NCBI GenBank assembly: GCA_028286645.1
Contig: JAQBRF010000004.1
Span: forward strand, 273,536 to 337,535
Direction of reading: 5' to 3'
Source of the DNA: Candidatus Nomurabacteria bacterium
GTDB lineage: Bacteria > Patescibacteriota > Minisyncoccia > Phycocordibacterales > UBA5272
Length of the DNA stretch: 64,000 bases
Part shown: piece after piece, positions 1 to 64,000 of the stretch
How the letters are laid out: every line of letters starts with the position of its first letter
Numbering within the stretch: the stretch's first letter is position 1
The notes under the pieces: generated by a model
The model's input: only the letters and a program-made list of their open reading frames with translations
Database searches by the model: none
Told to the model about the DNA's origin: nothing
Translations under genes and position numbers: made by a program

Positions 1-362
1 GCTCCACATATAGACTTATGGAATAAAGATAATTCTTTAACTTCTATTCCCGCCTCTTCTTTTGCTTCTTTTATGGCTGCTTGCTTTGCTGCTTCATTAA
101 TATTAACTTCTTCATTCAAGGCGCTGTTATATTCAGCTAATGAATCATAAACTTTCCCGCCCGGCAAACGATAATCAAATGAATTTAACTCATGACGAAA
201 TTCTTTCGTGAGCAGTATAGTATCCCCCTTTGGAATTATAAGCCTCGCACCAGGCGAGCGCCGAGCATATTCAAAAACCTTTTTCTTGGCATTTTGCTCA
301 ACTTCTTTTTGTACGACTTCAATAATTTTACCTTTGTAAGTTATTTTTTCCATACCATACAT
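1..362 (-). CDS. NUDIX hydrolase, C-terminally truncated by the window edge
   Basis: Minus-strand translation from ATG at 362/353 reads MEKITYKGKIIEVVQKEVEQ...RLPGGKVYDSLAEY...EAKEEAGI, which fits a Nudix box (GX5EX7REUXEEXGU-like). The ORF runs off the window start. Confidence 0.55.
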   Translation of the reverse strand, partial: MYGMEKITYKGKIIEVVQKEVEQNAKKKVFEYARRSPGARLIIPKGDTILLTKEFRHELNSFDYRLPGGKVYDSLAEYNSALNEEVNINEAAKQAAIKEAKEEAGIEVKELSLFHKSICG

Positions 363-399
363 CGAATTATATCATTTTAATTCTTCTAAATTATTACTA

Positions 400-428
400 T
401 TGACAATTAACAACGTTTATTATATCAT
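400..428 (+). promoter_or_regulatory. sigma70-like promoter (TTGACA, ~17 bp, TATCAT) upstream of GC-rich cassette A
   Basis: TTGACA at 400-405 with an A/T-rich -10 candidate about 17 bp downstream. It lies 45 bp upstream of ATG 473. Confidence 0.3.
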
Positions 429-472
429 AACTTTTGAAGTGCGATACCCCTTTAACCACCAAGGAACCCATC

Positions 473-766
473 ATGAAGAAGACGACTCTTGCAATCCTCC
501 TGGCGTTGGCCCTCACGGCTATTTCGACCGCCGTCTCGTCGGCAGAAGTGCAGAATAAAAGCGCTGTGGTCATCAAGAATAAAAACAACGTGACGGTGAA
601 AGTGGTCAAGGTATTTGAGTTTGATTACGAGATGAAAGCTCCCGACACCGAAAGGACGGTAAACCAGTGGATCCGTGACAATCCCAACATCCTGATCACG
701 GAACAGTCGGTCGTCCGGACGAGCCCTTCTGGCTATGTCGTGGTGATTTGGTACACGCCGATGTAA
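473..766 (+). CDS. small secreted protein, GC-rich ORFan cassette A
   Basis: RBS AAGGAA lies 7 nt before ATG 473. The N-terminus MKKTTLAILLALALTAISTAVSSA is a signal peptide. G+C is much higher than the flanks. An intrinsic terminator follows. Confidence 0.55.
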   Translation: MKKTTLAILLALALTAISTAVSSAEVQNKSAVVIKNKNNVTVKVVKVFEFDYEMKAPDTERTVNQWIRDNPNILITEQSVVRTSPSGYVVVIWYTPM

Positions 767-786
767 CGATAAGTTCTATACGGCAA

Positions 787-812
787 GGTGGCGCGTATTG
801 CGCCACCTTTTT
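787..812 (+). terminator. rho-independent terminator (GGTGGCGC-gtatt-GCGCCACC followed by a T-run)
   Basis: Perfect 8-bp GC stem followed by TTTTT immediately after the stop of the 473..766 ORF. Confidence 0.7.
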
Positions 813-836
813 ATACTAATAATTTTCAATAATTAA

Positions 837-1478
837 TTATATAGATTCGCTGCTATCTCCGGTTATAGGAATCTCCTCGCCTAAAAATTTCGGTTCTCTT
901 TTACTTACAACATCAATAACGGCTTTTACATCCGCAAATACTTCTCTTATATTATTTTTAAAGAGATATTCATGCTGGTCCGCGCGAGCGCCATAGGCTT
1001 TTATTCCTAAACTTCGAGCGATAAATAGTGATCTCGGCAGATGAAATGATTGGGTCACTATGATTGCAGAATCTACCATAAATATATCCCGGGCTCTATA
1101 CATACTGCTATATGTATCAAATCCCGCATGATCAAGGAATATGGCTTCTGTGGGCACTCCTTGGGACAGCATATAGTCTCGTGTAGGGTTAACTTCATTA
1201 TGATACTCTGTTCCATCGTCTCCTGTGATGAGAATTGTCTTTACTTTGCCGTTTTTATATAAAGATATGGCGATATCAGCTCTATCTTTTAATATTGAAG
1301 AAAGTTGTCCGGCACTGGTAACAGAGGCTCCTAAAACTATGGCTGTATGAGCATTTGATAGCTTATCCATATCTTTAATAAATGAAAGTGAATATATTTT
1401 AAATCCTACAAATATTACTACTATAGCCCCCATAGCTGCAACTAAAATTTTAAAAATTAACTTAAATATAAATCTCAT
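837..1478 (-). CDS. SanA/YdcF-like DUF218 membrane protein
   Basis: N-terminal TM helix, then AIVLGASV...ILITGDDG...VTQSFHLPRS, which is typical of the DUF218 (SanA/ElyC) fold. Confidence 0.55.
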   Translation of the reverse strand: MRFIFKLIFKILVAAMGAIVVIFVGFKIYSLSFIKDMDKLSNAHTAIVLGASVTSAGQLSSILKDRADIAISLYKNGKVKTILITGDDGTEYHNEVNPTRDYMLSQGVPTEAIFLDHAGFDTYSSMYRARDIFMVDSAIIVTQSFHLPRSLFIARSLGIKAYGARADQHEYLFKNNIREVFADVKAVIDVVSKREPKFLGEEIPITGDSSESI

Positions 1479-2119
1479 TGCTGTTTATCAAAATTAAGTA
1501 TGGTCTTAGCATCTATAACTTTTTCTTTGTAACCAGGATCTGTAATAAATAGATTATCTAATAATCTACAAAGCAGAGTATCTATATCTACTATAGTTTG
1601 ATGATCTAATGCTTCAAATTCATCCAATCTTCTCCGGCTTAATTCTCTAGCAATTGAGGGAGTTAAATAAGTCTTTTCCTTATCTCCCTCCTGACTAGAG
1701 TATTCTTCTATGAAAAACTCTTTCTTTTGCTCATCACTCAATTGTTGAATCTTTTCATTGGCTTGGCATTCTAACAAAAGATCCTCTATATATCTTTTTA
1801 AGTATTCTTTTCCTAGGTCATCGTAGGTTAGTAGATGAGAAATAACTTCTCCTAAATTATCTAGAACCTCTTCTACTTGATGCTTAATTCCTTCATCTAA
1901 CCCATAATTAAATTGCTTAATAATAATCCCAGCCTTTCGAAATAAGTCTCTTATTTTAATTTCGAGTTTAGCCACCTCTTCGGGAGGTAAAAGCTCTATA
2001 TTTTTTGAAGTTAAAGGTATATAAGAAAGCTTTTCCAAAGCTTCTTTTTTTTCATTTTCATATTGATTAACTAAATCGGTTTCCTTGTTTTTTCCTGGAT
2101 CAGATTTATCAAATATCAT
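1475..2119 (-). CDS. hypothetical acidic coiled-coil protein
   Basis: Complete ORF with a 4-nt overlap to the downstream gene. No recognisable motif. Confidence 0.4.
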   Translation of the reverse strand: MIFDKSDPGKNKETDLVNQYENEKKEALEKLSYIPLTSKNIELLPPEEVAKLEIKIRDLFRKAGIIIKQFNYGLDEGIKHQVEEVLDNLGEVISHLLTYDDLGKEYLKRYIEDLLLECQANEKIQQLSDEQKKEFFIEEYSSQEGDKEKTYLTPSIARELSRRRLDEFEALDHQTIVDIDTLLCRLLDNLFITDPGYKEKVIDAKTILNFDKQQ

Positions 2120-2126
2120 ATATAGT

Positions 2127-2906
2127 TTATTTTAGAGGTAAATCAAATGTGAGTTCAGACGAACCGAATGCGTACGCAGCTACTTGATACTCAGGAAAAT
2201 AGAATGTTATTTTGTTCGTTGCAGGTAAAGTAAACAAAGAAAAATTGGCTATTGTAGCTTCCGTGCCCGCATTAAGCATATCCGTATCTATTTCTTCAGG
2301 CGAGACCTGAGCCGCAGAGGACAATTTCGCCCGCAGCAGCGCTCTTGAACGAGTAGAAAGCTTTTTCAAAAAAGTCGGATCACCGCTTGTGATGTCTGAA
2401 AGAGTAATCTCCTTTTGTTCCTTCACGTTATAATTAAATGTCATAATCGTTTCCCCTCCATGAGCTCCGCCTGAGAATTCATAGATGCCGATTACCAAAC
2501 TAATAACATCCGCATCATTACGAATAACCTTCGTGCCTATCTGTATTGGAAACTTATCTTTTTCATTTGGTGTTTTAGTTACGCCTTCGCTCGGAGTTGC
2601 AGTTTCAAATCTGGCTTTCCAATTTTCCTCAGAAAATTTTATATGATCCGCTATCGCCTTATTAACCGCTTCCGCCATTTTTTGATTAAAATCCTTTGAA
2701 GCATTGCTAAAGACGGGATACTCTCCGGTAACTACTGCATAAGGAGTAGAAGTAGCTAGAGTGACCATTGTCTTTTGGGTCTCTTCTACTGCTACTGGAG
2801 TGGGATTAGTGGGGGCGATCTTAGGAGATTTTTTATAATAATATACAACTCCTAATATAATTATTATTACAATTAATCCGATAATTAAATTTGATTTCTT
2901 ACTCAT
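2127..2906 (-). CDS. membrane-anchored DUF3298/DUF4163 (RsiV/PdaC-like) domain protein
   Basis: N-terminal TM helix. The C-terminus has the FSGGAHGGE motif characteristic of DUF3298. Confidence 0.5.
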   Translation of the reverse strand: MSKKSNLIIGLIVIIIILGVVYYYKKSPKIAPTNPTPVAVEETQKTMVTLATSTPYAVVTGEYPVFSNASKDFNQKMAEAVNKAIADHIKFSEENWKARFETATPSEGVTKTPNEKDKFPIQIGTKVIRNDADVISLVIGIYEFSGGAHGGETIMTFNYNVKEQKEITLSDITSGDPTFLKKLSTRSRALLRAKLSSAAQVSPEEIDTDMLNAGTEATIANFSLFTLPATNKITFYFPEYQVAAYAFGSSELTFDLPLK

Positions 2907-2940
2907 ACATTAAGTATATCAGAATGAACCATCAGAAAAC

Positions 2941-4626
2941 TTATCGGCTAGAAGCTTTAATAAATGCTACGAACAAAGGATGAGGAGAAAGTGGATGAGA
3001 CTTAAATTCTGGATGAGCTTGGGTTGCTACGAAGAATGGGTGAGCTTTCTTTGGAAGCTCGATGAATTCCATCAACTTTCCATCAGGAGATGTTCCGGAA
3101 AAGACTAGCCCTTTTTCTTTCAATGTATCTACATACTCATTATTTACTTCATATCTATGCCGATGGCGTTCAGTTATGACGTTATTACCGTAAGCTTTAG
3201 CAATAATGCTTTTATCTAATAGCTTCGCCTTATAATTACCCAAACGCATGCTCCCGCCATAATTTTCTTTTTCCACTTTTTCTTTTTGGCTCTCCATTAT
3301 TGTTATAACTTGGTGTAAAGCATCAGAGTCCAACTCTTTCGATGTAGCATCCCGAACACCCGCGACATTTCTGGCATATTCTATAACCGCCAGCTGCATT
3401 CCGTAGCAAATTCCTAAATATGGAATTTTATTTTCTCTCACATACTTTACCGCTTCTAATTTCCCCGCAACCCCGCGCGCGCCGAATCCTCCAGGAACTA
3501 TTACTCCGTCATAATTACTTAGATCCTTTAATGACTTCCGAACCATTGCGAGCGTTTTACTTTTACTTACTTCGAATTCCCCAGAATTTATCCACGAAAT
3601 TACCGGTTTCTTGTTTAAGGAATATGCAGAATGCTTAATAGCTTCTATAACAGAAAGATACGCATCGCTTAGCATAAAATCTCCTGTATCAAAATACTTC
3701 CCAATAATCGCGATCTTTACTTCGGTCTTGCTCGTATGAACTTTATTTACAAACTTTCCCCAGGCAATTCTATTTAATTCTCCTTTCTTATAATTTGCAT
3801 GTCTTTTAGGAAGCGCAAGCACTTCACATAAAATATCTCCCACATTTTCTTTCTCGAAGTTAATTGGGATGTCATAAATGCTTTTCACATCTGGTGCGGA
3901 AATAATCTGGTCTGGTTTAACATTACAAAAAAAAGACAGCTTTTCTTTTCTCTTGGCATCAAGCGGCAAAACGCTTCTTGCCACTATCATGTCCGGCCAA
4001 AGTCCTGAAGCCTGCAATGTTCGCACAGCATGCTGAGTTGGCTTAGTTTTCATCTCTCCAATGGTAGAAGGAATGGGCATATAGGACACGACCACACACG
4101 CTACATCGTCCGGTGTTTCAGATTTCATCATTCTAGCGGCTTCTAAAAATAAAATATTCTCATATTCTCCAATAGTTCCGCCGATCTCAATCATCACACA
4201 GTCGGCCTTGGCTTTCTTTTGCGCGGTTTTAATTCTAGAAATAACCTCTAGCGGAACATGAGGAACTACTTGAACGCACGCCCCTTTATAAAACATGCTG
4301 CGCTCCTTTTCTATAACTCCTTGATACACGCGCCCTGTAGTCATGTAATTATCGCTAGTAAGCGTTGTATTTAAAAATCTTTCATAATTCCCCATATCTT
4401 GGTCGGTCTCATAACCGTCATCCAAAACAAAAACTTCTCCGTGCTCTGTGGGATTCATCGTGCCTGCGTCCACGTTTACATAGGGATCTATTTTTATTGA
4501 AGTAACTGTATATCCACGATCCTGAAGGATCTTACCCATAGACGAAGCGGTCACACCTTTACCGACACCTGAGATAACTCCGCCTAATACGAAAATGTAC
4601 TTCGGGGAATTTTTCTTTTTAATCAT
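2941..4626 (-). CDS. pyrG: CTP synthase
   Basis: N-terminal YIFVLGGVISGVGKG synthetase P-loop. C-terminal GATase motifs GICYGMQ and HPEF. Length 561 aa. Confidence 0.95.
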   Translation of the reverse strand: MIKKKNSPKYIFVLGGVISGVGKGVTASSMGKILQDRGYTVTSIKIDPYVNVDAGTMNPTEHGEVFVLDDGYETDQDMGNYERFLNTTLTSDNYMTTGRVYQGVIEKERSMFYKGACVQVVPHVPLEVISRIKTAQKKAKADCVMIEIGGTIGEYENILFLEAARMMKSETPDDVACVVVSYMPIPSTIGEMKTKPTQHAVRTLQASGLWPDMIVARSVLPLDAKRKEKLSFFCNVKPDQIISAPDVKSIYDIPINFEKENVGDILCEVLALPKRHANYKKGELNRIAWGKFVNKVHTSKTEVKIAIIGKYFDTGDFMLSDAYLSVIEAIKHSAYSLNKKPVISWINSGEFEVSKSKTLAMVRKSLKDLSNYDGVIVPGGFGARGVAGKLEAVKYVRENKIPYLGICYGMQLAVIEYARNVAGVRDATSKELDSDALHQVITIMESQKEKVEKENYGGSMRLGNYKAKLLDKSIIAKAYGNNVITERHRHRYEVNNEYVDTLKEKGLVFSGTSPDGKLMEFIELPKKAHPFFVATQAHPEFKSHPLSPHPLFVAFIKASSR

Positions 4627-4673
4627 AGTGATGAGTATAGCAAATGGAATTTTAACTAGTTAAATAAAAAAAC

Positions 4674-4706
4674 AAAACCGGACTTTAAGTCCGGTTTTGT
4701 TTTTTT
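4674..4706 (-). terminator. bidirectional intrinsic terminator (AAAACCGGAC-tttaa-GTCCGGTTTT)
   Basis: Perfect 10-bp stem flanked by A-run and T-run, between the SWIB gene stop and the pyrG start. Confidence 0.7.
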
Positions 4707-4708
4707 AT

Positions 4709-4963
4709 TTATGAAAGATGAGCGGATACGAGCTTCGTCATTTCAAACATGTTCACCGTTTTCTTGCCCCCGAATACTTTCAGGAGGTTTTCATCTGCAT
4801 TGATATTTCGCTTGTTAGTTGGATCTTGAAGATTATTCTTCTTGATGTAGACCCAAATATTTTTAACAACCTCAGAGCGAGGCATCGGGCCTTTACCTAC
4901 AACAGCTTCAAGCTCAGGGCTTAGCTTCATAGGTTTCATAAAGGCTGAATTGGTTTTTGGCAT
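4709..4963 (-). CDS. SWIB/MDM2 domain protein
   Basis: 84-aa protein with PMKLSPELEAVVG...RSEVVKNIWVYIKKNNLQDP...NADENLLKVFG, the canonical SWIB domain signature. Confidence 0.7.
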   Translation of the reverse strand: MPKTNSAFMKPMKLSPELEAVVGKGPMPRSEVVKNIWVYIKKNNLQDPTNKRNINADENLLKVFGGKKTVNMFEMTKLVSAHLS

Positions 4964-5104
4964 AGATAAATAGTTAATTAATAGTTACGTCAATAGTATA
5001 CCCCCTATTTCCCCAGAAGAAAACAGGTTTTTAACAGGTAGTATATTTGACAGTAGCATAAACAATTGTGTTATGCAATATTTATGCTAATAAAGTATCT
5101 AGAA

Positions 5105-6883
5105 TTATTCCAAAACTTCTCCAGACTGATGACTCCAAAGCTTTGCATAAAGCCCCGGCTGCTTAATAAGTTCATCGTGTGAACCGTCTTGAATAATTCT
5201 TCCCTGATCAAGAACAAGAATCCTATCTAAATGCTTAATAGTTGAAAGCCTGTGCGCAATAACAAGAGCTGTCTTATCTTTCATAAGCTCGAGCAATCCG
5301 TCTTGAATATACTTTTCCGATTCTGAATCAAGCGAACTTGTCGCCTCGTCTAATACAATTATGGGAGACTTTTTAAGAAGAGCCCGAGCTATAGCCACTC
5401 GCTGTCTTTGGCCGCCAGATAATTTAATTCCTCTTTCTCCTACCAAAGTGTCATATCCGTGCGGAAGTACAGAAATAAATTCATGAGCATGAGCGAGCTT
5501 CGAAGCTTCTGTAACTTCTTCAAGGGTAGCTTTCGGGTCGCCGTATGCTATGTTTTCAAAAAGAGTTCTATGAAATAACAAAGGCTCCTGAGGAACATAG
5601 GTAATTGCCTCTCTAAGAGATTTTTGAGTAACTTTACGAATATCTTGTCCATCAATTGATATCTCTCCATCGCTTACATCCACGAAACGAAGCAATAATT
5701 TAGTTACAGTGGTTTTCCCTCCTCCGCTTGGGCCCACAAGACCAATTTTCTGGTTACCTTTTATTTCCAGATTAAAGTTATTTAAGAAAAGTTCATCCTT
5801 ATTCCTTTCATATGTAAATTTAACGTCCTCAAATATTATGTCGCTATTTGTGACCTTCATCTTACCGGCTTTCGGCTTATCCATAACTATCGGATCATGA
5901 AGAGTAAGCTCGGTAAATTCAGCCGCTGCTCCTAAACTAGATTCTACGTTTCTATATACCCTGTTTATTTCCCAAAAGATGCGAGCTATCTGTGAGTAAT
6001 AAGAATATACGACCATCATAGTACCAACTGGCAAATTAAGTTTTATCGTAAAGTAAAATGCCATAAATAAACCGAAGACATTAGTTATTACATAAATAGG
6101 CGCAATTACTCCTTCGAAATTTAAATTTTGATAATTATATGTATCTCTATATTTAGTGACATACGAATTAACATGCTTGTTAAAAGTTTTTTGTTCCGCC
6201 TCTTCTTGAGCAAATGACTTAATTGCTAGCATATTTGTCATCGAATCTGAGAAGTTTCCAGCCATTCGGCTTTCTGCCTCATGACGCTCCGCGACCATTT
6301 TCGACCTCCTGCGGATAATCGGAACGGCAATGACTATTGTTAAAAGAATCCAAAATAACAGTGTAAAAGGAATAAGCGGAGAATACTGCCATAAAATTAT
6401 GAAAGCGAAAATTATTGGAAATACATTTGTAATGACGTTATACGCTAAGGTCTCTGTTAAATTCTCAAAACCTCTAGGGAATGCCATTCCTTTTTTTATA
6501 AGTGAACCTACAAAGTTATTTGTATAAAAATCATAGTCACGAGATATTAACTTCTTAAAAGCTTTATTATTTAAATCAGCTAGACTTGCAACTTCAAGCT
6601 TAATCATAAAATAATAACCTGCTCTCCATAACATCTCTCCCAAAAGCCAAAACCCTCCTAATGTCAATATATAAATACTTATCTGATTTACTGAATATGT
6701 ATGTGCTGCTAATTCATTAATAATTTTCGCTACTATTAATGGGGGTACGAAAGATGTAAAAATAACCCCAATAGCGGGCAGAAAGAAAGCCAATATTGCG
6801 TTTAGCTTATTTTTCTTGTATTGCCACCCATATTCTTTCAGTACCTGGATTATGGCTTCTTTAGATATAAATTTATTATCCAT
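5105..6883 (-). CDS. ABC exporter, fused permease-ATPase (MsbA/Lipid A exporter-like)
   Basis: Six TM helices, then Walker A GPSGGGKTT, signature LSGGQRQRVAIARAL and Walker B ILVLDEATS. Confidence 0.85.
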   Translation of the reverse strand: MDNKFISKEAIIQVLKEYGWQYKKNKLNAILAFFLPAIGVIFTSFVPPLIVAKIINELAAHTYSVNQISIYILTLGGFWLLGEMLWRAGYYFMIKLEVASLADLNNKAFKKLISRDYDFYTNNFVGSLIKKGMAFPRGFENLTETLAYNVITNVFPIIFAFIILWQYSPLIPFTLLFWILLTIVIAVPIIRRRSKMVAERHEAESRMAGNFSDSMTNMLAIKSFAQEEAEQKTFNKHVNSYVTKYRDTYNYQNLNFEGVIAPIYVITNVFGLFMAFYFTIKLNLPVGTMMVVYSYYSQIARIFWEINRVYRNVESSLGAAAEFTELTLHDPIVMDKPKAGKMKVTNSDIIFEDVKFTYERNKDELFLNNFNLEIKGNQKIGLVGPSGGGKTTVTKLLLRFVDVSDGEISIDGQDIRKVTQKSLREAITYVPQEPLLFHRTLFENIAYGDPKATLEEVTEASKLAHAHEFISVLPHGYDTLVGERGIKLSGGQRQRVAIARALLKKSPIIVLDEATSSLDSESEKYIQDGLLELMKDKTALVIAHRLSTIKHLDRILVLDQGRIIQDGSHDELIKQPGLYAKLWSHQSGEVLE

Positions 6884-6933
6884 AAAATATGAATCTTAAC
6901 ATTATAACATCAGTGTCAAGAGATAAAATTAAT

Positions 6934-6955
6934 AAAACCCCTTTCGGGGTTTTAT
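6934..6955. terminator. intrinsic terminator hairpin (AAAACCCC-tttc-GGGGTTTT)
   Basis: Perfect 8-bp stem with flanking A and T runs. It lies downstream of the small minus ORF at 6959..7105. Confidence 0.6.
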
Positions 6956-6958
6956 TAA

Positions 6959-7105
6959 TTACTGAGCTTCTGCTGGAGCTGGTGTCTCTTCTGCGGGAGC
7001 AACCGGAGCTTCTGCTGGAATTTCAGGAACTCCTGCTGGAGTCACTGTTACTTCTTCTCCCTCTCCAGCGACTGGATTAGTAGGTGTAGTTGTATCGTCG
7101 TTCAT
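6959..7105 (-). CDS. 48-aa acidic Pro/Ala/Glu-rich peptide (low complexity)
   Basis: ATG at 7105 to TAA at 6959 translates MNDDTTTPTNPVAGEGEEVTVTPAGVPEIPAEAPVAPAEETPAPAEAQ. The DNA carries CTGCTGGAG-type repeats. Below the 60-aa cutoff of the ORF track. Confidence 0.3.
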   Translation of the reverse strand: MNDDTTTPTNPVAGEGEEVTVTPAGVPEIPAEAPVAPAEETPAPAEAQ

Positions 7106-7149
7106 ATATTTTGTTTTAATGGCCAATAAAATACTAACTACTAGGTTAG

Positions 7150-7746
7150 CTAATCTAGTATAGCATTATTAAAGTAAAATTTCTTATATTCGACGCTTGT
7201 CATATTATTCTCTCCATAACACTCTGCAAGTGCGATATGGTCAATGATAATTGTTTCATTGATGTTTTGTGTTGTTAAATACTGCATACCTTTTTTATAT
7301 CCATCTTCTGACAAATCGGCGAATGCTAAAGTTATATGCGGGACATAGTTTACTGTTCGAGGAAGCCATGTCTCATACTTAGAAGTTATTTCATCTCTTA
7401 ATCGATTAAATAAATCCAGTAACTCCGCGCTTACTTCCACATTTATCCAGATAACATATGGAGTTATGTTGCCTTTCGCTCCCTTCCAATTTTCTATTCC
7501 ATCAAATCCTGAAATCTTTACTTTAATAGGATTTTGAGCATCTGTAAACGCCTTTAACTCTTTTTCGTAATTTGCTTGAAACTCTTCTGCTAAGGATGGC
7601 CCATCTCCTGGAGTAATATGAGGCAGCCAATCTTCTAGACATTTTCTGGATCCTGTAATTTTAGAAAGTTCTTTTTGTATTTCACGCACTTTTTTATGTT
7701 CTTCACCGCTAAGATAAGTTATCAAGGAGTAATGCTTTGTGTTCAT
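7150..7746 (-). CDS. 2H phosphoesterase superfamily protein (LigT/2'-5' RNA ligase-like)
   Basis: Two H-x-T motifs (LPHITPGD and VPHITLAF) about 90 aa apart, as in LigT/YjcG. Confidence 0.6.
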   Translation of the reverse strand: MNTKHYSLITYLSGEEHKKVREIQKELSKITGSRKCLEDWLPHITPGDGPSLAEEFQANYEKELKAFTDAQNPIKVKISGFDGIENWKGAKGNITPYVIWINVEVSAELLDLFNRLRDEITSKYETWLPRTVNYVPHITLAFADLSEDGYKKGMQYLTTQNINETIIIDHIALAECYGENNMTSVEYKKFYFNNAILD

Positions 7747-7787
7747 ATATGTCTATATTACTATTATTTATATAAAATCTAGAATTG

Positions 7788-8573
7788 CTAAATTAATCTC
7801 TTATGCGCAATTTGTAGTTTATCGTTATCAATAGTTACCACTGCATATTCGGTTGTTGGGCGGTCCGCTCCATCGTTTTCAGAAAAAGATCCCACAGTAA
7901 AGTAATCAACGCCGTTTATATTCTCATGATCTTTAAAATGCGTGTGTCCATTAAATACCGCTAAAACTTTCCCGGACTTTTCGAATACATTTCTTATCTT
8001 TTCAGACTTTAGAGGTGTGATTCGCTCTCTGGCGGCTTCCTTGAAATAAATATTTTTACTTACATCTTGCTCATAGATAGGGAAATGACAATATACAACT
8101 GTTTTCAAACTCGTTTTATTTAAATCATCTTCCAGCCAATTAATTTGATCGTCACTAAAAAGAAATGGCTCCGGAGAAACTTTTCCTTCCTCTCTATTTC
8201 CATCAATAACCACATGATGGTAACCTCCAAAATCAAAAGAGTAATAAATCTTATCCTCCCCTATTATTTTAGTTATATCATTACGGTTTAAGTTTACAAG
8301 ATCATGATTTCCTATAACATGTTTAATTGGCTTACCGCCACTTAAAATCTCTATTGCTTCTTTATATAGGATCACATCCTCTTCCTTGCTTTTTGTTTGA
8401 TGAATTAAATCTCCCATATTAATAATAAGATCACATTCGTTCATCGAATGCTGTATCTTATTTTTAAAATCTGAAACTAACTCTCCATACTGATTTACAT
8501 GATCCGGCCCGCCGCGAGCTTTGTAGTTAGTATTTAATCCATAATGGATATCAGTAATTAGAAAAATTTTCAT
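7788..8573 (-). CDS. calcineurin-like metallophosphoesterase
   Basis: Motifs DIHYG, GDLIH, GNHD and GHTHF. Confidence 0.8.
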   Translation of the reverse strand: MKIFLITDIHYGLNTNYKARGGPDHVNQYGELVSDFKNKIQHSMNECDLIINMGDLIHQTKSKEEDVILYKEAIEILSGGKPIKHVIGNHDLVNLNRNDITKIIGEDKIYYSFDFGGYHHVVIDGNREEGKVSPEPFLFSDDQINWLEDDLNKTSLKTVVYCHFPIYEQDVSKNIYFKEAARERITPLKSEKIRNVFEKSGKVLAVFNGHTHFKDHENINGVDYFTVGSFSENDGADRPTTEYAVVTIDNDKLQIAHKRLI

Positions 8574-8587
8574 TTTAAGATATTTTT

Positions 8588-9112
8588 CTAAATCCTATCA
8601 TTCGGATCAACACATGACTCATTGAATATCTTTCTAGATTCTTCTGTAATATTTTCTTCTGCGGTTTTAGTAAGCATTACACCCGCTTCTTCAAATCTTT
8701 TTTCTACGCCACTCCCTGACTTTGCGTTGTCAGTTCCGTACACTACATGCTTAATTCCTGCATTAATTATATTCGTTACGCAGTCTCCGTATTTTTCGCC
8801 GGGTCCGCCAGGAGTTCTTTTCGCACAAGGAATGATAGTTGTATACATGATATCTTCATTTGAAATAGTTATATTCTTTGCCTCTGCATCTTTTATAGCA
8901 GCATACTCTGCATGCCAGCCTTCGTTATTGCTAAATCCTTCTGCTATTATTTCTCCATTTCTAACAAGGCAGGCCGAAACTATCCCCTTTTTATCTTCGG
9001 AATATGAAGCCAATTTGAAAAGATGGTCGAATATTTCCTGGTCTTTCATATGAATAATATTACTCTTTTTATTAAAAATGGCAAATTGATAAAAGGCGGA
9101 CTTTAAGATCAC
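8588..9112 (-). CDS. CMP/dCMP-type zinc deaminase (true start probably at Met 9049)
   Basis: HAEYAAI (H-A-E zinc ligand) and PCAKRTPGG...GDC (C-x-x-C-type pair). Confidence 0.65.
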   Translation of the reverse strand: MILKSAFYQFAIFNKKSNIIHMKDQEIFDHLFKLASYSEDKKGIVSACLVRNGEIIAEGFSNNEGWHAEYAAIKDAEAKNITISNEDIMYTTIIPCAKRTPGGPGEKYGDCVTNIINAGIKHVVYGTDNAKSGSGVEKRFEEAGVMLTKTAEENITEESRKIFNESCVDPNDRI

Positions 9113-9139
9113 GATCTTCTTGTTTTTTTATAAATAATC

Positions 9140-9940
9140 TTAAAAGTGCCCCATTAATCTGGCCCCATATATTTTAATAAACTCAAAACATATATAATTG
9201 AACCCCTCTTCTGATTTGAAATAGTTTTCTCTGGTATATTTAGATGACGGAACAGTATGCCTTATTACTTTAGGATTCCTGGAAGCACCTGCCTTAAAAG
9301 TAAAATAAGCACGCCTCATGTGATATGGAAGAGTTATAATAATGACTTTCGACGGTAGCATATCTTTCTCCTTTAAAATACGATAAGAATTTACTACATT
9401 CTCTGGAGTATTTTTTGCTTCTTTTTCTAATATTATCGCTGAAGCGGGGACACCTCCTTTTATTGCTAACTTTTCATAATATTCGGCTTCTGAAATATCA
9501 TCATCTTCCATGTATGAGGCTTTTTGACCAGTGAAAAGCAAATGTGGAGCGTAACCACCTTTATATAAATTAATAGCTTCATTAACTCTATCTATACCCG
9601 CTCCGCCAAATACGAAAATTAAATCTGCTTTTTCAAGTGGATCAGATTCTGATAAATAATCCCAAGCTTTATAAAGTGCGCTCAACAACTCTTCTTTTAC
9701 TTCTGTTGTGTTTATAGCATTAAATGCTTTATTTATATTCTCTTTGATTATTTCTGAGTTTAGGTTTTCTAGATTTATTTGAAAAAGAAAATCATCTGTT
9801 ATATTTAAAAGCTTAAAAATATTATTTAGTATCTCGAAATCTATATTCTCCTTATTATCATTCTTAATTAATTCTCCTACATCTTTTATATACTTTTTAT
9901 CCGTAGAAATATGTGGTCGATACAGAGGGTCTTCTTTCAT
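9140..9940 (-). CDS. YdcF/ElyC-like DUF218 protein (second DUF218 paralogue)
   Basis: DLIFVFGGAG...LLFTGQK...IIITLPYHMRRA fits the DUF218 core. Confidence 0.55.
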   Translation of the reverse strand: MKEDPLYRPHISTDKKYIKDVGELIKNDNKENIDFEILNNIFKLLNITDDFLFQINLENLNSEIIKENINKAFNAINTTEVKEELLSALYKAWDYLSESDPLEKADLIFVFGGAGIDRVNEAINLYKGGYAPHLLFTGQKASYMEDDDISEAEYYEKLAIKGGVPASAIILEKEAKNTPENVVNSYRILKEKDMLPSKVIIITLPYHMRRAYFTFKAGASRNPKVIRHTVPSSKYTRENYFKSEEGFNYICFEFIKIYGARLMGHF

Positions 9941-9995
9941 AAGATGAGTTTAGCATTTGCATCTTAAATATATATGATTTTGGTATACTTGTTAA

Positions 9996-10550
9996 ATGAA
10001 TTATGTACTCCTCACAATCGGCAAAACCCACACTGGTAAAAGTACTTTCGCAAAAGAGCTGTCAACAGAAGTGCCGAATGTTGTAATTATAGAAACCGAT
10101 CCAATCGCCTTATTTTTAAAAGCTAGCTTTTCTACTCTTCATGCGTTAGACGTGGATCATAAAGGAAGTTTTTCTTCACCGGCACTTAAATTTCTAGTAT
10201 TTCGTACCATTCTTGATTTCGCTCTAAATCAAAAGACGAATATTATTATGAGTAATTCTAATATGTATGAAAATGGCCGTCGTGATGTATTAAAAGTAAT
10301 TAAAAATCATGATGCAAAAACTATTGGCCTTTATTTCAATTACGAAGAAAAGATTATCATGGACAGGGTAAAAATTTCTAATCGAGATATTGACGTACTT
10401 AGTGTTTCGAAAAATTTCGAAGAGCTTATTATAAATCAGCGTGCACGATTCCAGTCTCCTAATAAAGATGAATTTGATTATTTTTTTGAAGTTACTCATC
10501 CGGAAGAGCTTTTAGATGTCAAAAAGAGAATTATAGAAATTTTAAAATAG
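9996..10550 (+). CDS. P-loop kinase-like protein (AAA_33/zeta-toxin-like fold)
   Basis: Walker A GKTHTGKST near the N-terminus. Size 184 aa. Confidence 0.45.
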   Translation: MNYVLLTIGKTHTGKSTFAKELSTEVPNVVIIETDPIALFLKASFSTLHALDVDHKGSFSSPALKFLVFRTILDFALNQKTNIIMSNSNMYENGRRDVLKVIKNHDAKTIGLYFNYEEKIIMDRVKISNRDIDVLSVSKNFEELIINQRARFQSPNKDEFDYFFEVTHPEELLDVKKRIIEILK

Positions 10551-10552
10551 AT

Positions 10553-10798
10553 TTACTTTACACTAAATAGATCCAATTTTTTCTGCCGGGACCATTTCTT
10601 AATTTCAATTTCCCTCTTTCTTGCTGCCGAAAGCGTGGGTAATTCTTCCTTGTATTTTAAAATTACTGGCCTTCTTATCTTTGTATAGTGAGCGCCGGAC
10701 TTAAGCTCGTTATGTTCCCGTAATCTCTTTTCAAGATTATTCGTGGAACCGATATATAATGTATTATCAGAGCATTGGAGGATATAGAGGAAGTACAT
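10553..10798 (-). CDS. GIY-YIG nuclease domain protein (YhbQ-like)
   Basis: [29 protein letters not shown] carries the GIY-YIG and conserved Arg/Glu/Asn. Start chosen at the second Met; the track ORF extends to 10861. Confidence 0.7.
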
Positions 10799-10909
10799 AT
10801 GATTAATAATATCACTTATTTTTAATAAGTATTTCGCGTTTATGTCCCCATTTGAATACACATAAAATAAGTGTAGAATGCGGGTAAACCACTACAAAGG
10901 AGCATTACT

Positions 10910-11308
10910 ATGTGGAACGACCCTCGCCCCCTCATTATCGAAGATGGGGCATTGCTGGACGCTTTACTTCGCGAATGGAATTCGGACAAGGTGTCAGCAA
11001 AGATTGTTTTCCACCCTCCGCTTGATTGCTGGGTGACGGAATGGTTTGACGACGGGGGCGGTCATTCTGGAGCAATATGGGCCCGGCGTTCACCAGTGGA
11101 TCCACCCGTATTTAATCGAGCAAGGGAGCTCGGCTACGTCGTGGGGGCTCCTAAGCTGGGATATACCTCCGATACGGAGTTCATTCTGACAGAAAACCCC
11201 TACATTCTCGAGGAGATCCATCGCCTGACAAAAGAATGGAGGGAAAAGGATTTAGCCAATCAAAAAGCAAGGTACCGCGCGAAACACCCCGAGCTGGAGA
11301 CGGATTAG
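10910..11308 (+). CDS. hypothetical protein, GC-rich ORFan cassette B
   Basis: RBS AAAGGAG lies 8 nt upstream. Codon and G+C usage are unlike the neighbours. Followed by a hairpin plus T6. Confidence 0.5.
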   Translation: MWNDPRPLIIEDGALLDALLREWNSDKVSAKIVFHPPLDCWVTEWFDDGGGHSGAIWARRSPVDPPVFNRARELGYVVGAPKLGYTSDTEFILTENPYILEEIHRLTKEWREKDLANQKARYRAKHPELETD

Positions 11309-11333
11309 GAGCGGAAAGGAAATACTGTTCGAG

Positions 11334-11358
11334 GCCTGGTTAACTCCAGGCTTTTTTA
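11334..11358 (+). terminator. intrinsic terminator (GCCTGG-ttaactc-CAGGC followed by TTTTTT)
   Basis: Stem-loop plus T6, 25 nt after the stop. Confidence 0.65.
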
Positions 11359-11388
11359 TTAGCTCGAATCTTTTAACTACAAAAATCG

Positions 11389-11670
11389 CTACATCGTAAT
11401 CGTAGGATAAACATGTCCTGGATTTCTATTTTCTTCTTCAATTTCTAACAAACGAAAGCGCGGACGGCCATCAGTATGAACTCCAGTAAATCTTTCTATG
11501 GGTTGAGAATATAGCTGGCCATGATCATATAGAGCGCGATAAATAACGCGAAATTCATCTCCTTCTTTGTCAGCATCTTTTGCGATATCAATCACAAGAT
11601 ATTTATTACCGCGATAATGTTCGTAAACGCGATTTCTCTCTACTGAGGTTTCAAGTCTTTGGAATTTCAT
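11389..11670 (-). CDS. DUF1653 domain protein
   Basis: YEHYRGNKYLV...EFRVIYRALY is the hallmark YRHYKG..Y segment of DUF1653. Confidence 0.55.
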   Translation of the reverse strand: MKFQRLETSVERNRVYEHYRGNKYLVIDIAKDADKEGDEFRVIYRALYDHGQLYSQPIERFTGVHTDGRPRFRLLEIEEENRNPGHVYPTITM

Positions 11671-11710
11671 GTTTAAAGTATAGCAGTTAGGATTAGGTGA
11701 AATTAAGGAC

Positions 11711-11998
11711 CTACTTTTTAAAAGTTAATCCTTTTTCTCGAAGTGCAGACTTCAACTTTGGAATAGAAGCTGGCCCCATTCCATGAAGTTTCAAAATATC
11801 TGCTTCAGAATGGATGCTTAATTTTTTTAGACTATTTATCTTCGCATTCAAAAGAGCTCGAAGTGCTGGTGCTGAAATTGTTTCTGGAAAATCATTTTGT
11901 AATTTTTTCCTGTAATAACCTGACCAACAAACAGGACACACTGGACAGTCGCTACTTTTTTCAAATACATGCCCCCGACTACAAGTTTTTTTACTCAT
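11711..11998 (-). CDS. zinc-ribbon plus helix-hairpin-helix small DNA-binding protein (hypothetical)
   Basis: CSRGH...CPVCPVC metal-binding cluster and a C-terminal LHGMGPASIPKL HhH-like motif. Confidence 0.4.
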   Translation of the reverse strand: MSKKTCSRGHVFEKSSDCPVCPVCWSGYYRKKLQNDFPETISAPALRALLNAKINSLKKLSIHSEADILKLHGMGPASIPKLKSALREKGLTFKK

Positions 11999-12025
11999 AT
12001 CCGAATTATATCACTAGAATTATTA

Positions 12026-12277
12026 TTAGACTGAAAAAGTTAATTCAAACAAAAATAAAATCACTGCTACAGCCTGAATAAAAACAGCCAATAGTAACTT
12101 CTTAAGACTAGAAAATTTGAATAAATACGATGATAAAGATATGGCAAGCAAGATAACTGCCATTATGACCACCACTAGAAGATTCGGACCTTCAGGATCA
12201 TTCAAGAAATAGAACATGGACCGAGATAAAACGAGAGAGGTTATAGCTAGGATTATTAGGGTCTTTTTGGAGTACAT
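12026..12277 (-). CDS. small two-TM membrane protein
   Basis: 83 aa, hydrophobic. Confidence 0.3.
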   Translation of the reverse strand: MYSKKTLIILAITSLVLSRSMFYFLNDPEGPNLLVVVIMAVILLAISLSSYLFKFSSLKKLLLAVFIQAVAVILFLFELTFSV

Positions 12278-12344
12278 AATTTAATTATAATACAATTTAG
12301 GAGCCTACATGATGGGAGAATGAAACTGTTATACTAAACAAACC

Positions 12345-12959
12345 ATGAATAAATACAAACTGATTATATTTGACCTAATTGATACTTTGGCAGATTGTAA
12401 AGGTTTATCCGAAATGACTGCTCAGCTAGAGTCAACCCTAGGACAGGAAGCCATCGATATGTTTATAGATAAAGGAAATATAGATAAAATAAAGTCTATT
12501 GATGAGGCTATTAATATCTTTAGATCAAAAAAAGACTTTTCGGAAGAAAATGAAAAGTTACTAAGGCAATGGGTAGGATGGTCTAATACGATTCTTTATG
12601 AAGATACAATAGAAACATTAAAGTACTTAAAAGATAAAGGATACGAGGTCGCCATTATTTCTAATACCCCGCCAACATCTAAAGACCAATTAGCTGAACT
12701 GGGAATAAATCAGTACATAGATGTGGCTATCTTTTCTTTTGAGGTTGGCAGCAGAAAGCCGGAGAAAGAAATATTTCTTTCCTGCCTTGAAAAAACTGGG
12801 GTTGACCCATCTGAGGCTCTAATGATTGGGGATTCTATAAAAAATGATATTAATGGCGCAAAGAATGTCGGAATTGATGCATTGTTGATCGACAGAAACA
12901 ACATAATTGATTACGAACCAAAAATTACAAACTTAAATCAGTTACAGGATATTCTTTAG
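12345..12959 (+). CDS. HAD-superfamily hydrolase
   Basis: Motif I IIFDLIDTL, motif II ISNT, motif IV GDSIKNDINGAKNVG. Confidence 0.8.
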   Translation: MNKYKLIIFDLIDTLADCKGLSEMTAQLESTLGQEAIDMFIDKGNIDKIKSIDEAINIFRSKKDFSEENEKLLRQWVGWSNTILYEDTIETLKYLKDKGYEVAIISNTPPTSKDQLAELGINQYIDVAIFSFEVGSRKPEKEIFLSCLEKTGVDPSEALMIGDSIKNDINGAKNVGIDALLIDRNNIIDYEPKITNLNQLQDIL

Positions 12960-12964
12960 ATTTT

Positions 12965-13606
12965 TTACATCTCCGGCTCCATAATTTCCGAAAGTCTTTC
13001 CTCAGGAAAAACTCTAACAGAGACTTTTTTCTCTCCTTGAATATACGCCTTTATGAACCGATGAACACCGTCAAGGATAACCCACCTGCCTCTATAATAG
13101 ATTATATCGATCGGGAAACTCAAATCCGCCCGCATCATTCTATCCCACTCCTTTGTACTATTGGGGGCTTTATTAACAAGATCCTTCGCAGTTACAACAA
13201 ATTCTTTTCCATCATCGGACGTCCAATAAGGAATATCTAGATGCCATAGCAAATTCTCCGCATTCATTTCAGAAGTTGGCAATTCAATAGCCCAAATCTT
13301 TTTTTCATCCCAACTGCCCCGAGGATAACCTAATGACGCCCAATCTATATATGCCTCCCCGGCTTCTCTGGTTAAATTTGCATCGCGGTATATCTCTGCC
13401 AATTCAAGAGTTAAATCATATGTCATTCTTTCTGTATCTTCTCTAGATACATACGGCGCTTGAATCTGATTTTGCCTTGACTCAATATAGAAATTAAGAA
13501 GGGTTGGATCCGGTGGATCTTTAGAAAGAGATTCAATCACGGATTCTCTAGTGATCAATCTTTCAATATTTTCCCTATTATCTTCTTCGGGGGTAGGATC
13601 GGTCAT
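12965..13606 (-). CDS. hypothetical protein, possible ParB/Srx-like DGxHR motif
   Basis: WVILDGVHRFIKAY near the C-terminus. Otherwise unrecognised. Confidence 0.35.
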   Translation of the reverse strand: MTDPTPEEDNRENIERLITRESVIESLSKDPPDPTLLNFYIESRQNQIQAPYVSREDTERMTYDLTLELAEIYRDANLTREAGEAYIDWASLGYPRGSWDEKKIWAIELPTSEMNAENLLWHLDIPYWTSDDGKEFVVTAKDLVNKAPNSTKEWDRMMRADLSFPIDIIYYRGRWVILDGVHRFIKAYIQGEKKVSVRVFPEERLSEIMEPEM

Positions 13607-13812
13607 ATGGGAAGTATATCAGGTAGGATATGAAAGAAATTGGAACTCGGTTATATTTTCTTTATTCGGATTAAATTCTATAATCCACTCGATATCATAT
13701 TTATTTCTAAATATTTTAAGACACATCAGATAACTTGACTTTATAATAGCAGTGTGTTATACTATATAGGTACTCGTTCTGGCCAAATTTATTGTATCCC
13801 AAGGAGACCCTT

Positions 13813-14181
13813 ATGTCCCAACGCCGTATATTTGCAGTGGGTGACGGGGAAGTCATTCTCTCGGTACTCAGCATCACGAACGCTGGCGCCGCGGGTGAAG
13901 CCGTGGTGAAAGTCCGTGCGGAAGAAAAAAAAGAGGATGTCGCGATGCTTCTCACCTTCCAGGTGATGCTCGAAGCGACACCTCTCCGCCCCCTCGGCAT
14001 GCCGAGGGAGATCATGAAGAACAGGAAGACCAGAGCGGCTGCCGCTATCTTGAGCGCCGTCACGGTCGATGGTCCGGGATGCTTCTCGTTCAACGGTCTC
14101 GACTTTCTCAGGTGGGATTCGGACGGTGCGTGCTTTTACGTGCCCAGCCGGAACCACTGCGAAGCAACTCAGCTCCAATAG
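13813..14181 (+). CDS. hypothetical protein, GC-rich ORFan cassette C
   Basis: RBS AAGGAG lies 7 nt before ATG 13813, and an intrinsic terminator follows on the plus strand. Competing minus-strand ORFs lack these signals. Confidence 0.5.
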   Translation: MSQRRIFAVGDGEVILSVLSITNAGAAGEAVVKVRAEEKKEDVAMLLTFQVMLEATPLRPLGMPREIMKNRKTRAAAAILSAVTVDGPGCFSFNGLDFLRWDSDGACFYVPSRNHCEATQLQ

Positions 14182-14210
14182 TGAAAAATCGGCGTGCCTC
14201 GTGCCCGCCA

Positions 14211-14236
14211 CCCCGACTGAAGTCGGGGTTTTTTTA
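14211..14236 (+). terminator. intrinsic terminator (CCCCGAC-tgaa-GTCGGGG followed by T7)
   Basis: Perfect 7-bp GC stem plus TTTTTTT. Confidence 0.7.
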
Positions 14237-14416
14237 TGAAAATTGGAACCAATCCTAGTCTCTAATAATTCTTATTCTCCTTGCCAAAAGAAAACTATAG
14301 AATTGGGACAATAATAATGACCGCTGTTACATTAGAGGGTTTTTGAGCAACCCACGTGAGAACATCTGGGCCGCATAGATATAACCCTGAGAGACCTGAT
14401 TGGTAGGGTAGAACTA

Positions 14417-14878
14417 TTACTTGTATATAGGTAAAATAGCTACTTCCTCCGGTATTTTGTATTCATTCCTAACCTCTTCAATAAATTCTAATTCTTTCTC
14501 GACTCTTTCAGGTCGGTTCCTCCTCATTATGTTTGCGATACACGCGGCAGGATTATTTTCAAAAAATCTATATTCAATACTAACTTCTATATTTAATTCT
14601 GAGATCAATTTTTTAATTCCCTGCTCTATTTCGTTTCTATATTCATCTTTACAAAATAGAATATCAGCAATAACTATACTTTTACCAACTAGTAACGCTT
14701 CTTTAATGTCTTCGTAATAAGCGCTTCCTTCACAGCTCAAAGATATTCTAGGGCGACTTGTTGCCGATCTATAGTAATCGTCGCATATTAAAGCGTTTCC
14801 AAATTCTTCTTTATGAGTTTCAAGATATGTAGTTTTACCAGAACCAGGCATGCCGACTATTATGATGATCTTTTGCAT
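14417..14878 (-). CDS. P-loop NTPase/kinase-like protein, paralogue 1 of a duplicated pair
   Basis: Walker A GMPGSGKTT. About 85% aa identity to the 18547..19011 product. Confidence 0.6.
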   Translation of the reverse strand: MQKIIIIVGMPGSGKTTYLETHKEEFGNALICDDYYRSATSRPRISLSCEGSAYYEDIKEALLVGKSIVIADILFCKDEYRNEIEQGIKKLISELNIEVSIEYRFFENNPAACIANIMRRNRPERVEKELEFIEEVRNEYKIPEEVAILPIYK

Positions 14879-14905
14879 GAGGAGATTATAGCAAATAAGG
14901 CTAGA
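14417..14905. repeat. ~490-bp direct repeat, copy 1 (kinase gene plus flanks)
   Basis: DNA-level similarity to 18547..19036, including the upstream motifs GAGGRRATTATAGCAAA and CTTGTATATAGG. Confidence 0.6.
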
Positions 14906-14970
14906 ACAGAATTTGAAGAATTTTATAAACAGTCTATTGACAAAAGTGATCTATAATGTTAAAATAATAA

Positions 14971-15156
14971 ATGTCCCTTTGGACACACTCAGGAGTGCCG
15001 ATGGAAGACAATATCGATCTTCATGTATTGCAAAGCCGGCTCATTTTCGCGCAGGAAGACGCCGGCGACGACTTTCTCGGTAAATGTCAGCGCGCGCAAG
15101 CCGCTGCGTCCATACCGGTCCTCGAGAAGCAAATCACCCAGATGGAACAGAAGTGA
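14971..15156 (+). CDS. small hypothetical protein, GC-rich mini-cassette D (alternative start at ATG 15001 preceded by GGAG)
   Basis: 52-61 aa ORF in a G+C-rich patch, followed by a strong terminator. Confidence 0.3.
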   Translation: MSLWTHSGVPMEDNIDLHVLQSRLIFAQEDAGDDFLGKCQRAQAAASIPVLEKQITQMEQK

Positions 15157-15171
15157 TCGTTCGGATGGGTA

Positions 15172-15201
15172 GGCGCGCGGCTACGGCTGCGCGCCTTTTT
15201 T
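15172..15201 (+). terminator. intrinsic terminator (GGCGCGCGGC-tacg-GCTGCGCGCC followed by T6)
   Basis: 10-bp GC stem plus TTTTTT. Confidence 0.65.
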
Positions 15202-15235
15202 ATGAAATTTACAAAGATGTGGGATACGTCAGAAC

Positions 15236-15733
15236 TTATTTAATGAATTCTTTGACTTTGACGCCCTCAAGTTGAGGGGCGTATTTAACTGGCTTCATTG
15301 TTTTTATTAAATCTTCATCAAAAGGCTTAATTCCTTTACCTATTAATACCGGTACAACATGAAGAATTATTTTCTTAACAGCATTCATCCTAAGAAGAAC
15401 ATTGTTAAGAGTTGGTCCGCTAGAAACAAGAGAATTAGGAGCAAGGGTTATTGCGTCTTCCGGAGAATGGACGACTACATATTTTTGCTTAGCTTTAAAG
15501 TTTATATCATTTGTAATCACAATCTTTTTAAAAGGGAGCAACTCAAAAGGGATAAGAAGTTCTTTGTCATAACTCTGGATTGTTTCATAAGTTCTTCTCC
15601 CCATAATAACTGATCCATACTCCTTATACATGTTCAAAGAATTTACCCATAACGTCTCAGGTATAAAATCTTCCTTTCCATTTTTATCTGCTATAAACCC
15701 ATCTTCAGAAACTACGTTATATAGCGTTAGCAT
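15236..15733 (-). CDS. RibD C-terminal domain / dihydrofolate reductase-family protein
   Basis: MLTLYNVVSEDGFIA...GRRTYE...SSGPTL is typical of RibD_C/YwjB-like reductases. Confidence 0.65.
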   Translation of the reverse strand: MLTLYNVVSEDGFIADKNGKEDFIPETLWVNSLNMYKEYGSVIMGRRTYETIQSYDKELLIPFELLPFKKIVITNDINFKAKQKYVVVHSPEDAITLAPNSLVSSGPTLNNVLLRMNAVKKIILHVVPVLIGKGIKPFDEDLIKTMKPVKYAPQLEGVKVKEFIK

Positions 15734-15754
15734 TTCTTGAGTATATCAGGCGGA

Positions 15755-15775
15755 ATGGTGGAACGATGTTGGAAC
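15755..15775. repeat. 20-bp direct repeat (ATGGTGGAACGATGTTGGAAC), left boundary of the GST-HxlR module
   Basis: Near-identical copy at 16980..16999. Confidence 0.55.
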
Positions 15776-15895
15776 TTCCTTACTTACAACAGACACTCCG
15801 AACTTTCGAGTCCTTGAGGGCAAACAAAAACACCCTTAACGGGTGAATTTTGTTGCTGGCATTTTGGAAGGGTGTCCGTCTTTTATATCAGTAAA

Positions 15896-16570
15896 CTAAA
15901 CGTAGAATGTCTCTAGTCCCTCTTCTTTAAGCGCTTGCTTCACAGCCTCTCTGCTCTCTACCCGAGCCATGTATGCAGTTATGTTTGCATACTCCTCAAG
16001 GCTCATGCCAAACTGCTTCGTCCAGCGTAATATCGTGTACAGGTACGCATCCGGTGCAGTAAATGAATCACCGACGAGGTATTGGTGCTTACCAAGCTCA
16101 CTTTCCACATAAGCGAGTCGGCTCATGATCTTCTCCTTCGTTTGTCCCTTTAGTTCGTCAGATAATGTTGGATTAAATAGTGGTGAGAATCCCTTATGAA
16201 TCTCGGAACTTATGTAGGTCATCCATTCTAGGGCGCGGTAGTACACGAGTGAGCCTTTCTCTGGCATAAGAGTTACGGAAGATTGGTCGACAAGATAGTG
16301 AATAATAGCCACACCTTCCGAAAGCACATCACCTGAATCAAGCCGTAATGCAGGGACGTATCCACCTTTTGGGTTCACCACAAAAAAGTCTTCGCCCTCT
16401 GCAGTTGTGCGTTTTGCACCGTCAAAGGTAACACGTGATAGTTCTATGGCGATTTTGCCTTCTCTGGCAACTATATGCGGAGAAAGTGAACAGGCACCTG
16501 GAGCATAATAAAGTTTCATATTTTTTAGATTTAAGTTGTTAAAAGTAATATTACTTAATTGAAATTTCAA
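15896..16570 (-). CDS. glutathione S-transferase
   Basis: N-terminal MKLYYAPGACSLSPHI thioredoxin-like GST domain plus a C-terminal alpha domain. Moderately G+C-enriched. Confidence 0.8.
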   Translation of the reverse strand: MKFQLSNITFNNLNLKNMKLYYAPGACSLSPHIVAREGKIAIELSRVTFDGAKRTTAEGEDFFVVNPKGGYVPALRLDSGDVLSEGVAIIHYLVDQSSVTLMPEKGSLVYYRALEWMTYISSEIHKGFSPLFNPTLSDELKGQTKEKIMSRLAYVESELGKHQYLVGDSFTAPDAYLYTILRWTKQFGMSLEEYANITAYMARVESREAVKQALKEEGLETFYV

Positions 16571-16676
16571 ATAAAATGTTTTGCAGTCTTTATATTCGAA
16601 ATGTAAATAAGTAATATATCCAGTATATATACTTACTTTACATTGTAAAGTTACTTTTAAATGCTATAATCCCATT

Positions 16677-16973
16677 ATGAAGCCAAAGCTTTCGAGCTGC
16701 CCTGTAACCATGACTGCCACAGTCCTTTCCGACATCTGGACTATGCTTATTATGTATAGCCTTCTTGATAAGCCTATGAGATTTTGCGAGCTTGAGCGCG
16801 GACTTAAAGGTATTTCGACTCGAACACTTACGAACAAACTTAAAATTATCGAGGAAGAGAAACTTGTTATCAAAGATGGCGAGGGCTTCTATCATCCAAC
16901 AGAGAGAGGGAGAGGTTTGAAACCAGTACACAAAGCAATGCGTGCCTATGCAGAGAAATACTTAGTTGGGTAG
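16677..16973 (+). CDS. HxlR-family HTH transcriptional regulator
   Basis: CPV...DKPMRFCELERGLKGISTRTLTNKLK, the HxlR-type wHTH. Divergently paired with the GST. Confidence 0.8.
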   Translation: MKPKLSSCPVTMTATVLSDIWTMLIMYSLLDKPMRFCELERGLKGISTRTLTNKLKIIEEEKLVIKDGEGFYHPTERGRGLKPVHKAMRAYAEKYLVG

Positions 16974-16979
16974 TTGGGG

Positions 16980-16999
16980 ATGTGGAAAGATGTTGGAAC
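16980..16999. repeat. 20-bp direct repeat (ATGTGGAAAGATGTTGGAAC), right boundary of the GST-HxlR module
   Basis: Matches 15755..15775. Confidence 0.55.
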
Positions 17000-17004
17000 C
17001 GTCA

Positions 17005-17505
17005 TTAAGTGCTAATTATCTTAAATATCTCTTCTGGAGGAAGATTTGCGTCTATCATTTTAATACCTAGACCTCTAGCTTCTTCCTCAATCTCCGTAGC
17101 CCAATTTAAGGCATTCTGCAGCTGGTAGTCTGTTTTACCCATCGGATTTTCTCTACTTTCATGTCTTAGACGTTCAGCAAGAACTTCTTGTTCTGCGTTC
17201 AGAAAAAATACCTTATCAAATAAATCAACCATATCAAAAGCATTTCCCGCCATTCCAAAAAGGTACACATCATTATTTTTCTTTAAAAAAACTTTTAGGA
17301 ATTCTCTGCTCCAAAGAAATTCATGAGTATCTAAGAATTCTTTTCCAGCACCTATGGGAAATTCAACTTCATTGCCCTTACTATCAAAATATCCCGCAAG
17401 ACCGGGAATAGTATCAGCATCAAATGCATTGATGTTTTTTCTTCTCAAATAAAATGAAGTATATGTTTTACCAGAACCAGATGGGCCTAGTATTAAAATT
17501 TTCAT
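17005..17505 (-). CDS. P-loop kinase-like protein
   Basis: Walker A GPSGSGKTY at the N-terminus. 166 aa. Confidence 0.5.
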   Translation of the reverse strand: MKILILGPSGSGKTYTSFYLRRKNINAFDADTIPGLAGYFDSKGNEVEFPIGAGKEFLDTHEFLWSREFLKVFLKKNNDVYLFGMAGNAFDMVDLFDKVFFLNAEQEVLAERLRHESRENPMGKTDYQLQNALNWATEIEEEARGLGIKMIDANLPPEEIFKIIST

Positions 17506-17611
17506 AAGAAGATTATATCATTCTTACTTTTTCTGAGCTATGGGCGACATTTTTTTAAATTTTAAATTTGTAGAAAATAGAAGTACTGTAAGTAACAATA
17601 TTAGAATTATT

Positions 17612-18049
17612 CTAGAGCTGGTGAATAGGAAAATCAATATCTGAAAAGGTGACCTTGTAGGAAAAGAGAGGCTTGATTGATTCGTGACGCATGCTCTCCT
17701 CTTCTCCATTTGCCCTTTCTTTAAAGTCTGACTTATTGAATACATATACAAATCCGTTAGCTCCGGGTGTCAGTTGTTTCAATGTTTCTGCGGTTGCTTT
17801 AAACTCTCTTCCATCAGAGGAAGACCTATAACCTTTTGGACAATTTTTCATATTAATAATTGCCATAAAAATTGCATAGTTTAATTTAGATGAAGCAAAG
17901 ATCGCTGGATCTCCGTCTGGAATATCTACACCATCAACACGAGTATAGGCTTGTTGGGGTTCAAAGATTTCTATTTCTGAACCCGATCCATGAAAAACAT
18001 ATTTATCTGTCTGTTCCATTATTCGTAATATAGATAGTGAATTTCCCAT
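17612..18049 (-). CDS. hypothetical protein
   Basis: Complete ORF with no recognisable motif. Confidence 0.35.
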   Translation of the reverse strand: MGNSLSILRIMEQTDKYVFHGSGSEIEIFEPQQAYTRVDGVDIPDGDPAIFASSKLNYAIFMAIINMKNCPKGYRSSSDGREFKATAETLKQLTPGANGFVYVFNKSDFKERANGEEESMRHESIKPLFSYKVTFSDIDFPIHQL

Positions 18050-18133
18050 ATCTAGCTATTCTAGCATTTGCTGGGGCCGTAGGACGATGTAGGAACTTTT
18101 TTATAGTAAAATCACTTATTATTAAAAATATCC

Positions 18134-18499
18134 TTATCGCGGAAATAATTGCGCGAGGATGCCTATTGCTATTCCAACGCCAAGAATTCCCCCGATCAAT
18201 GTGGCTCTTTTTACGATAGAAACTTTTCGAATATGCAAGAAATATGCGATTACGAGAAGCAGCAGAAAATACGCACTATCCAAAAGATACCAATCAACTA
18301 CTTGGAGCAATGCTTTGGTTGTATGACTCAAACTAGGATTATTGAGAATATGATTCTGTAGCCAAAAATGGACAGCGTCCGTTGGATTGGGTGATAGCGT
18401 CCCCAAGAATCCACCAAGTAGAAAGATTCCAACAGGAGTCTTCAAAAACTTTTCTTCCTTCTCTAGATTCCATCCATGGAAGAAATGTTTAATTGCCAT
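18134..18499 (-). CDS. small membrane protein
   Basis: Three predicted TM helices. Confidence 0.35.
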   Translation of the reverse strand: MAIKHFFHGWNLEKEEKFLKTPVGIFLLGGFLGTLSPNPTDAVHFWLQNHILNNPSLSHTTKALLQVVDWYLLDSAYFLLLLVIAYFLHIRKVSIVKRATLIGGILGVGIAIGILAQLFPR

Positions 18500-18546
18500 G
18501 ATGTAAGTAAGTATAGCAGGTGGGATTAAGAAGGTGGACAGAATGA

Positions 18547-19011
18547 TTATTGCTTGTATATAGGCAAAATGACAGAACCCTCTGGTATTTTATATCCACC
18601 CCTAACCTCTTCAATAAATTCTAACTCTTTCGCAACTCTTTCCGGGCGATTACGCCTTATTATGTTTGCGATGCATGCAGTAGAATTATTTTCAAAAAAT
18701 CTATATTCCATACTAGCGTCTATTTTTAATTCTGAAACCAATTTTTTTACACCCTCCTTTATTTCATTTCTATATTCATCTTTACAAAATAGAATATCAG
18801 CAATAACTATATCTTTACCCAATGCTAGCGCTTCTTTAATATCTTGATAATAAGCGCTTCCTTCGCAGCTTAAAGATACTCTGGGACGACTAGTTGCTGA
18901 TCTGTAATAATCGTCGCATATTAAAGCGTTTCCAAATTCTTCTTTATGAGTTTCAAGATATGTAGTTTTCCCGGAACCAGGCATACCAACTATTATGGTG
19001 ATCTTTTGCAT
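18547..19011 (-). CDS. P-loop NTPase/kinase-like protein, paralogue 2 of a duplicated pair
   Basis: Walker A GMPGSGKTT. About 85% aa identity to the 14417..14878 product. Confidence 0.6.
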   Translation of the reverse strand: MQKITIIVGMPGSGKTTYLETHKEEFGNALICDDYYRSATSRPRVSLSCEGSAYYQDIKEALALGKDIVIADILFCKDEYRNEIKEGVKKLVSELKIDASMEYRFFENNSTACIANIIRRNRPERVAKELEFIEEVRGGYKIPEGSVILPIYKQ

Positions 19012-19036
19012 GAGGGAATTATAGCAAAAATATATC
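18547..19036. repeat. ~490-bp direct repeat, copy 2
   Basis: See 14417..14905. Confidence 0.6.
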
Positions 19037-19084
19037 AGGTGAAGTTAGGAGTATAAGTGTCATTACAGTCCGGGCAAGCTTCGT

Positions 19085-19942
19085 TCATTTATTTTCTTTT
19101 AATTTAATTTCTCCTGAAACAAGAATAGAGTTTATAAATAATACAAGTATATGAACATAGCTCACAGCTTCGTATAAGGTAGTATAGTTTATCTTTTCAG
19201 GCTTATGGATATCATAATTTCTTATTATTCTTGAATTGTTGAGTGCCCATACCACCTCTTGGTTCATATTATATTTTTTATAAATAGATTCTGTCTCATA
19301 GATTCTTTTTATTTTTGCCCCAATGTTTTTGATAGCAGAAATCTCTGCTATTAACGAACAAATTAATTCCGTTGTGGTAACAGCGGAGGCTAATATATCT
19401 TTTATATTTCTCTTTTCGTAAGAATTTTGTATATTTTCTAGTCCTATATAAATACTCTGAGTTTCTTCGGTATTAAATTGATTTAATAATACTTTTGGAA
19501 TAATTCTTTCTGATTCCTCGTAGTTATTAATTATATTTTCTGCCACCTGAAATGCGACTAAAATAGGCGTCATCCTGGTTCTGTCGACCTGCTTTTGTGT
19601 CAATCTATTAGAATCAGTTACCAAATAACCTCCACTGTAGGTGCTCCAACTGAAAGGTCCTATACCTGTATCATATTCATATTTTTCTTCTTCGTCTATC
19701 CCATGGCCACTTATTTCCATGTAAAATCTTTTTTTGTCACCGCGTTCTTTGCGATATTCTAATTTTGAAAGAAAATAATCAATTATATTCTGCGACATTT
19801 TGATGTCAGTAAAATAGACAATACACTGGGCGATCCAATTTCTAATTTGATCACCAGTAAGAGTGTTGTCTGTTTCAATAAACCCGAGCAACTGCTTGTG
19901 TGTCTTTCTCCACTTTTCAATTTTTAGCAAATTTTCTTCCAT
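19085..19942 (-). CDS. hypothetical 285-aa partner protein of the PHP-ABC ATPase, translationally coupled
   Basis: Its ATG at 19940-19942 lies 2 nt after the TAA stop of the upstream gene. No recognisable motifs. Confidence 0.5.
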   Translation of the reverse strand: MEENLLKIEKWRKTHKQLLGFIETDNTLTGDQIRNWIAQCIVYFTDIKMSQNIIDYFLSKLEYRKERGDKKRFYMEISGHGIDEEEKYEYDTGIGPFSWSTYSGGYLVTDSNRLTQKQVDRTRMTPILVAFQVAENIINNYEESERIIPKVLLNQFNTEETQSIYIGLENIQNSYEKRNIKDILASAVTTTELICSLIAEISAIKNIGAKIKRIYETESIYKKYNMNQEVVWALNNSRIIRNYDIHKPEKINYTTLYEAVSYVHILVLFINSILVSGEIKLKENK

Positions 19943-19944
19943 AC

Positions 19945-22710
19945 TTAGGAAATATTCAGTTTTTTCATTCTTTTTTGAAGAGCAAGATCTCCACCTTCAA
20001 GAATTTCTACAATTTCTTTATTTATATATTTATCTTCAATAGCTCCTGAAATATATTTAAAATCAGGTTTAAATTTACCCTTTTTACTTGAAACTAAAAT
20101 TTCTTCACTATCACTACAAACAACCAGATTTGCGTTGTGAGAGACGACAATAATTTGGCGTTTTGTTTTTTCTGTCTTAATAAAATCAACTATGGTGGTA
20201 GATATAGCTCTTGAATCTAAATCATCCTCCGGTTGATCAAGAAAAACAGGATAGTTAAAATCGTCAAATTTAAAAATAAATTCTAATAGAGCAATCATCT
20301 GCTCTCCATCTGACATTTCTGAAAACTTAATACCTTTTTTACTCTTAATACTTTCAAGAAAATCAATCTTGTACCTATTTTTAAATAAATCCAATAAGAC
20401 GGACGTTATATCTTTTCCAGATTTTAATAATAAATTACCTGAAAGAATCCCGCCTAGTAACTCTTTTATAAGAATTGAAAAAGTTGCTTTTGTATAAATA
20501 GCGCTAGCCGGATCATTTAAAAATATGTTTGCATTCACATAAATCTTATCTTCATCTTTTCTGAAAACTGTTGAGTTATGGTAGTTTATATTGTCATCAA
20601 TAACTTTTTTAAACTGCTCAATATCAAACGATACAATGAGTTTTATTTGAGAAAAGTTAAGCTCTCCTAAATCGATCTTAAGATTGTTATACTCAGTTTC
20701 ATATTTAAAGTAAACATCAATAAGTTCTTTCTTTTTTAGATTATATGAAGCTCTTATTGCAACTAACTCCTTTTCAATATCTTCTATTTGCTTCCTACTG
20801 TTCTTACTCTTCTCGAGTAATTTTGTAAGTTCAAGAAGAGTTTTACTTTCATTTAACTTATCTTGTAATGGTTTTAATAGCTTTTCTAAAGCTTTTATAT
20901 CTTTATCAATTTGTATACCCATCTTTTTTAAAGATAGAATTTCTTCATCAACAAACTCTACCTTGAAAGCCTCATTCGAGGCTGAAAGTTTCTCTTCAAT
21001 TTTTTCTAAAGTTTGAGGAGAAAAAGCAAGTTCAAAGACCCTATCTGAATTAATAACTTCATCTTTTTTAAGATCTTCATAGGCTTTTATATCTTGCAAT
21101 ATAACCTTTGCGGTCTTTTCTTTTTGAAGCTTCTCAGTATTAATTAGCTCATGCTCTTTAATTTCGACTGGTGTTATAGATGAAGTTTTTCCACACTTTT
21201 TTATTTTTTCTTCAATTTCTTTTATATCTTTATCAAAGTCTTCTTTTTTCCCTATTTTTTTAAGTAGTTCTCTTTTTTCAAAACCTGTAGATCTTGCGGC
21301 TAACACTTCACGTATAAGGGAAGTTAATAAAAGGATATTCAACCCCTCAAATTTTTTATAGCTTTCTATGGCTGTACGAAAATCATCTCTATTTTCAAAT
21401 AAATTAGTTAAGAAGTTATCAAACCGAGGATCTGTCTCGTACACAAGCTCACCTAAATATTTTTGAGGTATAAAAAGTATACTTTTTTCTTTAGTTTCAG
21501 ATGCGTTTAGACTGTTAAATGTTCCATCTGTCCAAATAACTTTTAAGTCCGTTAAAGGGAAAAAGTCTTTTAATTCAACATTTCTTAATTTGCATTGAGA
21601 TGGATCAATGGAATAAGCAATATTTTTTAATAGATTTGATTTTCCTTGCGCGCGACTACCTATTATTGCATTTAAGTTTTGATTGAAATAAACTACTTCA
21701 GCAAATCCATCGCTAGAAGTATATTCAACTCTATCTATAAGTGTATATGTAGACTTTTCTTCTGGTTTTAATTCTTGAATTTTAACTCTATCGGAACATT
21801 CATACATTATTTGCTTCAACCCTTCGAAAGTTGGATCAGATTTGATCCAAGTCGCTTTATTTGAGGGATATTTGCCATAATTTGTAAATTTATGAGCATC
21901 ACTACCAGCCACACAAGGTTTCGCCGTATTTCCTAAAGTTTTAAAGAAGTTTGCAAAGTAAGTCCTATTTTTATCAGTTTCTATGCCATTAAATAGATCT
22001 ATATTTCTTTGATCTCTGCTCTCGAAGAGGTGAGCCGTTTGCATAAAATAATTATCATCATGTGGATGTTTACTCCAATCTAAATTTAATAAACCATCAG
22101 ATGTATCGTAGGGTAATAAAATAAAACCTGATCCTTTTGGAATTTGCTCAAATGCTGTTGTTAGTGATTCTCTTGTAATAATTGCTGTCTTGCTTCCAAG
22201 TTCAAGAAGTTGTTTATCGTCTAACGTAGAAGGATCTCCATAGCTATGAGCTTTAGCTTTAGATACATCTAAAGATCTTGCACACTCAATAAGAGCATCA
22301 TTAGATAATTTTTTAGTTTCTGCACCAACTCTAAGCTTTAGTTCTGATTTAAAATCAGAAAGCTGTTGAGTTGTTAATTTATCAGAAAGTATTACATGTA
22401 TATTTAATCGGTATTCAGTCGGAGATTCTACACGTAACTCCATTCCAGGTAACACAGTTTTAGTAAGTTCAGAAGAATGCGAATGAAGGTATTTTTTTAA
22501 TTCTAGCATCCAATCAAAAGTCCAATAATCTTGAATAGCAAAGACAGAAACTTCTGATGTATTTACTACCTCTATAAATTTTTTTATAGCAACTTCTTTT
22601 TCTGATGGTGTCATCTCCGCTAACTTCTTACCTCCTTCCCAAAAAAAAGAAGCCGGGGTATGCACATGCAAATCCCACTGTCGCCACTCAGATCCTTTTG
22701 GAAAAGTCAT
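19945..22710 (-). CDS. PHP-domain phosphoesterase fused to an OLD/SbcC-like ABC ATPase with a long coiled-coil insert
   Basis: N-terminal WDLHVHTPAS...GSDAHKF are PHP His/Asp ligands (aa ~10-300). ATPase motifs: Walker A IIGSRAQGKSNLL (aa ~350), signature-like SEMSDGEQ, Walker B VFLDQPEDDLD (DEPE-type as in OLD/AAA_21) and H-loop IIVVSHNANL. About 330 aa of K/E-rich coiled coil lie between the ATPase lobes. Confidence 0.75.
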   Translation of the reverse strand: MTFPKGSEWRQWDLHVHTPASFFWEGGKKLAEMTPSEKEVAIKKFIEVVNTSEVSVFAIQDYWTFDWMLELKKYLHSHSSELTKTVLPGMELRVESPTEYRLNIHVILSDKLTTQQLSDFKSELKLRVGAETKKLSNDALIECARSLDVSKAKAHSYGDPSTLDDKQLLELGSKTAIITRESLTTAFEQIPKGSGFILLPYDTSDGLLNLDWSKHPHDDNYFMQTAHLFESRDQRNIDLFNGIETDKNRTYFANFFKTLGNTAKPCVAGSDAHKFTNYGKYPSNKATWIKSDPTFEGLKQIMYECSDRVKIQELKPEEKSTYTLIDRVEYTSSDGFAEVVYFNQNLNAIIGSRAQGKSNLLKNIAYSIDPSQCKLRNVELKDFFPLTDLKVIWTDGTFNSLNASETKEKSILFIPQKYLGELVYETDPRFDNFLTNLFENRDDFRTAIESYKKFEGLNILLLTSLIREVLAARSTGFEKRELLKKIGKKEDFDKDIKEIEEKIKKCGKTSSITPVEIKEHELINTEKLQKEKTAKVILQDIKAYEDLKKDEVINSDRVFELAFSPQTLEKIEEKLSASNEAFKVEFVDEEILSLKKMGIQIDKDIKALEKLLKPLQDKLNESKTLLELTKLLEKSKNSRKQIEDIEKELVAIRASYNLKKKELIDVYFKYETEYNNLKIDLGELNFSQIKLIVSFDIEQFKKVIDDNINYHNSTVFRKDEDKIYVNANIFLNDPASAIYTKATFSILIKELLGGILSGNLLLKSGKDITSVLLDLFKNRYKIDFLESIKSKKGIKFSEMSDGEQMIALLEFIFKFDDFNYPVFLDQPEDDLDSRAISTTIVDFIKTEKTKRQIIVVSHNANLVVCSDSEEILVSSKKGKFKPDFKYISGAIEDKYINKEIVEILEGGDLALQKRMKKLNIS

Positions 22711-22864
22711 GGGCTTAATTCTACTCTTTTCACAAGATAAATCTAGTCTTGTAAAGATTGTCCCACGGACCGTAATAAAGCTTTGTCTTCTCTTTTATAC
22801 CCGTCGAAAATGTGCTTATTAATGTGTATATTTGGCATTGTGGCATGATATCCTAACTGAATTA

Positions 22865-23809
22865 TTACCTCATAGGGTTAGTTAAAAAACCCTTATCATA
22901 TATAAGGTGCACTTTCTCTAATTGTATTTCTGGCTTCATTCTTAGTTTGGAAGAAAATTGTCCCTCATCCTCAGATCCCTGAAGGTTAAGATATTTATAT
23001 CCTAGCTCTTGAGCAATTTTCGCGGCTTCAATCATCATAATTCTATATAAGTTATAGTAATCAAAGTTATTTACAAGAACATTAAAGCCGAGACATATGT
23101 TTGATATTTCACTAAAATTCATCCATCCAATAATTTTATTATTACGAGAATCTCGGATAATGTAGTTAATTATTCCAAATTTATCAGTAAACAAAACTTT
23201 CGTAGATTCAGTTAACTGATCTTCAGGCCATCCGTTTCTTTCCCTCATGTTATTAACCCACTTATCAAATAAATCTTTTATAACATTAAAATCATCGGGG
23301 TTAAACTTTTCTACGCTGATAGAATAATCTCGATTAAATCTTGCGACATCTTCTCGTAGGGATTGAAAATCTGGTCCGTTCAACTTAACCAAGTTATCAC
23401 AATCCACAACTAACTCAGGAAAAGTATTATCATCATATTTTGATACTTCATCCCATTTTTCATGCTCTGCACATTCTCTAAAGCCGGCTTCTATAAATTT
23501 AAGTCTCTCAGTTTTAGAAACATTTTTTATGATCAGTCTATCTGGCTCAAGATTATTTAATAATTTTTTTATAAAAGTTACAAAGTCATTCGCCACGTAT
23601 GTTGTTATAACGTATACTCCATCTTTTTTAGAAAGAATTACTATATTTTCTTCATCGCAATGATATTCAAAGTATGATCTCGTAGACTGGAGAATGTAAC
23701 CATTACAATAATTAAAATCTAAGACCTCAGGATTATATTTAGATTGTAAATTTCTAAACACAAAAATTCCTTTTTCTACATCGTGACCTTGGCTAGAGAG
23801 ATTCTCCAT
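22865..23809 (-). CDS. hypothetical protein (possible GNAT/FemAB-like fold, very tentative)
   Basis: 314-aa ORF upstream of the PHP-ATPase operon with no firm motif. Confidence 0.4.
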   Translation of the reverse strand: MENLSSQGHDVEKGIFVFRNLQSKYNPEVLDFNYCNGYILQSTRSYFEYHCDEENIVILSKKDGVYVITTYVANDFVTFIKKLLNNLEPDRLIIKNVSKTERLKFIEAGFRECAEHEKWDEVSKYDDNTFPELVVDCDNLVKLNGPDFQSLREDVARFNRDYSISVEKFNPDDFNVIKDLFDKWVNNMRERNGWPEDQLTESTKVLFTDKFGIINYIIRDSRNNKIIGWMNFSEISNICLGFNVLVNNFDYYNLYRIMMIEAAKIAQELGYKYLNLQGSEDEGQFSSKLRMKPEIQLEKVHLIYDKGFLTNPMR

Positions 23810-23916
23810 TAGATTAAATTATAGCACTTGAAAATCAGAGATGGGAACAGGGAGTCTCTCCCTCAGCTAAAACTTTTCCGTCTAAAAGTTTTGCATTCGG
23901 GCAGCTCTCGCGATTC

Positions 23917-23998
23917 GTCTTGGTAGACTCATAACGCTCCGAGCTTCGAGTCCCTGCCGTAAGTGACCCAATGTCACTTACTTGCCCCAGCAACACAA
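23917..23998 (+). pseudogene. degenerate inverted partial copy of tRNA-Gln (D-arm and T-arm/3' half, with a 23-nt hairpin inserted)
   Basis: CGATTCGTCTTGGTAGAC resembles the Gln D-arm. GCTTCGAGTCCCTG plus CCCCAGCAACAC match the Gln T-arm and 3' end. GTAAGTGAC-ccaat-GTCACTTAC is a perfect inserted hairpin. The anticodon arm is missing. Confidence 0.3.
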
Positions 23999-24041
23999 AA
24001 ATCATAGAAAGGCTGTGCCTATCCTTTTAAAAATTGTGTTG

Positions 24042-24112
24042 CTGGGGAACAGGGACTCGAACCCCAATACCATCCTCCAGAGGGATGTGTCCTACCATTA
24101 GACGATTCCCCA
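24042..24112 (-). tRNA. tRNA-Gln (anticodon CUG)
   Basis: 71-nt cloverleaf on the minus strand: TGGGGAA/TTCCCCA acceptor, GGTAGGAC D-arm, CATCC-CTCTGGA-GGATG anticodon arm (CTG), TTCGAGT T-loop. Confidence 0.75.
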
Positions 24113-24116
24113 ATGT
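24096..24116. repeat. 21-bp direct repeat CATTAGACGATTCCCCAATGT, copy 1 (covers the tRNA-Gln 5' end)
   Basis: Exact second copy at 24352..24372. Confidence 0.6.
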
Positions 24117-24351
24117 ATATATTGTAACCTACTTACTTTTTTCTCTCCGTTTATCTTTCTTGATCTAAGACTTGCTTGTGTTAGGAATTTTGGTAAATTC
24201 CTAACTCTTCGAAGCCTAGCGTCTCGACCCAAAATATTATTATAAAACAATTTATTAACCTTGAGTGGCGTGTCCATGTCCTACTACATACGGCTTGGTA
24301 GCCTCAGTACTGCGATTTCAAGAGATTGGTTACAATCTAAGAAATCGGGAG

Positions 24352-24372
24352 CATTAGACGATTCCCCAATGT
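24352..24372. repeat. 21-bp direct repeat CATTAGACGATTCCCCAATGT, copy 2 (att-like)
   Basis: Exact match to 24096..24116. The 235-bp spacer has no ORF but a perfect hairpin GTTAGGAATTT-tggta-AAATTCCTAAC. Confidence 0.6.
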
Positions 24373-24374
24373 TA

Positions 24375-24470
24375 ATTACTAGACGTCAGATGTTAGATTG
24401 TAGATTATTAGAAGACAAATATTTATTGCAATTTCCTCTAAAATCTAATTTCTAAAGTATAAAATCTAGT
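24375..24470. mobile_element. MITE-like AT-rich element with TAGATTGTAGAT / TCTAAAATCTA inverted termini (family member Z)
   Basis: 5' CAGATGTTAGATTGTAGATTATTAG ... 3' CCTCTAAAATCTAATTTCTAAAG. Same motif family as 48812..49056 and 61404..61510. Confidence 0.3.
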
Positions 24471-24535
24471 TTACCCATACTACAATATTTGGGGAGTTAT
24501 TTCAATTTAAATGCTATGGTGTAAACTGAAATTAT

Positions 24536-25477
24536 ATGAAACAAAAACAACGAGACGCTCTTGGGATTCTTTTAGTCATTATTGCCGTAGGTGCGCTTAT
24601 TTATCATATGTTTATGATGAGGGGTAATAATTCTATGAATATGACTGGAAGGATGGAAAACACAGTTACATTTAACTGCTCGCAAGGAAAAAGCATTATG
24701 GCGACTTTTTATCCTGAAAACGACACCGAAGTACACGTGATGCTTAGTGACGGACGCATGCTTTTACTCCCTCATGCGATGTCCGGGTCTGGCGCTAGAT
24801 ATGCAAATACAGATGAATCAATTGTTTTTTGGAACAAAGGAAATACGGCTTTCATCACTGAAGGAACATCCACGACTTATGAAAACTGCGTAACTCCTAC
24901 CTCTTCAAATGATGCCGGCGCCACTTCTGCTGATAAGTCACATGTTTATACAAATTCTACATATGGATTTTCACTTACAGTCCCAGTAGGAGTGACACAG
25001 CAAGATTACTTCAGTAACTTTTATATCTTAAATAATACATGGAGAGTAAACTCATCTCCTGAGAATAAAGGCAATGCTGTGGTTTCTTTTGTTATAAAAA
25101 GAATAGATCAAGGTGGGATAGCTACTGGAAAGCCTTATCCCCTATTTTTTGATGCAGAAGTAAGAGTAGGAGTAAGCACAGACACGAAACAATGTTATCT
25201 GCCCGATCCAGGATATGAAAGTGAGCCTGTAACTAATGTAGTAATAAACGGAATTACATTTAAGAAGTTTAGTTTTTCTGATGCAGCTACGATGAAATAT
25301 GTTTCTGGTGAAAGTTACAGAACTATACATAACAATAAATGTTACGCGATTGAACAGTTAAAAGAAGGATCAAGTTATAGAGACGACACTATGACCCAAG
25401 GAACACCAGACACAGAACTTGATACTTACTATAATCAAGGAGAACAGATTATAAAGACTTTAAAGTTTATCGATTAA
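24536..25477 (+). CDS. membrane-anchored MliC-like (C-type lysozyme inhibitor) domain protein with a C-terminal extension
   Basis: TM helix, then FNCSQGK...FYPEND...SGSGARYAN...WNKGNTAF...YENC. The SGxGAxY motif and Cys pair are typical of MliC. Confidence 0.6.
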   Translation: MKQKQRDALGILLVIIAVGALIYHMFMMRGNNSMNMTGRMENTVTFNCSQGKSIMATFYPENDTEVHVMLSDGRMLLLPHAMSGSGARYANTDESIVFWNKGNTAFITEGTSTTYENCVTPTSSNDAGATSADKSHVYTNSTYGFSLTVPVGVTQQDYFSNFYILNNTWRVNSSPENKGNAVVSFVIKRIDQGGIATGKPYPLFFDAEVRVGVSTDTKQCYLPDPGYESEPVTNVVINGITFKKFSFSDAATMKYVSGESYRTIHNNKCYAIEQLKEGSSYRDDTMTQGTPDTELDTYYNQGEQIIKTLKFID

Positions 25478-26535
25478 AAGAATAATTGGTTTATATATAC
25501 AAATATCGTAAGGATAACGAGCAATGCCATTCCATACAGAAGATGTTTATAATGCTGCTTTCTGTATTCTACAAGAACAGTAGTAACTAAAGCGACCCCG
25601 ACGATGGCGATTATTATTTTATAAATAGTATCGATATATCCTGATCCATCAAGTAAGAGATGATCATACCAATTTGAATATCTTACGCGAACACTCGCCG
25701 CTTCTGGCGGTGTAACATCTGACGATGAAGCCTCTTCCAGTGCTTCATTATTTCTCACTACCGCTAGCTCTTTATTCGTAACAATTTCTTCTAAAGCAGG
25801 TTTTGCAGTAATCGATTCTCCGCGAATCTCTCCGGTAGTAGTTCCATTTGTTGTGGTGGTACTAGTTGATTCTTTTATAGTAGATGATGTATTTACCGGA
25901 GCGACGACTTCTGGTGTGGTGGTTGCCGGTTGAGTTGAAGGCGCAGCCTTCACAGAGGTGGCAGACGCCTTCGCCGGAGTACCGAACATTTGTACCACAA
26001 ATATAGTTGGGTAATTATTATAAACTCCTTCTATTGTAGCGATGCCCACTTCGCGAAAGTTTACATTTAAAAGGTTTGCCCGATGTCCCGGAGAATTCAT
26101 CCATGCAGTATCCACCTCGGTTGAATCCGTATAATTAATGGCTAAGTTTTCTCCAGCATATAAAAATTTATATCCAACAGTATCGAACCAATGCCATGGA
26201 GTAACTCCGCTTGGGCTCTCATGCGCGAAATACCCTTCCTTTGCCATATCTTGCCCTTTAAGGGTCGCAGCTTGAACAAGGAGTGGATTTATCGTAAGAG
26301 GCTCTTCGTTATAAGCCAGACGATTGTCATTTGCTAGATCGACAAGCACAGAAGCCGCGATAGAGGCCCCTTTTACTGTTTTGTTTATAAAGAAAGAACT
26401 TCCAGCAGAAGCGCCGAGCAAGAAAATACTTACGAATAAAATAATGGCGACACTTAATTCTCTAAAGATATGAGGCTTATAGTCATTGTGTTCATGCGGG
26501 ATTAAAAGATGTCTAAATCCTTGGACTATATTCAT
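25474..26535 (-). CDS. CAP (SCP/PR-1, YkwD-like) domain protein with N- and C-terminal TM segments
   Basis: LVQAATLKGQDMAKEGYFAHESP...YAGENLA...AWMNSPGHRANLLN...EVGIA match the CAP signature. Ser/Thr-rich linker. Confidence 0.7.
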   Translation of the reverse strand: MNIVQGFRHLLIPHEHNDYKPHIFRELSVAIILFVSIFLLGASAGSSFFINKTVKGASIAASVLVDLANDNRLAYNEEPLTINPLLVQAATLKGQDMAKEGYFAHESPSGVTPWHWFDTVGYKFLYAGENLAINYTDSTEVDTAWMNSPGHRANLLNVNFREVGIATIEGVYNNYPTIFVVQMFGTPAKASATSVKAAPSTQPATTTPEVVAPVNTSSTIKESTSTTTTNGTTTGEIRGESITAKPALEEIVTNKELAVVRNNEALEEASSSDVTPPEAASVRVRYSNWYDHLLLDGSGYIDTIYKIIIAIVGVALVTTVLVEYRKQHYKHLLYGMALLVILTIFVYINQLFF

Positions 26536-26590
26536 ATGAGCATAAGTTTACCCTGTAAATAATTAAATCACAATATTCAATTTATATTAC

Positions 26591-26617
26591 AAAAACAATC
26601 CCCGATCTATGTCGGGG
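26591..26617 (-). terminator. intrinsic terminator for cassette F (CCCCGA-catagat-CGGGG followed by a T-run on the minus strand)
   Basis: Hairpin plus T5 (minus-strand read) downstream of stop 26636. Confidence 0.6.
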
Positions 26618-26635
26618 TTCTTTGAGCTTCGTGTC

Positions 26636-27169
26636 CTACTTATGACGATTCGGATCTGCGCCCTCACGCTGTTTGCGTATCTCTTCCAGGGCTGCCGTCT
26701 GGTTCTGAATGAGCAGACGATTCTGAATGAGAAGCTCTTGCATGAGCCCGTTGCCGGAGGGAGCCGGTGGGGCTATTCCGGTCACTTCCTTTGATTGAGG
26801 AGGCGGAACAGCAACAGTGCCGAGGTGTTCGATCTTGGTCAGGAAGTAATTTTCGCTGTCCGAGCGACACAACGTAACTGCTTCCTTCCGGTAATGGATC
26901 TTCACTTCTTGCTGCGTCTCCATGGCCTTTTGCACCTGTTGAGCGAGCTCCTCGCTCTCCACCGTGAAGTGAAATGCACTGCCCACCACGCCTGAGCCGG
27001 AGTTCAACCCTCCCCTGATGATCTCGCCTTCCCAGGTCTTGCAGAAAACGCCCGTCTTTTGCAACCGAGTGATAGACCCGATTTTCTCGCCCTCTCCCAT
27101 GTCCCAGCAACCGCCGAGAAACACGAGCATGAAGGAAGCTGCCAGATTCTTAATTAAACGAACTTTCAT
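26636..27169 (-). CDS. lipoprotein, GC-rich ORFan cassette F
   Basis: RBS AGGAGA lies 6 nt before the ATG. Signal peptide with lipobox LVFLGG-C. High G+C. Own terminator. Confidence 0.5.
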   Translation of the reverse strand: MKVRLIKNLAASFMLVFLGGCWDMGEGEKIGSITRLQKTGVFCKTWEGEIIRGGLNSGSGVVGSAFHFTVESEELAQQVQKAMETQQEVKIHYRKEAVTLCRSDSENYFLTKIEHLGTVAVPPPQSKEVTGIAPPAPSGNGLMQELLIQNRLLIQNQTAALEEIRKQREGADPNRHK

Positions 27170-27245
27170 CGTCGATCTCCTGTTGATGATGGTTTTAAAT
27201 CTTAATTATTATACTACATAACAATTAACATGTCAATAAATTAAA

Positions 27246-27279
27246 TAAAAACACCAGTTAGTTTAACTGGTGTTTTTAT
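27246..27279. terminator. bidirectional intrinsic terminator (AACACCAGTTA-gtt-TAACTGGTGTT)
   Basis: 11-bp perfect stem flanked by A5 and T5, directly after stop 27290 of the beta-helix gene. Confidence 0.7.
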
Positions 27280-27289
27280 TACTTATTAT

Positions 27290-30208
27290 TTAGTTTCCGT
27301 ATGTCGCCTTTATCATTGCCCGTGACATTGCTCCGAAGTATCCAGTATTTGGAAGCTTCATTGCCTTTTGCCACTTAGCAACTGCTGCGCGAGTCAATCC
27401 TCCGAAGTATCCTGTAGGTGCATCGAGCTTTAGATATCCTCCTGTTATTAAGAATGCTTGAAGATTCGTAACTTCAATTCCTCTTGATCCTAGCATCATG
27501 TTCTTTGTGAAAGAATAAGTTGTGCTTGCTGATACTGGAATTGTAATAGTCATATTAGGAGTTGATGTAGCCCCCGTACTTAAAGTAGTAGTAGCTGCTC
27601 CTAAAACTTGTCCTTGTGGTGTTCCAACTGATCCAGTTGAAAATCCAGATGACGATCCTCCTCCACCGCCGCCACTGCTTACTGATGACCCGCCCCCCCC
27701 TCCGCCTCCGCTAGAAAATGCGACCTGTGTGTAAGCGACGAATGTTGTTAGATGTCTTGTCCAAACGATTAAGTCTGATCCAGAACTTGTTCTACAATCT
27801 TCATCAGCTGCGAGTGTAGGAGTTGAAGTTGAAGTACATGTCGCATTGATATCAGTAATTACTCCGCCACGTGACCAAGCTACTTTAGATCCTGAAAGTC
27901 CAGCGAAAGTAAGCTTTAATGGAATGTCTAAACTTAATGCATTACCAGCTAAACCTAATTCAACTGCTGCTTGAATGGTAAGAATTGTGTTAGGGAAAGC
28001 ATTTATTGTAAACCCAGTAGTTGTCGCTGTAGGGAATGTAAATGTTCCATCCCATGAAGATGTACCGGTAATTGTAGTTCCTATTGCTAATTCCATGGTT
28101 ACTGCTACATTTGTTCCGTTATTATTTGCAATAGCAGATGAACTTGTTGACGTAGTTGTTGTAATGGATGATGTGGTTGTTCCATTGTTATATCGGATAG
28201 CAATCATATCTTTCGTTGTGTACCATGGAGAAAAAGTTACTTCATCGTAAACAGACGCCCCATTTCCACGTGGATTTTTTGTGGTATTTGTGGGCCCTGA
28301 AATATTTCCCCACCAGTTTCTAGCTGCGTTAATCGACGCGTTTGTAATGGGTCCGCCATTTCCATCATCGGAAGCAACCCCTTCAGTTATGTTAGATCCA
28401 AATATATTGTTGGTAATAGTTGCAGAAACTGTTCCTTTTTCTAAGGCAATAGCTTGATTTAAGTCGTGGAAATTATTGCTAGTAATAGTAGTCGATGAAT
28501 TATCTGTGGTTGCATAATATGATCCTAATACTATTCCTGTGTCTGAAGCATATATTTCATTGTCGTGAATATTTGCAGTTGAATCCCCGGATCCTCCGAA
28601 TGAGCTTATAAAGATTGCAGGAGAAGCCCAGGTAGGAGTTGCTCCTGTAGTAAGAGCATTATGAAGAGTGTTACCATAAATTTCTACGTCTGATCCTCCC
28701 CATAGATTAACTAGATTCTGAACACGACTTGTGCCGTCTACGTTATCTCCTAAAACATCATTTGAATATATCTTTCCAGATGAATTGATGAATCTGATTC
28801 CTCTTTTATCGAATGAAGAGATATTATTATCATGAATAAGTGCATAGCTTCCTCCTATTGTCGTTGAATCTACCTCAACATCATTAGAAGCTGGATTCCA
28901 AATATTCTTTACTGTAAGATTCTTTAATTCTACAGGTGACCCTGAAGTTCCTGAATCATTTACTAAGACACCATAGTCAAATGAATTTGCTCCCTCAGCA
29001 CTACCTCCTCCATTAATATATAGATTGTTTAAGGTTACTCCCTTCGTTCCATTAATCTCTATTATGTAATTTTTGGAATTGTTTCCAGTAATTATAGTAG
29101 AAGTTCCTGCTCCAGTAATAAGAAGAGGTTTATTTATTAACAAACTCTCATTGTATGTTCCTGCTCCAACTTTAACTACATCACTTGATGACGCGTTTTC
29201 GATTGACCAGTCCAAGTTTGAACTTATACTTCGCACATTTGAATATGCACCATAGCTATAATCACGCAATGTGAAAGTTGATTCATCAGAAAGACTTACT
29301 ACGGAAGCGGCAAAGGTATTTGTATCCCAATATGACTTCCAGTCAAATTGTGTATTATCATATCCTCCGCGAGCACGAATATTCCACTTATTTGCTTCTG
29401 TAAATGTGTTTCCTGTAATGACTGCTCCGCCTACTGGGTAAACATACCAAGGCTGTCCTCCGTTACCACTAAAACTGATTCGCCCGTAATCATTGTTTGT
29501 CCCTGTAAATACATTGTTAGTAATATTACGATCTGTAACTGGTGTAGATGATCCAGCGCCACTAGCTAGGCTAATAGTTGCACCATCAGCGAAGATATTA
29601 TTCGTAATTGTGTACTTATTTACTAGTGAATTTGGAGTAAAATCACTTATGTATAATGCAGCTCCGGCAGGATCTGTATCGATAAGTTTAGAATTCTTTA
29701 GGGTAAAGTTATCAGCAATAACTTCAATCGTCTTATTTAGACCAGAGGCATTATTGCCAAAAGTAAATCCAGACAAAGTAATTCCGTCTGCGGCAACAAA
29801 AACTCCGCTAGGACCAAAAGAGTTTGTGGCATTTGTGGTTATCGTCGCTTGTATATCGTTTGGATTAGAAATTACATTTCCTGAAGCATCAACGCCTTGC
29901 ACCGTTACATTTGATGTTCCGAAGAAAAGTCCAAATTGGTATGAGGCACCGTCAACTGTTCGGTTAGATGCAGTTTCGTCGTATGCTCCTGGATAAACAT
30001 TAACTACGTCTCCGGAAATTGCTGCGTCTATTCCTTCTTGAATTGTTGCGAAAGCTGTTAATTGAGAAGTTCCATCATGTACACTTCCAGCAACTGCTTT
30101 ATCAACATATATTGTTGATGCTGAAACTGAAATCGCCCCCACAAACATACTCATTGCAAATAGAACACCTGCTCCGAGACCTAACGCACCCTTTTTATTA
30201 AAAATCAT
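27290..30208 (-). CDS. secreted right-handed beta-helix (pectate-lyase-like) repeat protein with a Gly-rich linker and C-terminal peptidoglycan-binding domain
   Basis: Signal peptide. Many PbH1-like repeats (NNIFADGATISL, IHDNNISS..GIRFINSSG, ITNNIFGSN). GGGGGGGSSVSSGGGGGGSSSG linker. C-terminal LQAFLITGGYLK...TGYFGGLTRAAVAKWQ resembles PG_binding_1. Confidence 0.7.
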   Translation of the reverse strand: MIFNKKGALGLGAGVLFAMSMFVGAISVSASTIYVDKAVAGSVHDGTSQLTAFATIQEGIDAAISGDVVNVYPGAYDETASNRTVDGASYQFGLFFGTSNVTVQGVDASGNVISNPNDIQATITTNATNSFGPSGVFVAADGITLSGFTFGNNASGLNKTIEVIADNFTLKNSKLIDTDPAGAALYISDFTPNSLVNKYTITNNIFADGATISLASGAGSSTPVTDRNITNNVFTGTNNDYGRISFSGNGGQPWYVYPVGGAVITGNTFTEANKWNIRARGGYDNTQFDWKSYWDTNTFAASVVSLSDESTFTLRDYSYGAYSNVRSISSNLDWSIENASSSDVVKVGAGTYNESLLINKPLLITGAGTSTIITGNNSKNYIIEINGTKGVTLNNLYINGGGSAEGANSFDYGVLVNDSGTSGSPVELKNLTVKNIWNPASNDVEVDSTTIGGSYALIHDNNISSFDKRGIRFINSSGKIYSNDVLGDNVDGTSRVQNLVNLWGGSDVEIYGNTLHNALTTGATPTWASPAIFISSFGGSGDSTANIHDNEIYASDTGIVLGSYYATTDNSSTTITSNNFHDLNQAIALEKGTVSATITNNIFGSNITEGVASDDGNGGPITNASINAARNWWGNISGPTNTTKNPRGNGASVYDEVTFSPWYTTKDMIAIRYNNGTTTSSITTTTSTSSSAIANNNGTNVAVTMELAIGTTITGTSSWDGTFTFPTATTTGFTINAFPNTILTIQAAVELGLAGNALSLDIPLKLTFAGLSGSKVAWSRGGVITDINATCTSTSTPTLAADEDCRTSSGSDLIVWTRHLTTFVAYTQVAFSSGGGGGGGSSVSSGGGGGGSSSGFSTGSVGTPQGQVLGAATTTLSTGATSTPNMTITIPVSASTTYSFTKNMMLGSRGIEVTNLQAFLITGGYLKLDAPTGYFGGLTRAAVAKWQKAMKLPNTGYFGAMSRAMIKATYGN

Positions 30209-30453
30209 ATTTTGTTTTTAAACCCTTTTATTTGATAACCACTTTATAATTAAAACTCTTTTTCAACTCACTTAATACCATAAATAATGCACATCGTGCC
30301 TGTATCGTCTAACACTATGCTTATTATCTCTACTTGTCAACATATTTTAGATTTGTAAAGACTTGGCTTTTACTATGACAAAAAGCACTTAAATTTAAAT
30401 AAATTTATATAACTTATTTAAAATTTTTACACTTGATTTTCTATAATTAAAAG

Positions 30454-32148
30454 TTATCTACTCTTTAATGATGCCCTTACCAATCTAATATCTTGATATG
30501 AATACTTTCCTTTAAAGAATTCATACACTGGCGTCAGTTTATCCGTTTCTAATTCTTTAAATGCTTTTTTGATTTTAGTAACATCTTTTTTATCAGGCAA
30601 GATTTTATCAAATGGAATTTTATCTCCGCTTTCTATCAGCTTTTCTATATGTCCTATAATTGTGTCGGTTGATAACTTTCTGCTTTCTCCAATTTCTTTT
30701 ATGGTGAGGCCCTCTTTAATCATCTCTTCTGTTTTAGTGTGTGATGGAATTTTTTCCTGAAGCTCTTCTGCCTCTTCCTCATCAAGCTCCTTTAATGAGC
30801 CGCCATGATTTGTTAAGAATTTATTTTGCATTTCTTCTAGATCAACTTTGCTATATTTTTCTATTGCAGTTTCAGCTTGATCGCTTTTGCTTTGGAAGGT
30901 CTTGTCTGCTTCTCGCACTTCCTCGGCCACCATTAAGGCATTCGGATTAAATCCTTTTAAATAAAGCCCTTTTAAGCCTTTTAAACGAGAAAGTGCCACA
31001 TATCCTTGGCCTGACGCAAACGAGCGACTAAGGTCAATTTCTGCCCTATCAAGGGTCATACCTTGTGACTTATGCACGGTGATAGCCCATGCTAATTTAA
31101 GAGGTATTTGGCTGATCTCTGCCCTTACTTTGCCATCTTCTTCTATTCGCCAAGTGTCCGCATTCACCGTTATTTTCTTTCCCGATACCAACTCCACAAT
31201 GGGAGCGTTATCGTTGTCGAATCCAACTACAGTTCCCATGGAACCATTTACGTATTTTTTATCCGGACTATTTTTTAAACAGATTACTTTTGCTCCGATT
31301 TTTAATTCTAAATTTTCTTCTGCGAGACAGCTATTCTTTAATGATTCAACGACATTTGCTTTCCCTTTAGTCGTCATTGTATATGAGCGGGAATCTCCTT
31401 TAATCTTTTTATATTCTATTTGATTTATTTGATCAACATTTTCATTATGAGTATAAAGTTTAATATGATCTCCTTTATGGCTCTCATTTGCTTCTCGCAA
31501 AAGCTCATAATGCTCTTCATCAATCTCCCCGCTTCTGATTGCATTTAATAAGTCGGACAATTTATCATCAACCTGCCTCCATTGTTCTGTTAAATAGCAG
31601 ACGACCGGCTTAGCCTCTTTCCAGGCGCGCGAGGAAAAAGCAAATACGCTTGGCGGGATACCATCTTCGTATATTTCTTCGACTTGCCTGCCTCCTCTTG
31701 GTGTAAACCTCACCACTGGCGGAAGCTGGAAAAAGTCTCCAGTAAAAACCACCTGTATACCACCGAAGGGACTTTCATTTCTTCTTAAGTGCTTCGCAGC
31801 GCGATCCAGCATATCTACGAAGTTCGCATGAAGCATAGAGACTTCATCGATTATTAAAACTTGGGTTTCATTCCATCTTTTATAAATATTCTGCTTTTCT
31901 TCCATCGCATCTAAATCATACGCATGAAGCTTGTCTTTAATTCCGATCCCGCTCCAAGAATGAATCGTGACGCCGCTTATATGAGTTGATGCGATTCCAG
32001 TAGATGCAGTCACCGCATAGCGCACACCATGACTCCTCAAATATGAAATATATTCTCGAAGTACATATGACTTTCCAGATCCAGCGGCACCAGTGAGAAA
32101 TGTAGTGTGGCCTAATTTAAGAATATTAAGAGCAACAGATTGAGTCAT
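30454..32148 (-). CDS. PIF1/RecD-family ATP-dependent DNA helicase with a C-terminal HTH-like tail
   Basis: Walker A GAAGSGKS, Walker B LIIDEVSM, motif FTGDFFQLPPV, C-terminal VHKSQG (UvrD_C_2-like). Confidence 0.75.
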   Translation of the reverse strand: MTQSVALNILKLGHTTFLTGAAGSGKSYVLREYISYLRSHGVRYAVTASTGIASTHISGVTIHSWSGIGIKDKLHAYDLDAMEEKQNIYKRWNETQVLIIDEVSMLHANFVDMLDRAAKHLRRNESPFGGIQVVFTGDFFQLPPVVRFTPRGGRQVEEIYEDGIPPSVFAFSSRAWKEAKPVVCYLTEQWRQVDDKLSDLLNAIRSGEIDEEHYELLREANESHKGDHIKLYTHNENVDQINQIEYKKIKGDSRSYTMTTKGKANVVESLKNSCLAEENLELKIGAKVICLKNSPDKKYVNGSMGTVVGFDNDNAPIVELVSGKKITVNADTWRIEEDGKVRAEISQIPLKLAWAITVHKSQGMTLDRAEIDLSRSFASGQGYVALSRLKGLKGLYLKGFNPNALMVAEEVREADKTFQSKSDQAETAIEKYSKVDLEEMQNKFLTNHGGSLKELDEEEAEELQEKIPSHTKTEEMIKEGLTIKEIGESRKLSTDTIIGHIEKLIESGDKIPFDKILPDKKDVTKIKKAFKELETDKLTPVYEFFKGKYSYQDIRLVRASLKSR

Positions 32149-32170
32149 AAAAGAATTTTACCATGTAAAA

Positions 32171-32200
32171 AGCGGAGGGCAGCAACGCGCCTCCGCTTTG
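32171..32200 (-). terminator. hairpin GCGGAGG-gcagcaacgcg-CCTCCGC with flanking A5 and T-run (terminator of mini-cassette M)
   Basis: 7-bp GC stem read on the minus strand, followed by TTTTT. Confidence 0.5.
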
Positions 32201-32212
32201 TGTCCTTCCCTA

Positions 32213-32362
32213 CTACCGGCTGAGCCCTGGAAAGGCAAATTCGGGGTTGAGTAAAACAGATATATCCATGCCATCTGGATCGTAGTTGTTCCACCCCGCC
32301 ATCCTCGCGACGCCGATCACCAGAAGGACCACAAAAATTATAAATCTAGCGAGCTCACTCAT
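32213..32362 (-). CDS. 49-aa membrane peptide, GC-rich mini-cassette M (not in the ORF track)
   Basis: ATG 32362 to TAG 32213 reads MSELARFIIFVVLLVIGVARMAGWNNYDPDGMDISVLLNPEFAFPGLSR. G+C-rich island between the helicase and ftsX. RBS-like AGGGGA upstream. Confidence 0.3.
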   Translation of the reverse strand: MSELARFIIFVVLLVIGVARMAGWNNYDPDGMDISVLLNPEFAFPGLSR

Positions 32363-32431
32363 TCCCGTATCCCCTGTTAAAACTAATCGCTTTTACACTA
32401 CTATTTAGACTTATTTATGTCAATCTTATCT

Positions 32432-33358
32432 TTATACCTTAAGATATTTGCGTACAGCCAGCAGAGAGGAAATAATTGATAGAAGCAGTCCGGAAAGAAG
32501 CAGTAATCCTGATAAGGAAAGTATATGAGTTAAATAGTAGGAATTTAGATTCATACCTTCAAAGAAGAAAACTGTTTTCTTCGTAAACCAGATTGTCGCG
32601 GGATAGAAGATCACCAGAGTAATTATAGTAGCCACGACTGCATAAAGAATAGCCTCAACTACGAATGGTCCCCGGATAAACATATTTGAAGCGCCTACCA
32701 GCTTCATAACAGCAATTTCATCTCGATATACGAAAATCGCGAGTCGTATAGTGTTGTATACAATCATACAACTCATCAGTATGAATATAATTGAAAGCCA
32801 AAATCCAACAGTATTAACCCAGCCGATAATATTATTTAATTTATCAATGCTGTCCTTTAGCTGATAATAGTTAATCTGATCCACTGCGCCGGATGCAGAT
32901 GATAAAAGCGGCGAATCTTTAGTTAATTGATTAGCAATGGCTTCGTATTGTGATGTGTCTTTCGCCACTATTGAAAGAGATGCGCCGAATGGGTTAACTC
33001 CTAGCTCATCTAATGCTTGTAAAGTTAATTGATCTCCTGCATGCTTTTGCTTGAAATCTAAAAGTGCCTGCTCTCGAGAAGTATAAGTAACTGCTTTTAC
33101 TTGAGATAGTCCTAGAATCTTAGCTTTTACATCTGTTATTTGTTCTTCTGTAGCATCTGTCGTGAAATAAATCCTTACGTCCACCTTTTCTCTTATTTGA
33201 TCTAATGTATATGTAAATATGGCATGGAAAAGATAAAATGCGGTAATGATAGAAAGCGTAATAGTTAAAATAAAGATAGAAGATAGAGATACTGTGCGGT
33301 TTCTATAAAATCCTCTAAGCCCTGCGGTTACTATTCTTTTGGTAAGTGTAGTTTTCAT
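32432..33358 (-). CDS. ftsX: cell-division ABC transporter permease FtsX
   Basis: 308 aa, four TM helices with a large periplasmic loop. Immediately downstream of ftsE. Confidence 0.7.
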   Translation of the reverse strand: MKTTLTKRIVTAGLRGFYRNRTVSLSSIFILTITLSIITAFYLFHAIFTYTLDQIREKVDVRIYFTTDATEEQITDVKAKILGLSQVKAVTYTSREQALLDFKQKHAGDQLTLQALDELGVNPFGASLSIVAKDTSQYEAIANQLTKDSPLLSSASGAVDQINYYQLKDSIDKLNNIIGWVNTVGFWLSIIFILMSCMIVYNTIRLAIFVYRDEIAVMKLVGASNMFIRGPFVVEAILYAVVATIITLVIFYPATIWFTKKTVFFFEGMNLNSYYLTHILSLSGLLLLSGLLLSIISSLLAVRKYLKV

Positions 33359-33369
33359 TAAAATATTTA

Positions 33370-34050
33370 TTACATTGTAAACTTCCCTGATTTTTGGTCG
33401 CGTGTTATGCGGCCATCCTCCATGGTGATCACTCTTCGTCCTAAATTATCTACAATTCCTTTATTATGAGTGGTTAAAATCACAGTTGTGCCAAGATCAT
33501 TAATTTTCTTTAAGATCTGGACGATATCATATGTATTTAATGGATCTAAGTTTCCGGTAGGCTCGTCCGCTATAATTATTTCGGGACGATTTATAATAGC
33601 TCTCGCGATTGCAACTCTCTGCTGCTCTCCTCCGGATAATTGATGCGGGAAATGATGCATCTTGCTTTTAAGGTCTACCAGATCTAGCACATGCGGAACG
33701 TCTTCTGAAATCTCATCATCGTGTTTGCCAGCTGCTTCCATGGCAAAAGCCACATTTTCATATGCGGTCTTATTCGGGATTAAGCGAAAATCCTGGAAAA
33801 CTACGCCGATCTTTCGCCGATAGTTAGTCATATCATTTCCTCGAAGTTCATGAATATTATCCGAATGAAATGACACAGTACCTTCAGTTGGACCTTCTTC
33901 TGCGAGAAGTAATTTAATAAGAGTGGTTTTACCCGCACCAGAGTGGCCGACAACAGACACTAATTCACCCTTGTGAACTGTGAGAGAAATATTATCAAGC
34001 ACCTTGTTTCCATTAGCGTATTCTTTGGAGACTCTGTCGAAATAAAGCAT
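33370..34050 (-). CDS. ftsE: cell-division ABC transporter ATPase FtsE
   Basis: Walker A GHSGAGKTT, signature LSGGEQQRVAIARA, Walker B IIADEPTGNLD. 226 aa. Confidence 0.85.
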   Translation of the reverse strand: MLYFDRVSKEYANGNKVLDNISLTVHKGELVSVVGHSGAGKTTLIKLLLAEEGPTEGTVSFHSDNIHELRGNDMTNYRRKIGVVFQDFRLIPNKTAYENVAFAMEAAGKHDDEISEDVPHVLDLVDLKSKMHHFPHQLSGGEQQRVAIARAIINRPEIIIADEPTGNLDPLNTYDIVQILKKINDLGTTVILTTHNKGIVDNLGRRVITMEDGRITRDQKSGKFTM

Positions 34051-34104
34051 GGGATAATTATATCACACAGAAAATACGGAATGTGAATAAAAATCTCTAT
34101 TGTT

Positions 34105-34986
34105 TTAGAGGTTTTTCTCCGCTTCTATAAAAGCATCTAGTTCTCCCTTTTCGAGCACAGACTCAACATCGCTTGTCTCGTACTCAGTTCTATGATCTTT
34201 CACCATCTTGTAAGGATGAAGAACATAGCTTCTTATTTGATTTCCCCATTCTATTTCAGTTGTCTTTGAAATCTGCCTTCCTTCAACTTCTGCTTTTCTT
34301 TTCTCTTCATCAAGCTTATAAAGTTTGGCTTGTAATATTTCCATGGCTTTTTTCCTGTTGTGCTCTTGCTGCCGCTCGGTGGCTACATGCACTGAGATGT
34401 TTGTAGGAATATGGACAATCCTCACGGCTGTTTCTCTTTTATTTACATTTTGTCCGCCAGGGCCGCTCGACTTCGAGGTTTCAATTCTTATATCGTCTGG
34501 TGAAATAGGTTTTTGTTCAACATCATGAATGATCGGAAGAAATTCTACTAATGCAAAAGATGTCTGGCGCTTAGAATTAGCATTAAACGGTGAGATGCGC
34601 ACCAAGCGGTGAACTCCTGACTCATTCTTCAATAATCCATACGCGCCTTTTCCTTCAATTTCAATAGTTACATTTCTATACCCGCCGTGATCATTTGTAT
34701 TGCTATGTAGAAGTGAGTATGAGAAGTTTTTATTTGCAATATATTTTTTATACATTTCTAAAAGCATCATGGCAAAATCTTCACTATCGTCCCCTCCCGC
34801 TCCTGCTAAAATAGTTAAAATTGCTCCACCCTTATCAAGAGCGCTCACTCCATCCCGCTTATCCTTAAGATCTTTAATTTGCTTAATTATTTCTTGAGCT
34901 TTATTTTTATCATTCCAAAAGCTTGGCTCATTCATTTGACCCTCTAAATCTTCTATTTGTTTGTTTATGTCATTAGTTGAGTCCAT
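34105..34986 (-). CDS. prfB: peptide chain release factor 2 (N-terminally short, no frameshift site visible)
   Basis: SPF tripeptide (RISPFNANSKRQTSFA) and GGQ motif (SGPGGQNVNK). Confidence 0.85.
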   Translation of the reverse strand: MDSTNDINKQIEDLEGQMNEPSFWNDKNKAQEIIKQIKDLKDKRDGVSALDKGGAILTILAGAGGDDSEDFAMMLLEMYKKYIANKNFSYSLLHSNTNDHGGYRNVTIEIEGKGAYGLLKNESGVHRLVRISPFNANSKRQTSFALVEFLPIIHDVEQKPISPDDIRIETSKSSGPGGQNVNKRETAVRIVHIPTNISVHVATERQQEHNRKKAMEILQAKLYKLDEEKRKAEVEGRQISKTTEIEWGNQIRSYVLHPYKMVKDHRTEYETSDVESVLEKGELDAFIEAEKNL

Positions 34987-34987
34987 G

Positions 34988-35060
34988 AGCCAAGACCGAG
35001 GGTCGAACTCGGGACCTGCGATTTACGATACCGCCGCTCTACCAGCTGAGCTATCTTGGC
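34988..35060 (-). tRNA. tRNA-Thr (anticodon CGU)
   Basis: Minus-strand cloverleaf GCCAAGA...GCTCAGCTGGTAGAGC...GCGGT-ATCGTAA-ATCGC...CCGAG-TTCGACC-CTCGG-TCTTGGC-T. It abuts the prfB start codon. Confidence 0.85.
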
Positions 35061-35063
35061 TTA

Positions 35064-35504
35064 TTATGTAATTAAGTGAGCTTCTTGTACTCTTTTACTA
35101 ATTACCCTGTTTGTTCTTCCATTTCCTTTATTCAATGCTGCATATGTGGGGGATAGTGAATCACAGTTCGGACAGACTAGACGAAGATTGTCTTCGCAAT
35201 TATTTCTCCAGTTACCATCAATGTGATCTGCTACAAGCGGCACTTTACCAGTTTTTAAATTTATTTTGGACCACCCGCATAAACAGCATTCGTTTCTGTA
35301 TTTTCTTCGTAAATACTTTTTTATATGATTATTTACTAATCCTAATTTGTTTAATCCATCCTCAGTTCCTTCCTTCCATCTTTTAATATATTCTTGATAT
35401 TGATATTCAAATTGACATGAATTACTGCAATATTTATATAAAGATCTTGCGGTCTCTTTGTTACAAATTAAACATTTATTTCTAGGTTTCTTTAGGTTTG
35501 GCAT
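35064..35504 (-). CDS. HNH endonuclease with an N-terminal Cys-rich zinc ribbon
   Basis: CLICNK...CSNSC and DHIDGNWRNN...LRLVCPNCD (HNH His-Asn-His/Cys box). Confidence 0.75.
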   Translation of the reverse strand: MPNLKKPRNKCLICNKETARSLYKYCSNSCQFEYQYQEYIKRWKEGTEDGLNKLGLVNNHIKKYLRRKYRNECCLCGWSKINLKTGKVPLVADHIDGNWRNNCEDNLRLVCPNCDSLSPTYAALNKGNGRTNRVISKRVQEAHLIT

Positions 35505-35599
35505 ATACCTCTTTAAGTATATAAACAGTGTAGACCAGAATCAAGTTGATAATCAGGTCGTAAGTTAAACCCATTTTCAACTTAACTGATTCTAACACA

Positions 35600-36769
35600 T
35601 TATCCCTTTCTCTTATTAGGCTTTGGCTTTCCGAAATACCTTTTTCCTTTTAACTTCTCTGGCATAAGATCTTCATTTGTATACCTTTCATAATCTTCCC
35701 CGTATCCTAAGTCTTTCATTAACTTTGTCGGAGCATTTCGTATACTCATTGCTATCGGAAGGTTCCCGTATTTCTTTGCGTCCGACAATGCTTCCATATA
35801 AGAATCATAAACGTCTTTTGTTTTTGGAGCATTTGATAAATAAGCTACACCGTGAGCTAGATTTATTCCACATTCCGGGAGTCCTATTACTTCAACCGCG
35901 CGAAATACTGCATTTGCTACCACAAGCGCATAAGGATCAAGCATGCCGATATCTTCGGACGCGAATATCACCATTCTTCGCGCTATAAATTTGGGGTCCT
36001 CACCGGATTCGATCATGCGTGCCATATAATACAGTGCTGCGTCTGGCTGAGATGCCCGCATGGATTTTATAAAAGCGCTGATTGTATTATAGTGTTCCTC
36101 TCCCTTTTTATCGTATCGCAAATGTTTGGACTGAAGAGTGTTATTTAAATTTTCTACAGTGATATCACCATAAAGGTTCGAAGTATTTTCTATCATCGCA
36201 AGCATGGCCCGCGCATCTCCGCCTGACATTTCTATTAGCCAAGAAATAGCCTTTTCATCTAATTGATGGCTTGTCCGAGAAATTATCTTTCTAATATCAT
36301 CTTCTTTTAATTCTTCTAAAACAAATACTCGACAGCGGGATAGTAGCGCAGGAATTACTTCGAAGCTTGGGTTCTCGGTAGTCGCACCTATTAAGACAAG
36401 CTCGCCGCGCTCAACATATGGAAGCAGAAAATCCTGCTGAGCTTTATTGAATCTGTGTATCTCATCCAGAAATAAAATCTTCGGACCAAAAAGAGTGGAT
36501 CCATGACCTTTGTTATTTTCAACTATTTTCCGTATATCATCTTTTCCAGCAGAGACTGCGGATAGTTCGTGATATTCCGCATTAATTGCTTGTGCATAAA
36601 TTCTTGCAAGCGTAGTCTTACCAACTCCAGGTGGTCCCCAAAGAATAAACGAAAACACATGCTTTTTTTCAATAGCAATTCTGATGGGTTTATCCGGACC
36701 CACTAAATGTTCTTGTCCGACAAACTCATCTAAACTTTTCGGACGAAGTGATGATGCTAGCGGTTCCAT
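35600..36769 (-). CDS. rarA: replication-associated recombination protein A (AAA+ ATPase RarA/MgsA)
   Basis: Walker [10 protein letters not shown], Walker [13 protein letters not shown], sensor ATTENP, arginine finger LLSRCRVF, MgsA C-terminal domain. Confidence 0.85.
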
Positions 36770-36773
36770 ATAA

Positions 36774-36813
36774 ATAGTTTACAGTTTTCAGTTAGCAGTT
36801 TCCAGTAAACACA
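36774..36813 (-). promoter_or_regulatory. conserved ~38-nt leader element abutting the rarA start codon (copy 1 of 2)
   Basis: Minus strand reads TTTACTGGAAACTGCTAACTGAAAACTGTAAACTATTTAT-ATG. It is near-identical to the leader of msrB (62571..62612). Contains GTTTAC...GTAAAC inverted ends and AACTG repeats. No SD. Confidence 0.45.
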
Positions 36814-36884
36814 AATACCTATAACATTGCGTTCTATTCCATTCCTAGACACACTTAACTTCTATATTTATAAGGGATTATACC

Positions 36885-36913
36885 TTGACTTTACTGATAT
36901 ATATGATATACTA
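36885..36913 (+). promoter_or_regulatory. sigma70-like promoter TTGACT-16-TATACT for GC cassette G
   Basis: Consensus-like hexamers about 55 bp upstream of ATG 36969. RBS CAGGAGAC follows. Confidence 0.4.
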
Positions 36914-36968
36914 TAATACATAGGGTCCCTCGCCCAGAAAATGAGGATTTTACAGGAGACTTACTCTA

Positions 36969-37349
36969 ATGAATACGCAACGTAGCTGGTTCATGCCCTT
37001 CGCTATCACTGTCATCCTGCTCCTCTGTTCTCTCGGTTGGTTGACTATGGAACACGGAGCCAGAAAACTCGCGCAAACCCAGAAGGAGAGGGCCGAGCAG
37101 GACCTCAAATTCGCCCACGAAGACACGAAAGAGCGGGTCGAAAGCATCCGAGATGTGGTCATCGCCCACATGATCGAGGAATACGCCGCGGAAGAAGTGC
37201 GTGAGTGCAAGAAACTGCGATCTCCGCAAGACGAGAACTGCGTTATCGGTGCGAAAGCAAGCCAGCAGCATTTCGCTCAGAAACTCTGGGATGACATGCT
37301 GCGGCGCGCTTCCACCATTCAGTACAACAAGAACAGGAACGGACGTTAA
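36969..37349 (+). CDS. hypothetical membrane-anchored protein, GC-rich ORFan cassette G
   Basis: RBS ACAGGAGAC, N-terminal TM helix, high G+C, own terminator. Overlapping minus ORFs are rejected. Confidence 0.45.
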   Translation: MNTQRSWFMPFAITVILLLCSLGWLTMEHGARKLAQTQKERAEQDLKFAHEDTKERVESIRDVVIAHMIEEYAAEEVRECKKLRSPQDENCVIGAKASQQHFAQKLWDDMLRRASTIQYNKNRNGR

Positions 37350-37366
37350 CAACCGTGCAACAATGG

Positions 37367-37398
37367 GCCCCACCTTTACGGTGGGGCTATTTTATTTT
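37367..37398 (+). terminator. intrinsic terminator (GCCCCACC-tttac-GGTGGGGC followed by a T-rich run)
   Basis: Perfect 8-bp GC stem. Confidence 0.7.
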
Positions 37399-37540
37399 GG
37401 TAATAATTAACATCCGCTTTTAACTATTTTTTTAATACTTTTCCCAAACTATTGCCATCTTATTTAAATTTCATCCTTAAAACCGCCATTTGCTATAATA
37501 TCCACAAATACGACTCCACTTTACATACCAGGAGACCGCG

Positions 37541-37954
37541 ATGAATGCTTGCTCCTTTGTGCTCTTTGCAATGTTTCTTGCTTCTAACCTCGCCTATGCC
37601 GAGGAAGTTAAAGTAGGAGATTCCTTCCTCCTTCTCGAATGCTACGAAATACAGATGAAAAACACATTCCCCATCAGCAATAAAAACAGGACTTTCCAGC
37701 CTGGAGATAAATGCTTTATACAAAAGGATAGCAGAGTGACAGCTCTCGGCACCATAATTGCGACAGAAGAAATTTTTGCTCATTATCTGGTTACAGTTAC
37801 AACACAGGCAAAAGGAAACCTCTGTCCTAATCAAACTAATTTCGTGGTAGGCAACATCTGCCCTAGTCAAACCGTCTTCTTCGTAAGCAAGAGTAAATTT
37901 GCAGACATGAAGACTAAACCCATCGAAAGCCAAACTCACCTCAAGGTCCGGTGA
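37541..37954 (+). CDS. secreted protein, GC-rich ORFan cassette H
   Basis: RBS CCAGGAGACC, signal peptide MNACSFVLFAMFLASNLAYA, own terminator. Confidence 0.5.
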   Translation: MNACSFVLFAMFLASNLAYAEEVKVGDSFLLLECYEIQMKNTFPISNKNRTFQPGDKCFIQKDSRVTALGTIIATEEIFAHYLVTVTTQAKGNLCPNQTNFVVGNICPSQTVFFVSKSKFADMKTKPIESQTHLKVR

Positions 37955-37979
37955 GAACAACGGTGGCTAAGAAATTGGT

Positions 37980-38008
37980 AACCTACAGAAAACGTAGGTT
38001 ATTTTTTA
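37980..38008 (+). terminator. intrinsic terminator (AACCTAC-agaaaac-GTAGGTT followed by T6)
   Basis: Hairpin plus TTTTTT. It overlaps the stop codon of the convergent capA-like gene. Confidence 0.6.
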
Positions 38009-39027
38009 TTAATTATAACTTCGCCCTTTTTAATATTTTCCTTTATATTTTCTTCCGAGCTATTTACAATAGTATTTAAAATTTCCTGTTTTAATTCTCC
38101 TTCTGCTATAAAGGCCTGACTCCTGTCACTTCCCACTGGGATTAACTTGTAAACAATATTATTCCCATCCGTATTTATTTCTACAGTTAATCCTTTTTCA
38201 GTATCCTTTGAAAAATACTGATCAAATATAAAGTTGCCTAGCGAATAAAATATGGGTGAGTTTTTATAGACTTCCACCCCTTGTACCACATGCGGATGAG
38301 ATCCCACTATAGTATCAACTCCGTTATCAATTAGTTTATGAGCAAAAGTTCTTTGTTCGTCCCCTTGCGTTAAATCATACTCATTTCCCCAATGAATAAA
38401 TGCAACAAGAATTGCTTGAGGATATGCAGCTTGCAGACTTTTAGTAACAACAAGAGCTTTATCTTCATCCCAAGAAAGAGAAATCATATTTATGCCATAC
38501 ACGATGACTTGGGTATTGCCAATAAAAGTCTGGTAATAGTCCGGCACGGTTGTGTCATATGCTCCTACAGTTGAAATACCAGTATCTAATAAAACTTTTT
38601 TTGTATTTTCATAACCTGGGCGGCCCTTATCAAAGCCGTGATTATTCGCTAAAGATACTGCTTGCACTCCATGATCTTTCAGAAACTGCGGAGTAGTAGA
38701 AGGAAATGAGAAGGTCATTCCATTTATAGGCGTCGGCCTATGTACCTCCGGAATGGGACCTTCTAAATTAGATATCGTTATATGAGATTTTAAAAATGGC
38801 GTCGTGGTGCCAAATGGATCAAGCCCTTCATTATTCATAAGCGTTTCCACATATCGGCCCAGCATTATGTCACCAGTAAATAAAAGTGGAATATTGGGGG
38901 TGGGTTCAATTTCTTTAACAACCGTCTGAGGAGCTTTATATGTTTCCGTACTAAATGACTTTAAATAGAAAAATAAACCAGCGATAACTAGAATGGTAAG
39001 CCCGATAGTGGTTAGTATTTTTTTCAT
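37999..39027 (-). CDS. CapA/PGA_cap-family metallophosphatase (poly-gamma-glutamate capsule-synthesis-like)
   Basis: TM anchor, then LLFTGDIMLGR...NLEGP...SLANNHGFD...GAYDT...HWGNEY...VGSHPHVVQGVE...SLGNFIFDQ, the PGA_cap metallophosphatase motif set. Confidence 0.75.
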   Translation of the reverse strand: MKKILTTIGLTILVIAGLFFYLKSFSTETYKAPQTVVKEIEPTPNIPLLFTGDIMLGRYVETLMNNEGLDPFGTTTPFLKSHITISNLEGPIPEVHRPTPINGMTFSFPSTTPQFLKDHGVQAVSLANNHGFDKGRPGYENTKKVLLDTGISTVGAYDTTVPDYYQTFIGNTQVIVYGINMISLSWDEDKALVVTKSLQAAYPQAILVAFIHWGNEYDLTQGDEQRTFAHKLIDNGVDTIVGSHPHVVQGVEVYKNSPIFYSLGNFIFDQYFSKDTEKGLTVEINTDGNNIVYKLIPVGSDRSQAFIAEGELKQEILNTIVNSSEENIKENIKKGEVIINKK

Positions 39028-39196
39028 TGTTTTAAGTATCGCATAAATTATGGCGGCAGAGTCTCCTCTGCCGCCATTTTCAAACGGGTTTCTCCCTTCT
39101 GCTTCTCCCGCTCTCTTGCTTACACAATCCTTTCTATACGTTCACCCCTGGATTACAGTCCGAAATAGGAAGCTCGCCAGCGAATATCCTCCCTTC

Positions 39197-39721
39197 TTAA
39201 GACGAAAGAAGACCCATCAGGTCAGGGAGTTCGCGCCCGCGAATTTTCTTCAGGAGAGCGGTCAAATCAATTGGCGTTTTCACCGACGTGATAATTTCTG
39301 AAGTGGTGTATGGAGCTTGTCCATCGTCCACGACCCCGATCTTGACCAGCCCCATTTCTTCGAGACGCTTGTATGCTTTATCGAAATGAAAGGCGGCCAT
39401 TCCAGGGTGGATAGCCTCCACCATATCTCTTAACCACCACAGATCCCTTCTTCGAAAAACGACGGTTCGGGCAGGGTTTCTTGAAAGTGCGATTTCGTCG
39501 ATATGGAGCCGCACGATCAACTCTTCGGTGGTCATGACGACGAAGGTGCGCTTCTGCACCACCTCTGCCCCATACTTGAGGAGCATGTCACGCTTCATTT
39601 GCTGGTCGTGAACTTTTTTCTCTTCGGCCAGTTCGTTGGCAAACAGGCGCTTGATGAGAGCGAAAACCTTGCGGCAATATTTCTGGGACCGCTTCTCAAT
39701 GAAACCTTGTAGCATTTTCAT
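39197..39721 (-). CDS. hypothetical protein, GC-rich ORFan cassette I
   Basis: 174-aa ORF in a G+C-rich block adjacent to the tRNA-Thr att-like repeat. No motif. Confidence 0.45.
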   Translation of the reverse strand: MKMLQGFIEKRSQKYCRKVFALIKRLFANELAEEKKVHDQQMKRDMLLKYGAEVVQKRTFVVMTTEELIVRLHIDEIALSRNPARTVVFRRRDLWWLRDMVEAIHPGMAAFHFDKAYKRLEEMGLVKIGVVDDGQAPYTTSEIITSVKTPIDLTALLKKIRGRELPDLMGLLSS

Positions 39722-39783
39722 ACTAAGACCTCCATGAACGGGTTACAGAGAATCTATCACTCAAAACTCTATACGTCAAACAA

Positions 39784-39804
39784 TTGAGCCGTTGAGCAGG
39801 ATTG
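39784..39804. repeat. 21-bp direct repeat TTGAGCCGTTGAGCAGGATTG (duplicate of the tRNA-Thr(GGU) 3' end, att-like)
   Basis: Exact match to 39945..39965, which is the 3'-terminal 18 nt of the tRNA plus 3 nt. The 140-bp spacer contains two perfect hairpins, GTTTCGCA-tgtt-TGCGAAAC and GTAAATGTGAA-gcag-TTCACATTTAC. Confidence 0.6.
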
Positions 39805-39947
39805 GTTACAAATTTCATGTCGTCGCCACTCCATGAATTCGCAACCCGCCGCTCGTGGTTTCGCATGTTTGCGAAACATCACTGCGCGCTTCAATCCTGT
39901 AAATGTGAAGCAGTTCACATTTACTCAAAATACACTTCGTGATTTTG

Positions 39948-40020
39948 AGCCGTTGAGCAGGATTGAACTGCTGACCTCGTCATTACCAATGACGTGCTCT
40001 ACCAACTGAGCTACAACGGC
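39948..40020 (-). tRNA. tRNA-Thr (anticodon GGU)
   Basis: GCCGTTG...GCTCAGTTGGTAGAGC...CGTCA-TTGGTAA-TGACG...AGCAG-TTCAATC-CTGCT-CAACGGC-T. Confidence 0.85.
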
Positions 40021-40111
40021 TTATATAATAGCGGTCATTCTATCAAAATTACACCATTGAAACAATCTATTATATCCATTCACTAATTACTAATTACTAA
40101 TAACTAATTTA

Positions 40112-40804
40112 CTAATTACCTATCTTCCCTATTTTATTTTCTTTCTTCATTCTAAACTCGTCAATTAACTTATGATTGCCCGAAAGAAGAACCTTCGGGA
40201 CTTTATACTTTTTCTTATTAAATTCATAAACTTCTGGGCGCGCATACATTTCGTGAGATGCCATGCGAGTTTCTTCCAAAGAATTTTCATCATTTAACAC
40301 ACCTTTAACTTGGCGTGATATTACATCCATGCAAACCATTGCTGGAAGCTCTCCCCCTGTGAGGACATATTCTCCGATACTCCACTCTTTAGCTTTTAAA
40401 ATTTTCTTCACTCGAGCATCAATTCCTTCATAGCGTCCGCAGATGAAAATAATGTCAGTATATTTCTTGGCAGTTTCTTTGGCTATCTTATTATTAAACA
40501 TTGTTCCGCCAGGATTGAAAATAATAATTAAGACTTTAGACTTTAGATTTTTAACTTTTGATCTTTTTTCAATACTTTTTTGGATTTTTTCTACGCATCT
40601 TAAAATCGGATCAACCCACATAACCATTCCCGGACCTCCGCCATATGGACGTCCGTCCACTCGCCGGTGCTTATCTACTGTAAAGTCCCGGAGGGCATAT
40701 GTATCTATGGAAATTAACTTACTTTGAATCGCCCTGCTGATGATTGATTCAGCAAAGTAACTCTCAAACATATTAGGGAAAATGGTGACAACATGAAATC
40801 GCAT
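40112..40804 (-). CDS. trmD: tRNA (guanine37-N1)-methyltransferase
   Basis: MRFHVVTIFP...GRPYGGGPGMVM...FICGRYEGIDARV...EYVLTGGELPA, the TrmD SPOUT motifs. Confidence 0.9.
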   Translation of the reverse strand: MRFHVVTIFPNMFESYFAESIISRAIQSKLISIDTYALRDFTVDKHRRVDGRPYGGGPGMVMWVDPILRCVEKIQKSIEKRSKVKNLKSKVLIIIFNPGGTMFNNKIAKETAKKYTDIIFICGRYEGIDARVKKILKAKEWSIGEYVLTGGELPAMVCMDVISRQVKGVLNDENSLEETRMASHEMYARPEVYEFNKKKYKVPKVLLSGNHKLIDEFRMKKENKIGKIGN

Positions 40805-40864
40805 GCTTGACAGTATAACAAATATATTTTAGTATTTCAATTAACTTTTACCGGAGGACTTTCA

Positions 40865-41227
40865 ATGAGTGCCAGGATTATGTTCTTTTCGTTCCTGATC
40901 GCAGGAGTCCCGGCCTGGGGATTCGCATATCAAGGAAACGATATTGCTTTAGTCGCAATCGCGATCTTTACGACCAGCTGTGCCACCCTCTACCTACTCG
41001 CTCGTCACTTGGAAAAGGAGTCTGCCTTTGGCCCACTTTTCCCACGTGCCGCATTTGGCGCTATCATTCTCCCCATGACAATGGCAATGTTTATTGCAGC
41101 GGTGATTGCCTGGAAACATTGGCCCCAGGAAGCAATCTCAGGGAGCGTCATCAATCTTTTTTTAAGCATGGAAGGGCATCGATTAATTAACGGATGGAGA
41201 CTTTTCATTCCTGTAAAAGGGGAATAA
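40865..41227 (+). CDS. small four-TM membrane protein, GC-rich ORFan cassette J, inserted inside the rpsP-KH-trmD cluster
   Basis: RBS ACCGGAGGAC before ATG 40865, hydrophobic, G+C-rich, own strong terminator. It is opposite in strand to the surrounding operon. Confidence 0.45.
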   Translation: MSARIMFFSFLIAGVPAWGFAYQGNDIALVAIAIFTTSCATLYLLARHLEKESAFGPLFPRAAFGAIILPMTMAMFIAAVIAWKHWPQEAISGSVINLFLSMEGHRLINGWRLFIPVKGE

Positions 41228-41238
41228 AAACCCATCAA

Positions 41239-41268
41239 CGGGGTCGCTGAGCGACCCCGTTTTAATTT
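41239..41268 (+). terminator. intrinsic terminator (CGGGGTCGC-tga-GCGACCCCG followed by a T-run)
   Basis: Perfect 9-bp GC stem. Confidence 0.7.
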
Positions 41269-41295
41269 AATTTAATATAAAATATTTAATGAGAC

Positions 41296-41676
41296 TTATA
41301 TACCTTTTAGATCGTTCATTACAGAATCCACATCATCAGAATTATATTTCGGATACGACTGGCCGCCCTCCTCTTCTTTGCCTTCATTATTTCTGCCGCC
41401 TCCTTCACGAACTGGTCGATCCCCCGCCTCTCTTCCCTCTGGTTCATTTATTTTCAAATTCACTCGAGCATTATTTTTCATTCCCACAACTCGAAGAAGT
41501 GTTCTCAATGCCTTTGCCGTCGCGCCATCTCGTCCGATTATTTTCCCCATGTCTTCTCCTGCTACGTCCAAAGTTATCAAGACCCCCATTTCATCCACTC
41601 TTCTTTCTACCTTCACCTTATCTGGATTATCTACCAAAACCTTTACAACATATTCAACAAATTCTTGATCTTTCAT
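41296..41676 (-). CDS. KH-domain RNA-binding protein (YlqC-like, rpsP-associated) with a Gly/Glu-rich tail
   Basis: MGKIIGRDGATAKALRTLL is the KH GXXG loop context. Positioned after rpsP as in many bacteria. Confidence 0.7.
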   Translation of the reverse strand: MKDQEFVEYVVKVLVDNPDKVKVERRVDEMGVLITLDVAGEDMGKIIGRDGATAKALRTLLRVVGMKNNARVNLKINEPEGREAGDRPVREGGGRNNEGKEEEGGQSYPKYNSDDVDSVMNDLKGI

Positions 41677-41786
41677 ATATTTTATTTAGTGTAATTTCAG
41701 TTTAACAACCCCTCTTAATTATATAAAATAGTTATGCACATTGGAACAATATAAAATTCCCCAAGTTTGCTTGAGGAAGTTTATAT

Positions 41787-42086
41787 TTAAGCAGCTTTTT
41801 CTTCTTTTTTCACTGGGGACTTCCTTGGAAGTACATTCTTCTTCTTTCCTTCGATAATACCTTTGGATATTAGAAGGTTATGGACAGTAGGACTGGTCTG
41901 AGCTCCTACAGACATCCAGTGCTTTACTCGGTCAGCTTTCGCTTCAAAGACCCCGGCCTTAACATTATATGTTCCAATAATTTCTGAAAATTGAGTGGTT
42001 TTAGGCTTAAGAGTACTCTCACCAACTATTAGGCGAAAATATGGGTCGTTCTTTCTTCCAGTCCTTTGTAATCTGATTTTTAACAT
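41787..42086 (-). CDS. rpsP: 30S ribosomal protein S16
   Basis: MLKIRLQRTGRKNDPYFRLIV..., the canonical S16 N-terminus. Confidence 0.9.
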   Translation of the reverse strand: MLKIRLQRTGRKNDPYFRLIVGESTLKPKTTQFSEIIGTYNVKAGVFEAKADRVKHWMSVGAQTSPTVHNLLISKGIIEGKKKNVLPRKSPVKKEEKAA

Positions 42087-42131
42087 GTGCTCTATTCTAA
42101 CATAAATCTTAAAAAATGTGAATAGGAACCC

Positions 42132-44069
42132 TTAAATAAGCTGATAATCTATCATTCTCATCTCTAAATTAGCGTCTTTTACCTTTATTTTTACAGGTGT
42201 GCCTATTTTCCATTCAATGCCAGTTCTTTCGCCAAATACTCTGCCGCCCTTTTGGTCGTAGTTATAGAAATCATTTCCCAGATCTCGCAGCCGTATCATG
42301 CCTTCACATTTACTCTTCTTTTCTTCTACATATATTCCCCACTCTGATACGCCGGAAACCACCCCATCAAACTCCTGTCCGATTCTATAGCTCATATATT
42401 CTACTTGCTTGTACTTGATGCTTCCTCTTTCCGCATCCTGCGCTTCTTTTTCTCTGCGTGAGGCTTGTTGGCAAAGGCTTTCATAAAATCCTCTTTCCTC
42501 TTCCTTTGGGTAATCTTCATCTAACACCTTCATTAAAAGCCTATGAGTTAAAACATCAGGATATCTTCTGATTGGAGAAGTGAAATGTGAATAATAATCA
42601 AAAGCCAAACCATAGTGTCCGACATTTCGCGTGCTGTAAATCGCTTTCGACATTGAGCGTGTGATATGGATCTGGAGCAAATCCTTTTCCGGTCGGCCAT
42701 CCATCTTTTTAATTAAATCATTTAAGTCCTGGGAAGGAATAAGGCCATCCATAAATCTTACATGATAGCCGAGACCTCTTATATATAAATCTAAATCATG
42801 CATCTTATCTGGATCTGGCTTATCATGGATTCGGTAAATGCAAATTGCATGGCCCTCGCCGTTCTTTTCTTCCTGTTTTTTCGTAATGAATCGACTCACA
42901 TACTTGTTTGCAAGCAACATAAATTCTTCGATAAGCTTCATCGTGTCGACTCGTTCTTTTACATACACATCTATTGGCACACCTTTTTCATCTAACTTAA
43001 ATCTAACTTCTGGAGTTTCAAGAGAAAGTGCTCCGTCTTCAAATCTTTTCTTTGTGAGTTTCTTTGAAATATCATTTAATATTTGTAATTCTTCATAAAA
43101 ATCTCCGCTCTTTGTATCAATTGCAGCTTGGGCATCTTCATACGTATATCTTCTCGTTGAATTTATCACTCCGCGCCCATACCATTCATTGTGCACGACT
43201 CCGTTATTATCGATTTCAAATACGGCGGACATTACCAGCCTATCTTCACCTTGTACAAGAGAACAAAGATCATTTGAAAGAACTTCCGGAAGCATAGGAA
43301 TCACACGATCAACCAAATACACAGACGTCTCGCGATATACTGCTTCATTATCTAATGCCATTCCAGGACGCACATAAAAGGAAACATCAGCAATGTGAAC
43401 GCCAAGTTCGTAGTTTCCATTCGGAAGCTTTTTAAATGATAGGGCATCATCGAAATCCTGCGCGGTAATCGGGTCAATCGTAAAAGTTGGAATTCCTCTG
43501 AAGTCTCTTCTGCTTGCTTTATCTTCTTCTCTTATTCCTCTCTTTTGAATGTCTTCAGCCTCTTTTACCACTTCTACTTTATGTTCCTGGCTAAATCCTC
43601 TTTCAAGAGCGTACGCCAGCATTTCCGCATCGTTGTCGCCTGGAAATCCAAGCACCATCGTTACTTCTCCTATCGGAGACTTATGCGGGTCTTCCCACTT
43701 GGTTATGTTCGTAATTACTTTCATTCCTACATTCGCTTCTTTCAAAGATTCTTTAGGAATCAATATATCTGTATACATTTTCTTATCATCTGGAATTAAG
43801 AAAAATATTCCATTTTCTTCTTCGATCACTCCCGCATAACCCTTTTTCCCTCTTTCTAAGATTTTTGTAATTGTTCCATATAATTCATCTTCACCTTTTG
43901 GATTTTTTTTCTTTCCTAAAAGCTCTACTTCCACCATGTCGCCCTGCAAAGCAGTATTAAGAGAAGAATGGTCGACAAAAATAGAACCTTCTTTTGCAAG
44001 ATCCGGCACCCGCACATATCCATCTTTTTTTGAGGTAAGATTTACCGTTCCCGTAAACAGCCGTTCCAT
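42132..44069 (-). CDS. rnr: ribonuclease R / RNase II-family 3'-5' exoribonuclease
   Basis: N-terminal OB/CSD, RNB catalytic domain (DFDDALS, YTHFTSPIRRYPD), C-terminal S1 domain. 645 aa. Confidence 0.85.
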   Translation of the reverse strand: MERLFTGTVNLTSKKDGYVRVPDLAKEGSIFVDHSSLNTALQGDMVEVELLGKKKNPKGEDELYGTITKILERGKKGYAGVIEEENGIFFLIPDDKKMYTDILIPKESLKEANVGMKVITNITKWEDPHKSPIGEVTMVLGFPGDNDAEMLAYALERGFSQEHKVEVVKEAEDIQKRGIREEDKASRRDFRGIPTFTIDPITAQDFDDALSFKKLPNGNYELGVHIADVSFYVRPGMALDNEAVYRETSVYLVDRVIPMLPEVLSNDLCSLVQGEDRLVMSAVFEIDNNGVVHNEWYGRGVINSTRRYTYEDAQAAIDTKSGDFYEELQILNDISKKLTKKRFEDGALSLETPEVRFKLDEKGVPIDVYVKERVDTMKLIEEFMLLANKYVSRFITKKQEEKNGEGHAICIYRIHDKPDPDKMHDLDLYIRGLGYHVRFMDGLIPSQDLNDLIKKMDGRPEKDLLQIHITRSMSKAIYSTRNVGHYGLAFDYYSHFTSPIRRYPDVLTHRLLMKVLDEDYPKEEERGFYESLCQQASRREKEAQDAERGSIKYKQVEYMSYRIGQEFDGVVSGVSEWGIYVEEKKSKCEGMIRLRDLGNDFYNYDQKGGRVFGERTGIEWKIGTPVKIKVKDANLEMRMIDYQLI

Positions 44070-44182
44070 ATATGTATTTACTATACCATAACTTTACATA
44101 TTATTTAATTTCATGTAGAACTAGGTTACTCGTTGGCGTTGTGCCGCGAGAATTAAAGGGGTCTTGGCCCCAAGGAGTTCTT

Positions 44183-44608
44183 GTGAAAATTACTTCGTAT
44201 GTCGGTGACACTACAACCCAAAGCGGAATCGTAGGGGCTTTAAAGGATAGCACATTGAATACAGCCCATGCGGGGCTGACAATGGGATACAACCAGCTAT
44301 CTGAAAAAATAAAAAAGATGGTGCAGCATTGCTCCATTTCGCCGTATGTGGCAAACGCAGCAAATTACCGCGCCACATGCTCTATAAAGGTAAAGCTTTT
44401 GTATATGGCCGGTTTACCTGGAGCAATCATAAAAAGGGAGCCTGAGGTTGACTTCGGCTTGGCTCAAGAGGAGGTGTCCGAAGAAAGGGTCGCGGCGGAG
44501 TTCAAGAGAGCTGTAGAGTCTGTCCTTCAATGTGAGATAGATGCTCACCGCCGGAATGGTGATACGTTATTCATCGACCTGCATGGCGTCCAGCAATTGG
44601 CTTCTTAA
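44183..44608 (+). CDS. hypothetical protein, GC-rich ORFan cassette K (GTG start preceded by AAGGAG; the track ORF begins at 44072)
   Basis: G+C-rich from about 44140. RBS AAGGAG lies 5 nt before an in-frame GTG. Own terminator. Confidence 0.4.
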   Translation: MKITSYVGDTTTQSGIVGALKDSTLNTAHAGLTMGYNQLSEKIKKMVQHCSISPYVANAANYRATCSIKVKLLYMAGLPGAIIKREPEVDFGLAQEEVSEERVAAEFKRAVESVLQCEIDAHRRNGDTLFIDLHGVQQLAS

Positions 44609-44613
44609 CCCAG

Positions 44614-44646
44614 AAGGGCCTGTGAACACGGGCCCTTTATTTTATT
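44614..44646. terminator. intrinsic terminator (AAGGGCCTGTG-aa-CACGGGCCCTT followed by a T-rich run), shared with the convergent smc stop
   Basis: 11-bp stem with one mismatch, then TTTATTTTATTT. Confidence 0.6.
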
Positions 44647-46927
44647 TCACTAAACTTTCTGCTTCCTTAAACTCAATAGAGAGCAATTTGCTTCCGCCAT
44701 CTACTCCTAAAGTCACTCCGTACAGCATATCGCAATGATTCATCGTTTCTCTATTATGAGTTATAACAAGCAATTTACTTTTTGTTGATAACGCCTTAAG
44801 CATTAATCCATACTTTCTAGCATTCGTCTCATCAAGTGGTGCATCTGTTTCATCTAAAACCATAAACGGCGGAGGAGTAATTGAGCTCATAGCAAAAAGA
44901 AGCGCAATAGAGACTAGTGCGCGCTCACCCCCAGAAAACATAGAAATCTCTCTCACCTTTTTATTCGGCAGAGATACATCTAAATCAATTCCTTGCTCTG
45001 AAACCTCATTCCCCTCTTCATCAATCTTTACAATTTTAACAACAGAAATCTTCGCTTTTCCTCCTGGGAATATTTCACCAAAAAATGTATTAAATACCTG
45101 CGACACTTCTTTAACGCCTGTTCCAAATCTTTCTTCAAGAATTTGAGTAAGATCTTCAATTAAAACTTTTAATTTCTGCTCGCTTTCTTTTATATCTGCT
45201 AATTCAGTAGTTAAATACTGATCTCTTTCGCTTGTGGTTTGATATTCCTTAATTATTTCATCTTTATTCGGTACGCCCGCTTCTTCAATGCGAAGTTTCG
45301 ACCTCTCAATCTGTCTTAAAAGATCCTGTTTTGCAATAGTCCAATATGCCTCGCTTACTACTATTCCGATGTCATCTTTTAATTTCTTATATCTTAAAAT
45401 CTCCGCCCCCACTATCATAGCGCCTTCTTTTAGTAATCCTTCGAAATATTGCTTTCTCATATCTAATTCTCCTTCTTCTTGATGTCTCAAAGCTATAGTA
45501 CTTTCAAGCTCTCGCAATTTGCTTTCAAGATTTAGCTTTTTCTTTTCTTCTTCGTGGCGCGTTTCTAAGTCGCGCTCCCTATGCATATCAATGCTATCAA
45601 TTTTATTTTGGAGTGCTTCGATTTCGTCATTTAACTTTTTTTCTTTTTCTTCGTCTTCTATAATTTCACTTTTTGTATTTTCAATTTTGCTTTTTATTTC
45701 ATTATTAATATGCTCATCATTCTCGTCTTCTTTTTTATAAGTCTGAAAGAAAACTGAAGCTGTGTCGGATAAGTCTTTCGCATGACTTTTAGCTTGCGAA
45801 ACATCTGCCTCATCAAGAGATTTATGAAGAATAGAAAATCCTGTAGTTATTTCTTTTTCGGAGTGAGAAAATTCCTTAAATGGAATACGGATTTCTTCTT
45901 TTTTCTGCTCAGTAGAAAATTGGCTTTCTAAATATAAAAGATCGGACTCTAATCGGCCTAAGGTCTTGGCTATTTGGTCCTTACGAAGAAGAAGAGCTTT
46001 TAATTCTGCTTGATATGTTTGCTTTTCTGATAGGCTGTTGGTTTTAACATCTTCCGGCTTATTTTTAAGAACTTCCAATTCTTTACGGATGGATTCTGTA
46101 ATTAAAATATAAGATTTTGAAGTACCGCTTTCATGAATCTTTTCATGCAGCAGATTTAATTCTTCTTCTTCGCGGTTTAAATACGCGATTAGCAATGAAA
46201 AAAGCTTCTTTCTTTCTTCTTCTTGGGATTCAATCTTTTTTACCTGCCTGCTTAAATGTTCTAAGTGCGGCTTAATTTCTTTTCTAAGCAATTCTACTTC
46301 TGTAACGTTTACTTTTACTCTTTCAAGCTTTCTTTTGCTTTCATTTAGCCTCATGTGATACACCCGAAGCCCTAGAGCGTCTTCAAGCGCTTCTTTTCTA
46401 TCTTTCGGACTTGAAAGCAATATTCTGTCTGCTTCTCCTTGATTTATAATCGTATGAGCACTACCTCCTATCCCAGCAAATGACAATAACTCTTGAACGT
46501 CCTTTAGCCTGACCTTCGCATCGTTTAATAGATAATCACTTGTACCATCTGAATAAATTACACGTGACAATACAAGTTCATCATAAACAAGATATGGGGC
46601 GATATCACCTGACGCTGAATTCGTATCTAAAAATGGTACATCTTGCACTTTCCCGAAACTTTTATCTTTATTATCAATAGTCATCGTAACGGAGGCGCGA
46701 GACATTGGGCCTAAATGTTCAGACCCTTTAAAAATCAAATCTCCTCCGATTTTTCCTCGCATGCTTTTAAGTCCTTGTTCTCCTAATACGAATCTTATTG
46801 CCTCTGCAATGTTTGATTTTCCACTTCCGTTTGGCCCCACCACTCCGGTAATGTCATGAGTAACATCAATAGTTGTCTTCTTGGCAAATGATTTAAAACC
46901 TTGAATTGTAATATGAGAAAGACGCAT
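44642..46927 (-). CDS. smc: SMC-like chromosome segregation ATPase (unusually short, 761 aa)
   Basis: N-terminal MRLSHITIQGFKSF...GPNGSGKSN (Walker A). C-terminal LSGGERALVSIALLFA signature, MVLDETDAPLD Walker B/D-loop and VITHNRETM H-loop. Long coiled coil between them. Confidence 0.7.
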   Translation of the reverse strand: MRLSHITIQGFKSFAKKTTIDVTHDITGVVGPNGSGKSNIAEAIRFVLGEQGLKSMRGKIGGDLIFKGSEHLGPMSRASVTMTIDNKDKSFGKVQDVPFLDTNSASGDIAPYLVYDELVLSRVIYSDGTSDYLLNDAKVRLKDVQELLSFAGIGGSAHTIINQGEADRILLSSPKDRKEALEDALGLRVYHMRLNESKRKLERVKVNVTEVELLRKEIKPHLEHLSRQVKKIESQEEERKKLFSLLIAYLNREEEELNLLHEKIHESGTSKSYILITESIRKELEVLKNKPEDVKTNSLSEKQTYQAELKALLLRKDQIAKTLGRLESDLLYLESQFSTEQKKEEIRIPFKEFSHSEKEITTGFSILHKSLDEADVSQAKSHAKDLSDTASVFFQTYKKEDENDEHINNEIKSKIENTKSEIIEDEEKEKKLNDEIEALQNKIDSIDMHRERDLETRHEEEKKKLNLESKLRELESTIALRHQEEGELDMRKQYFEGLLKEGAMIVGAEILRYKKLKDDIGIVVSEAYWTIAKQDLLRQIERSKLRIEEAGVPNKDEIIKEYQTTSERDQYLTTELADIKESEQKLKVLIEDLTQILEERFGTGVKEVSQVFNTFFGEIFPGGKAKISVVKIVKIDEEGNEVSEQGIDLDVSLPNKKVREISMFSGGERALVSIALLFAMSSITPPPFMVLDETDAPLDETNARKYGLMLKALSTKSKLLVITHNRETMNHCDMLYGVTLGVDGGSKLLSIEFKEAESLVK

Positions 46928-47023
46928 GTGGAATAGCTAATAGCAGTTAGCCTTTAGCTTGTAGCGAAATACAAACTAGAAGAATACTAGAAGTTTATCA
47001 TATTGAGAAGCTTTAAATATCGG

Positions 47024-47473
47024 TTATCCTCGGATTTTCTTTGTTAATAAGAAACAAATATATGCGACTACAGCACCTAGAACGAATCCTCCCACGATGT
47101 CATACCAGAAGTGCACTCCCGCAAGAACTCGGCTAACGCCTATAATAAGAGCAAGAATTAGAAGAATTTTACCCGCTCGTTTATCAAATGAATACATAGC
47201 GAATCCTAAAGCCGCAGAAAATGTGGTGTGTCCTGAGGGGAAGCTGTATGGATCCCTAGGTTCTAAAAGAGTGGTTATTCCCACTGGGCGTGGATGAGCG
47301 ATTAAATCCTTTAAAAAATGGCTGAAGATATAAGCAAGCACTGCTGTTCCAAAAATAATGCAAATGTGCCTAATGTAATGTCTTCTCTCACTTTTAAAAA
47401 TAACATGAAGAAATGCATAAGCCGCTGAGATGTAAATTAAATATACTGCGCAAAAAAATATTATAGTATTCAT
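47024..47473 (-). CDS. PAP2-family phosphatase (undecaprenyl-PP / phosphatidic acid phosphatase-like)
   Basis: KDLIAHPRP...PSGHTTFSA...SRVLAGVHFWYDIVGG, the three PAP2 motifs. Confidence 0.8.
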   Translation of the reverse strand: MNTIIFFCAVYLIYISAAYAFLHVIFKSERRHYIRHICIIFGTAVLAYIFSHFLKDLIAHPRPVGITTLLEPRDPYSFPSGHTTFSAALGFAMYSFDKRAGKILLILALIIGVSRVLAGVHFWYDIVGGFVLGAVVAYICFLLTKKIRG

Positions 47474-47484
47474 AAATTTATTAA

Positions 47485-48048
47485 TTAATCTGTTTCATAA
47501 GAAAAATATAACACGACTAAGCCGAAAATAACAGTAATAGGAATCATGGCTGCCTTAAATTGAAACCAATCATGCAGCCCTCCTGTTCTCCTGATATATT
47601 CATTTCCTGCTGCCGCAAAAAGCATAAATATTGCCCAAGCGTATGTCATTTTTTCCCAAGCCTTAGTAGACATTGGGAGAATATTATGAAAAGCCATTTT
47701 CAAAAAATTAACATTCCCTATTAAGCCTCCGACTAATATAAAAGAAAAAGCTATATCATAAAGCGTATCTCTAATTTGTATAAACTTAGGTTGATGCCCC
47801 ACAATTGTTAGAGATCCGAATATAATAGTAAGAAGAGCTACGAAAAGGGCTACATAAGGAAGGCGTTTCTGATGGGTATAAGTAATAATAGTACTAATTA
47901 TAGTTGCCACCATCAAAAGCATGGTTGCTTGATAGACATGAAAGCGATTAAAAGAAAATAAAAAAACAAAGATTGGACCAAACTCTAGAATTGCTGCGAT
48001 ACCCACCTTTTTAAATATGGCTGGAGAAAATAGTGGAAATTTTTTCAT
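47485..48048 (-). CDS. polytopic inner-membrane protein (possibly YciB/intracellular septation protein A family)
   Basis: 187 aa, 5 TM helices. Assignment is by size and topology only. Confidence 0.35.
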   Translation of the reverse strand: MKKFPLFSPAIFKKVGIAAILEFGPIFVFLFSFNRFHVYQATMLLMVATIISTIITYTHQKRLPYVALFVALLTIIFGSLTIVGHQPKFIQIRDTLYDIAFSFILVGGLIGNVNFLKMAFHNILPMSTKAWEKMTYAWAIFMLFAAAGNEYIRRTGGLHDWFQFKAAMIPITVIFGLVVLYFSYETD

Positions 48049-48087
48049 GATATACTTTCCTAGTATAAACTATAAAAACTTAAATCA

Positions 48088-48807
48088 ATGAAATCTATCA
48101 GACATTTTTTTTCTAAAACTTCCAGCATCTCTACTTCCTCATCGATTTTACTTGGATCGCTTCTCATAGCATTGAGCATAGTAGTACACGGTTTTATAGT
48201 AATTCACTCGCAACCCAAAGTCGCTGTTCCGGCCTTTACCGGAAGATCAATAGACAAAACAGACCATGTAGAGGGGAGTAAAAACAGTGATGTAATTGTA
48301 ATGGAATACTCAGACCCAGAATGTCCATTTTGCGTAACTCTTTATCCAACCCTTAAACAAATTAGAAACCAATACGAAGATAAAGTGGCTTTTGTATACA
48401 GACACTTTCCTTTAACCCAAATACATCCCCACGCTTTTGATGAAGCAAGAGCCATAAGCTGCGCAGGACAAATAGGCGGAGAGAAGAAGTTTTTTGAATA
48501 TATGGATGCGCTATTTGGATATAAATCTAATAATCAGACTACTGAACTTCCTTCCACTGGAAAAGAAGACTTGGCAAAAGGAGCTGGAATTGATGTAAAC
48601 GCTTTTAATCAATGCATGCAATCCTCCGGTTCGGTAGACGCCATGAATGCAAGCATCACAGACGGAGTAAATGCTGGAGTTGAAGGAACACCTACAACGT
48701 TTATTTTGAAGAAAAATGGCTCAAATTATGATGTGATTGCATCCATTAGCGGAGCACAATCTGCTGCATATTTCACAGCAGCAATCGAAGAAGCATTGAA
48801 GAACTAG
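48088..48807 (+). CDS. DsbA-like thiol:disulfide oxidoreductase, membrane-anchored
   Basis: TM anchor and SDPECPFC (CPxC thioredoxin active site). Confidence 0.75.
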   Translation: MKSIRHFFSKTSSISTSSSILLGSLLIALSIVVHGFIVIHSQPKVAVPAFTGRSIDKTDHVEGSKNSDVIVMEYSDPECPFCVTLYPTLKQIRNQYEDKVAFVYRHFPLTQIHPHAFDEARAISCAGQIGGEKKFFEYMDALFGYKSNNQTTELPSTGKEDLAKGAGIDVNAFNQCMQSSGSVDAMNASITDGVNAGVEGTPTTFILKKNGSNYDVIASISGAQSAAYFTAAIEEALKN

Positions 48808-48811
48808 ATGG

Positions 48812-49056
48812 TAGACATTAGATTTTAGACTTTAGATCATACAAAAAGTTCCTAGTTCCTAGTTTTAAGAAAATAAAGCTCCCGAGAAGCTGAGCTCCTC
48901 GGGAGGGTCGTCACGAGTCCGAAGACCATACCTTTTCAGGTAGTTAATGAAGGACGAAACTTCATTAATCGTTATACATATAGCATAGCAAATCTACAGG
49001 ATTTGTCAAGCCCCTAATAAATCTACTTATTTTATTGTGTTTAATCTAAAATCTGA
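48812..49056. mobile_element. MITE-like ~245-bp element with 19-bp imperfect terminal inverted repeats (GTAGACATTAGATTTTAGA / TCTAAAATCTGATGTCTAC) and two internal hairpins
   Basis: The TIRs are reverse complements with one mismatch. Internal CTCCCGAG-(10 nt)-CTCGGGAG and TTAATGAAG-gacgaaa-CTTCATTAA stems. It fills the convergent dsbA-bcp intergenic region. Confidence 0.45.
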
Positions 49057-49062
49057 TGTCTA

Positions 49063-49518
49063 CTATCTAACATCTGTTCGCACTTCTTCTGCATGCTCCT
49101 TTGCCTTCACATCTTCATATATCTTCTCTAGATTCCCCTCTTCATTTATTAAAAAACTTTTTCTAAGGACACCTTCGTATTCCTTGCCCATAAATTTCTT
49201 TTTGCCCCACGCCTCATATGCATTAATCACATCTTTGAATTCATCAGATAAAAGAGGAAACTGCAAATTAAATTTTTCAGCAAACTTCTTGTGGCTCTTC
49301 ACAGAGTCCGCACTCACTCCTAATATTACTAATCCCATTTTTTCGAATTCCTGGTACCCATCACGGAAGTTGCATGCTTCTGTTGTACATCCTGGAGTAT
49401 CATCTTTCGGATAAAAATAAAGCAAAACCTGTTTACCTTTATAACTTTCTAAACTATGAATCTTGCCGTCTTGATCTGGTAATGAAAATTCCGGTGCTTT
49501 TTGTCCTATTTTTAACAT
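49063..49518 (-). CDS. bcp: thiol peroxidase Bcp (peroxiredoxin)
   Basis: FYPKDDTPGCTTEAC peroxidatic Cys motif. Confidence 0.85.
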   Translation of the reverse strand: MLKIGQKAPEFSLPDQDGKIHSLESYKGKQVLLYFYPKDDTPGCTTEACNFRDGYQEFEKMGLVILGVSADSVKSHKKFAEKFNLQFPLLSDEFKDVINAYEAWGKKKFMGKEYEGVLRKSFLINEEGNLEKIYEDVKAKEHAEEVRTDVR

Positions 49519-49611
49519 ATATAAATTATAGTATTAGTTATTGGTAATTAATTACAATTGTAACCTTTTGACGCAATTTTCTCTACTAATTTTGACCACC
49601 CATCTCTTCCC

Positions 49612-50040
49612 TTATGCACAAGATTTACATAACCCATAAATTTCCATTGAATGAGTTGTAGTTCTTTTAAACTTTTTACTCTTCTTAAGCATTTTCTTTA
49701 CTGTGTCATCAATAGAAATGCCGTCTATCTTTTCTATAGTCTCGCAATTATTGCATACCAGCTGATGTGATGGTCGTCCTGTCTCAAACTCATAGTGCGC
49801 ATGCCCATGATTAAAATCTGATCTTTTAATAAGCCCTGCCTCCTGCAAGGAAGTAAGATTTCTGTACACTGTAGCCTGATCAATCCCTTCTTTTTTTCTG
49901 AGAGAGTCAATCATTTCATATACTGTTACGGGTGCGCGCTGTTTTACCAAGAACGAAAGAACCGATGTTCTGTGATGAGTGACTCTTAGCCCAGCCTCCT
50001 GCAAAAGGGTAATAATATCTTCTTTTGAATATATAGCCAT
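49612..50040 (-). CDS. Fur-family transcriptional regulator (likely Zur, given the adjacent ZIP transporter)
   Basis: HHHLVCNNCETIEKIDG...CKSC (metal sites) and an N-terminal wHTH. Confidence 0.8.
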   Translation of the reverse strand: MAIYSKEDIITLLQEAGLRVTHHRTSVLSFLVKQRAPVTVYEMIDSLRKKEGIDQATVYRNLTSLQEAGLIKRSDFNHGHAHYEFETGRPSHQLVCNNCETIEKIDGISIDDTVKKMLKKSKKFKRTTTHSMEIYGLCKSCA

Positions 50041-50103
50041 AAAGATATATTATCACCTGAAAAGTTTCTTGCAAATAACTCGCGTTTTTATTAGAATATA
50101 AAA

Positions 50104-50847
50104 ATGATACATATCTCACCTTTTGTTCTATTTGTTACATTAACCGCCCTGTCCACTTTTATTGGAGGAATCGTAGCGTTTAAGTTAAAAACGCGCTTAA
50201 ATCTACTCCTCGGTTTTACTGCTGGAGTTATTTTGTCCGTTGTAGCTTTTGATCTGCTTCCAGAGATAAGCAATCTCGCCACATCTTTAAATATAAGTCT
50301 TCAAAATGCATTTGTGCCTTTAGTAATAGGATTTTTAATATTCCACGTGATAGAAAAGTACATTCAGATTCATATCGCGTGTGAAGATAATTATGGCCAT
50401 CATAGGCACCCCACCTTAGGAGTAGGATCCGCGCTGGCACTAATAGGCCATTCGTTACTAGATGGAATTGGAATAGGACTCGCCTTTCATATTTCTAATA
50501 CGACTGGTATTGCGGTCGCTTTTGCAGTCCTTGCGCATGATTTCTCAGACGGAATAAATACCGTTTCGCTTATGCTGTCCCATAAAAACACTAGGGCGAA
50601 AGCATTTGGATTTTTAATTCTTGATTCATTGGCTCCTATTATTGGTGCGGTTTCTACTTTATTTTTCACTCTTCCTGATAAATATGGAATTATTTATTTA
50701 GGCCTTTTTGCTGGATTTCTTCTTTATATTAGTACGTCCGACATTTTACCCGAAGCACACAGCGAGAAAAGTTCATGGGTTACGGTATTTATGACAGTCT
50801 TTGGTGCTGGAATTATGTATTTTATATTACAGTTTATTACTTTATAA
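50104..50847 (+). CDS. ZIP-family divalent metal transporter (ZupT-like)
   Basis: 8 TM helices. GHSLLDGIGIG and HDFSDGI metal-binding motifs. Confidence 0.85.
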   Translation: MIHISPFVLFVTLTALSTFIGGIVAFKLKTRLNLLLGFTAGVILSVVAFDLLPEISNLATSLNISLQNAFVPLVIGFLIFHVIEKYIQIHIACEDNYGHHRHPTLGVGSALALIGHSLLDGIGIGLAFHISNTTGIAVAFAVLAHDFSDGINTVSLMLSHKNTRAKAFGFLILDSLAPIIGAVSTLFFTLPDKYGIIYLGLFAGFLLYISTSDILPEAHSEKSSWVTVFMTVFGAGIMYFILQFITL

Positions 50848-51889
50848 TTCCTCCTCCTATACAAATACTTTCCTTGTATAAAACAAGAGACTGTCCCGGC
50901 GTTTCTCCTAAATCTCCATCAAGCACTTTAAATGTATTTTTGTTAATTACTTCTACTTTAGCCAGAGGCGCTCTATATCTTGCTCTTGCTTCATAGACTT
51001 CCCCCTTTTTAACAGACTTAGTAAAGTGCACATCTTCCACATAAATTATATTTTCACTCTTTATTCTCTTGCCAGAGGAAACAATAATTGAGTTTGTCGC
51101 CATATCTTTACCTATGACAAAGTATGGTTTATCCTCCGTAGTTTTTTTAGTAATAGTAAATCCATGCCTTTCGCCAATAGTGTAAAATATGGCTCCATTA
51201 TGATGCCCAATTATTTCACCTTCCTCATTCTTTACATCCCCTTTCTTTTCTTCAATATAATTTTTAAGAAGTGTTTTTAGATCAATATTACCCACAAAGC
51301 ATAACCCCTGGCTGTCTTTTTTCTTAGAAACAGAAAGATTTACCTTTTCAGCGTAAGCTCTCACTTCCTCCTTTGTCATTCCTCCAACCGGGAATAATAC
51401 ATTCTTTAAAACCTCTGATGTAAGCGTCCAGAGGAAATATGTTTGATCTTTATTGCCATCAGCACTCTTTGCTAAATGCATTCCGCTTTCATCCTGGACA
51501 ATTTGCGAGTAATGACCAGTAGCAATATAATCCGCTCCTTCGGCCTTCGCCCAATCTAAAAATGCACCAAATTTTACCTGCTTATTGCACATGACATCTG
51601 GATTCGGAGTTCTCCCGGCTTTGTATTCCGAAATCATATAATCAATCACACCATTTTTATATTCTTTTTCTAAATCAAGAGTAATAAAAGGTATTTCTAA
51701 CATACCAGCTACCCTCATCGCGTCTAATCTATCTTCTTTCCATGTACACTCGATAAAATCTGGCTGCCACACCTTGATAAATACACCTGTTACATCATAT
51801 CCCTGCTCCTTAAGAAGAGCGGCTGAAACAGACGAATCTACTCCGCCTGACATTCCTACATATACTTTCTTTCTAATACCATTATTCAT
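50837..51889 (-). CDS. mnmA: tRNA-specific 2-thiouridylase MnmA
   Basis: VGMSGGVDSSVSA PP-loop and the GHYSQI and CNKQVKFGAF motifs. Confidence 0.9.
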   Translation of the reverse strand: MNNGIRKKVYVGMSGGVDSSVSAALLKEQGYDVTGVFIKVWQPDFIECTWKEDRLDAMRVAGMLEIPFITLDLEKEYKNGVIDYMISEYKAGRTPNPDVMCNKQVKFGAFLDWAKAEGADYIATGHYSQIVQDESGMHLAKSADGNKDQTYFLWTLTSEVLKNVLFPVGGMTKEEVRAYAEKVNLSVSKKKDSQGLCFVGNIDLKTLLKNYIEEKKGDVKNEEGEIIGHHNGAIFYTIGERHGFTITKKTTEDKPYFVIGKDMATNSIIVSSGKRIKSENIIYVEDVHFTKSVKKGEVYEARARYRAPLAKVEVINKNTFKVLDGDLGETPGQSLVLYKESICIGGGIIK

Positions 51890-51990
51890 TTCACTACTCT
51901 ACCATAAATATCAATTCTTCTAAGAGCCATATTTACAAATCATCTTAGTGGGTATAGGATTAAATAAAGACTTTCAACGTGGAGGGAATC

Positions 51991-52284
51991 ATGAAAACTT
52001 GCTCATTTGCAATACTGGTGGCCGTACTCCTTTCTGTCTCCCCAAGCGCTTCGGCACAACATCGCGGGTTTCGTCATGGCGGCCCTCCGGTGGTTTTTTC
52101 AGTCCCAGGTCCGGTTTATTATGGGCCTCCTGTATATATAGCTCCCGCGCCGGTTTACTACGGTCCGCCCATCTACATGGCTCCGCCCCCCAGGAGACAA
52201 TATATTGAAATTGCACCCGTTTGCCGAGATGTATACATCGGTACAGATCAGTGGGGGAAAGATCACTTCGATCACAGCTGCTGA
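51991..52284 (+). CDS. secreted Pro/Tyr-rich small protein, GC-rich ORFan cassette L
   Basis: RBS GGAGGG lies 5 nt before ATG 51991. Signal peptide MKTCSFAILVAVLLSVSPSASA. Repeats PVYYGPPVYIAPAPVYYGPPIYMAPPP. Own terminator. Confidence 0.5.
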   Translation: MKTCSFAILVAVLLSVSPSASAQHRGFRHGGPPVVFSVPGPVYYGPPVYIAPAPVYYGPPIYMAPPPRRQYIEIAPVCRDVYIGTDQWGKDHFDHSC

Positions 52285-52297
52285 ATCTTTGTGGCTG

Positions 52298-52329
52298 GGG
52301 TGCGCTTAATGCGCACCCATTATTTTTTT
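52298..52329 (+). terminator. intrinsic terminator (GGGTGCGC-ttaat-GCGCACCC followed by T7)
   Basis: Perfect 8-bp stem. The loop overlaps the stop codon of the convergent dnaQ-like gene. Confidence 0.7.
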
Positions 52330-52860
52330 ATACACTTCTACTAGCGCTCTTGTATCCGCTAAAGCTGTATGGGCTTTCGTATTTTCTACTTTTAATAACT
52401 CACAAAGTGCTCGAAGTGAAAATTTATCAGCCTGAGGAGCATCATAAAGTCTGGCAAGGGCCATTGAGATGGTGTCAAGCTTTCCATAGTGCATCTTATT
52501 TTCTACTCCTGTTTCTTCAAATGCCTTTGAAACGAAAGCATAATCAAACACAATATTATGGGACACGAAAATTGCTCCTTGAGTTTTTTTAGCAAATTCT
52601 TCCATGGCTTTTTTCCGGTCAACTGCAAACATCCAATCAACTTCATTGTACCCATTGATTCGCAATGCCTCATCTTCAGCAGTTTCTATATGCTGGGGTT
52701 TTATTTTCCACTCGGCTTCTTCTATTATTTCTAACCGTGGGCCTTTTCCTTCACGCTCTACTTGCTTGGCGATTATTACCGCAAGTTCTATGATTTCATG
52801 TTTATTTGGATCGGTCCCCGTTGTTTCTGTGTCTATAAAGGCGAGATTATGTACTTTCAT
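52306..52860 (-). CDS. DnaQ-like 3'-5' exonuclease (DEDDh, Pol III epsilon-like)
   Basis: Exo I FIDTETTG, Exo II VSHNIVFDYAFV, Exo III HTALADT. Confidence 0.75.
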   Translation of the reverse strand: MKVHNLAFIDTETTGTDPNKHEIIELAVIIAKQVEREGKGPRLEIIEEAEWKIKPQHIETAEDEALRINGYNEVDWMFAVDRKKAMEEFAKKTQGAIFVSHNIVFDYAFVSKAFEETGVENKMHYGKLDTISMALARLYDAPQADKFSLRALCELLKVENTKAHTALADTRALVEVYKKIMGAH

Positions 52861-52866
52861 TCCGGA

Positions 52867-53769
52867 TTATTTTAAATACTTTTTAATGTTGTTTTTATGC
52901 TCAGCGAATGTCTTCGAGTAATACATTGTACCATCCGGACCCGTTAAATAATAAAGGTAGCTTGTATGCTCAGGGTTAAATACAGCCTGTATCGAATTAA
53001 GTCCAGGATTATTAATTGGGACAAATGAAAGTCCGGTTTTAGCATATGTTTCCATTGCAACATCAACTTGCAATCTCATATTCTTCTTTAATCTTTGCAA
53101 CAGGATACCAGCCACGATTTGCATATCTACTTCGGTCTTAGCCTCACCTTCTAATATCGCAGCTAAATTTATAACGTCATCTCGATTTTTTAATGGTGCA
53201 GGTATGGTAGAAGTAGCGAACATTTCAGAATACTTCTTTTCAAATGTGGAATTCATTATTTCAATAGCCCTATCTTCAGTGGTAGATGGCAGCAAATAAT
53301 ATGTTGAGGGGAATAGCTTTCCATCTAATTTCTTTTCCGAGACCTTTTCGCCAAAAATATCTACTGAGAAATTCAGTAGTTTCTTTTTTATTATCTCGGC
53401 TATCTCAAAGGTGGTGCTGCCTTCAGGAATAGTTATGCTTACAAGCGGTACATCCGGATTATCATAAGCCATTTTCTTAACCACTTCATACAGAGGAAGG
53501 GGTCTGTCGAAAGTATATCCGCCTAATTGGATGTGCTTATCACGGCCTAAAACAGACACCAGTACCCTAAATCCGAGAGCAGACTTTATATATCCTTCAT
53601 ATTCCAATCTGCTGCTTAAACTAGATAAACTCTCCCCTTCTTCCACCGTGAAGACTGTTCCTGCTTTAAATTGTTTAGATGGCTTAGATAGAGAAAATAC
53701 ATACAATAAAGCGCCAACTAAAATAATTATAATAAATAAAATTGCAAATAAAGACTTTCCTCTAATCAT
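52867..53769 (-). CDS. mltG: endolytic murein transglycosylase MltG (YceG-like)
   Basis: N-terminal TM. YceG-like domain (GYTFDRPLPLYEVVKKM ... LQVDVA). 300 aa. Confidence 0.75.
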   Translation of the reverse strand: MIRGKSLFAILFIIIILVGALLYVFSLSKPSKQFKAGTVFTVEEGESLSSLSSRLEYEGYIKSALGFRVLVSVLGRDKHIQLGGYTFDRPLPLYEVVKKMAYDNPDVPLVSITIPEGSTTFEIAEIIKKKLLNFSVDIFGEKVSEKKLDGKLFPSTYYLLPSTTEDRAIEIMNSTFEKKYSEMFATSTIPAPLKNRDDVINLAAILEGEAKTEVDMQIVAGILLQRLKKNMRLQVDVAMETYAKTGLSFVPINNPGLNSIQAVFNPEHTSYLYYLTGPDGTMYYSKTFAEHKNNIKKYLK

Positions 53770-53773
53770 GGGA

Positions 53774-55321
53774 TTATTGTGGTAAATTTACTGGCGCAAT
53801 ACCCTTCGTGCTATCAATACGTGGAAGAGTAGGAGTAGTAGCAACCAATCCTGGGAAGTGCCAAAGGCTGGCGATCTCTTCAAGGTTTAAAACAGATAAT
53901 CCTTCAGGCTCAACTCGGGAAAATGGATGGAGAAATATTTGATATAGCATAAAAAACGTTTTTCTTGCTTTCATTGAACTTGACCAGAAGAAATCATCGG
54001 CCCATCTAGACATAAATTTAGATTCATGGACCATCGGCATTATCCCCTCTCTTTCTACATAAGCATCGAACAACTCCTCACTTCTCCACGGCACTCGTCT
54101 TTTACCAGTATCTTCCCAGGGGTAATCATACGGGTCTGTTGGAAGTGGGCTGAATGAATTGCCGGCAGGAAGTCCGTATGGCTTCAAAACCCCTAGCACG
54201 TTTTGGATGTGTGCGGGATTAAAATTCTCCTTCTTAGTAATATAAATAAGCCTGATTGCTGAAGCTAAAAGCGGCTTGCTCATCTTTTTATTTATTAAAT
54301 CAATTTCATTTTTATCTTCTGCATTAAGCTCGTTTTCTTTTTTGTATATAACAACATTTGATTCATATTTTATAGGAACAGTAGTAGGTTTCCCTCCTAC
54401 CTCGGTCGCGGGAACTGTTCTTGTTTCCACTCCGCCGTATTTACTTACAGCATCTGATCCTTTTTGCATTACATCAGCTATTCTTATTTGCTCTCTCCTT
54501 TCCTTGGCCATATCAGAAACTGAGTACTCTTTCTTTAGCCCATCTTTGATTTTATTTTTAAAAAGTTTCGGGAACTTCTTTCCATTAAAGTTGCCTTCGT
54601 CTGACACAACTATCTGAAACCACGCATGCTCACCCTTCCCTAAACTTCCCATGAATTCAAGGATTGTGTTTATTGGGTCCACCTTATGTTCTTCCTTAGG
54701 ATTTTCCTCAAGCTTGTAGTCAACATATGTTTTAAGAGGGTACATGTCTGCTTTCATTTCTTCTTTCGGATTTTCTGTTTTCTTTCCAGTAGCTTTTACA
54801 GTAGGAGACCATTTTTTACTCAATGAATGTGTAGCACCCCAAAGAGACACATCCTTAGTTAGGTGGTGATACCGAATAAGACTTGTATAGTCTGGCGCCT
54901 CCACGATCTCTATTCCTGGATAATGCGCATAAAGACTGGCTTCCATTATTGGACGGTATTTCTTTTCAACCCGCAAATAAAAATGCACAATGCCTTCAAT
55001 TGAGGCAATTTCAAGAGAGCTATAAACAGGTATATTCCCTTTAAAGTACTTTTTATACCAAACACTCACCCCCCCGCTTTGCAAAAGAGAATGAAGCGCT
55101 GTTTCCATCGCAACTGGGGACTTATCTATTTCTCGAGGTAATTTAATGTCTAGCAGCACCCACGATAAAGAGTTTATATATTTCTGATTTACATAATAAA
55201 CCCATAAACGCCAAATCCAGGCGCTTAATATGAGAAATATAATTATATAGATGACACTAAGGACGGTATCAATCAAAAACTGCATGAATAAAAGTATAAC
55301 ACGGGCAGTTTCTAGTTTCAT
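53774..55321 (-). CDS. hypothetical membrane protein (515 aa)
   Basis: Two N-terminal TM helices plus a large soluble region with no recognised motif. Confidence 0.4.
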   Translation of the reverse strand: MKLETARVILLFMQFLIDTVLSVIYIIIFLILSAWIWRLWVYYVNQKYINSLSWVLLDIKLPREIDKSPVAMETALHSLLQSGGVSVWYKKYFKGNIPVYSSLEIASIEGIVHFYLRVEKKYRPIMEASLYAHYPGIEIVEAPDYTSLIRYHHLTKDVSLWGATHSLSKKWSPTVKATGKKTENPKEEMKADMYPLKTYVDYKLEENPKEEHKVDPINTILEFMGSLGKGEHAWFQIVVSDEGNFNGKKFPKLFKNKIKDGLKKEYSVSDMAKERREQIRIADVMQKGSDAVSKYGGVETRTVPATEVGGKPTTVPIKYESNVVIYKKENELNAEDKNEIDLINKKMSKPLLASAIRLIYITKKENFNPAHIQNVLGVLKPYGLPAGNSFSPLPTDPYDYPWEDTGKRRVPWRSEELFDAYVEREGIMPMVHESKFMSRWADDFFWSSSMKARKTFFMLYQIFLHPFSRVEPEGLSVLNLEEIASLWHFPGLVATTPTLPRIDSTKGIAPVNLPQ

Positions 55322-55408
55322 GTTTCAAGAAAATACCAAGAGAATATAAAGTAAAGAAAAGCGCCTTAAGGCGCTTTTCTTTCTATGAACTTGAAACCGG
55401 AAACTAGT

Positions 55409-56437
55409 TTATGCCAATGTGTAATCTCCGGCTACTTTTCTGAAATATTTTGAATTTTGCAAGTTAACGAGGATTGTATTTGGCTTAACAATTCTCTTTG
55501 TAAGCACTCTTTTGATGATCTCCTCTTTTGAAAGAGGTCTGCCTGATTCTTTAAGTACTTCTGCGATAACATCTCGGACAACTCCGCCTGTGTGGCCCCA
55601 GTCTTTAAGACCATACATTCCACGCCCCACTAAAACAAAGCGAGGATCCTTAATAAGCTCGTTATGGCAGGTTGCAACATGAGCCTTCTTTCCAAAGGTT
55701 TTATTAATTTCCAAAGCAACTTCCTTAAAGTGCATGGGCTCTCCTCGGCGGCGCATTATTAAGTATGCATAATCTTTAATTCCTCGAGCTTTAACATGAG
55801 GAGATGAAGTTCTTCCCCATTCATTTAACTGATTTTTACCTATCACCTTAGAAAGCGCTAAATATCTGTAAATAACTTCTTTGTTACCTTTATATTCAGA
55901 AATAAGATCAGATAGATGTGTCATGAATCGATTGAAAATCTCTTCTTCCGTAACTAAATCTTTCTCACTGATAGAGCTGTATAACTTATTTAAAGCCTCT
56001 CGTACATTCGTGGCTGTTTTTTCATCAATAGTCCAGTGATACTTAAAAGCGTCATCTTCCTTATGCTTTTTAAATTCATCGCTTAATGCTAAATAAAGAT
56101 TGATATGGTTTTGAACTACAGGATCTTTAGAAATATGTTTCATGAGGTGTTCCTCTGAAACTACACCGCCAAGCTCCTTGACGATTTTCTTAAGTTCTTC
56201 AAATATGAATTGATGTTCTCTATATTCCTTAGATTTCTTAATTGTAGAAAGAGCGAAGTTTTCAATCTGACGAACTCGCTCACGAGTAATGTCATAAGTC
56301 TTACCGATGGCTTCGAGGGTCATGCGATTCTCTCCTTCTAGACCATAACGATTAACCACGATCTCTCGAGTTCGCGGATTAAGCGTCGTTAGAAGCTTTT
56401 TTGAAACGGTTTTTGGCTTGAAAGTGATACTAGACAT
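55409..56437 (-). CDS. sigma-70 region-4-like HTH domain protein with a ~270-aa C-terminal extension of unknown function
   Basis: N-terminal LNPRTREIVVNRYGLEGENRMTLEAIGKTYDITRERVRQIENFAL matches the sigma70 r4 consensus. No region 2 is present. Confidence 0.5.
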   Translation of the reverse strand: MSSITFKPKTVSKKLLTTLNPRTREIVVNRYGLEGENRMTLEAIGKTYDITRERVRQIENFALSTIKKSKEYREHQFIFEELKKIVKELGGVVSEEHLMKHISKDPVVQNHINLYLALSDEFKKHKEDDAFKYHWTIDEKTATNVREALNKLYSSISEKDLVTEEEIFNRFMTHLSDLISEYKGNKEVIYRYLALSKVIGKNQLNEWGRTSSPHVKARGIKDYAYLIMRRRGEPMHFKEVALEINKTFGKKAHVATCHNELIKDPRFVLVGRGMYGLKDWGHTGGVVRDVIAEVLKESGRPLSKEEIIKRVLTKRIVKPNTILVNLQNSKYFRKVAGDYTLA

Positions 56438-56490
56438 AATTATTATTACTATTTAACGTGCTTCTATTCTACTATAACTTGCCAAATTAG

Positions 56491-59358
56491 TCAAATCACT
56501 ATATTTATAAGCCTATTTTGCACGTAAATTACCTTTTCAGGAATCTTATCCCCAACATACTTTTGGTATATTTCGTGTTTTTGGGCTCCTTCTAGGGCCG
56601 TCTTTTCATCAGAATCCCGAGGAATTTCATACGTTCCTCTCATTTTTCCTCCTATCTGGAGAGTTATCGTAACTATTTCTTCCATTAAGAACTTTTCATC
56701 ATACTTCGGCCAATTACTCTTATGAACAGAGGCACTTTCCCCCATCTCCCCCCAAATATATTCCGTGATATGGGGAGCAAAAGGGGCAAGTATCTTAAGA
56801 AGCGAAATATAATCTTCTTTTGTAAAAGAGGCCTTCTCCATTTCATTTACAAGAATCATCATTTGAGATACAGCAGTGTTAAATTTAAAGCTTTCGATAT
56901 CTTCTCCGACTTTCTTTATGGTTTTATGAAGCATCGATTGAACTTCACTTTCTCCCGCTATTTTTCCCTTTAAGGCAAATACTCTGTCTAGAAACTTATC
57001 TGATCCCTTGATGCTCGTAGTGCTCCAAGAGGCTGTTTGATCAAAAGGCGCCATAAACATTTCATAGACCCTGAGAGTGTCTGCTCCATATTCCTTGACC
57101 ACATCATCAGGGTTGATAACATTTCCCCATCTCTTACTCATCTTCCTTCCGTCTTCCGCCAATATAAAACCCAGGAATTCTAATCGTGAAAATGGTTCAA
57201 TTGTAGATACTACGCCAATATCATATAAGAACTTATGCCAGAACCTTGCATATATCAGATGCCTTGTCGCATGATCCCCTCCCACATAAACATCTACAGG
57301 AAGCCATGCTTTTTCAATGCTCTTATCAATAAGCGTATTTGTATTATGCGGATCTGCGAATCTTAAATAATACCAAGATGACCCAGCCCATTGCGGCATG
57401 GTATTTGTTTCTCTCTTAAAAATCTTTCCTTCAGGAGATGACTTGAATTTCCCTTCTTCCGTTATAAATCCCTTTACTTCGACCCATTCTTTTATATCTG
57501 CCAAAGGAGATTCACCGTTACCGGTAGGCTCATAACTTTCGACTTCCGGCAATATAACAGGAAGCTCGCTATCATCTACCATATATACTTTATCTTCTTC
57601 GTCACGGACCACAGGAAATGGTTCTCCCCAGTATCTTTGTCGGGCAAAGACCCAGTCTTCCAGTTTATATTTTTTTACTTTAACCCCCCCTAAATCATTT
57701 ACAATCTTTTCCTTAGCATCACCGCTTTCCATTCCATCATACTGATTTGAATTAACAACTATCCCAGTACCGGTATATGCAAAGTCTTGCTTGAACTTCA
57801 ATCTTTCAAGCCAAAAAGGAAGTTCTGAATTAATCATCTTTCCAGGAACAAAATCTTTTTCATCAATCCAAAGTATTTCATTTCCTTCATCTTCTGCTAT
57901 AGGCACTTGGGTATCTCCTATAAGTTCAAAATAAAGTCCGGTACTAATCGAAATGCGATTTTCATCTTTATGAGCGGCGAAATATCCTGCTTGAACCGGA
58001 TCTCCTAACTTCCTCTTAAATTCAATATCAATATATCCAGTCTCTTCTTTTATCTCTCTCTTTGCAGCTTCTATAAGGTCTTCACCCTCTTCTATTCCCC
58101 CGATCACGACCGTATCCCATCCATGCTTTTGATTTCTTAAAATTAAATACTTCTTATTTTTAGGATCATAAACAATAGCATGCACATTAGTCCTGGTAAC
58201 GGTCTTTTTATCATCTCTTGGAGAATTTACTGTGTCTATAACATAAGGGCGTATCACTTCTTTTATCGGCAAATTATATTTCTTTGCAAATTCAAAATCC
58301 CTCTCATCGTGAGCTGGTACCGCCATAATTGCACCTGTGCCCACCCCTCCTAAAACATAATTAGCTATCCATACAGGAACTTTCTCTCCATTTGCTGGGT
58401 TTTGTGCGTAGATATTTGTAAATATTCCTTTTTTCTCAGGAATAATTGAATAATCTTTTTCGGTTATTTTTCGCTCTTCAAGCAATTCATCTATAAAACT
58501 CTTTACATCCGCATTTGCCTTCCATCCCATATTAAGCCAGCTATTAGCAAGTAGAGGAGATATCGCTACATACGTCACGCCAAATATAGTATCAGAACGC
58601 GTAGTAAATATTTTTACATTATGCTCTCCGTGGTGCTGGCCAGATATCCCTGTAAGATTAAAAGTAAACTCAGCTCCCTCAGATTTGCCTATCCAATTCT
58701 TTTGAGCAAGTTTAATTCCTTCCGGCCAATTAAGCTCATCTAAATCTTTAATTAATCTGTCAGCATAATCTGTGATTTTAAGCACCCACTGGCGAATGGG
58801 CTTTTTCTCTACAGGGGTATGGCATCGTTCACATTCCCCATTTTCCACATCTTCATTTGCCAAACCAGTTTTACATGTCGGGCACCAGTTAATTGGCTCG
58901 TTTGATTCATATGCAAGACCCTTCTCATACATCTTAGTAAAAATCCATTGGGTCCACTTATAAAATTCCGGATCTGTGGTATTTATTTCTCGAGACCAGT
59001 CATAATCTAGTCCAATATTTGCAAGCTGGCTCTTAAAATTGGCTATATTTTTTTCAACAGCAGCGCGCGGATGAACCTTATTTTTTAAAGCAAATTGTTC
59101 TGCTGGAAGTCCGAAAGCGTCCCAGCCCATTGGATGAAGTACATCAAATCCGTTCATCCTTTTAAATCTAGAGTAAATATCTGTTGCTATATAACCCTTA
59201 GGATGGCCTACATGCAAACCTTCGCCAGAGGGATACGGGAACATGTCCAAAATATAGACCTTTTTACTTTCTGGAAATTCTTTTGTTTTGTATATGCCAC
59301 TTTCTTGCCACTTTTTTTCAAGCTCTTTGTCTATCTTCTCGTGATCATAGGATTTCAT
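56491..59358 (-). CDS. leuS: leucyl-tRNA synthetase carrying an inserted NUDIX hydrolase domain
   Basis: HVGHPKGY (HIGH), editing-domain TTRSDT and AVPAHDERD, KMSKR (KMSKS), anticodon-binding C-terminus. Between IKEVI and TGTGIVVNS (aa ~371-528, nt ~57775-58248) lies a domain with a perfect Nudix box GGIEEGEDLIEAAKREIKEETGY. Confidence 0.9.
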   Translation of the reverse strand: MKSYDHEKIDKELEKKWQESGIYKTKEFPESKKVYILDMFPYPSGEGLHVGHPKGYIATDIYSRFKRMNGFDVLHPMGWDAFGLPAEQFALKNKVHPRAAVEKNIANFKSQLANIGLDYDWSREINTTDPEFYKWTQWIFTKMYEKGLAYESNEPINWCPTCKTGLANEDVENGECERCHTPVEKKPIRQWVLKITDYADRLIKDLDELNWPEGIKLAQKNWIGKSEGAEFTFNLTGISGQHHGEHNVKIFTTRSDTIFGVTYVAISPLLANSWLNMGWKANADVKSFIDELLEERKITEKDYSIIPEKKGIFTNIYAQNPANGEKVPVWIANYVLGGVGTGAIMAVPAHDERDFEFAKKYNLPIKEVIRPYVIDTVNSPRDDKKTVTRTNVHAIVYDPKNKKYLILRNQKHGWDTVVIGGIEEGEDLIEAAKREIKEETGYIDIEFKRKLGDPVQAGYFAAHKDENRISISTGLYFELIGDTQVPIAEDEGNEILWIDEKDFVPGKMINSELPFWLERLKFKQDFAYTGTGIVVNSNQYDGMESGDAKEKIVNDLGGVKVKKYKLEDWVFARQRYWGEPFPVVRDEEDKVYMVDDSELPVILPEVESYEPTGNGESPLADIKEWVEVKGFITEEGKFKSSPEGKIFKRETNTMPQWAGSSWYYLRFADPHNTNTLIDKSIEKAWLPVDVYVGGDHATRHLIYARFWHKFLYDIGVVSTIEPFSRLEFLGFILAEDGRKMSKRWGNVINPDDVVKEYGADTLRVYEMFMAPFDQTASWSTTSIKGSDKFLDRVFALKGKIAGESEVQSMLHKTIKKVGEDIESFKFNTAVSQMMILVNEMEKASFTKEDYISLLKILAPFAPHITEYIWGEMGESASVHKSNWPKYDEKFLMEEIVTITLQIGGKMRGTYEIPRDSDEKTALEGAQKHEIYQKYVGDKIPEKVIYVQNRLINIVI

Positions 59359-59435
59359 ATTACTATACTAACAAATGCCAATCATAAACAAAAGCACCTA
59401 TTATGTATGAGTGCTTTTATTTATGAATTTTAAAC

Positions 59436-60560
59436 TTATCTTACGCCGGAATACATCGATGCATCAATAATTCTCTTGAAACATGTTTCTCCTGTGCCGT
59501 GATTCCAAAAGGGTGATTGGTCCCCTTCGTAATAATAATTTGACACCGAGTAGAAACTGTCTGTTGCTACGCTCTTTGCCAGAGGCACATTCATACCTCT
59601 GTTGTCATACTCACGAACAGTATCAAATGTGGCGCATATTTCGAAGATGGCTGGAGTTACAAGTTCTTTCTTATTTAATGTGTAATTCATTTTTATTACT
59701 GGCTGCTGAATCACTTTATATGTATAAGATTCCTTTGTAACAGGATCTGCGGGTACTGTGTAGCCGGCAAATGAGTTATTAAGATCATCTGTTGTTTGGG
59801 GAAGTTTTTCTGTCGTCTGGAAACGAGTATAAACTTCTTGCTGAATACGCGATAAATCCGAGAGACGAGTATTGTCTAACTTCTTTGCTCTCATTTCTGC
59901 TGGAGAGCCAATTGTTATAACACTCCACGCCACAGCCCATATTACAAGAATCGTAGCGATTATAGTGGAAATAACCGGAGCAACGGTCTTAACAGCATAA
60001 TCTCTCCTTAGAGAGTAGAAATAGTAGGCAAATACAGCTAGAGCCACTACAAATACCGCGAGAGCCTTGTATCCGAAACGCACAGATAGCTCGCCTCCTA
60101 AATACGTATAAATTATAGAAACAAGCGTCCCTATTAAAGTACATATGGTAATAAACAGCGCTGCATAAATCATAAGTCTTCGCACTGGTAAATCTCTTTT
60201 ATATATAAATTTATTTATATCGCGCGCAACAAACCATGAAAGAAGCAGGTAAACGGGATACATAACGACAAGAGATGCAATGGCAAGTCTTATATCGCTA
60301 TTATAAATATCCGCATACTGATACCCTGAAATAATATCCGGGAATCTTTTATCAATTGCCGCAAATATCATTTGTAAAAGATTCGTCACACTGACTACTA
60401 AGGTTATAACTATTCCTAAATAAACAAATACATCAAGTGCTTTTGTTTTGGTTTCATTCATGTGATTACTTTTACTTATAAGAGAATAAACTAAATATAA
60501 ACCCCCAAATATAACTATTAAAATGATAAGGCCGACTATTGCCAAGATTGTTGCTATCAT
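59436..60560 (-). CDS. polytopic membrane protein with a C-terminal extracytoplasmic domain (hypothetical)
   Basis: About 7 TM helices, then a roughly 170-aa soluble domain. Confidence 0.4.
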   Translation of the reverse strand: MIATILAIVGLIILIVIFGGLYLVYSLISKSNHMNETKTKALDVFVYLGIVITLVVSVTNLLQMIFAAIDKRFPDIISGYQYADIYNSDIRLAIASLVVMYPVYLLLSWFVARDINKFIYKRDLPVRRLMIYAALFITICTLIGTLVSIIYTYLGGELSVRFGYKALAVFVVALAVFAYYFYSLRRDYAVKTVAPVISTIIATILVIWAVAWSVITIGSPAEMRAKKLDNTRLSDLSRIQQEVYTRFQTTEKLPQTTDDLNNSFAGYTVPADPVTKESYTYKVIQQPVIKMNYTLNKKELVTPAIFEICATFDTVREYDNRGMNVPLAKSVATDSFYSVSNYYYEGDQSPFWNHGTGETCFKRIIDASMYSGVR

Positions 60561-60598
60561 CCGGCCATTCTAACACTTTATATGTTATAGTAAAATTT

Positions 60599-61057
60599 AT
60601 GAAAGATCCCCGGGAAAATGACCTTGAAAATATAGCCCTTTCCATAACTCGGGCGGTTGGATCAGTCGCCTCAGTTATAGTTCATACCCTTCTTTTTATA
60701 GGGGCATTTGTTTTGGTTTTTTTAGGAGTTAATTTCGATCGCGTTCTTCTGGTTCTTACAACAATAGTGTCGCTCGAAGCTATTTACCTTTCTATCTTTA
60801 TCCAGATCAGTGTAAATCATCAGGCAAAAGCTCTCGCCAGCGTTGAAAAAGATGTTGAAGATATTGCGGAGGGAGTTGAAGAAATAGCAGAAGATGTAGA
60901 AGAAATTCAGGAAGACGTTGAGGGTATTCAAGAAGATATGGAAGACATTCAAGAAAATGTCGAAGAAATTCAAGAAAACGTGGAAGACCTGCAGGAAGCC
61001 GACGAATTATTAGAGAATGATTCTGAATCGGACTTTCTAAAAAAGGTAAACAGCTAA
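60599..61057 (+). CDS. DUF1003-family membrane protein with a C-terminal acidic 7-aa tandem-repeat tail
   Basis: VSLEAIYLSIFIQISVNHQAK matches the DUF1003 core. Tail (VEDIAEG/VEEIAED/VEEIQED...) repeats seven times. Start chosen at MKDPREN. Confidence 0.55.
   Translation: MKDPRENDLENIALSITRAVGSVASVIVHTLLFIGAFVLVFLGVNFDRVLLVLTTIVSLEAIYLSIFIQISVNHQAKALASVEKDVEDIAEGVEEIAEDVEEIQEDVEGIQEDMEDIQENVEEIQENVEDLQEADELLENDSESDFLKKVNS
60835..60990 (+). repeat. 21-bp imperfect tandem repeat, about 7 copies (GAAGAAATTCAAGAAAATGTC-like)
   Basis: It encodes the acidic heptad tail of the DUF1003 protein. Confidence 0.6.
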
Positions 61058-61059
61058 AA

Positions 61060-61398
61060 TTATTCAAATACATGCAATACCCAGTTTATTATTGAGAGCA
61101 CTATTGAAAACCAAATTGCCATAAGTAAAGATGGGATATGAAATCCTGGAACGATAGAGCTGGCGAGAAGGACCATTAATCCATTTATTACAAAAGAAAA
61201 CAGCCCGAGAGTAAGAATGGTGATCGGAAGAGAAACAATGTGAAGTACTGGCTTAAGAGTATGGTTAACCACGGCGAGAACTATTGCTACCAATAATGCA
61301 GTAAGCCCCGTGCTCCATGCTAAAACAATCGGAACCCCAACTTTGGTGATATAGCTGGCTATTAAAACTGCGGCTGTTCTGATTAGAATGTAAATCAT
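61060..61398 (-). CDS. PF04020-type (phage holin family 4 / YvlD-like) small membrane protein
   Basis: LPITILTLGLFSFVINGLMVLLASSIVPGF fits the family consensus. 112 aa, 3-4 TM helices. Confidence 0.55.
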   Translation of the reverse strand: MIYILIRTAAVLIASYITKVGVPIVLAWSTGLTALLVAIVLAVVNHTLKPVLHIVSLPITILTLGLFSFVINGLMVLLASSIVPGFHIPSLLMAIWFSIVLSIINWVLHVFE

Positions 61399-61403
61399 GG
61401 AAT

Positions 61404-61510
61404 TAGATTTTAGATTATAGATGATGCAGGACTCTCTAATTATCCAACATCTACAGGTTAATGTCTAATGGCTTATGTATTTTTTTGGATTTATCTAAAA
61501 TCTACAATCT
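61404..61510. mobile_element. MITE-like ~105-bp element with ATTAGATTTTAGAT / ATCTAAAATCTACAATCTAAT inverted termini (family member Y)
   Basis: Terminal inverted repeats share the TAGATTTTAGA core with the element at 48812..49056. Confidence 0.35.
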
Positions 61511-61515
61511 AATAT

Positions 61516-61770
61516 TTAGTTTATGGCCCCCTCTGACTTCAAAAGGGTAAGTTTAGCTTTGCTTCCTCCCCTATTATAATTCCCAATTTTTCCATCACTT
61601 CTTATAACTCTGTGGCATGGAATATTTAAATCAAAATTTTTGCTCATTAAATTTCCCACCGCTCGCGATGCACCTGGATGGCCGGCTTTTGTAGCGACCT
61701 CTTTATAAGTCATCGTCTTTCCTTTAGGAATAGTCGCTACGATTTTATTTATTTTGTCTCGGAAATTCAT
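61516..61770 (-). CDS. methylated-DNA-protein-cysteine methyltransferase, DNA-binding/active-site domain only (MGMT_C)
   Basis: HPGASRAVGNLMSKN...IPCHRVIRSDGKIGNY carries the PCHR active-site Cys. 84 aa. Confidence 0.7.
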   Translation of the reverse strand: MNFRDKINKIVATIPKGKTMTYKEVATKAGHPGASRAVGNLMSKNFDLNIPCHRVIRSDGKIGNYNRGGSKAKLTLLKSEGAIN

Positions 61771-61788
61771 AATGGATAGTTATAGATT

Positions 61789-62178
61789 TTATTTTGTAGA
61801 TGTTAGTAATGCCTGTACTTCTTTTAATTCTTCTTCTGTTGCTGGAGTTTGATTCCTTTCATCAATTTGATAAGGCCCGGTAGTCGGAACTAAATGTATA
61901 TGTGCATGTGGAACTAAATAACCATCAACTATAACCCCGATTCTTGCAGAATTTAATTTTTTCTTTAAAAGTTGGGAGATGTCTTTACAAGCGCTCATTA
62001 GATTGAGATATACATCCTCCGGCAGATCAAATAAATCATCAACTTCTATTTTCGGCACTACCAATGTATGCCCTCTTTGTATTGGGTTAATATCTAAAAA
62101 AGCACAAACATCCTCATCTTCGTATATTTTATATCCCGGGATTTCTTCATTTATAATTTTAGTGAAAATCGTACTCAT
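61789..62178 (-). CDS. HIT-family (histidine triad) nucleotide hydrolase
   Basis: HAHIHLVP triad. N-terminal IFTKIINEEIP. Confidence 0.85.
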   Translation of the reverse strand: MSTIFTKIINEEIPGYKIYEDEDVCAFLDINPIQRGHTLVVPKIEVDDLFDLPEDVYLNLMSACKDISQLLKKKLNSARIGVIVDGYLVPHAHIHLVPTTGPYQIDERNQTPATEEELKEVQALLTSTK

Positions 62179-62190
62179 GTTTTTAGTTTA

Positions 62191-62568
62191 CTATTTATTT
62201 TCTTCAAAATCCAAACACACTGAATTCATGCAATATCGCTTGCCTGTCTCAGTTGGTCCGTCATCAAAAACATGGCCTAAGTGGGAATGGCATAGAGCGC
62301 ACCTAGCTTCTGTTCTCTTCATTCCCAATTTAGTATCGTCTACATACTCAATAGCTCCGGGAAGCGCTATATCAAATGAAGGCCACCCAGTTCCAGAATC
62401 AAATTTCGTGTCAGATGAGAATAGCGGAGTTCCACATACTTTACATAAAAACCTACCCTCTCTTTTTTCATTTAGAAGCGCTCCTGTAAAAGGTGTTTCT
62501 GTTCCGCCTTCAAGCAAAACTTTCTTTTCTTCATCTGATAATTGTTTTTTTCTTTCTTCTATATCCAT
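62191..62568 (-). CDS. msrB: peptide-methionine (R)-S-oxide reductase MsrB
   Basis: CxxC...CxxC zinc site and the RCALCHSHLGHVFDDGP catalytic motif. Confidence 0.9.
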   Translation of the reverse strand: MDIEERKKQLSDEEKKVLLEGGTETPFTGALLNEKREGRFLCKVCGTPLFSSDTKFDSGTGWPSFDIALPGAIEYVDDTKLGMKRTEARCALCHSHLGHVFDDGPTETGKRYCMNSVCLDFEENK

Positions 62569-62570
62569 TA

Positions 62571-62612
62571 AAACAGTTTACAGGTTGTAGTTACAAGTTT
62601 CCAGTAAGGAAT
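62571..62612 (-). promoter_or_regulatory. conserved ~38-nt leader element abutting the msrB start codon (copy 2 of 2)
   Basis: Minus strand reads CTTACTGGAAACTTGTAACTACAACCTGTAAACTGTTTTA-ATG. Compare 36774..36813. Confidence 0.45.
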
Positions 62613-62627
62613 TATTGGAGAAATAAG

Positions 62628-63173
62628 CTAAATTAACTTTCTAACTTGCGCGATGCGCTCTTCTCGTGAACCTGAAATAACTTTAATAGTTATATTATTT
62701 TTCCGTGCCAGATCGAATAATACTTTTAAAAAATTATTATTTACATTGTCTATATATGATTTATCTAAATCTCTCGTGCCTTTATTAACCAAAGGTACAG
62801 ATAGAGCTGTTGGGATAAATAAATACATGTCTACTGTTTGTAGTGTATCTTTCAGGAAGGTTTCTGTCTCATCCACGAACCACTTTGGAATATTACCCGC
62901 TTCGTACTGCACATACGTATAAACATAATTATCTACCATACATCTATCAAATATTACGTTATGCTCGGTATTTTGCCGCATTTGCTCAAAAAGGTAATCC
63001 CTTATTTCTTTCTGGGTCTCAAGGGTAGTAAGTTGATTTATATTTAAACCTTTCTCTTTTACAATATCTCTGTGTGTTTTTTCAGGAGTCTGATAGTTTG
63101 GAAATTCCTTTAAAAAATCTTCAATGAATGAAGTTTTCCCTGTGTTCTGTGGTCCTGTTACCGCTATTCTCAT
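62628..63173 (-). CDS. P-loop NTPase (AAA_28/NadR-kinase-like)
   Basis: Walker A IAVTGPQNTGKTSF. Start set at MRIAV to avoid a 32-nt overlap with msrA; the track ORF extends to 63233. Confidence 0.45.
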   Translation of the reverse strand: MRIAVTGPQNTGKTSFIEDFLKEFPNYQTPEKTHRDIVKEKGLNINQLTTLETQKEIRDYLFEQMRQNTEHNVIFDRCMVDNYVYTYVQYEAGNIPKWFVDETETFLKDTLQTVDMYLFIPTALSVPLVNKGTRDLDKSYIDNVNNNFLKVLFDLARKNNITIKVISGSREERIAQVRKLI

Positions 63174-63201
63174 ACACTCAAGTATAACAGGAAGAAAATT
63201 C

Positions 63202-63789
63202 TTATTCCTTCCAATTAATTTTCTTTTCTTCACGTATTTGGCAGGTTCTGTTCACGAAAGAATCGCGACCGCTTCCTACCCTATACGCATTATAGTGTGT
63301 TGGATTATTTTCTGCATAATTCTGATGATATTCCTCCGCTTTATAAAATTCTTTTCTAGGAAGAATTTCTATAACGGCCGGCTTATCATAAACTTTCGAA
63401 TAATCTAATTCTTGGATTACATTTTCTGCGATGCGTTTTTCTTCTTCACTTTCATAAAAGATTGCAGTTTTATAACTTTCACCACGATCTGCAAACTGAC
63501 CTCCATCATCTATGGGATCAATGTGGTCTATAAAAAATTGCAGAAGCTTTTTATAGCTTGTGACTCCTCCTTTTACATTCGGACTGCTGTCCTCAGCATC
63601 TCCTCGGCCTCCCTCGTCGACATATTCCACCAAAACTACCTCTCGGTGGCCTTTGTGATTTTCATAAGTAGGCGTTGTGGTATCTCCGCCAGAATATCCA
63701 GAAATAACTGACATCACACCTATAGCCTCCTTTAAATCATGTTCAACACACCAGAAGCATCCCCCTCCTAAAATTAGAGATTTTATCAT
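63202..63789 (-). CDS. msrA: peptide-methionine (S)-S-oxide reductase MsrA
   Basis: GGGCFWCVE active-site motif. 195 aa. Confidence 0.9.
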   Translation of the reverse strand: MIKSLILGGGCFWCVEHDLKEAIGVMSVISGYSGGDTTTPTYENHKGHREVVLVEYVDEGGRGDAEDSSPNVKGGVTSYKKLLQFFIDHIDPIDDGGQFADRGESYKTAIFYESEEEKRIAENVIQELDYSKVYDKPAVIEILPRKEFYKAEEYHQNYAENNPTHYNAYRVGSGRDSFVNRTCQIREEKKINWKE

Positions 63790-63850
63790 ACATAAATCAT
63801 AGCATAATGCCTTAACATAGACCCCTTTTTATGATAACATATTGCTACTT

Positions 63851-63933
63851 GCGTAGGTGGTGGAGTGGTCAATCACAACAGACTGTAAATCTGTCGCCTT
63901 CGGGCTTCGCTGGTTCAAATCCAGCCCTACGCA
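63851..63933 (+). tRNA. tRNA-Tyr (anticodon GUA) with a long variable arm
   Basis: GCGTAGG...GTGGAGTGGTCAATCAC...ACAGA-CTGTAAA-TCTGT, a 14-nt variable stem-loop, then GCTGG-TTCAAAT-CCAGC-CCTACGC-A. Confidence 0.85.
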
Positions 63934-63937
63934 CATG

Positions 63938-63972
63938 AAATTAAAAGAACCACTTGGGTCCTTTTAATTTGT
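63938..63972 (+). terminator. hairpin AAAAGAACCACTTGGGTCCTTTT after tRNA-Tyr
   Basis: Imperfect palindrome followed by a T-run. Confidence 0.4.
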
Positions 63973-64000
63973 TATTAATTCTTTTCTACTGGTTCACTGG

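Follow-up and report, generated by a model that had tools for sequence, protein, structure and literature searches.

Gene content of the window

The window, i.e. the whole 64,000-nt stretch of DNA analysed here, has an overall G+C content of 37.6%. Its backbone is the housekeeping chromosome of a Candidatus Nomurabacteria (Patescibacteria) metagenome-assembled genome (MAG), with genes including those for CTP synthase, LeuRS, RNase R, SMC, trmD, prfB, ftsEX and ribosomal proteins. Scattered between these genes are 12 short single-ORF units, which are listed below together with a glutathione S-transferase (GST) module and a tRNA-Thr region (islands are those called by the model described in the next section).

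Cassette A, 400..815, + strand: promoter-like sequence 400-428, ORF 473-766, hairpin 785-809 with T-run, island 439-807; product of 97 aa with predicted signal peptide, GC3.70
Cassette B, 10852..11360, + strand: promoter-like sequence 10852-10879, ORF 10910-11308, hairpin 11331-11354, island 10912-11351; cytoplasmic ORFan of 132 aa
Cassette C, 13735..14236, + strand: promoter-like sequence 13735-13763, ORF 13813-14181, hairpin 14210-14229, island 13798-14228; product of 122 aa, codon periodicity p = 0.0005
Cassette D, 14937..15201, + strand: promoter-like sequence 14937-14965, ORF 14971-15156, hairpin 15171-15196, island 14973-15195; product of 61 aa, or 51 aa from an internal ATG at 15001 with SD
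GST module, 15831..16519, - strand: beta-class glutathione S-transferase ORF 15896-16519 (207 aa), hairpin 15831-15845
Cassette F, 26600..27236, - strand: promoter-like sequence 27236-27208, ORF 26636-27169, hairpin 26617-26600, island 26600-27145; lipoprotein of 177 aa with OB-fold domain and C-terminal helix
Cassette M, 32169..32400, - strand: ORF 32213-32362, interrupted hairpin 32169-32199, island 32172-32332; product of 49 aa with one predicted transmembrane helix
Cassette G, 36885..37398, + strand: promoter-like sequence 36885-36917, ORF 36969-37349, hairpin 37366-37388, island 36976-37387; product of 126 aa with predicted N-terminal membrane anchor
Unit H, 37452..38008, + strand: ORF 37541-37954, hairpin 37977-38003 overlapping the stop codon of the PGA_cap gene; product of 137 aa with predicted signal peptide, GC3.46
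Cassette I, 39050..39779, - strand: promoter-like sequence 39779-39751, ORF 39197-39721, hairpin 39050-39077, island 39052-39889; cytoplasmic ORFan of 174 aa, G+C-rich 3' UTR of 119 nt
tRNA-Thr region, 39784..40020, - strand: tRNA-Thr(GGT) 39947-40020, structured 140-nt spacer, 21-nt copy of the tRNA end 39784-39804
Cassette J, 40807..41268, + strand: promoter hexamers 40807-40835, ORF 40865-41227, hairpin 41237-41261, island 40890-41149; predicted membrane protein of 120 aa
Cassette K, 44077..44646, + strand: promoter-like hexamers 44077-44104, ORF 44183-44608, hairpin 44613-44638, island 44129-44635; product of 141 aa from GTG (annotated version 178 aa from 44072)
Cassette L, 51932..52329, + strand: promoter-like sequence 51932-51960, ORF 51991-52284, hairpin 52298-52318, island 52015-52318; product of 97 aa with predicted signal peptide and Pro/Tyr-rich repeats

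A NUDIX-like gene with its start at 352 is oriented divergently to cassette A.

Nucleotide composition of the islands

An initial annotation, made by eye, described at least 13 islands at which the G+C content jumps abruptly from a background of ~30-35%. A two-state HMM on G+C, run without prior coordinates, called exactly 11 islands (4,491 nt in total; mean G+C.537 vs.364 in the background), which are loci A, B, C, D, F, M, G, I, J, K and L. The jumps are real (48-59% vs 36% G+C), and both other figures needed correction: 11 islands are robust and the background lies at 36%. The G+C content of particular loci is.51 (A),.52 (B),.57 (C),.53 (D),.535 (F),.53 (M),.50 (G),.50 (I),.49 (J),.48 (K) and.52 (L), and their 500-nt flanks have.33-.41. 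Unit H (.42) is weakly deviant and received no call. The GST module, described earlier as partly similar, is indeed mildly enriched (G+C.44-.46, GC3.44) but was not called as an island. Far fewer islands were obtained in the null models, with 0-2 per simulation under a Markov-5 model and 0-5 after shuffling of 60-nt blocks.

Composition was also far from uniform at the level of codons. The GC3 of backbone genes (n=54) is.298 +/-.040 and does not exceed.363, and neither ribosomal-protein nor other backbone genes show a rise, vs.44-.70 in the cassettes (z = 3.5-10). Non-coding parts are shifted too, as the 5' UTRs and 3' UTRs of the cassettes have a G+C content of.43 and.495, respectively, vs.30 in backbone spacers, and the value falls to.08-.33 within 40 nt past the cassette hairpin. 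The same holds for amino-acid usage, with a FYMINK/GARP ratio of 1.01 in cassette proteins vs 1.64 in the backbone and a K/R ratio of 1.05 vs 2.11; the exceptions are A and H, which are of the AT type. The islands are compositionally discontinuous with the chromosome around them.

Architecture of the cassettes

Each island carries one ORF of 49-177 aa, in agreement with the initial annotation, which had also assigned to each a strong SD, a perfect hairpin with a T-run and, where seen, a sigma70-like promoter. SD sequences such as AAGGAG, CAGGAG or GGAGG precede the ORFs, with the exception of D, in which there is none ahead of the annotated ATG and GGAG stands ahead of the internal one. When terminator-like hairpins were ranked on the cassette strand in three 20-kb scans, the top-ranked ones lay at the 3' termini of cassettes A, B, C, D, G, F, J, K and L. 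These have perfect stems of 18-26 nt followed by a T-run, i.e. the form of an intrinsic terminator as judged by consensus match. The hairpin of H is weaker, that of I lies 120 nt past the stop codon and that of M has an interrupted stem. As described earlier, some cassette ends overlap the convergent gene's stop codon, with the hairpin in H and L and with the T-run in K (stop codon of SMC).

Promoter-like hexamers are present upstream, and those of F match the consensus at 12/12 positions (TTGACA-17-TATAAT), although the total counts obtained by consensus matching are not above those in shuffled sequences. The hexamers of J are interleaved with the trmD promoter and those of K with the RNase R promoter, on opposite strands, the -35 element of each promoter overlapping the -10 element of its counterpart. 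In alignments A2 and A3, both the J and the K hexamers lie within DNA that is conserved in relatives without these cassettes. These predicted promoter hexamers are of resident origin, and therefore the imported part would consist of the SD, the ORF and the terminator; the description of the cassettes as self-contained does not apply to J and K. Such borrowing is not universal, since F has a perfect promoter of its own. The + strand carries 9/12 cassettes vs 6/54 backbone genes (Fisher p = 2e-5), and this antisense orientation could arise because the antisense face of a neighbour's promoter is borrowed.

Empty and re-used slots in related genomes

The closest relative, L003, has an RNase R that is 79% identical. 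At the position of K it has 34 nt (vs a slot of 572 nt here) and at the position of J 70 nt (vs 491 nt); the empty-site comparison covered these two cassettes, and both are absent from L003 at the aligned positions. The M slot of L003 is filled by a different unit. No cassette homologues were found in 80 related loci, and a metagenome scan for syntenic relatives of A-D found none.

The slot upstream of RNase R contains other G+C-rich small ORFs in nine relatives (L004, L006, L017, L020, L030, L038, L042, L049 and L059) and genes of ordinary composition in three (L005, L007 and L009). No two of the G+C-rich units are homologous, 9/11 are divergent from RNase R and their predicted products span 53-319 aa. 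L004 carries two ORFs, one of them PyrE-like, and the units of L004 and L006, whose sequences were inspected, have the same architecture as the cassettes. The slot is re-used by unrelated genes.

It could be argued that the units are fast-evolving native genes which are specific to the lineage and occupy fixed slots, with their G+C content kept by selection or local mutation. Unrelated G+C-rich ORFs recur in the same slot and orientation down to ~50% RNase R identity, the F homologues on contigs L083 and L085 also exceed their neighbours in G+C, and 5.8 billion protein clusters contain no homologue of B or I, an outcome also expected from extreme divergence or birth de novo. We consider this unlikely, however. 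A PyrE-like enzyme and proteins of such different lengths cannot be positional orthologues, and some slots are empty or hold genes of ordinary composition. The shift extends beyond synonymous sites to UTRs and amino-acid usage, it spares ribosomal-protein and other backbone genes, and the backbone gene ends beside K lack the G+C rise expected from biased gene conversion. Finally, the co-directional F, I and M are as G+C-rich as the antisense cassettes, which excludes an effect of head-on transcription.

Search for recombination systems

Site-specific recombination cargo, in the form of integron-type cassettes or tyrosine-integrase elements at tRNA or hairpin targets, is another, quite improbable, origin of the units. 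It would accommodate the strong strand bias, the promoterless and hairpin-ended imported parts of J and K, and several features of the tRNA-Thr region: (i) a perfect 21-nt copy of the tRNA-Thr(GGT) 3' end adjoins cassette I, (ii) the two tRNA-Thr genes, adjacent in L003, are 4.9 kb apart here with G, H and I between them, and (iii) L003 contains repeated copies of the tRNA-Thr(CGT) 3' end. However, the tRNA-end repeat is also found in L009, which lacks cassette I, so the repeat predates I. Searches of the cassettes revealed no attC core-site pair and no common terminal, flanking or inverted repeats or target duplications; for attC-like and flanking repeats this had been noted by eye. A scan of about 40 ORFs turned up no integrase, transposase or reverse transcriptase, the hairpins have the form of plain terminators, and the cassettes are scattered rather than arrayed.

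Verification of the junctions

The abrupt change of composition in a MAG might raise the suspicion that fragments of G+C-richer organisms were spliced into the contig during assembly or binning, but such an artefact is very improbable. The Logan assembly of run SRR13312974, made independently, matches the window at 100% identity across F, J and K (24092-31059 and 40427-51817, 18 kb without a mismatch), which substantiates the earlier argument against a chimera. Logan gene products also include those of B, C, D, G, H and I, with contigs of 4-5 kb in the case of C and G. The inserts of 160-840 nt have backbone on both sides, disrupt no gene and appear functionally embedded, with terminators facing the neighbour's stop codon and an SD placed after a resident promoter, and the same architecture occurs in independent MAGs of other studies.

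Cassette products

The products are mutually unrelated (an all-against-all BLASTP without any pair at E < 1e-3) and, as first reported, unrecognisable by motif, with no matches in Pfam and PHROG searches. All nine cassette proteins present in the protein collection, and the GST, form singleton 90% clusters; A, L and M are absent from this collection as exact sequences. F belongs to a large family of uncharacterised lipoproteins with 839 cluster representatives and has a confidently predicted fold (pLDDT 87.5). Seven of the 12 products (A, F, G, H, J, L and M) are predicted to be exported or membrane-bound.

Most of the units are protein-coding. Codon-position periodicity is significant in A, C, D, F, G and I and marginal in B, in these seven units as GC3 > GC2 in the SD-bearing frame, and signal peptides, a lipobox and membrane segments were found at the expected places. 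That the islands are structured RNA genes, with ORFs arising by chance in stop-poor sequence, is scarcely credible in view of this, of the relatives and fold of F and of an Rfam search that gave four tRNAs and nothing else, even if periodicity is not significant in H, J, K, L and M and the G+C-rich stretches of C and G carry long ORFs on both strands.

Possible donors

The foreign-like GC3, amino-acid usage and UTRs, and the absence of J and K from L003, support the proposal of repeated single-gene acquisition. The suggested donor, an Actinobacteria-type host or phage, found no support. By a rule-of-thumb conversion, the cassette GC3 points to donors of roughly 46-58% G+C, not 65-72%. The nearest relatives of F lie on contigs with patescibacterial-looking gene content, and the GST is a beta-class bacterial enzyme. 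In the F family, GC3 tracks the resident genome (.27 in a contig of 37% G+C,.75 in one of 47%), and F of the window (GC3.64) is closest, with 65% identity, to the G+C-rich member. B and I lack a homologue although the database holds the assembly of the same sample, which argues against a co-assembled host as the donor. Recent transfer from a sampled lineage should also leave a homologue, and for B and I there is none. A phage origin gained no positive evidence, with no PHROG match, no tblastn match in 50,697 phages and one weak match, of F only, in IMG/VR. According to PMC12455944, horizontal transfer in Patescibacteria is frequent and occurs mostly within the phylum.

Probable moron-like islets

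Taken together, the units are probably moron-like single-gene islets that a Candidatus Nomurabacteria chromosome gained horizontally as part of its flexible genome, and we infer a foreign origin for every one of them. The imported module would comprise a 5' leader with SD, a single short ORF and an intrinsic terminator. It would stem from a genome with a G+C content of roughly 46-58% and have been placed in a short spacer between two conserved backbone genes, with neither disrupted. Expression may start from the sigma-70-type hexamers predicted in the AT-rich DNA just upstream, which at J and K would belong to the recipient as the antisense face of the neighbouring gene's promoter. The module would thus be moron-like but borrow a resident divergent promoter, and its terminator may also serve the convergent upstream gene. 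The DNA was probably taken up and inserted by illegitimate recombination, with later trimming by deletion.

Phage morons (Juhala et al. 2000, Hendrix et al. 2000, summarised in PMC4378225) similarly consist of a single ORF flanked by a sigma-70-type promoter and a factor-independent terminator, are inserted between genes adjacent in related genomes, differ from their neighbours in nucleotide composition, have no recognisable recombinase target and are acquired by an unexplained route (PMC4378225). In contrast, the islets reside on a cellular housekeeping chromosome and not in a phage or prophage, are G+C-rich within an AT-rich genome, are mostly antisense to the backbone and, at J and K, would have a promoter in resident DNA rather than in the insert. 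Integron gene cassettes are likewise small, mostly ORFan, often promoterless, hairpin-ended and unlike their host in composition, but the islets have no attC cores, intI, attI or array.

For Patescibacteria, the accessible text of PMC12455944 reports individually transferred genes and islands that account for up to 13% of genome length; the intra-phylum exchange agrees with the relatives of F. That work is based on donor-recipient pairs and island predictors, unlike the present analysis, and the same text does not describe SD-ORF-terminator uniformity, promoter borrowing, antisense bias or slot re-use. Promoters that act in both directions are common in prokaryotes, and divergent promoters have been linked to horizontally acquired DNA (bioRxiv 10.1101/2020.01.31.928960). 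The predicted back-to-back hexamers of J/trmD and K/RNase R resemble these, with the difference that here an incoming gene would make use of a promoter already resident.

The predicted exported and membrane products would fit variable cell-surface functions of an episymbiont, and acquisition of such islets may be one way in which streamlined symbiont-type bacteria gain new genes.

Compositional islands within the housekeeping backbone

The long open reading frames (ORFs) of the window, whose proteins carry the locus tags JWN37_7xx, are the housekeeping set of a bacterium with a small genome and encode CTP synthase, an MsbA-like ABC exporter, RNase R, a short SMC protein, LeuRS and RarA, and these are accompanied by trmD, prfB, ftsE/ftsX, the S16 gene and four tRNA genes. 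RNase R relatives are labelled Paceibacterota, Nomurabacteria or 'Saccharibacteria', the closest (75–79% identical) being those of L003–L009, loci of related genomes centred on this gene.

The initial annotation proposed that strongly G+C-rich single-gene cassettes (A, B, C, D, F, M, G, H, I, J, K and L, with a separate GST module) are scattered through this A+T-rich backbone. A two-state HMM, to which no coordinates were supplied, called exactly 11 islands, coinciding with A, B, C, D, F, M, G, I, J, K and L and summing to 4,491 nt (G+C.537 versus.364 for the background). Strong enrichment was thus upheld for these 11 loci, and H (.42) and GST (.44) deviate mildly and were not called, being the exceptions among loci that otherwise range from.48 to.57, in a window with an overall G+C content of 37.6%. 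The null expectation was 0–2 islands in Markov-5 simulations and 0–5 in shuffles of 60-nt blocks. The GC3 of backbone genes (n = 54) was.298 ±.040, and its maximum of.363 was exceeded by the cassettes (.44–.70), so that the abrupt change in composition, previously estimated by eye, was borne out by computation. The compositional observation is real, and individually inserted single-gene units occupy approximately 7% of the window's housekeeping region, one per 5.5 kb.

The shift also reaches the non-coding parts of the cassettes, with a G+C content of.43 in 5' UTRs and.495 in 3' UTRs versus.30 in backbone spacers, while the promoter-bearing 60 nt (.17–.38) and the 40 nt past the hairpin (.08–.33) are A+T-rich. 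At the protein level, the FYMINK/GARP ratio was 1.01 for cassettes versus 1.64 for the backbone and the K/R ratio 1.05 versus 2.11; A and H are the exceptions to this amino-acid usage of G+C-rich type.

Explanations that treat the cassettes as native genes were also considered. Biased gene conversion is contradicted by the ends of the backbone genes next to K, which show no rise in G+C, and expression-linked codon bias by the ribosomal-protein genes, whose GC3 is only.22–.36. An effect of head-on transcription was rejected, as F, I and M, which run in the direction of the backbone, equal the antisense cassettes in G+C richness. Adenine mutagenesis of the DGR type was dismissed because the cassette coding strands have A > T and are not A-depleted. 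The native-gene alternatives checked do not fit.

Apart from the cassettes, the backbone contains a 921-aa TrlF-family AAA-like ATPase (19085–22710, minus strand), whose NCBIfam match (E = 6e-133) passes the cut-off and which also shows a relationship to the anti-phage protein Ppl. It adjoins a 285-aa ORF where the A+T content of the window is highest (27–31% G+C), and the two constitute a candidate defence locus. LeuRS (955 aa, 56491–59358, minus strand) may contain a NUDIX-like insertion, since its residues ~388–477 weakly match NUDIX-type hydrolases (NCBIfam E = 3e-6 to 7e-4). The SMC homologue (44642–46927, minus strand) has 761 aa versus ~1,180 positions in the NCBIfam model; its central coiled coil appears shortened, and the homologues of relatives are equally long. 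The first 19 kb also contain four P-loop kinase-like ORFs of 150–185 aa (three matching AAA_33 and one AAA_18), several of which adjoin cassettes:

9996–10550, P-loop kinase-like ORF
14417–14878, P-loop kinase-like ORF
17005–17505, P-loop kinase-like ORF
18547–19011, P-loop kinase-like ORF

Architecture and coding potential of the cassettes

Each unit comprises one ORF of 49–177 aa and ends in a G+C-rich hairpin followed by a T-run, as initially described; the SD sequence said to precede every ORF is present at all units except ahead of the annotated start of D. The terminators are predicted from consensus matches, and the cassette hairpins were the top-ranked terminator-like sites on the cassette strand in three 20-kb scans. 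Overlap of hairpins with the stop codon of a neighbouring gene holds for H and L; at K it is the T-run that overlaps. Consensus-level sigma-70-type promoter sites were predicted at all units.

Codon-position periodicity was significant for A, C, D, F, G and I, marginal for B, and not significant for H, J, K, L and M, which encode short, membrane or repeat proteins. Seven products (A, F, G, H, J, L and M) carry a signal peptide, lipobox or membrane helices. These export signals, the coding periodicity and an Rfam scan of the window, which matched nothing but the tRNAs, make structured non-coding RNA genes very unlikely.

The argument that the units are not products of chimeric assembly was strengthened by Logan contigs (an independent assembly of run SRR13312974), which are 100% identical to the window over 24092–31059 and 40427–51817 and thus reproduce the junctions of F, J and K. 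B, C, D, G, H and I are likewise represented among Logan gene products, and chimeric assembly has thus become a very improbable explanation.

Empty sites and re-use of spacers in related genomes

The closest relative, L003, retains the backbone order and lacks J and K at the same positions. Its spacer between the KH-domain gene and trmD measures 70 nt (491 nt with J in the window), and that between the SMC and RNase R genes 34 nt (572 nt with K). No homologue of any cassette protein was found in 80 related loci. All nine cassette proteins present in the protein collection, as well as GST, form singleton 90% clusters, and A, L and M had no exact sequence there. A metagenome scan with the ABC transporter of the A–D region (5105–6883) retrieved relatives of at most 63% identity, with no shared synteny. 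Several independent lines (UTRs, amino-acid usage, synteny and uniqueness) point to the cassettes being foreign DNA.

The same HMM, applied to 1.05 Mb of the RNase R-centred relatives, identified 69 islands, i.e. 0.66 per 10 kb versus 1.7 per 10 kb in the window; the cassette pattern is clade-wide. Small G+C-rich ORFs lie in the spacer upstream of RNase R in L004 (two), L006, L017, L020, L030, L038, L042, L049 and L059. Nine of these 11 ORFs are divergent from RNase R, several encode signal peptides, lipoboxes or Gly/Tyr-rich tails, and no pair showed homology, either among the 11 or with the window cassettes. The units of L004 and L006, when their sequences were read, displayed the SD–ORF–hairpin layout of the window cassettes. 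The same slot (a spacer between two backbone genes) holds genes of ordinary composition in L005, L007 and L009 and is empty in L003. A special hot spot upstream of RNase R was rejected: all comparison loci were selected around this gene and the enrichment is only about two-fold relative to the density in other loci, so no specific hot spot is claimed.

Further occupants of spacers were observed in these loci. In L004, the slot between the SMC and RNase R genes contains a PyrE-like phosphoribosyltransferase gene (9169–9996, minus strand; G+C.62, GC3.74) as a single-gene unit with its own terminator; slot cargo can therefore be metabolic and not solely ORFan. L003 carries its own, different small units (17624–18059 and 11939–12308), one in the slot of M and another in the spacer between RNase R and S16, which in the window is only 45 nt long. 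Between the RecD-like helicase gene and tRNA-Gln the window has ~6.3 kb (24112–30454) and L003 ~90 nt (19716–19806). Besides cassette F, this accessory block contains several genes, all of ordinary A+T-rich composition, for an MliC-domain protein, a CAP-domain protein and a 972-aa beta-helix protein that bears a PG_binding domain.

Resident promoters and strand bias

The promoters of J and K were compared with the corresponding regions of relatives. The predicted elements are:

40807–40812 (TTGACA) and 40830–40835 (TAGTAT), plus strand, predicted promoter hexamers of J, consensus match
40840–40835 (TTGAAA) and 40817–40812 (TATACT), opposite strand, predicted promoter of trmD, consensus match
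44077–44104, putative hexamers of K, inside the RNase R promoter and leader conserved in the alignment with relatives

The predicted promoters of J and trmD are interleaved, back to back. In seven relatives without J, the trmD promoter region can be aligned over the whole stretch bearing the J promoter, and six of them conserve TGTCAAG, which forms the -35 of J when read on the opposite strand. Judged from these alignments, the putative promoters of J and K are resident DNA, and at both sites the imported DNA begins ~20–70 nt upstream of the start codon, so that the imported part consists of a leader with its SD, the ORF and the terminator. Even the T-run of K is partly resident sequence around the SMC stop codon. 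Residence of the promoter would explain why the G+C shift begins at the leader.

Nine of the 12 cassettes lie on the plus strand, versus 6 of 54 backbone genes (Fisher p = 2e-5), and eight of these nine are divergent from a backbone gene, with 49–207 nt from start codon to start codon. Bacteria commonly transcribe in both directions from symmetric promoters (bioRxiv 10.1101/2020.01.31.928960), and the borrowing of resident promoters would account for this placement. Borrowing is not universal, since F, co-directional with the backbone, carries its own predicted promoter with a 12/12 match. The description of the cassettes as self-contained has to be given up for J and K, whose promoter hexamers are conserved in relatives without the cassette. 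On the promoter side of G, the corresponding region is rearranged in L009.

Insertion mechanism

No direct or inverted repeats or target duplications common to the 12 loci were found, in agreement with the initial annotation, which had noticed no shared attC-like or flanking repeats; the search returned only short AT-rich chance matches and terminator stems. In the absence of terminal inverted repeats and target-site duplications at the 12 loci, insertion sequences and MITEs were rejected. The attC pattern (RYYYAAC ... GTTRRRY) matched the window twice, at 16894–16971 and 21723–21836, neither at a cassette, and no integrase, transposase or reverse transcriptase was detected among ~40 scanned window ORFs. 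Integron gene cassettes were accordingly dismissed, as the units lack attC, are scattered over 52 kb and have no integrase among the scanned ORFs.

The sole recombination-like signature was found at cassette I, in the form of a perfect 21-nt copy of a tRNA 3' end:

39784–40020, minus strand, tRNA-Thr(GGT) and downstream repeat region, the repeat copy abutting the promoter of I, 140 nt downstream of the tRNA

A tRNA-targeting integrative island would be bounded by a direct repeat of this kind and carry an integrase; here the two copies are only 140 nt apart, with no third copy and no integrase among the scanned ORFs. The repeat and the preceding 59 nt are 93% conserved in L009 (16665–17013), which lacks I, so the repeat predates this cassette; for the other cassettes it is irrelevant. 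The genes for tRNA-Thr(GGT) and tRNA-Thr(CGT) are 2 nt apart in L003 (14063–14214) and 4.9 kb apart in the window (34987–40020), the intervening block containing an HNH-like ORF (35064–35504), RarA, G, H, a PGA_cap gene and I. The tRNA module of L009 has the opposite orientation and adjoins RarA. The 163 nt downstream of tRNA-Thr(GGT), which close with the 21-nt copy, form three strong predicted hairpins (-61 kcal/mol, z = -5.7) with no Rfam match, and in L003 (14141–14620) a comparable hairpin motif (GTGAACTGCTTCAC...TTACAG) accompanies repeated copies of the tRNA-Thr(CGT) 3' end. This region could be an old att scar or a tRNA-linked RNA.

As a working inference, the cassettes would have been gained by uptake of DNA and illegitimate recombination into spacers, followed by selection for non-disruptive, expressed insertions and deletional trimming of the inserts.

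Products and possible donors

No homologue of B or I was found among 5.8 billion clusters. The assembly of the sample itself is part of this database, which makes it unlikely that they came from an abundant host assembled alongside. A full HMMER scan with F yielded a family of 839 cluster representatives (best identity 65%). Modelled with the family alignment (pLDDT 87.5), F is predicted to be a lipoprotein with an OB-fold domain, a proline-rich linker and a long C-terminal helix, and its structural matches, to OB folds of the SSB and AB5 toxin B-subunit types, are weak. The contigs around F relatives encode Gmad2, DUF5670, PG_binding with GH18, a short DnaX and many small hypothetical proteins, and judging by this gene content the contexts look patescibacterial. 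The GC3 of the family mostly tracks the resident genome (.27 in the 37% G+C contig L086 and.75 in the 47% contig L085). F of the window (GC3.64) is nearest to the G+C-rich member on L085, suggesting that it was transferred from a lineage richer in G+C to which the family is native. L086 (179 kb), where the F homologue of native composition lies at 15829–16504, additionally has genes for an IS605 OrfB/TnpB-like protein and for an IMPDH that contains an intein-like insertion. GST is a full-length beta-class bacterial enzyme (E = 2e-56 to PDB 4g9h). PDB sequence searches with 11 proteins returned nothing, the F-family profile gave noise only, and the single-sequence AlphaFold model of I (pLDDT 37) was unusable.

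By a rule-of-thumb scaling of our own, the cassette GC3 of.44–.70 corresponds to donors of roughly 46–58% G+C, which lends no support to the Actinobacteria-type donor first envisaged. A phage source, also put forward, found no backing: a PHROG search gave no match, nor did tblastn of the 12 cassette proteins against 50,697 phages and 72,556 plasmids, and IMG/VR scans returned nothing for G, K and C and one weak match (33% identity) for F.

Comparison with phage morons and significance

The closest analogue of the cassettes is the phage moron, a single ORF with its promoter and terminator, of deviant composition and located between genes that are adjacent in relatives, whose mechanism of acquisition is not known (PMC4378225). 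Three of the four defining features are common to both: the cassettes are single ORFs between a predicted sigma-70-type promoter and a predicted factor-independent terminator, their composition is unlike that of neighbouring genes, and J and K, those two only, separate genes adjacent in L003. The fourth differs, as the units reside among housekeeping genes and tRNAs instead of in a phage or prophage genome; by analogy, the cassettes would therefore function like morons yet are not morons. In Patescibacteria, horizontal transfer and genomic islands are documented, mostly within the phylum (PMC12455944). New here are the uniform architecture and the density of the units, their antisense bias, the re-use of slots and, at J and K, the borrowing of a promoter.

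A broader reading, which we regard as unlikely, is that Paceibacteria-type Patescibacteria possess a general, undescribed route of gene gain, in which promoterless foreign modules would be captured antisense to resident promoters in re-usable housekeeping spacers, giving a dense, fast-turning-over ORFan surface and accessory layer. Under such a general route, the module ends would coincide with those of a transcript that begins at the leader and closes with the terminator hairpin and some of the U-tract. Because module boundaries match transcript boundaries, the modules may be RNA-derived (retro-transfer); simple trimming of imported DNA gives the same boundaries.

The genomes of Patescibacteria are tiny and streamlined, and the cells are host-dependent; to our knowledge, the way in which they gain the variable surface and accessory genes that determine their host range is poorly understood. 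The units described here share one architecture and a strong antisense bias, and equivalent slots in other Paceibacteria hold unrelated G+C-rich genes. This would offer a concrete model, moron-like modules exploiting resident divergent promoters. ORFans are usually lower in G+C than their genome, and GC3-poor genomes allow equal or higher ORFan GC3 (PMC4706650). The cassettes run counter to the usual pattern, in which foreign and ORFan genes exceed their host in A+T, and they provide a simple compositional marker for the flexible gene layer of such genomes.

Follow-up and report, generated by a model that had tools for sequence, protein, structure and literature searches.

A TrlF-Family PHP-ABC ATPase Gene Adjoining a HEPN-Domain Gene in Candidatus Nomurabacteria

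Introduction

Do two closely spaced genes of a Candidatus Nomurabacteria genome form a nuclease-ATPase system of two components, or do they only stand next to each other? The genes lie on the minus strand of contig JAQBRF010000004.1 (assembly GCA_028286645.1), in a stretch of 64,000 nucleotides (positions 273,536 to 337,535) that is called the window here and to whose numbering all coordinates refer. They encode products of 921 amino acids (19945..22710, MDB5260492.1) and 285 amino acids (19085..19942, MDB5260491.1), both of which carry the NCBI label "hypothetical protein." An earlier note, made from the letters of the window alone, had described the pair as a coupled two-gene system for defence or repair, in which a PHP phosphoesterase is fused to an ABC-type ATPase. 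Both open reading frames are present as described, and the stop codon of the first is separated from the start codon of the second by the 2-nt spacer "gt" (19943..19944, minus strand; junction TAA-gt-ATG). The analysis favors another reading, to which we assign a probability of roughly 0.62: two separate defence-type genes, a Ppl-like TrlF nuclease gene and an independent Abi-like HEPN gene, adjoin in a variable low-GC stretch of this member of the Patescibacteria (CPR).

The Large Gene Encodes a TrlF-Family Protein

The 921-aa protein (AlphaFold model, pLDDT 87.8) is composed of: (i) an N-terminal PHP phosphoesterase domain (residues ~1-320; 21751..22710, minus strand); (ii) an ABC N-lobe (~325-440); (iii) an antiparallel coiled coil (~442-675); and (iv) an ABC C-lobe (~687-921). 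It is matched over its full length (residues 5-918, profile positions 1-943 of 944) by NF045780, the NCBIfam profile for the TrlF family AAA-like ATPase, with 445.6 bits (E 5.7e-133) against a curated cutoff of 350 bits. The architecture, which had not been recognized as a named one, is thus that of the TrlF family, and its layout is common to Ppl as well. TrlF proteins number more than 1,700 homologues in bacteria and archaea, and all ten diverse relatives of the protein that were run against the profile also score as TrlF (495-704 bits).

The PHP metal-ligand set comprises H15 and H17 (HxH; HVH, residues 15-17), E91, H104, and D271-x-H273 (within SDAH, 270-273). Across 58 homologues H17, E91, D271, and H273 are invariant and H15 is nearly so. 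A Pfam search with the protein itself returned no PHP match and a faint PHP_C match only; PF02811 (PHP) does match the TrlF homologues P0025, P0026, P0041, and P0058. By structure, Foldseek pairs this part with the PHP domain of RNase AM (7ug9, E 8.6e-6, TMt 0.58), with BAD_1165, and with Pol III alpha. The possibility, which the earlier note had itself raised, that the N-terminus might prove not to be PHP was not borne out by the Foldseek matches and the conserved ligands.

The ABC ATPase motif set is likewise complete, with a Walker A (GSRAQGKS, 351-358), Q-loop, signature (SDGE, 800-803), Walker B (DQPED, 825-829), D-loop, and H-loop (SHN, 857-859). Invariant positions in the same 58 homologues are G356-K357-S358, Q416, G802, D825-Q-P-E-D829, D832, and H858, and S800 of the signature is invariant in a set of 14 sequences. 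Foldseek places the ATPase part among SMC, MukB, JetC, Rad50, and AriA heads. All Pfam matches of the protein fall under their thresholds, including AAA_21 (23.8 bits, cutoff 27) and SMC_N (31.3 bits, cutoff 40). The sub-threshold AAA_21 score, together with an equally sub-threshold match to the AriA profile of PADLOC (26.6 bits), agrees with the view that the Walker B region is OLD/AAA_21-like. In OLD and AAA_21 proteins, however, the Walker B aspartate is followed by the catalytic glutamate (DEPE), whereas in TrlF an invariant glutamine takes its place (DQPED), a residue that would be more in keeping with a head that senses nucleotides than with one that hydrolyses them fast.

The two ATPase lobes are split by a helical insertion, as had been claimed, but the insertion spans about 235 aa (residues 442-675; 20686..21387, minus strand) rather than 330 aa. 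DSSP on the model delimits helices at 442-486, 489-507, 514-548, and 579-675, and K, E, and L are abundant in this part (17.5% K, 14.5% E). A PHP nuclease-type domain and an SMC-like ATPase are genuinely fused in this protein, whose family is widespread and already has a name.

A run of eight T (A on the plus strand) at 22641..22648, which codes for S21-F22-F23-W24, had been put forward as a possible slipped-strand ON/OFF switch. The run exists, but switching found no support. The run is a composition-level homopolymer: six A/T runs of 8 occur in the window against ~9 expected, ~1.0 is expected within the TrlF gene from composition alone, and the run is absent from TrlF homologues.

The Small Gene Encodes a HEPN-Domain Protein

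The 285-aa partner, in which no domain had been recognized, has both a HEPN fold and a HEPN motif. Its structure model (pLDDT 84.1) consists of an N-terminal alpha/beta domain (~1-110) and a C-terminal HEPN-like bundle (~120-280) that has the HEPN helical-bundle fold; the top three Foldseek matches are all HEPN, at scores that are not significant (E 0.56, TMt 0.65). The Rx4-6H motif reads R241-N-Y-D-I-H246. R241 occurs in all 63 family members, N242 in all but one (62/63), and a histidine follows at +5 or +6 in each.

Profile searches with the protein in Pfam, NCBIfam, PADLOC, and PHROGs gave no match, a sequence search of the PDB gave none either, and only 1 of its 63 relatives matches Pfam Abi_2 (E 7.8e-4). 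The family is small (88 representatives, the few with organism names being Patescibacteria) and, having no profile in any of these four collections, is undescribed. Compared with Abi_2/AbiD-AbiF, the AbiA HEPN domain, HepT, Csm6, and RnlA/LsoA, the protein shows no profile match to a described family; it differs from known HEPN Abi and toxin proteins in its distinct N-terminal alpha/beta domain, and no MNT-type antitoxin adjoins its gene. It is an independent HEPN-domain protein, unrelated to TrlF, and a putative RNase. It probably acts as a stand-alone Abi-like toxin or RNase, which would be gated by its own N-terminal domain.

Is the Pair a Conserved System?

From their 2-nt spacing, the TrlF and HEPN genes are probably co-transcribed; scans for promoters and terminators at the locus did no better than on shuffled sequence. 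Both genes are low in GC (0.305 and 0.314), and local GC drops to 0.29-0.31 over 19-23.8 kb of the window. With so short a gap, a common strand, and a similarly low GC, the pair has the look of a functional operon, which counts against reading it as two separate genes.

These same features argue for a genuine two-component module, in which TrlF would serve as sensor or motor for DNA ends and NTP level and the translationally coupled HEPN protein as RNase effector or as regulator of TrlF, the locus being one instance of a modular "TrlF plus variable effector" arrangement. A subset of TrlF genes is indeed tightly coupled to downstream genes of nuclease type, namely PD-(D/E)XK genes with spacings of -1, 2, and 15 nt, and a DUF2779 gene with an overlap of 1 nt, and Cas4-like genes are tightly coupled at a minority of loci (L028, L054, L061, and L093). 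In Photorhabdus, moreover, trlF and trlG act together as one operon, whose phenotype maps to trlG. On the other hand, adjacent genes with short gaps also occur elsewhere in this genome (for example 12959/12965, 25474-25477, and 33358/33370), and the two genes differ in GC3 (0.20 vs. 0.29).

The genomic contexts of the two families also weigh against such a module. The pair was seen in this genome alone, the locus L001 being the identical sequence. Homologues of the 285-aa protein have no TrlF neighbor in any of six other contexts, and a search for TrlF in 10 loci of the 285-aa family found none; conversely, a profile built from 63 relatives of the 285-aa protein gave no match at any of 87 TrlF loci. 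The co-occurrence across genomes that the earlier note had proposed to check was thus not seen at these loci, and the pair is not conserved. Tightly coupled neighbors are missing from most TrlF genes, only ~12 of 80 loci having an ORF on the same strand that lies within 30 nt downstream, and the coupled neighbors vary (SLFN_AlbA_2 with HATPase_c_4, Fic, DUF2130, PD-(D/E)XK/Cas4-like proteins, restriction-modification subunits), with TrlG-like ones at only 2 of ~80 loci (L036 and L080). Even the five closest contexts (the window and relatives at 53-59% identity) have five unrelated downstream genes. A two-component module is accordingly an unlikely account of the locus, if one to be taken seriously.

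A bolder form of the idea would make TrlF a constant sensor/nuclease core that recruits interchangeable coupled effectors, such as Cas4-like PD-(D/E)XK proteins, TrlG/Schlafen-AlbA_2, Fic, and, here, a HEPN RNase family that is apparently CPR-restricted. TrlF and HEPN would then form a two-component defence system here, the first of its kind, and the Walker B "DQ," as a naturally occurring E-to-Q state, would identify the ATPase head as a nucleotide-level sensor rather than a motor. We consider this proposal doubtful and offer it as speculation. Because the HEPN gene is unrelated to TrlF and absent beside it elsewhere, the two are better read as ordinary defence-type genes side by side than as a new two-gene system.

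The claim of a defence role fared better. Relatives of TrlF are found within restriction-modification operons and mobile elements, with MmeI-type restriction-modification, ResIII, T5orf172, type I hsdS/hsdR, CfrBI, resolvase, and conjugation genes nearby, and a defence role of the TrlF protein is therefore plausible. Within ~5 kb of the pair in the window no other recognizable defence or mobility gene was found, which counts against the favored reading. Of the signs of an accessory island that had been listed, the duplication of kinase genes stands (14415-14714 vs. 18548-18847, 83% identity), but att-like repeats around the locus do not: the one tRNA-Gln repeat present (24096-24116 / 24352-24372) duplicates the tRNA's 5' end, on the flank facing away from the two genes.

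Comparison with Known Systems

Like SbcCD/Mre11-Rad50, Wadjet JetC, Lamassu LmuB, PARIS AriA, and Gabija GajA/OLD, the 921-aa protein has an ABC head into which an antiparallel coiled coil is inserted. It also shares with them the coupling of a nuclease or nuclease-type domain to the ATPase and, with AAA_21/OLD, a D-x-P-E Walker B. Its nuclease-type domain is an N-terminal PHP in cis, and not of the calcineurin type (Mre11/SbcD), the Toprim type (OLD/GajA/JetD/AriB), or the Cap4 type. Membership in OLD/Gabija GajA was rejected on this ground, on the AAA_21 score, and for want of a Toprim match. The family profile of the Spaf_1101 family AAA-like ATPase (NF045781) finds a homologous ATPase and coiled coil (118 bits, residues 496-917), but this score is under the cutoff of 475 and the match leaves the PHP part uncovered.

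The analogy with SbcCD that had been drawn holds for the architecture; it does not extend to a zinc hook or an Mre11-type partner. No CxxC was found across the whole 921 aa, no Mre11/SbcD-like gene is a neighbor, and SMC_N falls under its cutoff, on which grounds membership in SbcCD/Mre11-Rad50 was rejected. A housekeeping or accessory role in DNA repair, in which the PHP nuclease would stand in for Mre11 in cis and act on the DNA ends or hairpins of a reduced CPR genome, would suit the resemblance of head and coiled coil to Rad50, SMC, and RecN, a weak SbcC-like match in PHROGs (E 5e-4), and the one close TrlF homologue that adjoins a Y-family polymerase and an SRAP gene. Apart from the missing zinc hook, this role is hard to reconcile with the patchy distribution of TrlF across phyla, with variable contexts rich in restriction-modification and mobile-element genes, with the lack of synteny even among relatives at 53-59% identity, with the low local GC, and with the anti-phage function of the nearest characterized relative, Ppl; we regard it as improbable.

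TrlF is named after trlF of the temperature-restriction locus (TRL) of Photorhabdus laumondii (bioRxiv 10.1101/2020.06.02.129163 / PMC7554251). The TRL operon stops growth at 36 C, a phenotype that maps to trlG, and none is attributable to trlF (PMC7554251). As the sole genetics on TrlF, this result counts against a Ppl-like reading. The 921-aa protein has the PHP, ABC ATPase, and coiled-coil layout of NF045780 and the same invariant motifs as its 58 relatives, but its locus differs from trlR-trlF-trlG: trlR (a 79-aa regulator) and trlG (SLFN_AlbA_2 + HATPase_c_4) are both absent, the HEPN gene follows instead, the upstream gene encodes LPG_synthase_C, and the host is a CPR bacterium, so that membership in the TRL operon was rejected. 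That the locus is a growth-restricting or toxin-like one of the TRL kind, which arrests its own host in response to stress (temperature, for instance) and plays no part against phage, is most improbable despite the family name and the growth stop, since the phenotype maps to trlG rather than trlF, trlG and trlR are missing here, and auto-activation of a defence system by stress would explain it equally well.

Ppl was reportedly described by Millman et al. in 2022 as a single-gene anti-phage system of E. coli. It has since been characterized as a single-gene anti-phage PHP exonuclease/NTPase (PMC12904381), and it is a ssDNA 3'-5' exonuclease that is inhibited by NTPs (PMC12904381; Xu et al., Mol Cell 2026;86:180, cited in PMC13434339). 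The 921-aa protein resembles it in being a single polypeptide with a PHP nuclease-type domain and an NTPase/ATPase, and in having relatives in defence contexts. The Ppl profiles NF042955 (NCBIfam) and PDLC02208 (PADLOC) match it with 102.5 and 92.6 bits, in two stretches each, the best of which covers only the C-terminal ~130 residues (ATPase lobe). These scores lie about ten-fold under the 1000 bits required of a Ppl equivalog, and TrlF is therefore a different family of the same superfamily rather than a Ppl equivalog.

TrlF is distantly homologous to Ppl, whose architecture it shares, and exonuclease activity and NTP sensing in TrlF would be extrapolated from it, because the similarity is far under the cutoff and strongest in the ATPase lobe. 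If the Ppl-like reading of two separate genes is followed on this basis, TrlF would most likely act alone, as a homo-oligomer. By analogy, its ABC heads and PHP site could bind NTPs that hold the enzyme off; upon infection, falling NTP pools together with free DNA 3' ends might then lift this block, and the PHP exonuclease would degrade DNA.

Significance

Since the large gene belongs to an already named family that is related to the mechanistically characterized Ppl, the practical value of the finding is one of annotation: two "hypothetical proteins" of Candidatus Nomurabacteria can be relabelled, the large one as a TrlF-family PHP-ABC ATPase, the small one as a HEPN-domain protein. Two modest leads follow, TrlF itself as a candidate phage-defence or nuclease protein and an undescribed HEPN family. 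Together, the TrlF and HEPN genes enlarge the still short list of CPR defence-type genes.

Family assignment and domain architecture of the 921-aa protein

Two minus-strand open reading frames make up the locus, encoding a 921-aa protein (19945-22710; MDB5260492.1) and, downstream of it, a 285-aa protein (19085-19942; MDB5260491.1). Both products are annotated "hypothetical protein"; the contig that carries them is 514 kb long and belongs to a Candidatus Nomurabacteria (Patescibacteria/CPR) MAG. The locus recurs without a difference over 5,131 nt in L001, an independent Logan assembly. The 921-aa protein matches the NCBIfam model NF045780, "TrlF family AAA-like ATPase," end to end with 445.6 bits (cutoff 350 bits). 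The NCBIfam Spaf_1101 AAA-like ATPase is matched below threshold (118 bits), as are Pfam SMC_N, AAA_21, and PHP_C, while the Ppl anti-phage models score 102.5 bits in NCBIfam (cutoff 1000) and 92.6 bits in PADLOC. Ppl has the same PHP plus ATPase architecture on a single polypeptide. Because of the full-length match to NF045780 and the shared layout of Ppl, the architecture is not the unnamed one that the earlier note took it to be. A search for literature on PHP plus ABC ATPases in conflict systems found none.

The name TrlF derives from the "temperature restriction locus" trlR-trlF-trlG of Photorhabdus laumondii, in which trlF had been given a histidinol phosphatase annotation and the arrest of growth at 36 C was traced to trlG, encoding a SLFN_AlbA_2 plus HATPase_c_4 protein (bioRxiv 10.1101/2020.06.02.129163). 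More than 1,731 homologues (E ≤ 1e-5), several of which already bear the TrlF name, are distributed among CPR bacteria, Bacteroidota, Proteobacteria, Firmicutes, Actinobacteria, and archaea. A genome scan found at least 582 loci, and all 10 diverse loci tested against the TrlF model score as TrlF (495-704 bits). Among phage records, a near-full-length relative occurs only in Microcystis phage Mwe-JY31 (29% identity). Since 90% clustering placed the 921-aa protein under a 51-aa fragment as representative, it is missing as a 100% match from the homologue search; this is a database artefact and was rejected as a sign of a pseudogene.

The motifs originally read from the sequence are all present: HVH (residues 15-17), SDAH (270-273), GSRAQGKS (351-358), SDGE (residue 800), DQPED (825-829), and SHN (857-859). 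Each is fully or almost fully invariant in two alignments, one of 14 and one of 58 homologues. According to an AlphaFold model built from the 58-sequence alignment (mean pLDDT 87.8), an alpha/beta N-terminal domain is followed by an ABC N-lobe, helices at 442-675, and an ABC C-lobe. In Foldseek searches against the PDB, the N-terminal domain matches the PHP domain of RNase AM (7ug9, E 8.6e-6, TMt 0.58), as well as those of BAD_1165 and Pol III alpha, and the ATPase and coiled coil resemble the heads of SMC, MukB, JetC, Rad50, RecN, AriA, and LmuB. Motifs, model, and fold matches thus bear out the first reading of a PHP domain joined to an ABC ATPase with a coiled coil. The K/E/L-rich coiled coil does separate the ATPase lobes, but it is about 235 aa long, as the model helices span 442-675, and not 330 aa. 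The Foldseek search of the PDB returned no PHP-ABC fusion, and sequence comparison with solved structures gave no TrlF or Ppl relative, only generic P-loops of SMC, PtuA, and retron ATPases.

The 285-aa protein

The 285-aa protein had been described as lacking a recognizable domain, a description that its fold matches and a sequence motif now overturn. Its listed matches include Roquin HEPN (9.7), 4nqf (9.0), AbiA (8.8), Csm6 (8.3), sacsin HEPN (8.1), HepT (7.8), and LsoA (6.6), and its best three Foldseek matches are likewise HEPN, at non-significant scores. Among 63 aligned family members, Arg241 is invariant, Asn242 is present in 62, and a histidine follows Arg241 at +5 or +6 in all 63, which is the Rx4-6H signature of HEPN domains. 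Sequence comparison with Pfam, NCBIfam, PADLOC, PHROGs, and PDB sequences gave no HEPN assignment; one relative weakly matches Pfam Abi_2. On the basis of fold and motif, the protein is very probably a HEPN-domain protein (probability about 0.8). Its HEPN family is undescribed, and an exhaustive profile search of 1.84 billion proteins recovered no more than 88 representatives of it.

Genomic neighbors of the two families

The two genes are separated by a 2-nt gap (TAA-gt-ATG), and had been proposed to form a two-gene system. The main rival to independent action of the two proteins is accordingly a genuine TrlF-HEPN two-component module, one instance of a modular design in which TrlF is combined with varying effectors. 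The tight spacing favors such a module, as does the recurrence of Cas4-like partners at other TrlF loci, where a tightly coupled gene for a Cas4-like PD-(D/E)XK or DUF2779 protein lies downstream (loci L028, L054, L061, and L093). The pair itself is not conserved, with partner homologues occurring apart from TrlF and TrlF loci apart from the partner, and the module is judged unlikely. In none of the six further genomic contexts examined for partner homologues (38-64% identity) is there a TrlF gene; the neighbors there are ClpB/NUDIX; T5orf172; a methyltransferase; Mrr, NOV_C, DUF2726, and a resolvase; a bAvd plus RT diversity-generating retroelement with GIY-YIG and N6/N4 methyltransferase; and Trypsin_2. 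Conversely, 87 TrlF loci contain no match to a profile built from the 63 members of the partner family. The four nearest TrlF relatives whose contigs could be used (59, 54, 53, and 53% identity) have four different downstream genes, encoding a Zn-ribbon-like 377-aa protein, a DUF2779/Cas4-like protein, a 140-aa protein, and a 269-aa membrane protein; a search for remote similarity among these found none, and they are mutually unrelated.

In the 80 genome loci compared, TrlF mostly lacks a tightly coupled gene on the same strand, and where a neighbor is present its type varies: TrlG-like (L036 and L080), Fic plus wHTH (L057), DUF2130 (L021 and L039), PD-(D/E)XK/Cas4-like (L028, L054, and L061), or restriction-modification subunits. 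ResIII helicases, HsdS, CfrBI, and N6_Mtase are among the upstream neighbors. Such neighborhoods speak for a link of the TrlF family with defence, and also fit TrlF acting alone, like Ppl.

Individual loci show further arrangements. TrlF genes lie within restriction-modification operons at L062, L009, L010, L028, and L093. In L062 (Fluviicola sp. MAG; 6607-13700) the order is hsdS-TrlF-hsdR, with genes overlapping by 1-4 nt; a ResIII-type helicase directly precedes TrlF in L009, L010, and L028; and in L093 an MmeI-type enzyme and a ResIII helicase precede a T5orf172 gene, with TrlF directly after it. A partner homologue adjoins Mrr, NOV_C, and DUF2726 genes in L087. In Candidatus Pacebacteria MAGs (L088-L090; 1739-3182 and 8001-8849), a homologue of the HEPN protein is about 5 kb from a diversity-generating retroelement (bAvd plus reverse transcriptase), in a patch that also holds a GIY-YIG nuclease, an N6/N4 methyltransferase, and a serine recombinase.

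Local sequence context

The GC content is about 0.30 over 19-23.8 kb, vs. 0.376 for the window. The locus is surrounded by small accessory genes (AAA_33/AAA_18 kinases, HAD, GST, RibD_C, LPG_synthase_C, MliC, and CAP), and no integrase or other recognizable defence gene was seen among them. A 9-kb stretch holds four small genes for P-loop kinase-like proteins (AAA_33/AAA_18; 9996-10550, 14417-14878, 17005-17505, and 18547-19011). The kinase duplication reported previously is real, as two of the four share 83% DNA identity (14415-14714 and 18548-18847), and points to a locally expanding paralogue family.

Two further features attributed to the locus were rejected. The only repeat linked to tRNA-Gln (24041-24112, minus strand) consists of two identical 21-nt direct copies: one (24096-24116) overlaps the 5' end of the tRNA gene, and the other (24352-24372) is 256 nt away, outside it. 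The repeat lies on the opposite side from the locus, brackets no island, and does not qualify as att sites flanking TrlF. The T8 run in the TrlF gene (22641-22648) does exist and encodes S-F-F-W, but a slipped-strand, phase-variable switch is not supported: six A/T runs of 8 are seen in the window vs. about 9 expected, about one is expected in the TrlF gene by composition, and the homologous codons form no run in three relatives.

A promoter and terminator scan is uninformative because its counts equal those of shuffled sequence. A conserved motif of about 20-28 nt, on the gene strand roughly TAATCC..CTGCTATACTT, occurs at 11676-11695, 13612-13631, and 18509-18536, and also at 14109-14128, and sits 6-10 nt 5' of the start codons of three small minus-strand genes (11389-11670, 12965-13606, and 18134-18499). 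Its TATACT resembles a -10 box, and its position so near the ATG would point to transcripts with a short leader or none. A second intergenic motif, GTGGAACGATGTTGGAAC, is repeated at 15758, 16982, and 18079. Elsewhere, the gene for a 972-aa beta-helix protein that ends in a peptidoglycan-binding domain (27290-30208) adjoins that for a PIF1-family helicase fused to HTH_40 (30454-32148).

Proposed mechanism

In ABC ATPases of the OLD/AAA_21 type, the residue following the Walker B aspartate is the catalytic glutamate (DEPE), whereas a glutamine is invariant at this place across the TrlF family (Asp825-Gln826-Pro-Glu828, DQPED; alignments A1 and A3). When SMC or Rad50 is engineered to carry such an E-to-Q change, it binds ATP but barely hydrolyzes it. 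The DQPED of TrlF looks like a natural "EQ" state, and would point to a head that binds or senses nucleotides more than one that hydrolyzes them rapidly. Ppl is reported to be a ssDNA 3'-5' exonuclease that is held off by NTPs on both its PHP and NTPase domains, and is switched on by nucleotide depletion together with 3'-OH DNA ends made by phage homing endonucleases (PMC12904381; see also PMC11482910; primary mechanism in Xu et al., Mol Cell 2026;86:180, as cited in PMC13434339).

TrlF is most likely Ppl-like in its action, a mechanism that agrees with the invariant Walker B glutamine. Nucleotide bound at the ABC heads, and possibly at the PHP site as well, would hold the PHP exonuclease off, and the loss of NTPs and appearance of DNA ends during infection would turn it on. 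For the HEPN protein, the most likely role is that of an independent, putative Abi-like RNase gated by its own N-terminal domain. The observations of the earlier note were thus largely right, but their interpretation was largely wrong; the interest of the locus rests on TrlF as a putative nuclease, and on a HEPN family that is undescribed.

Follow-up and report, generated by a model that had tools for sequence, protein, structure and literature searches.

ORF120, a plus-strand open reading frame of 120 codons (40865-41227) located between khpA and trmD, is classified here as a lineage-specific accessory gene in a flexible genomic islet. It was analyzed within a 64-kb stretch of DNA, hereafter the window, which has a GC content of 37.6%; in the public record the gene corresponds to the hypothetical protein JWN37_739, encoded on a 514-kb contig of a Candidatus Nomurabacteria metagenome-assembled genome. 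We consider it probable that ORF120 is a genuine accessory gene occupying a flexible slot between the rpsP-khpA and trmD units, which would already have been separate, and that the GC-rich allele carried by the window was imported.

The rpsP-khpA-trmD Locus and Its Predicted Transcription Units

On the minus strand of the window, the gene order is rpsP, encoding ribosomal protein S16 (41787-42086), khpA, encoding a KH-domain RNA-binding protein with a long C-terminal tail rich in Gly, Glu, and Arg (41296-41676), and trmD, encoding the tRNA (m1G37) methyltransferase (40112-40804), followed by a tRNA-Thr gene (39947-40020). This order and the coordinates had been proposed in an initial annotation made from the sequence, and they were borne out by the scores against TIGR00002 (62.6 bits), PF13083 (79.4 bits), and NF000648 (234.6 bits), respectively, all of which exceed the curated family thresholds. 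The gap between khpA and trmD comprises 491 bp and harbors ORF120, both junctions of which were reproduced in an independent Logan assembly of run SRR13312974.

The trmD operon is organized as rpsP-rimM-trmD-rplS in E. coli and as rpsP-khpA(ylqC)-ylqD-rimM-trmD-rplS in the Bacillus type. Loci of outgroups from outside the Candidate Phyla Radiation (CPR), namely L059, L062, and L066, showed the order rpsP-khpA-rimM-trmD, with rplS following trmD in L059 and L066. As in the classical operon, rpsP, khpA, and trmD are adjacent in the window, with the same orientation and order; however, rimM and rplS are missing from the locus across the CPR clade, terminator-like hairpins are found after rpsP and after khpA, and trmD and rpsP are each preceded by a -10 box 7 nt before the ATG. 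A RimM profile was built from the ORFs situated between khpA and trmD in the non-CPR outgroup loci, with one of the source proteins verified as RimM by Pfam. It matched nothing in the 64-kb window and nothing in the approximately 75 CPR loci around trmD, its matches being confined to the outgroups, and an L19 profile likewise detected rplS neither in the window nor near trmD in any CPR locus, while matching the outgroups. The proposed absence of rimM from the window was thus confirmed, but its displacement by ORF120 was not, as none of the approximately 75 CPR relatives has rimM at this position; the rpsP-(rimM)-trmD synteny suggested for comparison includes rimM in the non-CPR outgroups only. 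A lack of rimM in most or nearly all CPR genomes has been reported (PMC6744442, PMC12641178), and its absence here corresponds to this already known CPR-wide trait.

Upstream of trmD, a promoter is predicted on the minus strand (40805-40840), composed of the -35 box TTGAAA (40840-40835) and the extended -10 box TGtTATACT (40820-40812), which ends 7 nt before the trmD ATG; given this spacing, the trmD mRNA is predicted to be leaderless. The predicted rpsP promoter on the same strand (42094-42122) consists of TTCACA, a 17-nt spacer, and TAGAAT with an upstream TG, so that TGtTAGAAT is followed by 7 nt and the ATG, an arrangement fitting a predicted leaderless transcript. In most relatives with more than 70% TrmD identity, the sequence TGnTAtAcTGTCAAGT, present once per locus, directly abuts the trmD ATG; it reads as a TG-extended -10 box situated 7 nt before the ATG, the geometry expected of a leaderless mRNA. 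Of 65 genes in the window, 21 had a TAnnnT hexamer terminating exactly 6 nt upstream of the ATG, and 17 of these also had the preceding TG; other offsets gave a count of about three, which suggests that leaderless-type starts are a general habit of this genome.

With regard to termination, a terminator-like hairpin followed by a T-run is situated on the minus strand between rpsP and khpA (41757-41778), and a GC-rich hairpin lies between the convergent ORF120 and khpA genes (41237-41261, both strands). The latter has a folding energy of -20.5 kcal/mol (z = -6.1), and its stem of 11 bp, 8 of them G-C, encloses a loop of 3 nt; a T-run follows immediately on the plus strand, whereas on the minus strand 6 nt separate it from the stem. 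This element is probably a bidirectional intrinsic terminator, although the 6-nt offset of the minus-strand T-run means that termination of khpA is perhaps leaky. The hairpin itself agrees with the earlier proposal of a terminator at this site, its stem being longer than the 9 bp originally given, and counterparts of it were present in the loci L040 and L067.

Both khpA and trmD were located in 53 relatives, approximately 25 of which showed a spacing of 0-131 bp between the two genes. A hairpin with a T-run after khpA was found in 34 of the 53, including 16 of the 23 relatives with gaps of 44-131 bp. Since relatives with short gaps mostly carry such hairpins, and most of the closer ones the -10 box too, trmD was probably uncoupled from rpsP-khpA before any insertion took place. 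The initial suggestion that an insertion separated trmD from rpsP transcription is therefore unlikely, and in view of the predicted terminators and promoters, the rpsP-khpA-trmD cluster would not constitute one operon. In the reading we prefer, the rpsP-khpA unit of this Nomurabacteria-like CPR clade would end at the hairpin terminator and trmD would be driven by its own extended -10 promoter. Cargo placed between the khpA terminator and the trmD promoter would then interrupt no operon, which would explain why differing small genes occupy this slot in the relatives.

Gene Content of the khpA-trmD Slot and the Predicted Interleaved Promoters

Across the relatives, the distance between khpA and trmD ranged from 0 to 2478 bp, and about half of them had 230-2478 bp between the two genes. 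The ORFs occupying these slots belong to at least five unrelated families and are often antisense; consequently, an insertion at this site is not unusual in this clade, contrary to what was first supposed, about half of the relatives holding other small genes there. Besides the ORF120 family, these include helical soluble proteins of 77-113 aa (L002, L019, L018, and L027), two-helix proteins of approximately 52 aa (L016, L024, and L047), proteins with four to five helices encoded on the trmD strand (L017 and L025), and several singletons, some with membrane, secreted, or lipoprotein-like products. The 0-131 bp spacing was observed in deeper-branching and in many close relatives, and this short gap is the probable ancestral state, relative to which ORF120 would be extra. 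Hence, the part of the insertion claim describing ORF120 as an addition is retained, whereas the notion of a broken operon is not, the units having probably been separate already. The comparison extended to relatives with up to approximately 81% TrmD identity, the closest available, and a second metagenome scan with TrmD returned nothing above 79% identity.

Flexible genomic islets are regions in which variable accessory cargo lies between conserved core genes and is exchanged by recombination through the flanks. The khpA-trmD slot resembles them in its conserved flanks, its variable content with several unrelated cargo families, and the atypical composition of the window copy. It differs from them in being very small, holding mostly one gene of 50-160 codons, and in being bounded by a predicted terminator and a predicted promoter instead of tRNA genes or integrase sites; furthermore, exchange by recombination is a proposal for this slot and not a directly observed event.

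ORF120 itself is preceded by the Shine-Dalgarno sequence GGAGGA (40853-40858, plus strand, read from the sequence) 6 nt upstream of its ATG, in agreement with the ribosome binding site first proposed for this plus-strand ORF between the KH gene and trmD. Based on the consensus and on comparison among loci, a plus-strand, sigma-70-like promoter is predicted further upstream (40807-40835), with the -35 box TTGACA (40807-40812), a 17-nt spacer, and the -10 box TAGTAT (40830-40835). Together with the predicted intrinsic terminator, these elements would provide ORF120, a genuine gene of 120 codons, with its own expression signals. The antisense -35 box has a counterpart beyond the window: the conserved TGTCAA downstream of the trmD -10 box corresponds on the antisense strand to TTGACA, a perfect -35 hexamer. 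Of 21 long-gap loci, 16 had a TAnnnT motif situated 16-18 nt beyond this TTGACA, as compared with none of 17 short-gap loci (Fisher p = 1e-6), and most long-gap loci showed this antisense -10 followed by a Shine-Dalgarno sequence and a start codon. At the 17-nt spacing, the antisense -10 was confined to loci carrying cargo.

In the window, the two divergent predicted promoters share a stretch of approximately 36 bp (40805-40840), with predicted starts approximately 38 bp apart: the antisense -35 box adjoins the trmD -10 box (40812-40817), and the antisense -10 box adjoins the trmD -35 box (40835-40840). Overlapping divergent, or bidirectional, promoters are known in bacteria, and the present pair resembles them in placing two predicted promoters within one short shared stretch. 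In contrast to those with a shared symmetric -10 element, here each -35 box abuts the opposite -10 box; moreover, the antisense -10 exists only in the presence of cargo, and both promoters of the window pair are predicted. In the preferred explanation, antisense cargo would be expressed from this promoter interleaved with that of trmD, and the two promoters may compete for RNA polymerase.

A more far-reaching interpretation is that the slot acts as a natural expression platform, in which TGTCAA also serves as the antisense -35 box, the bidirectional terminator marks the end of the unit, and small genes have repeatedly been captured or have originated; we regard this as doubtful. If it were true, the genes captured by the slot would be small and would mostly encode membrane or secreted proteins. 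Because the promoters are interleaved, RNA polymerase would occupy one promoter at a time, and cargo expression would be inversely coupled to that of trmD and hence to m1G37 tRNA methylation.

A related proposal, in which the antisense promoter drives transcription of a slot delimited by the terminator and ORF120 and the other slot genes arose there de novo, would be in line with the conserved promoter and terminator frame, the at least five unrelated families, and the lack of homologues of the ORF120 family elsewhere among 5.8 billion proteins. We nevertheless consider it improbable. ORF120 displayed no DNA similarity to the non-coding gap DNA of any relative, and the DNA that the window shares with other loci is limited to the last 25-60 nt before trmD; the antisense -10 box was found in none of the 17 empty slots; a GC-rich coding sequence would be hard to obtain from an AT-rich spacer; and the existence of three diverged orthologues suggests that the gene is old rather than newly arisen.

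Composition and Orthologues of ORF120

The GC-rich composition initially ascribed to the region was upheld by our analysis: ORF120 has a GC content of 0.48 against 0.376 for the window, and a GC3 of 0.50 against a window median of 0.32, the neighboring genes having GC3 values of 0.33-0.35. Of the 363-bp segments compared with it, only 3.4% were as GC-rich as ORF120. The shift extends to the second codon position and to amino acid content, with GARP amino acids representing a fraction of 0.317 in the window protein compared to 0.248 and 0.188 in its two orthologues.

ORF120 is not the only small GC-rich ORF in the window, which contains approximately 10 of them with GC contents of 0.46-0.58. 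Most possess their own promoter-like boxes, Shine-Dalgarno sequence, and GC hairpin, several encode signal peptides or lipoprotein boxes, and a reading of the upstream sequences revealed a strong Shine-Dalgarno sequence in 8 of the 10. Six of the nine window genes scoring for a Shine-Dalgarno sequence are GC-rich islets, the native genes being mostly of the leaderless type. The GC-rich ORFs scanned had no Pfam or PHROG family match, the neighboring ORF174 had no homologue in the protein database, and no homologues of the islets other than ORF120 were found in the loci of the relatives. When the islets were compared with one another, no protein or DNA similarity was detected, and a common origin was therefore rejected.

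The search for ORF120 homologues yielded a family of three known members, namely the window protein (P0001), P0002, and P0004. A word-indexed search matched ORF120 itself and nothing else. An exhaustive HMMER search of 1.84 billion representatives recovered P0002, a protein of 117 aa with 35% identity over its full length (E = 1.6e-15), as well as P0003, which was discarded as a repetitive false positive. The third member, of 128 aa, was read by eye in the gap of locus L040 and later returned as P0004 by the profile search, which added no other member; it shares 30% identity with P0002 over 93 aa (E = 3e-8). Beyond these, no homologues were present among the 5.8 billion proteins searched, profile-guided scans of metagenome and viral contigs provided no additional members, and a six-frame profile search of the gaps of the other relatives showed no remnants of the family. 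All three proteins (117-128 aa) have four hydrophobic helices and a conserved C-terminal motif, E-G-x-R-x-x-N-x-W-[KR]-L-F-[IL]-P; their alignment contains 17 invariant columns, of which nine fall within the last 18 residues and some others within helix 1. The family is tiny, fast-evolving, and restricted to this clade.

Six contigs carrying the P0002 gene were recovered (L067-L072), and in each of them it lies in the trmD-khpA interval, encoded on the strand opposite to both genes. P0004 occupies the khpA-trmD slot of L040 in antisense orientation and converges on khpA across an intervening hairpin. Consequently, all three members are antisense to both khpA and trmD and convergent with khpA. 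The P0002 gene has a GC content of 0.387 and a GC3 of 0.305 in a locus of 0.405, and the L040 ORF has a GC content of 0.34 in a locus of 0.345; both orthologues are native in composition, and the GC-rich composition is specific to the copy of the window genome. The initial annotation had named the presence of the same gene at this position in all relatives, with native composition, as evidence against its reading. Such genes exist in two other lineages, which counts in part against that reading, and most relatives lack ORF120. The P0002 contigs, all six of which share an identical sequence over 1.55 kb, are uninformative about selection.

These observations bear on the reading closest to the initial annotation, namely the recent arrival of a foreign GC-rich cassette at the rimM position of a ribosome-biogenesis operon, with trmD now cut off from rpsP transcription as a result, a scenario that we judge to be rather improbable. 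Although the GC and GC3 values, the Shine-Dalgarno sequence that sets ORF120 apart from the mostly leaderless native genes, and the absence of the gene from most relatives would agree with a foreign cassette, the orthologues of native composition in the same slot of two other lineages speak against it, as do the clade-wide lack of rimM and the terminator and trmD promoter predicted in relatives without cargo. Moreover, the predicted promoter region upstream of ORF120 is native and conserved, with 79% identity to L040 over 61 nt.

Another explanation to be weighed is vertical inheritance from the common ancestor of the carriers, with the gene lost or replaced in most lineages and its GC content raised by some unknown local process. 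The three carriers were not monophyletic in a neighbor-joining tree, a weak one based on 557 columns, and this tree may be compatible both with vertical descent accompanied by many losses and with transfer among relatives. The same slot and orientation in these three lineages are consistent with vertical inheritance, as is the identity of the slot gene, which amounts to 35% and 22% while that of TrmD is 71-76%. On the other hand, a GC rise affecting approximately 10 small genes, including second codon positions and amino acids, has no known mechanism in a genome of 37.6% GC, and the neighboring native genes are unaffected, so that we hold vertical inheritance to be unlikely.

The preferred explanation, import of the allele, instead supposes that the window ORF120 allele had long been resident in a GC-richer, unsampled relative, as the reach of the GC shift to the second codon position and amino acid content would suggest, and that recombination across the conserved flanks, khpA and trmD, brought it into the window genome. 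Because the orthologues occupy the same slot, import via these flanks seems the most economical route, although we hold this part loosely. A GC-rich donor allele was not found in protein, profile, metagenome, or viral contig searches.

Two further possibilities appear highly unlikely. The first is that ORF120 is spurious, the GC-rich stretch being a structured RNA or non-coding in some other way. Long ORFs can arise by chance where GC-rich DNA sits in an AT-rich genome; an ORF of 77 codons lies opposite ORF120, and other GC-rich patches carry long ORFs on both strands. However, shuffling the 491-bp gap 5000 times produced an ORF of at least 120 codons in just 26 cases (0.5%), the Shine-Dalgarno sequence is correctly spaced, the three orthologues are conserved at the protein level and not at the DNA level, and no Rfam match at gathering thresholds was obtained for the region.

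The second is that ORF120 belongs to a mobile element, whether an IS or MITE, an integron cassette, or a phage remnant, as its compact size, atypical composition, and terminal hairpin might suggest. Insertions of IS elements and MITEs bear terminal inverted repeats and a target-site duplication, neither of which was found here, the repeats around 40600-41500 being short and chance-like (75-91% identity). Integron gene cassettes carry an attC site after the ORF and form arrays next to an integrase, whereas ORF120 is a single gene between core genes, and its hairpin, with a perfect stem, a 3-nt loop, and a T-run, shows no attC-type features. In addition, no transposase or integrase ORF was called in the immediate neighborhood, there was no phage DNA match or convincing PHROG match, viral contigs contained no family member, and the ten GC-rich islets share no sequence similarity.

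The ORF120 Protein and Biological Implications

ORF120 is predicted to be a small membrane protein with four transmembrane helices. Hydropathy analysis revealed three strong hydrophobic segments and one weaker segment, and AlphaFold2 modeling on the family alignment gave four helices (pLDDT 83.5, pTM 0.72), both in accordance with the four-segment topology first proposed. From the distribution of charged residues and the positive-inside rule, we infer that both termini face the cytoplasm. Function searches for the family in Pfam, NCBIfam, PHROGs, PADLOC, PDB sequences, and Foldseek against PDB returned nothing significant; specifically, Pfam gave no match for ORF120 (E <= 0.1) or for P0002 and P0004 (E <= 1), and none of the three members matched the PADLOC anti-phage defence models. 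Helix 1 of ORF120 (residues 3-22) contains no Glu and no membrane-embedded acidic residue, and no polar cluster suggestive of transport or catalysis was identified in the protein.

P0002 bears the JGI name phosphatidylserine synthase. The ORF120 family shares with this enzyme a membrane location, and there is a weak NCBIfam match of 14 bits to the N-terminal membrane region of ClsA; nevertheless, its members are approximately half the length of the enzyme. CDP-alcohol phosphatidyltransferases possess a PF01066 domain and the motif D-G-x2-A-R...G-x3-D-x3-D. Pfam and a reading of the sequences located neither in any of the three members, so that this identity was rejected and the name looks like an annotation artefact. 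A more generic likeness exists to holins, SMR transporters, and immunity proteins against pore formers, which are of similar build (117-128 aa with three to four transmembrane helices), and with which the ORF120 family has in common a short charged C-terminus and fast evolution, but it has no significant match to any such family and no lysin or toxin gene among its immediate neighbors. SMR (EmrE-type) transporters have the Pfam Multi_Drug_Res domain and a conserved membrane-embedded Glu in helix 1, and were dismissed given the lack of a Pfam match and of this residue. Phage holins are recognized by a holin-family match and an adjacent endolysin gene; the sole PHROG holin match was that of P0004, with a non-significant E of 0.034, and the neighbors are trmD and khpA, so this candidate was also set aside. 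As a low-confidence guess, ORF120 may be a non-catalytic envelope or adaptor protein acting through its conserved C-terminal segment, which would lie in the cytoplasm.

The significance of the ORF120 case is mainly corrective, since an apparent antisense insertion into an operon turns out to be an accessory gene located between units that were probably already independent. Of greater interest may be the by-products of the analysis, all of them predicted, namely the leaderless architecture, the Shine-Dalgarno-led GC-rich accessory genes, and the interleaved promoters. In this clade, the classical trmD operon seems to have been broken up, leaving single genes whose individual promoters are positioned so that a leaderless mRNA would result, and the accessory genes of the window stand out from their surroundings by composition and by Shine-Dalgarno-led initiation. 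A single short intergenic slot would show a rapid turnover of tiny genes, often encoding membrane proteins, which may be relevant to how the reduced, probably symbiotic CPR genomes gain and express lineage-specific envelope proteins.

Leaderless-type gene starts and the trmD start element

Judged from sequence consensus and conservation, a leaderless appearance looks common among the native genes of the window. Of the 65 window genes, 21 had a TAnnnT hexamer whose end lay exactly 6 nt upstream of the ATG, compared with a background of about 3 at other offsets in the same set; in 17 of these 21 genes a TG also preceded the hexamer, as in an extended -10 box. A Shine-Dalgarno site was scored in only 9 of the 65. 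Starts of this leaderless-looking type include those of rpsP (42086) and trmD (40804), with further examples at 4626, 2906, 9940, and 9996 (on the 10550 side). The anti-SD motif is reported to be detected in only 48% of Parcubacteria (PMC9297842). Our full-text literature search returned no description of a leaderless gene pattern for CPR.

At the trmD start, the element TGnTAtAcTGTCAAGT-ATG (40805-40820 in the window and the equivalent position in the relatives' loci L002-L043) was kept across many relatives and occurred once per locus. The 7-nt stretch that separates the -10 box from the trmD ATG was more strongly conserved than a promoter alone would require, and for this reason a trmD-specific regulatory element is suggested at this position.

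GC-rich small ORFs of the window

Besides ORF120, the gene for the 120-aa predicted four-helix membrane protein between khpA and trmD, the window contained about nine further small ORFs that are rich in GC (GC3 0.46-0.71). These include ORFs on the plus strand at 434-766, 10910-11308, 36969-37349, 37541-37954, 44072-44608, and 51979-52284, and on the minus strand at 26636-27169 and 39197-39721. Promoter-like boxes of their own, together with a Shine-Dalgarno site and a GC hairpin, were seen in most of these ORFs, and several encoded signal peptides or a lipoprotein box. The GC-rich ORFs of this set resembled none of the others in it, and those scanned matched no Pfam or PHROG family. Both strands of the GC-richest patch of the window (13789-14211; GC 0.58) contained ORFs 125-140 codons long, one of which has a hairpin where it is supposed to begin; the patch gave no credible Rfam match.

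Directly 3' of trmD lies tRNA-Thr(GGT), followed by the GC-rich ORF174 (39197-39721), for which the protein database yielded no homologue. ORF174 is missing in relatives, some of which carry a PGA_cap gene about 250 bp past trmD. The region 39197-40020 may represent a second variable slot, situated beside a tRNA gene; no integrase gene was evident at this site.

Variable content between core genes in relatives

The KhpA protein of the window comprises 126 aa, with a KH domain aligning to all 73 positions of the Pfam KH_KhpA-B model, followed by a tail of about 50 residues rich in Gly, Glu, Arg, and Asn (khpA 3' part, 41296-41450), the length of which differs between relatives. Within the khpA-trmD slot, three relatives (L016, L024, L047) bear an antisense ORF located about 60-250 nt upstream of trmD and encoding a conserved 52-54-aa two-helix protein with a glycine-zipper-like sequence (GKGIAV.SIWVG...). 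At least four others (L002, L019, L018, L027) carry an antisense family of soluble proteins of 77-113 aa, probably helical, with the motif ...AFNICLLEP.N...; the one member scanned, that of L002, had no Pfam match. The ORF120 orthologue encoded in L067-L072 (P0002) is named 'phosphatidylserine synthase' by JGI, which looks like an annotation artefact since no domain backs this name.

The gap between the RNase R gene (rnr) and rpsP also varied strongly among relatives, its length ranging between about 60 bp and about 5 kb (examples being L006, L009, L016, L024, L025, L030, and L067); two histidine-kinase/response-regulator pairs occupy it in L067. Slots of changing content between core genes thus seem to be a common feature of this clade.
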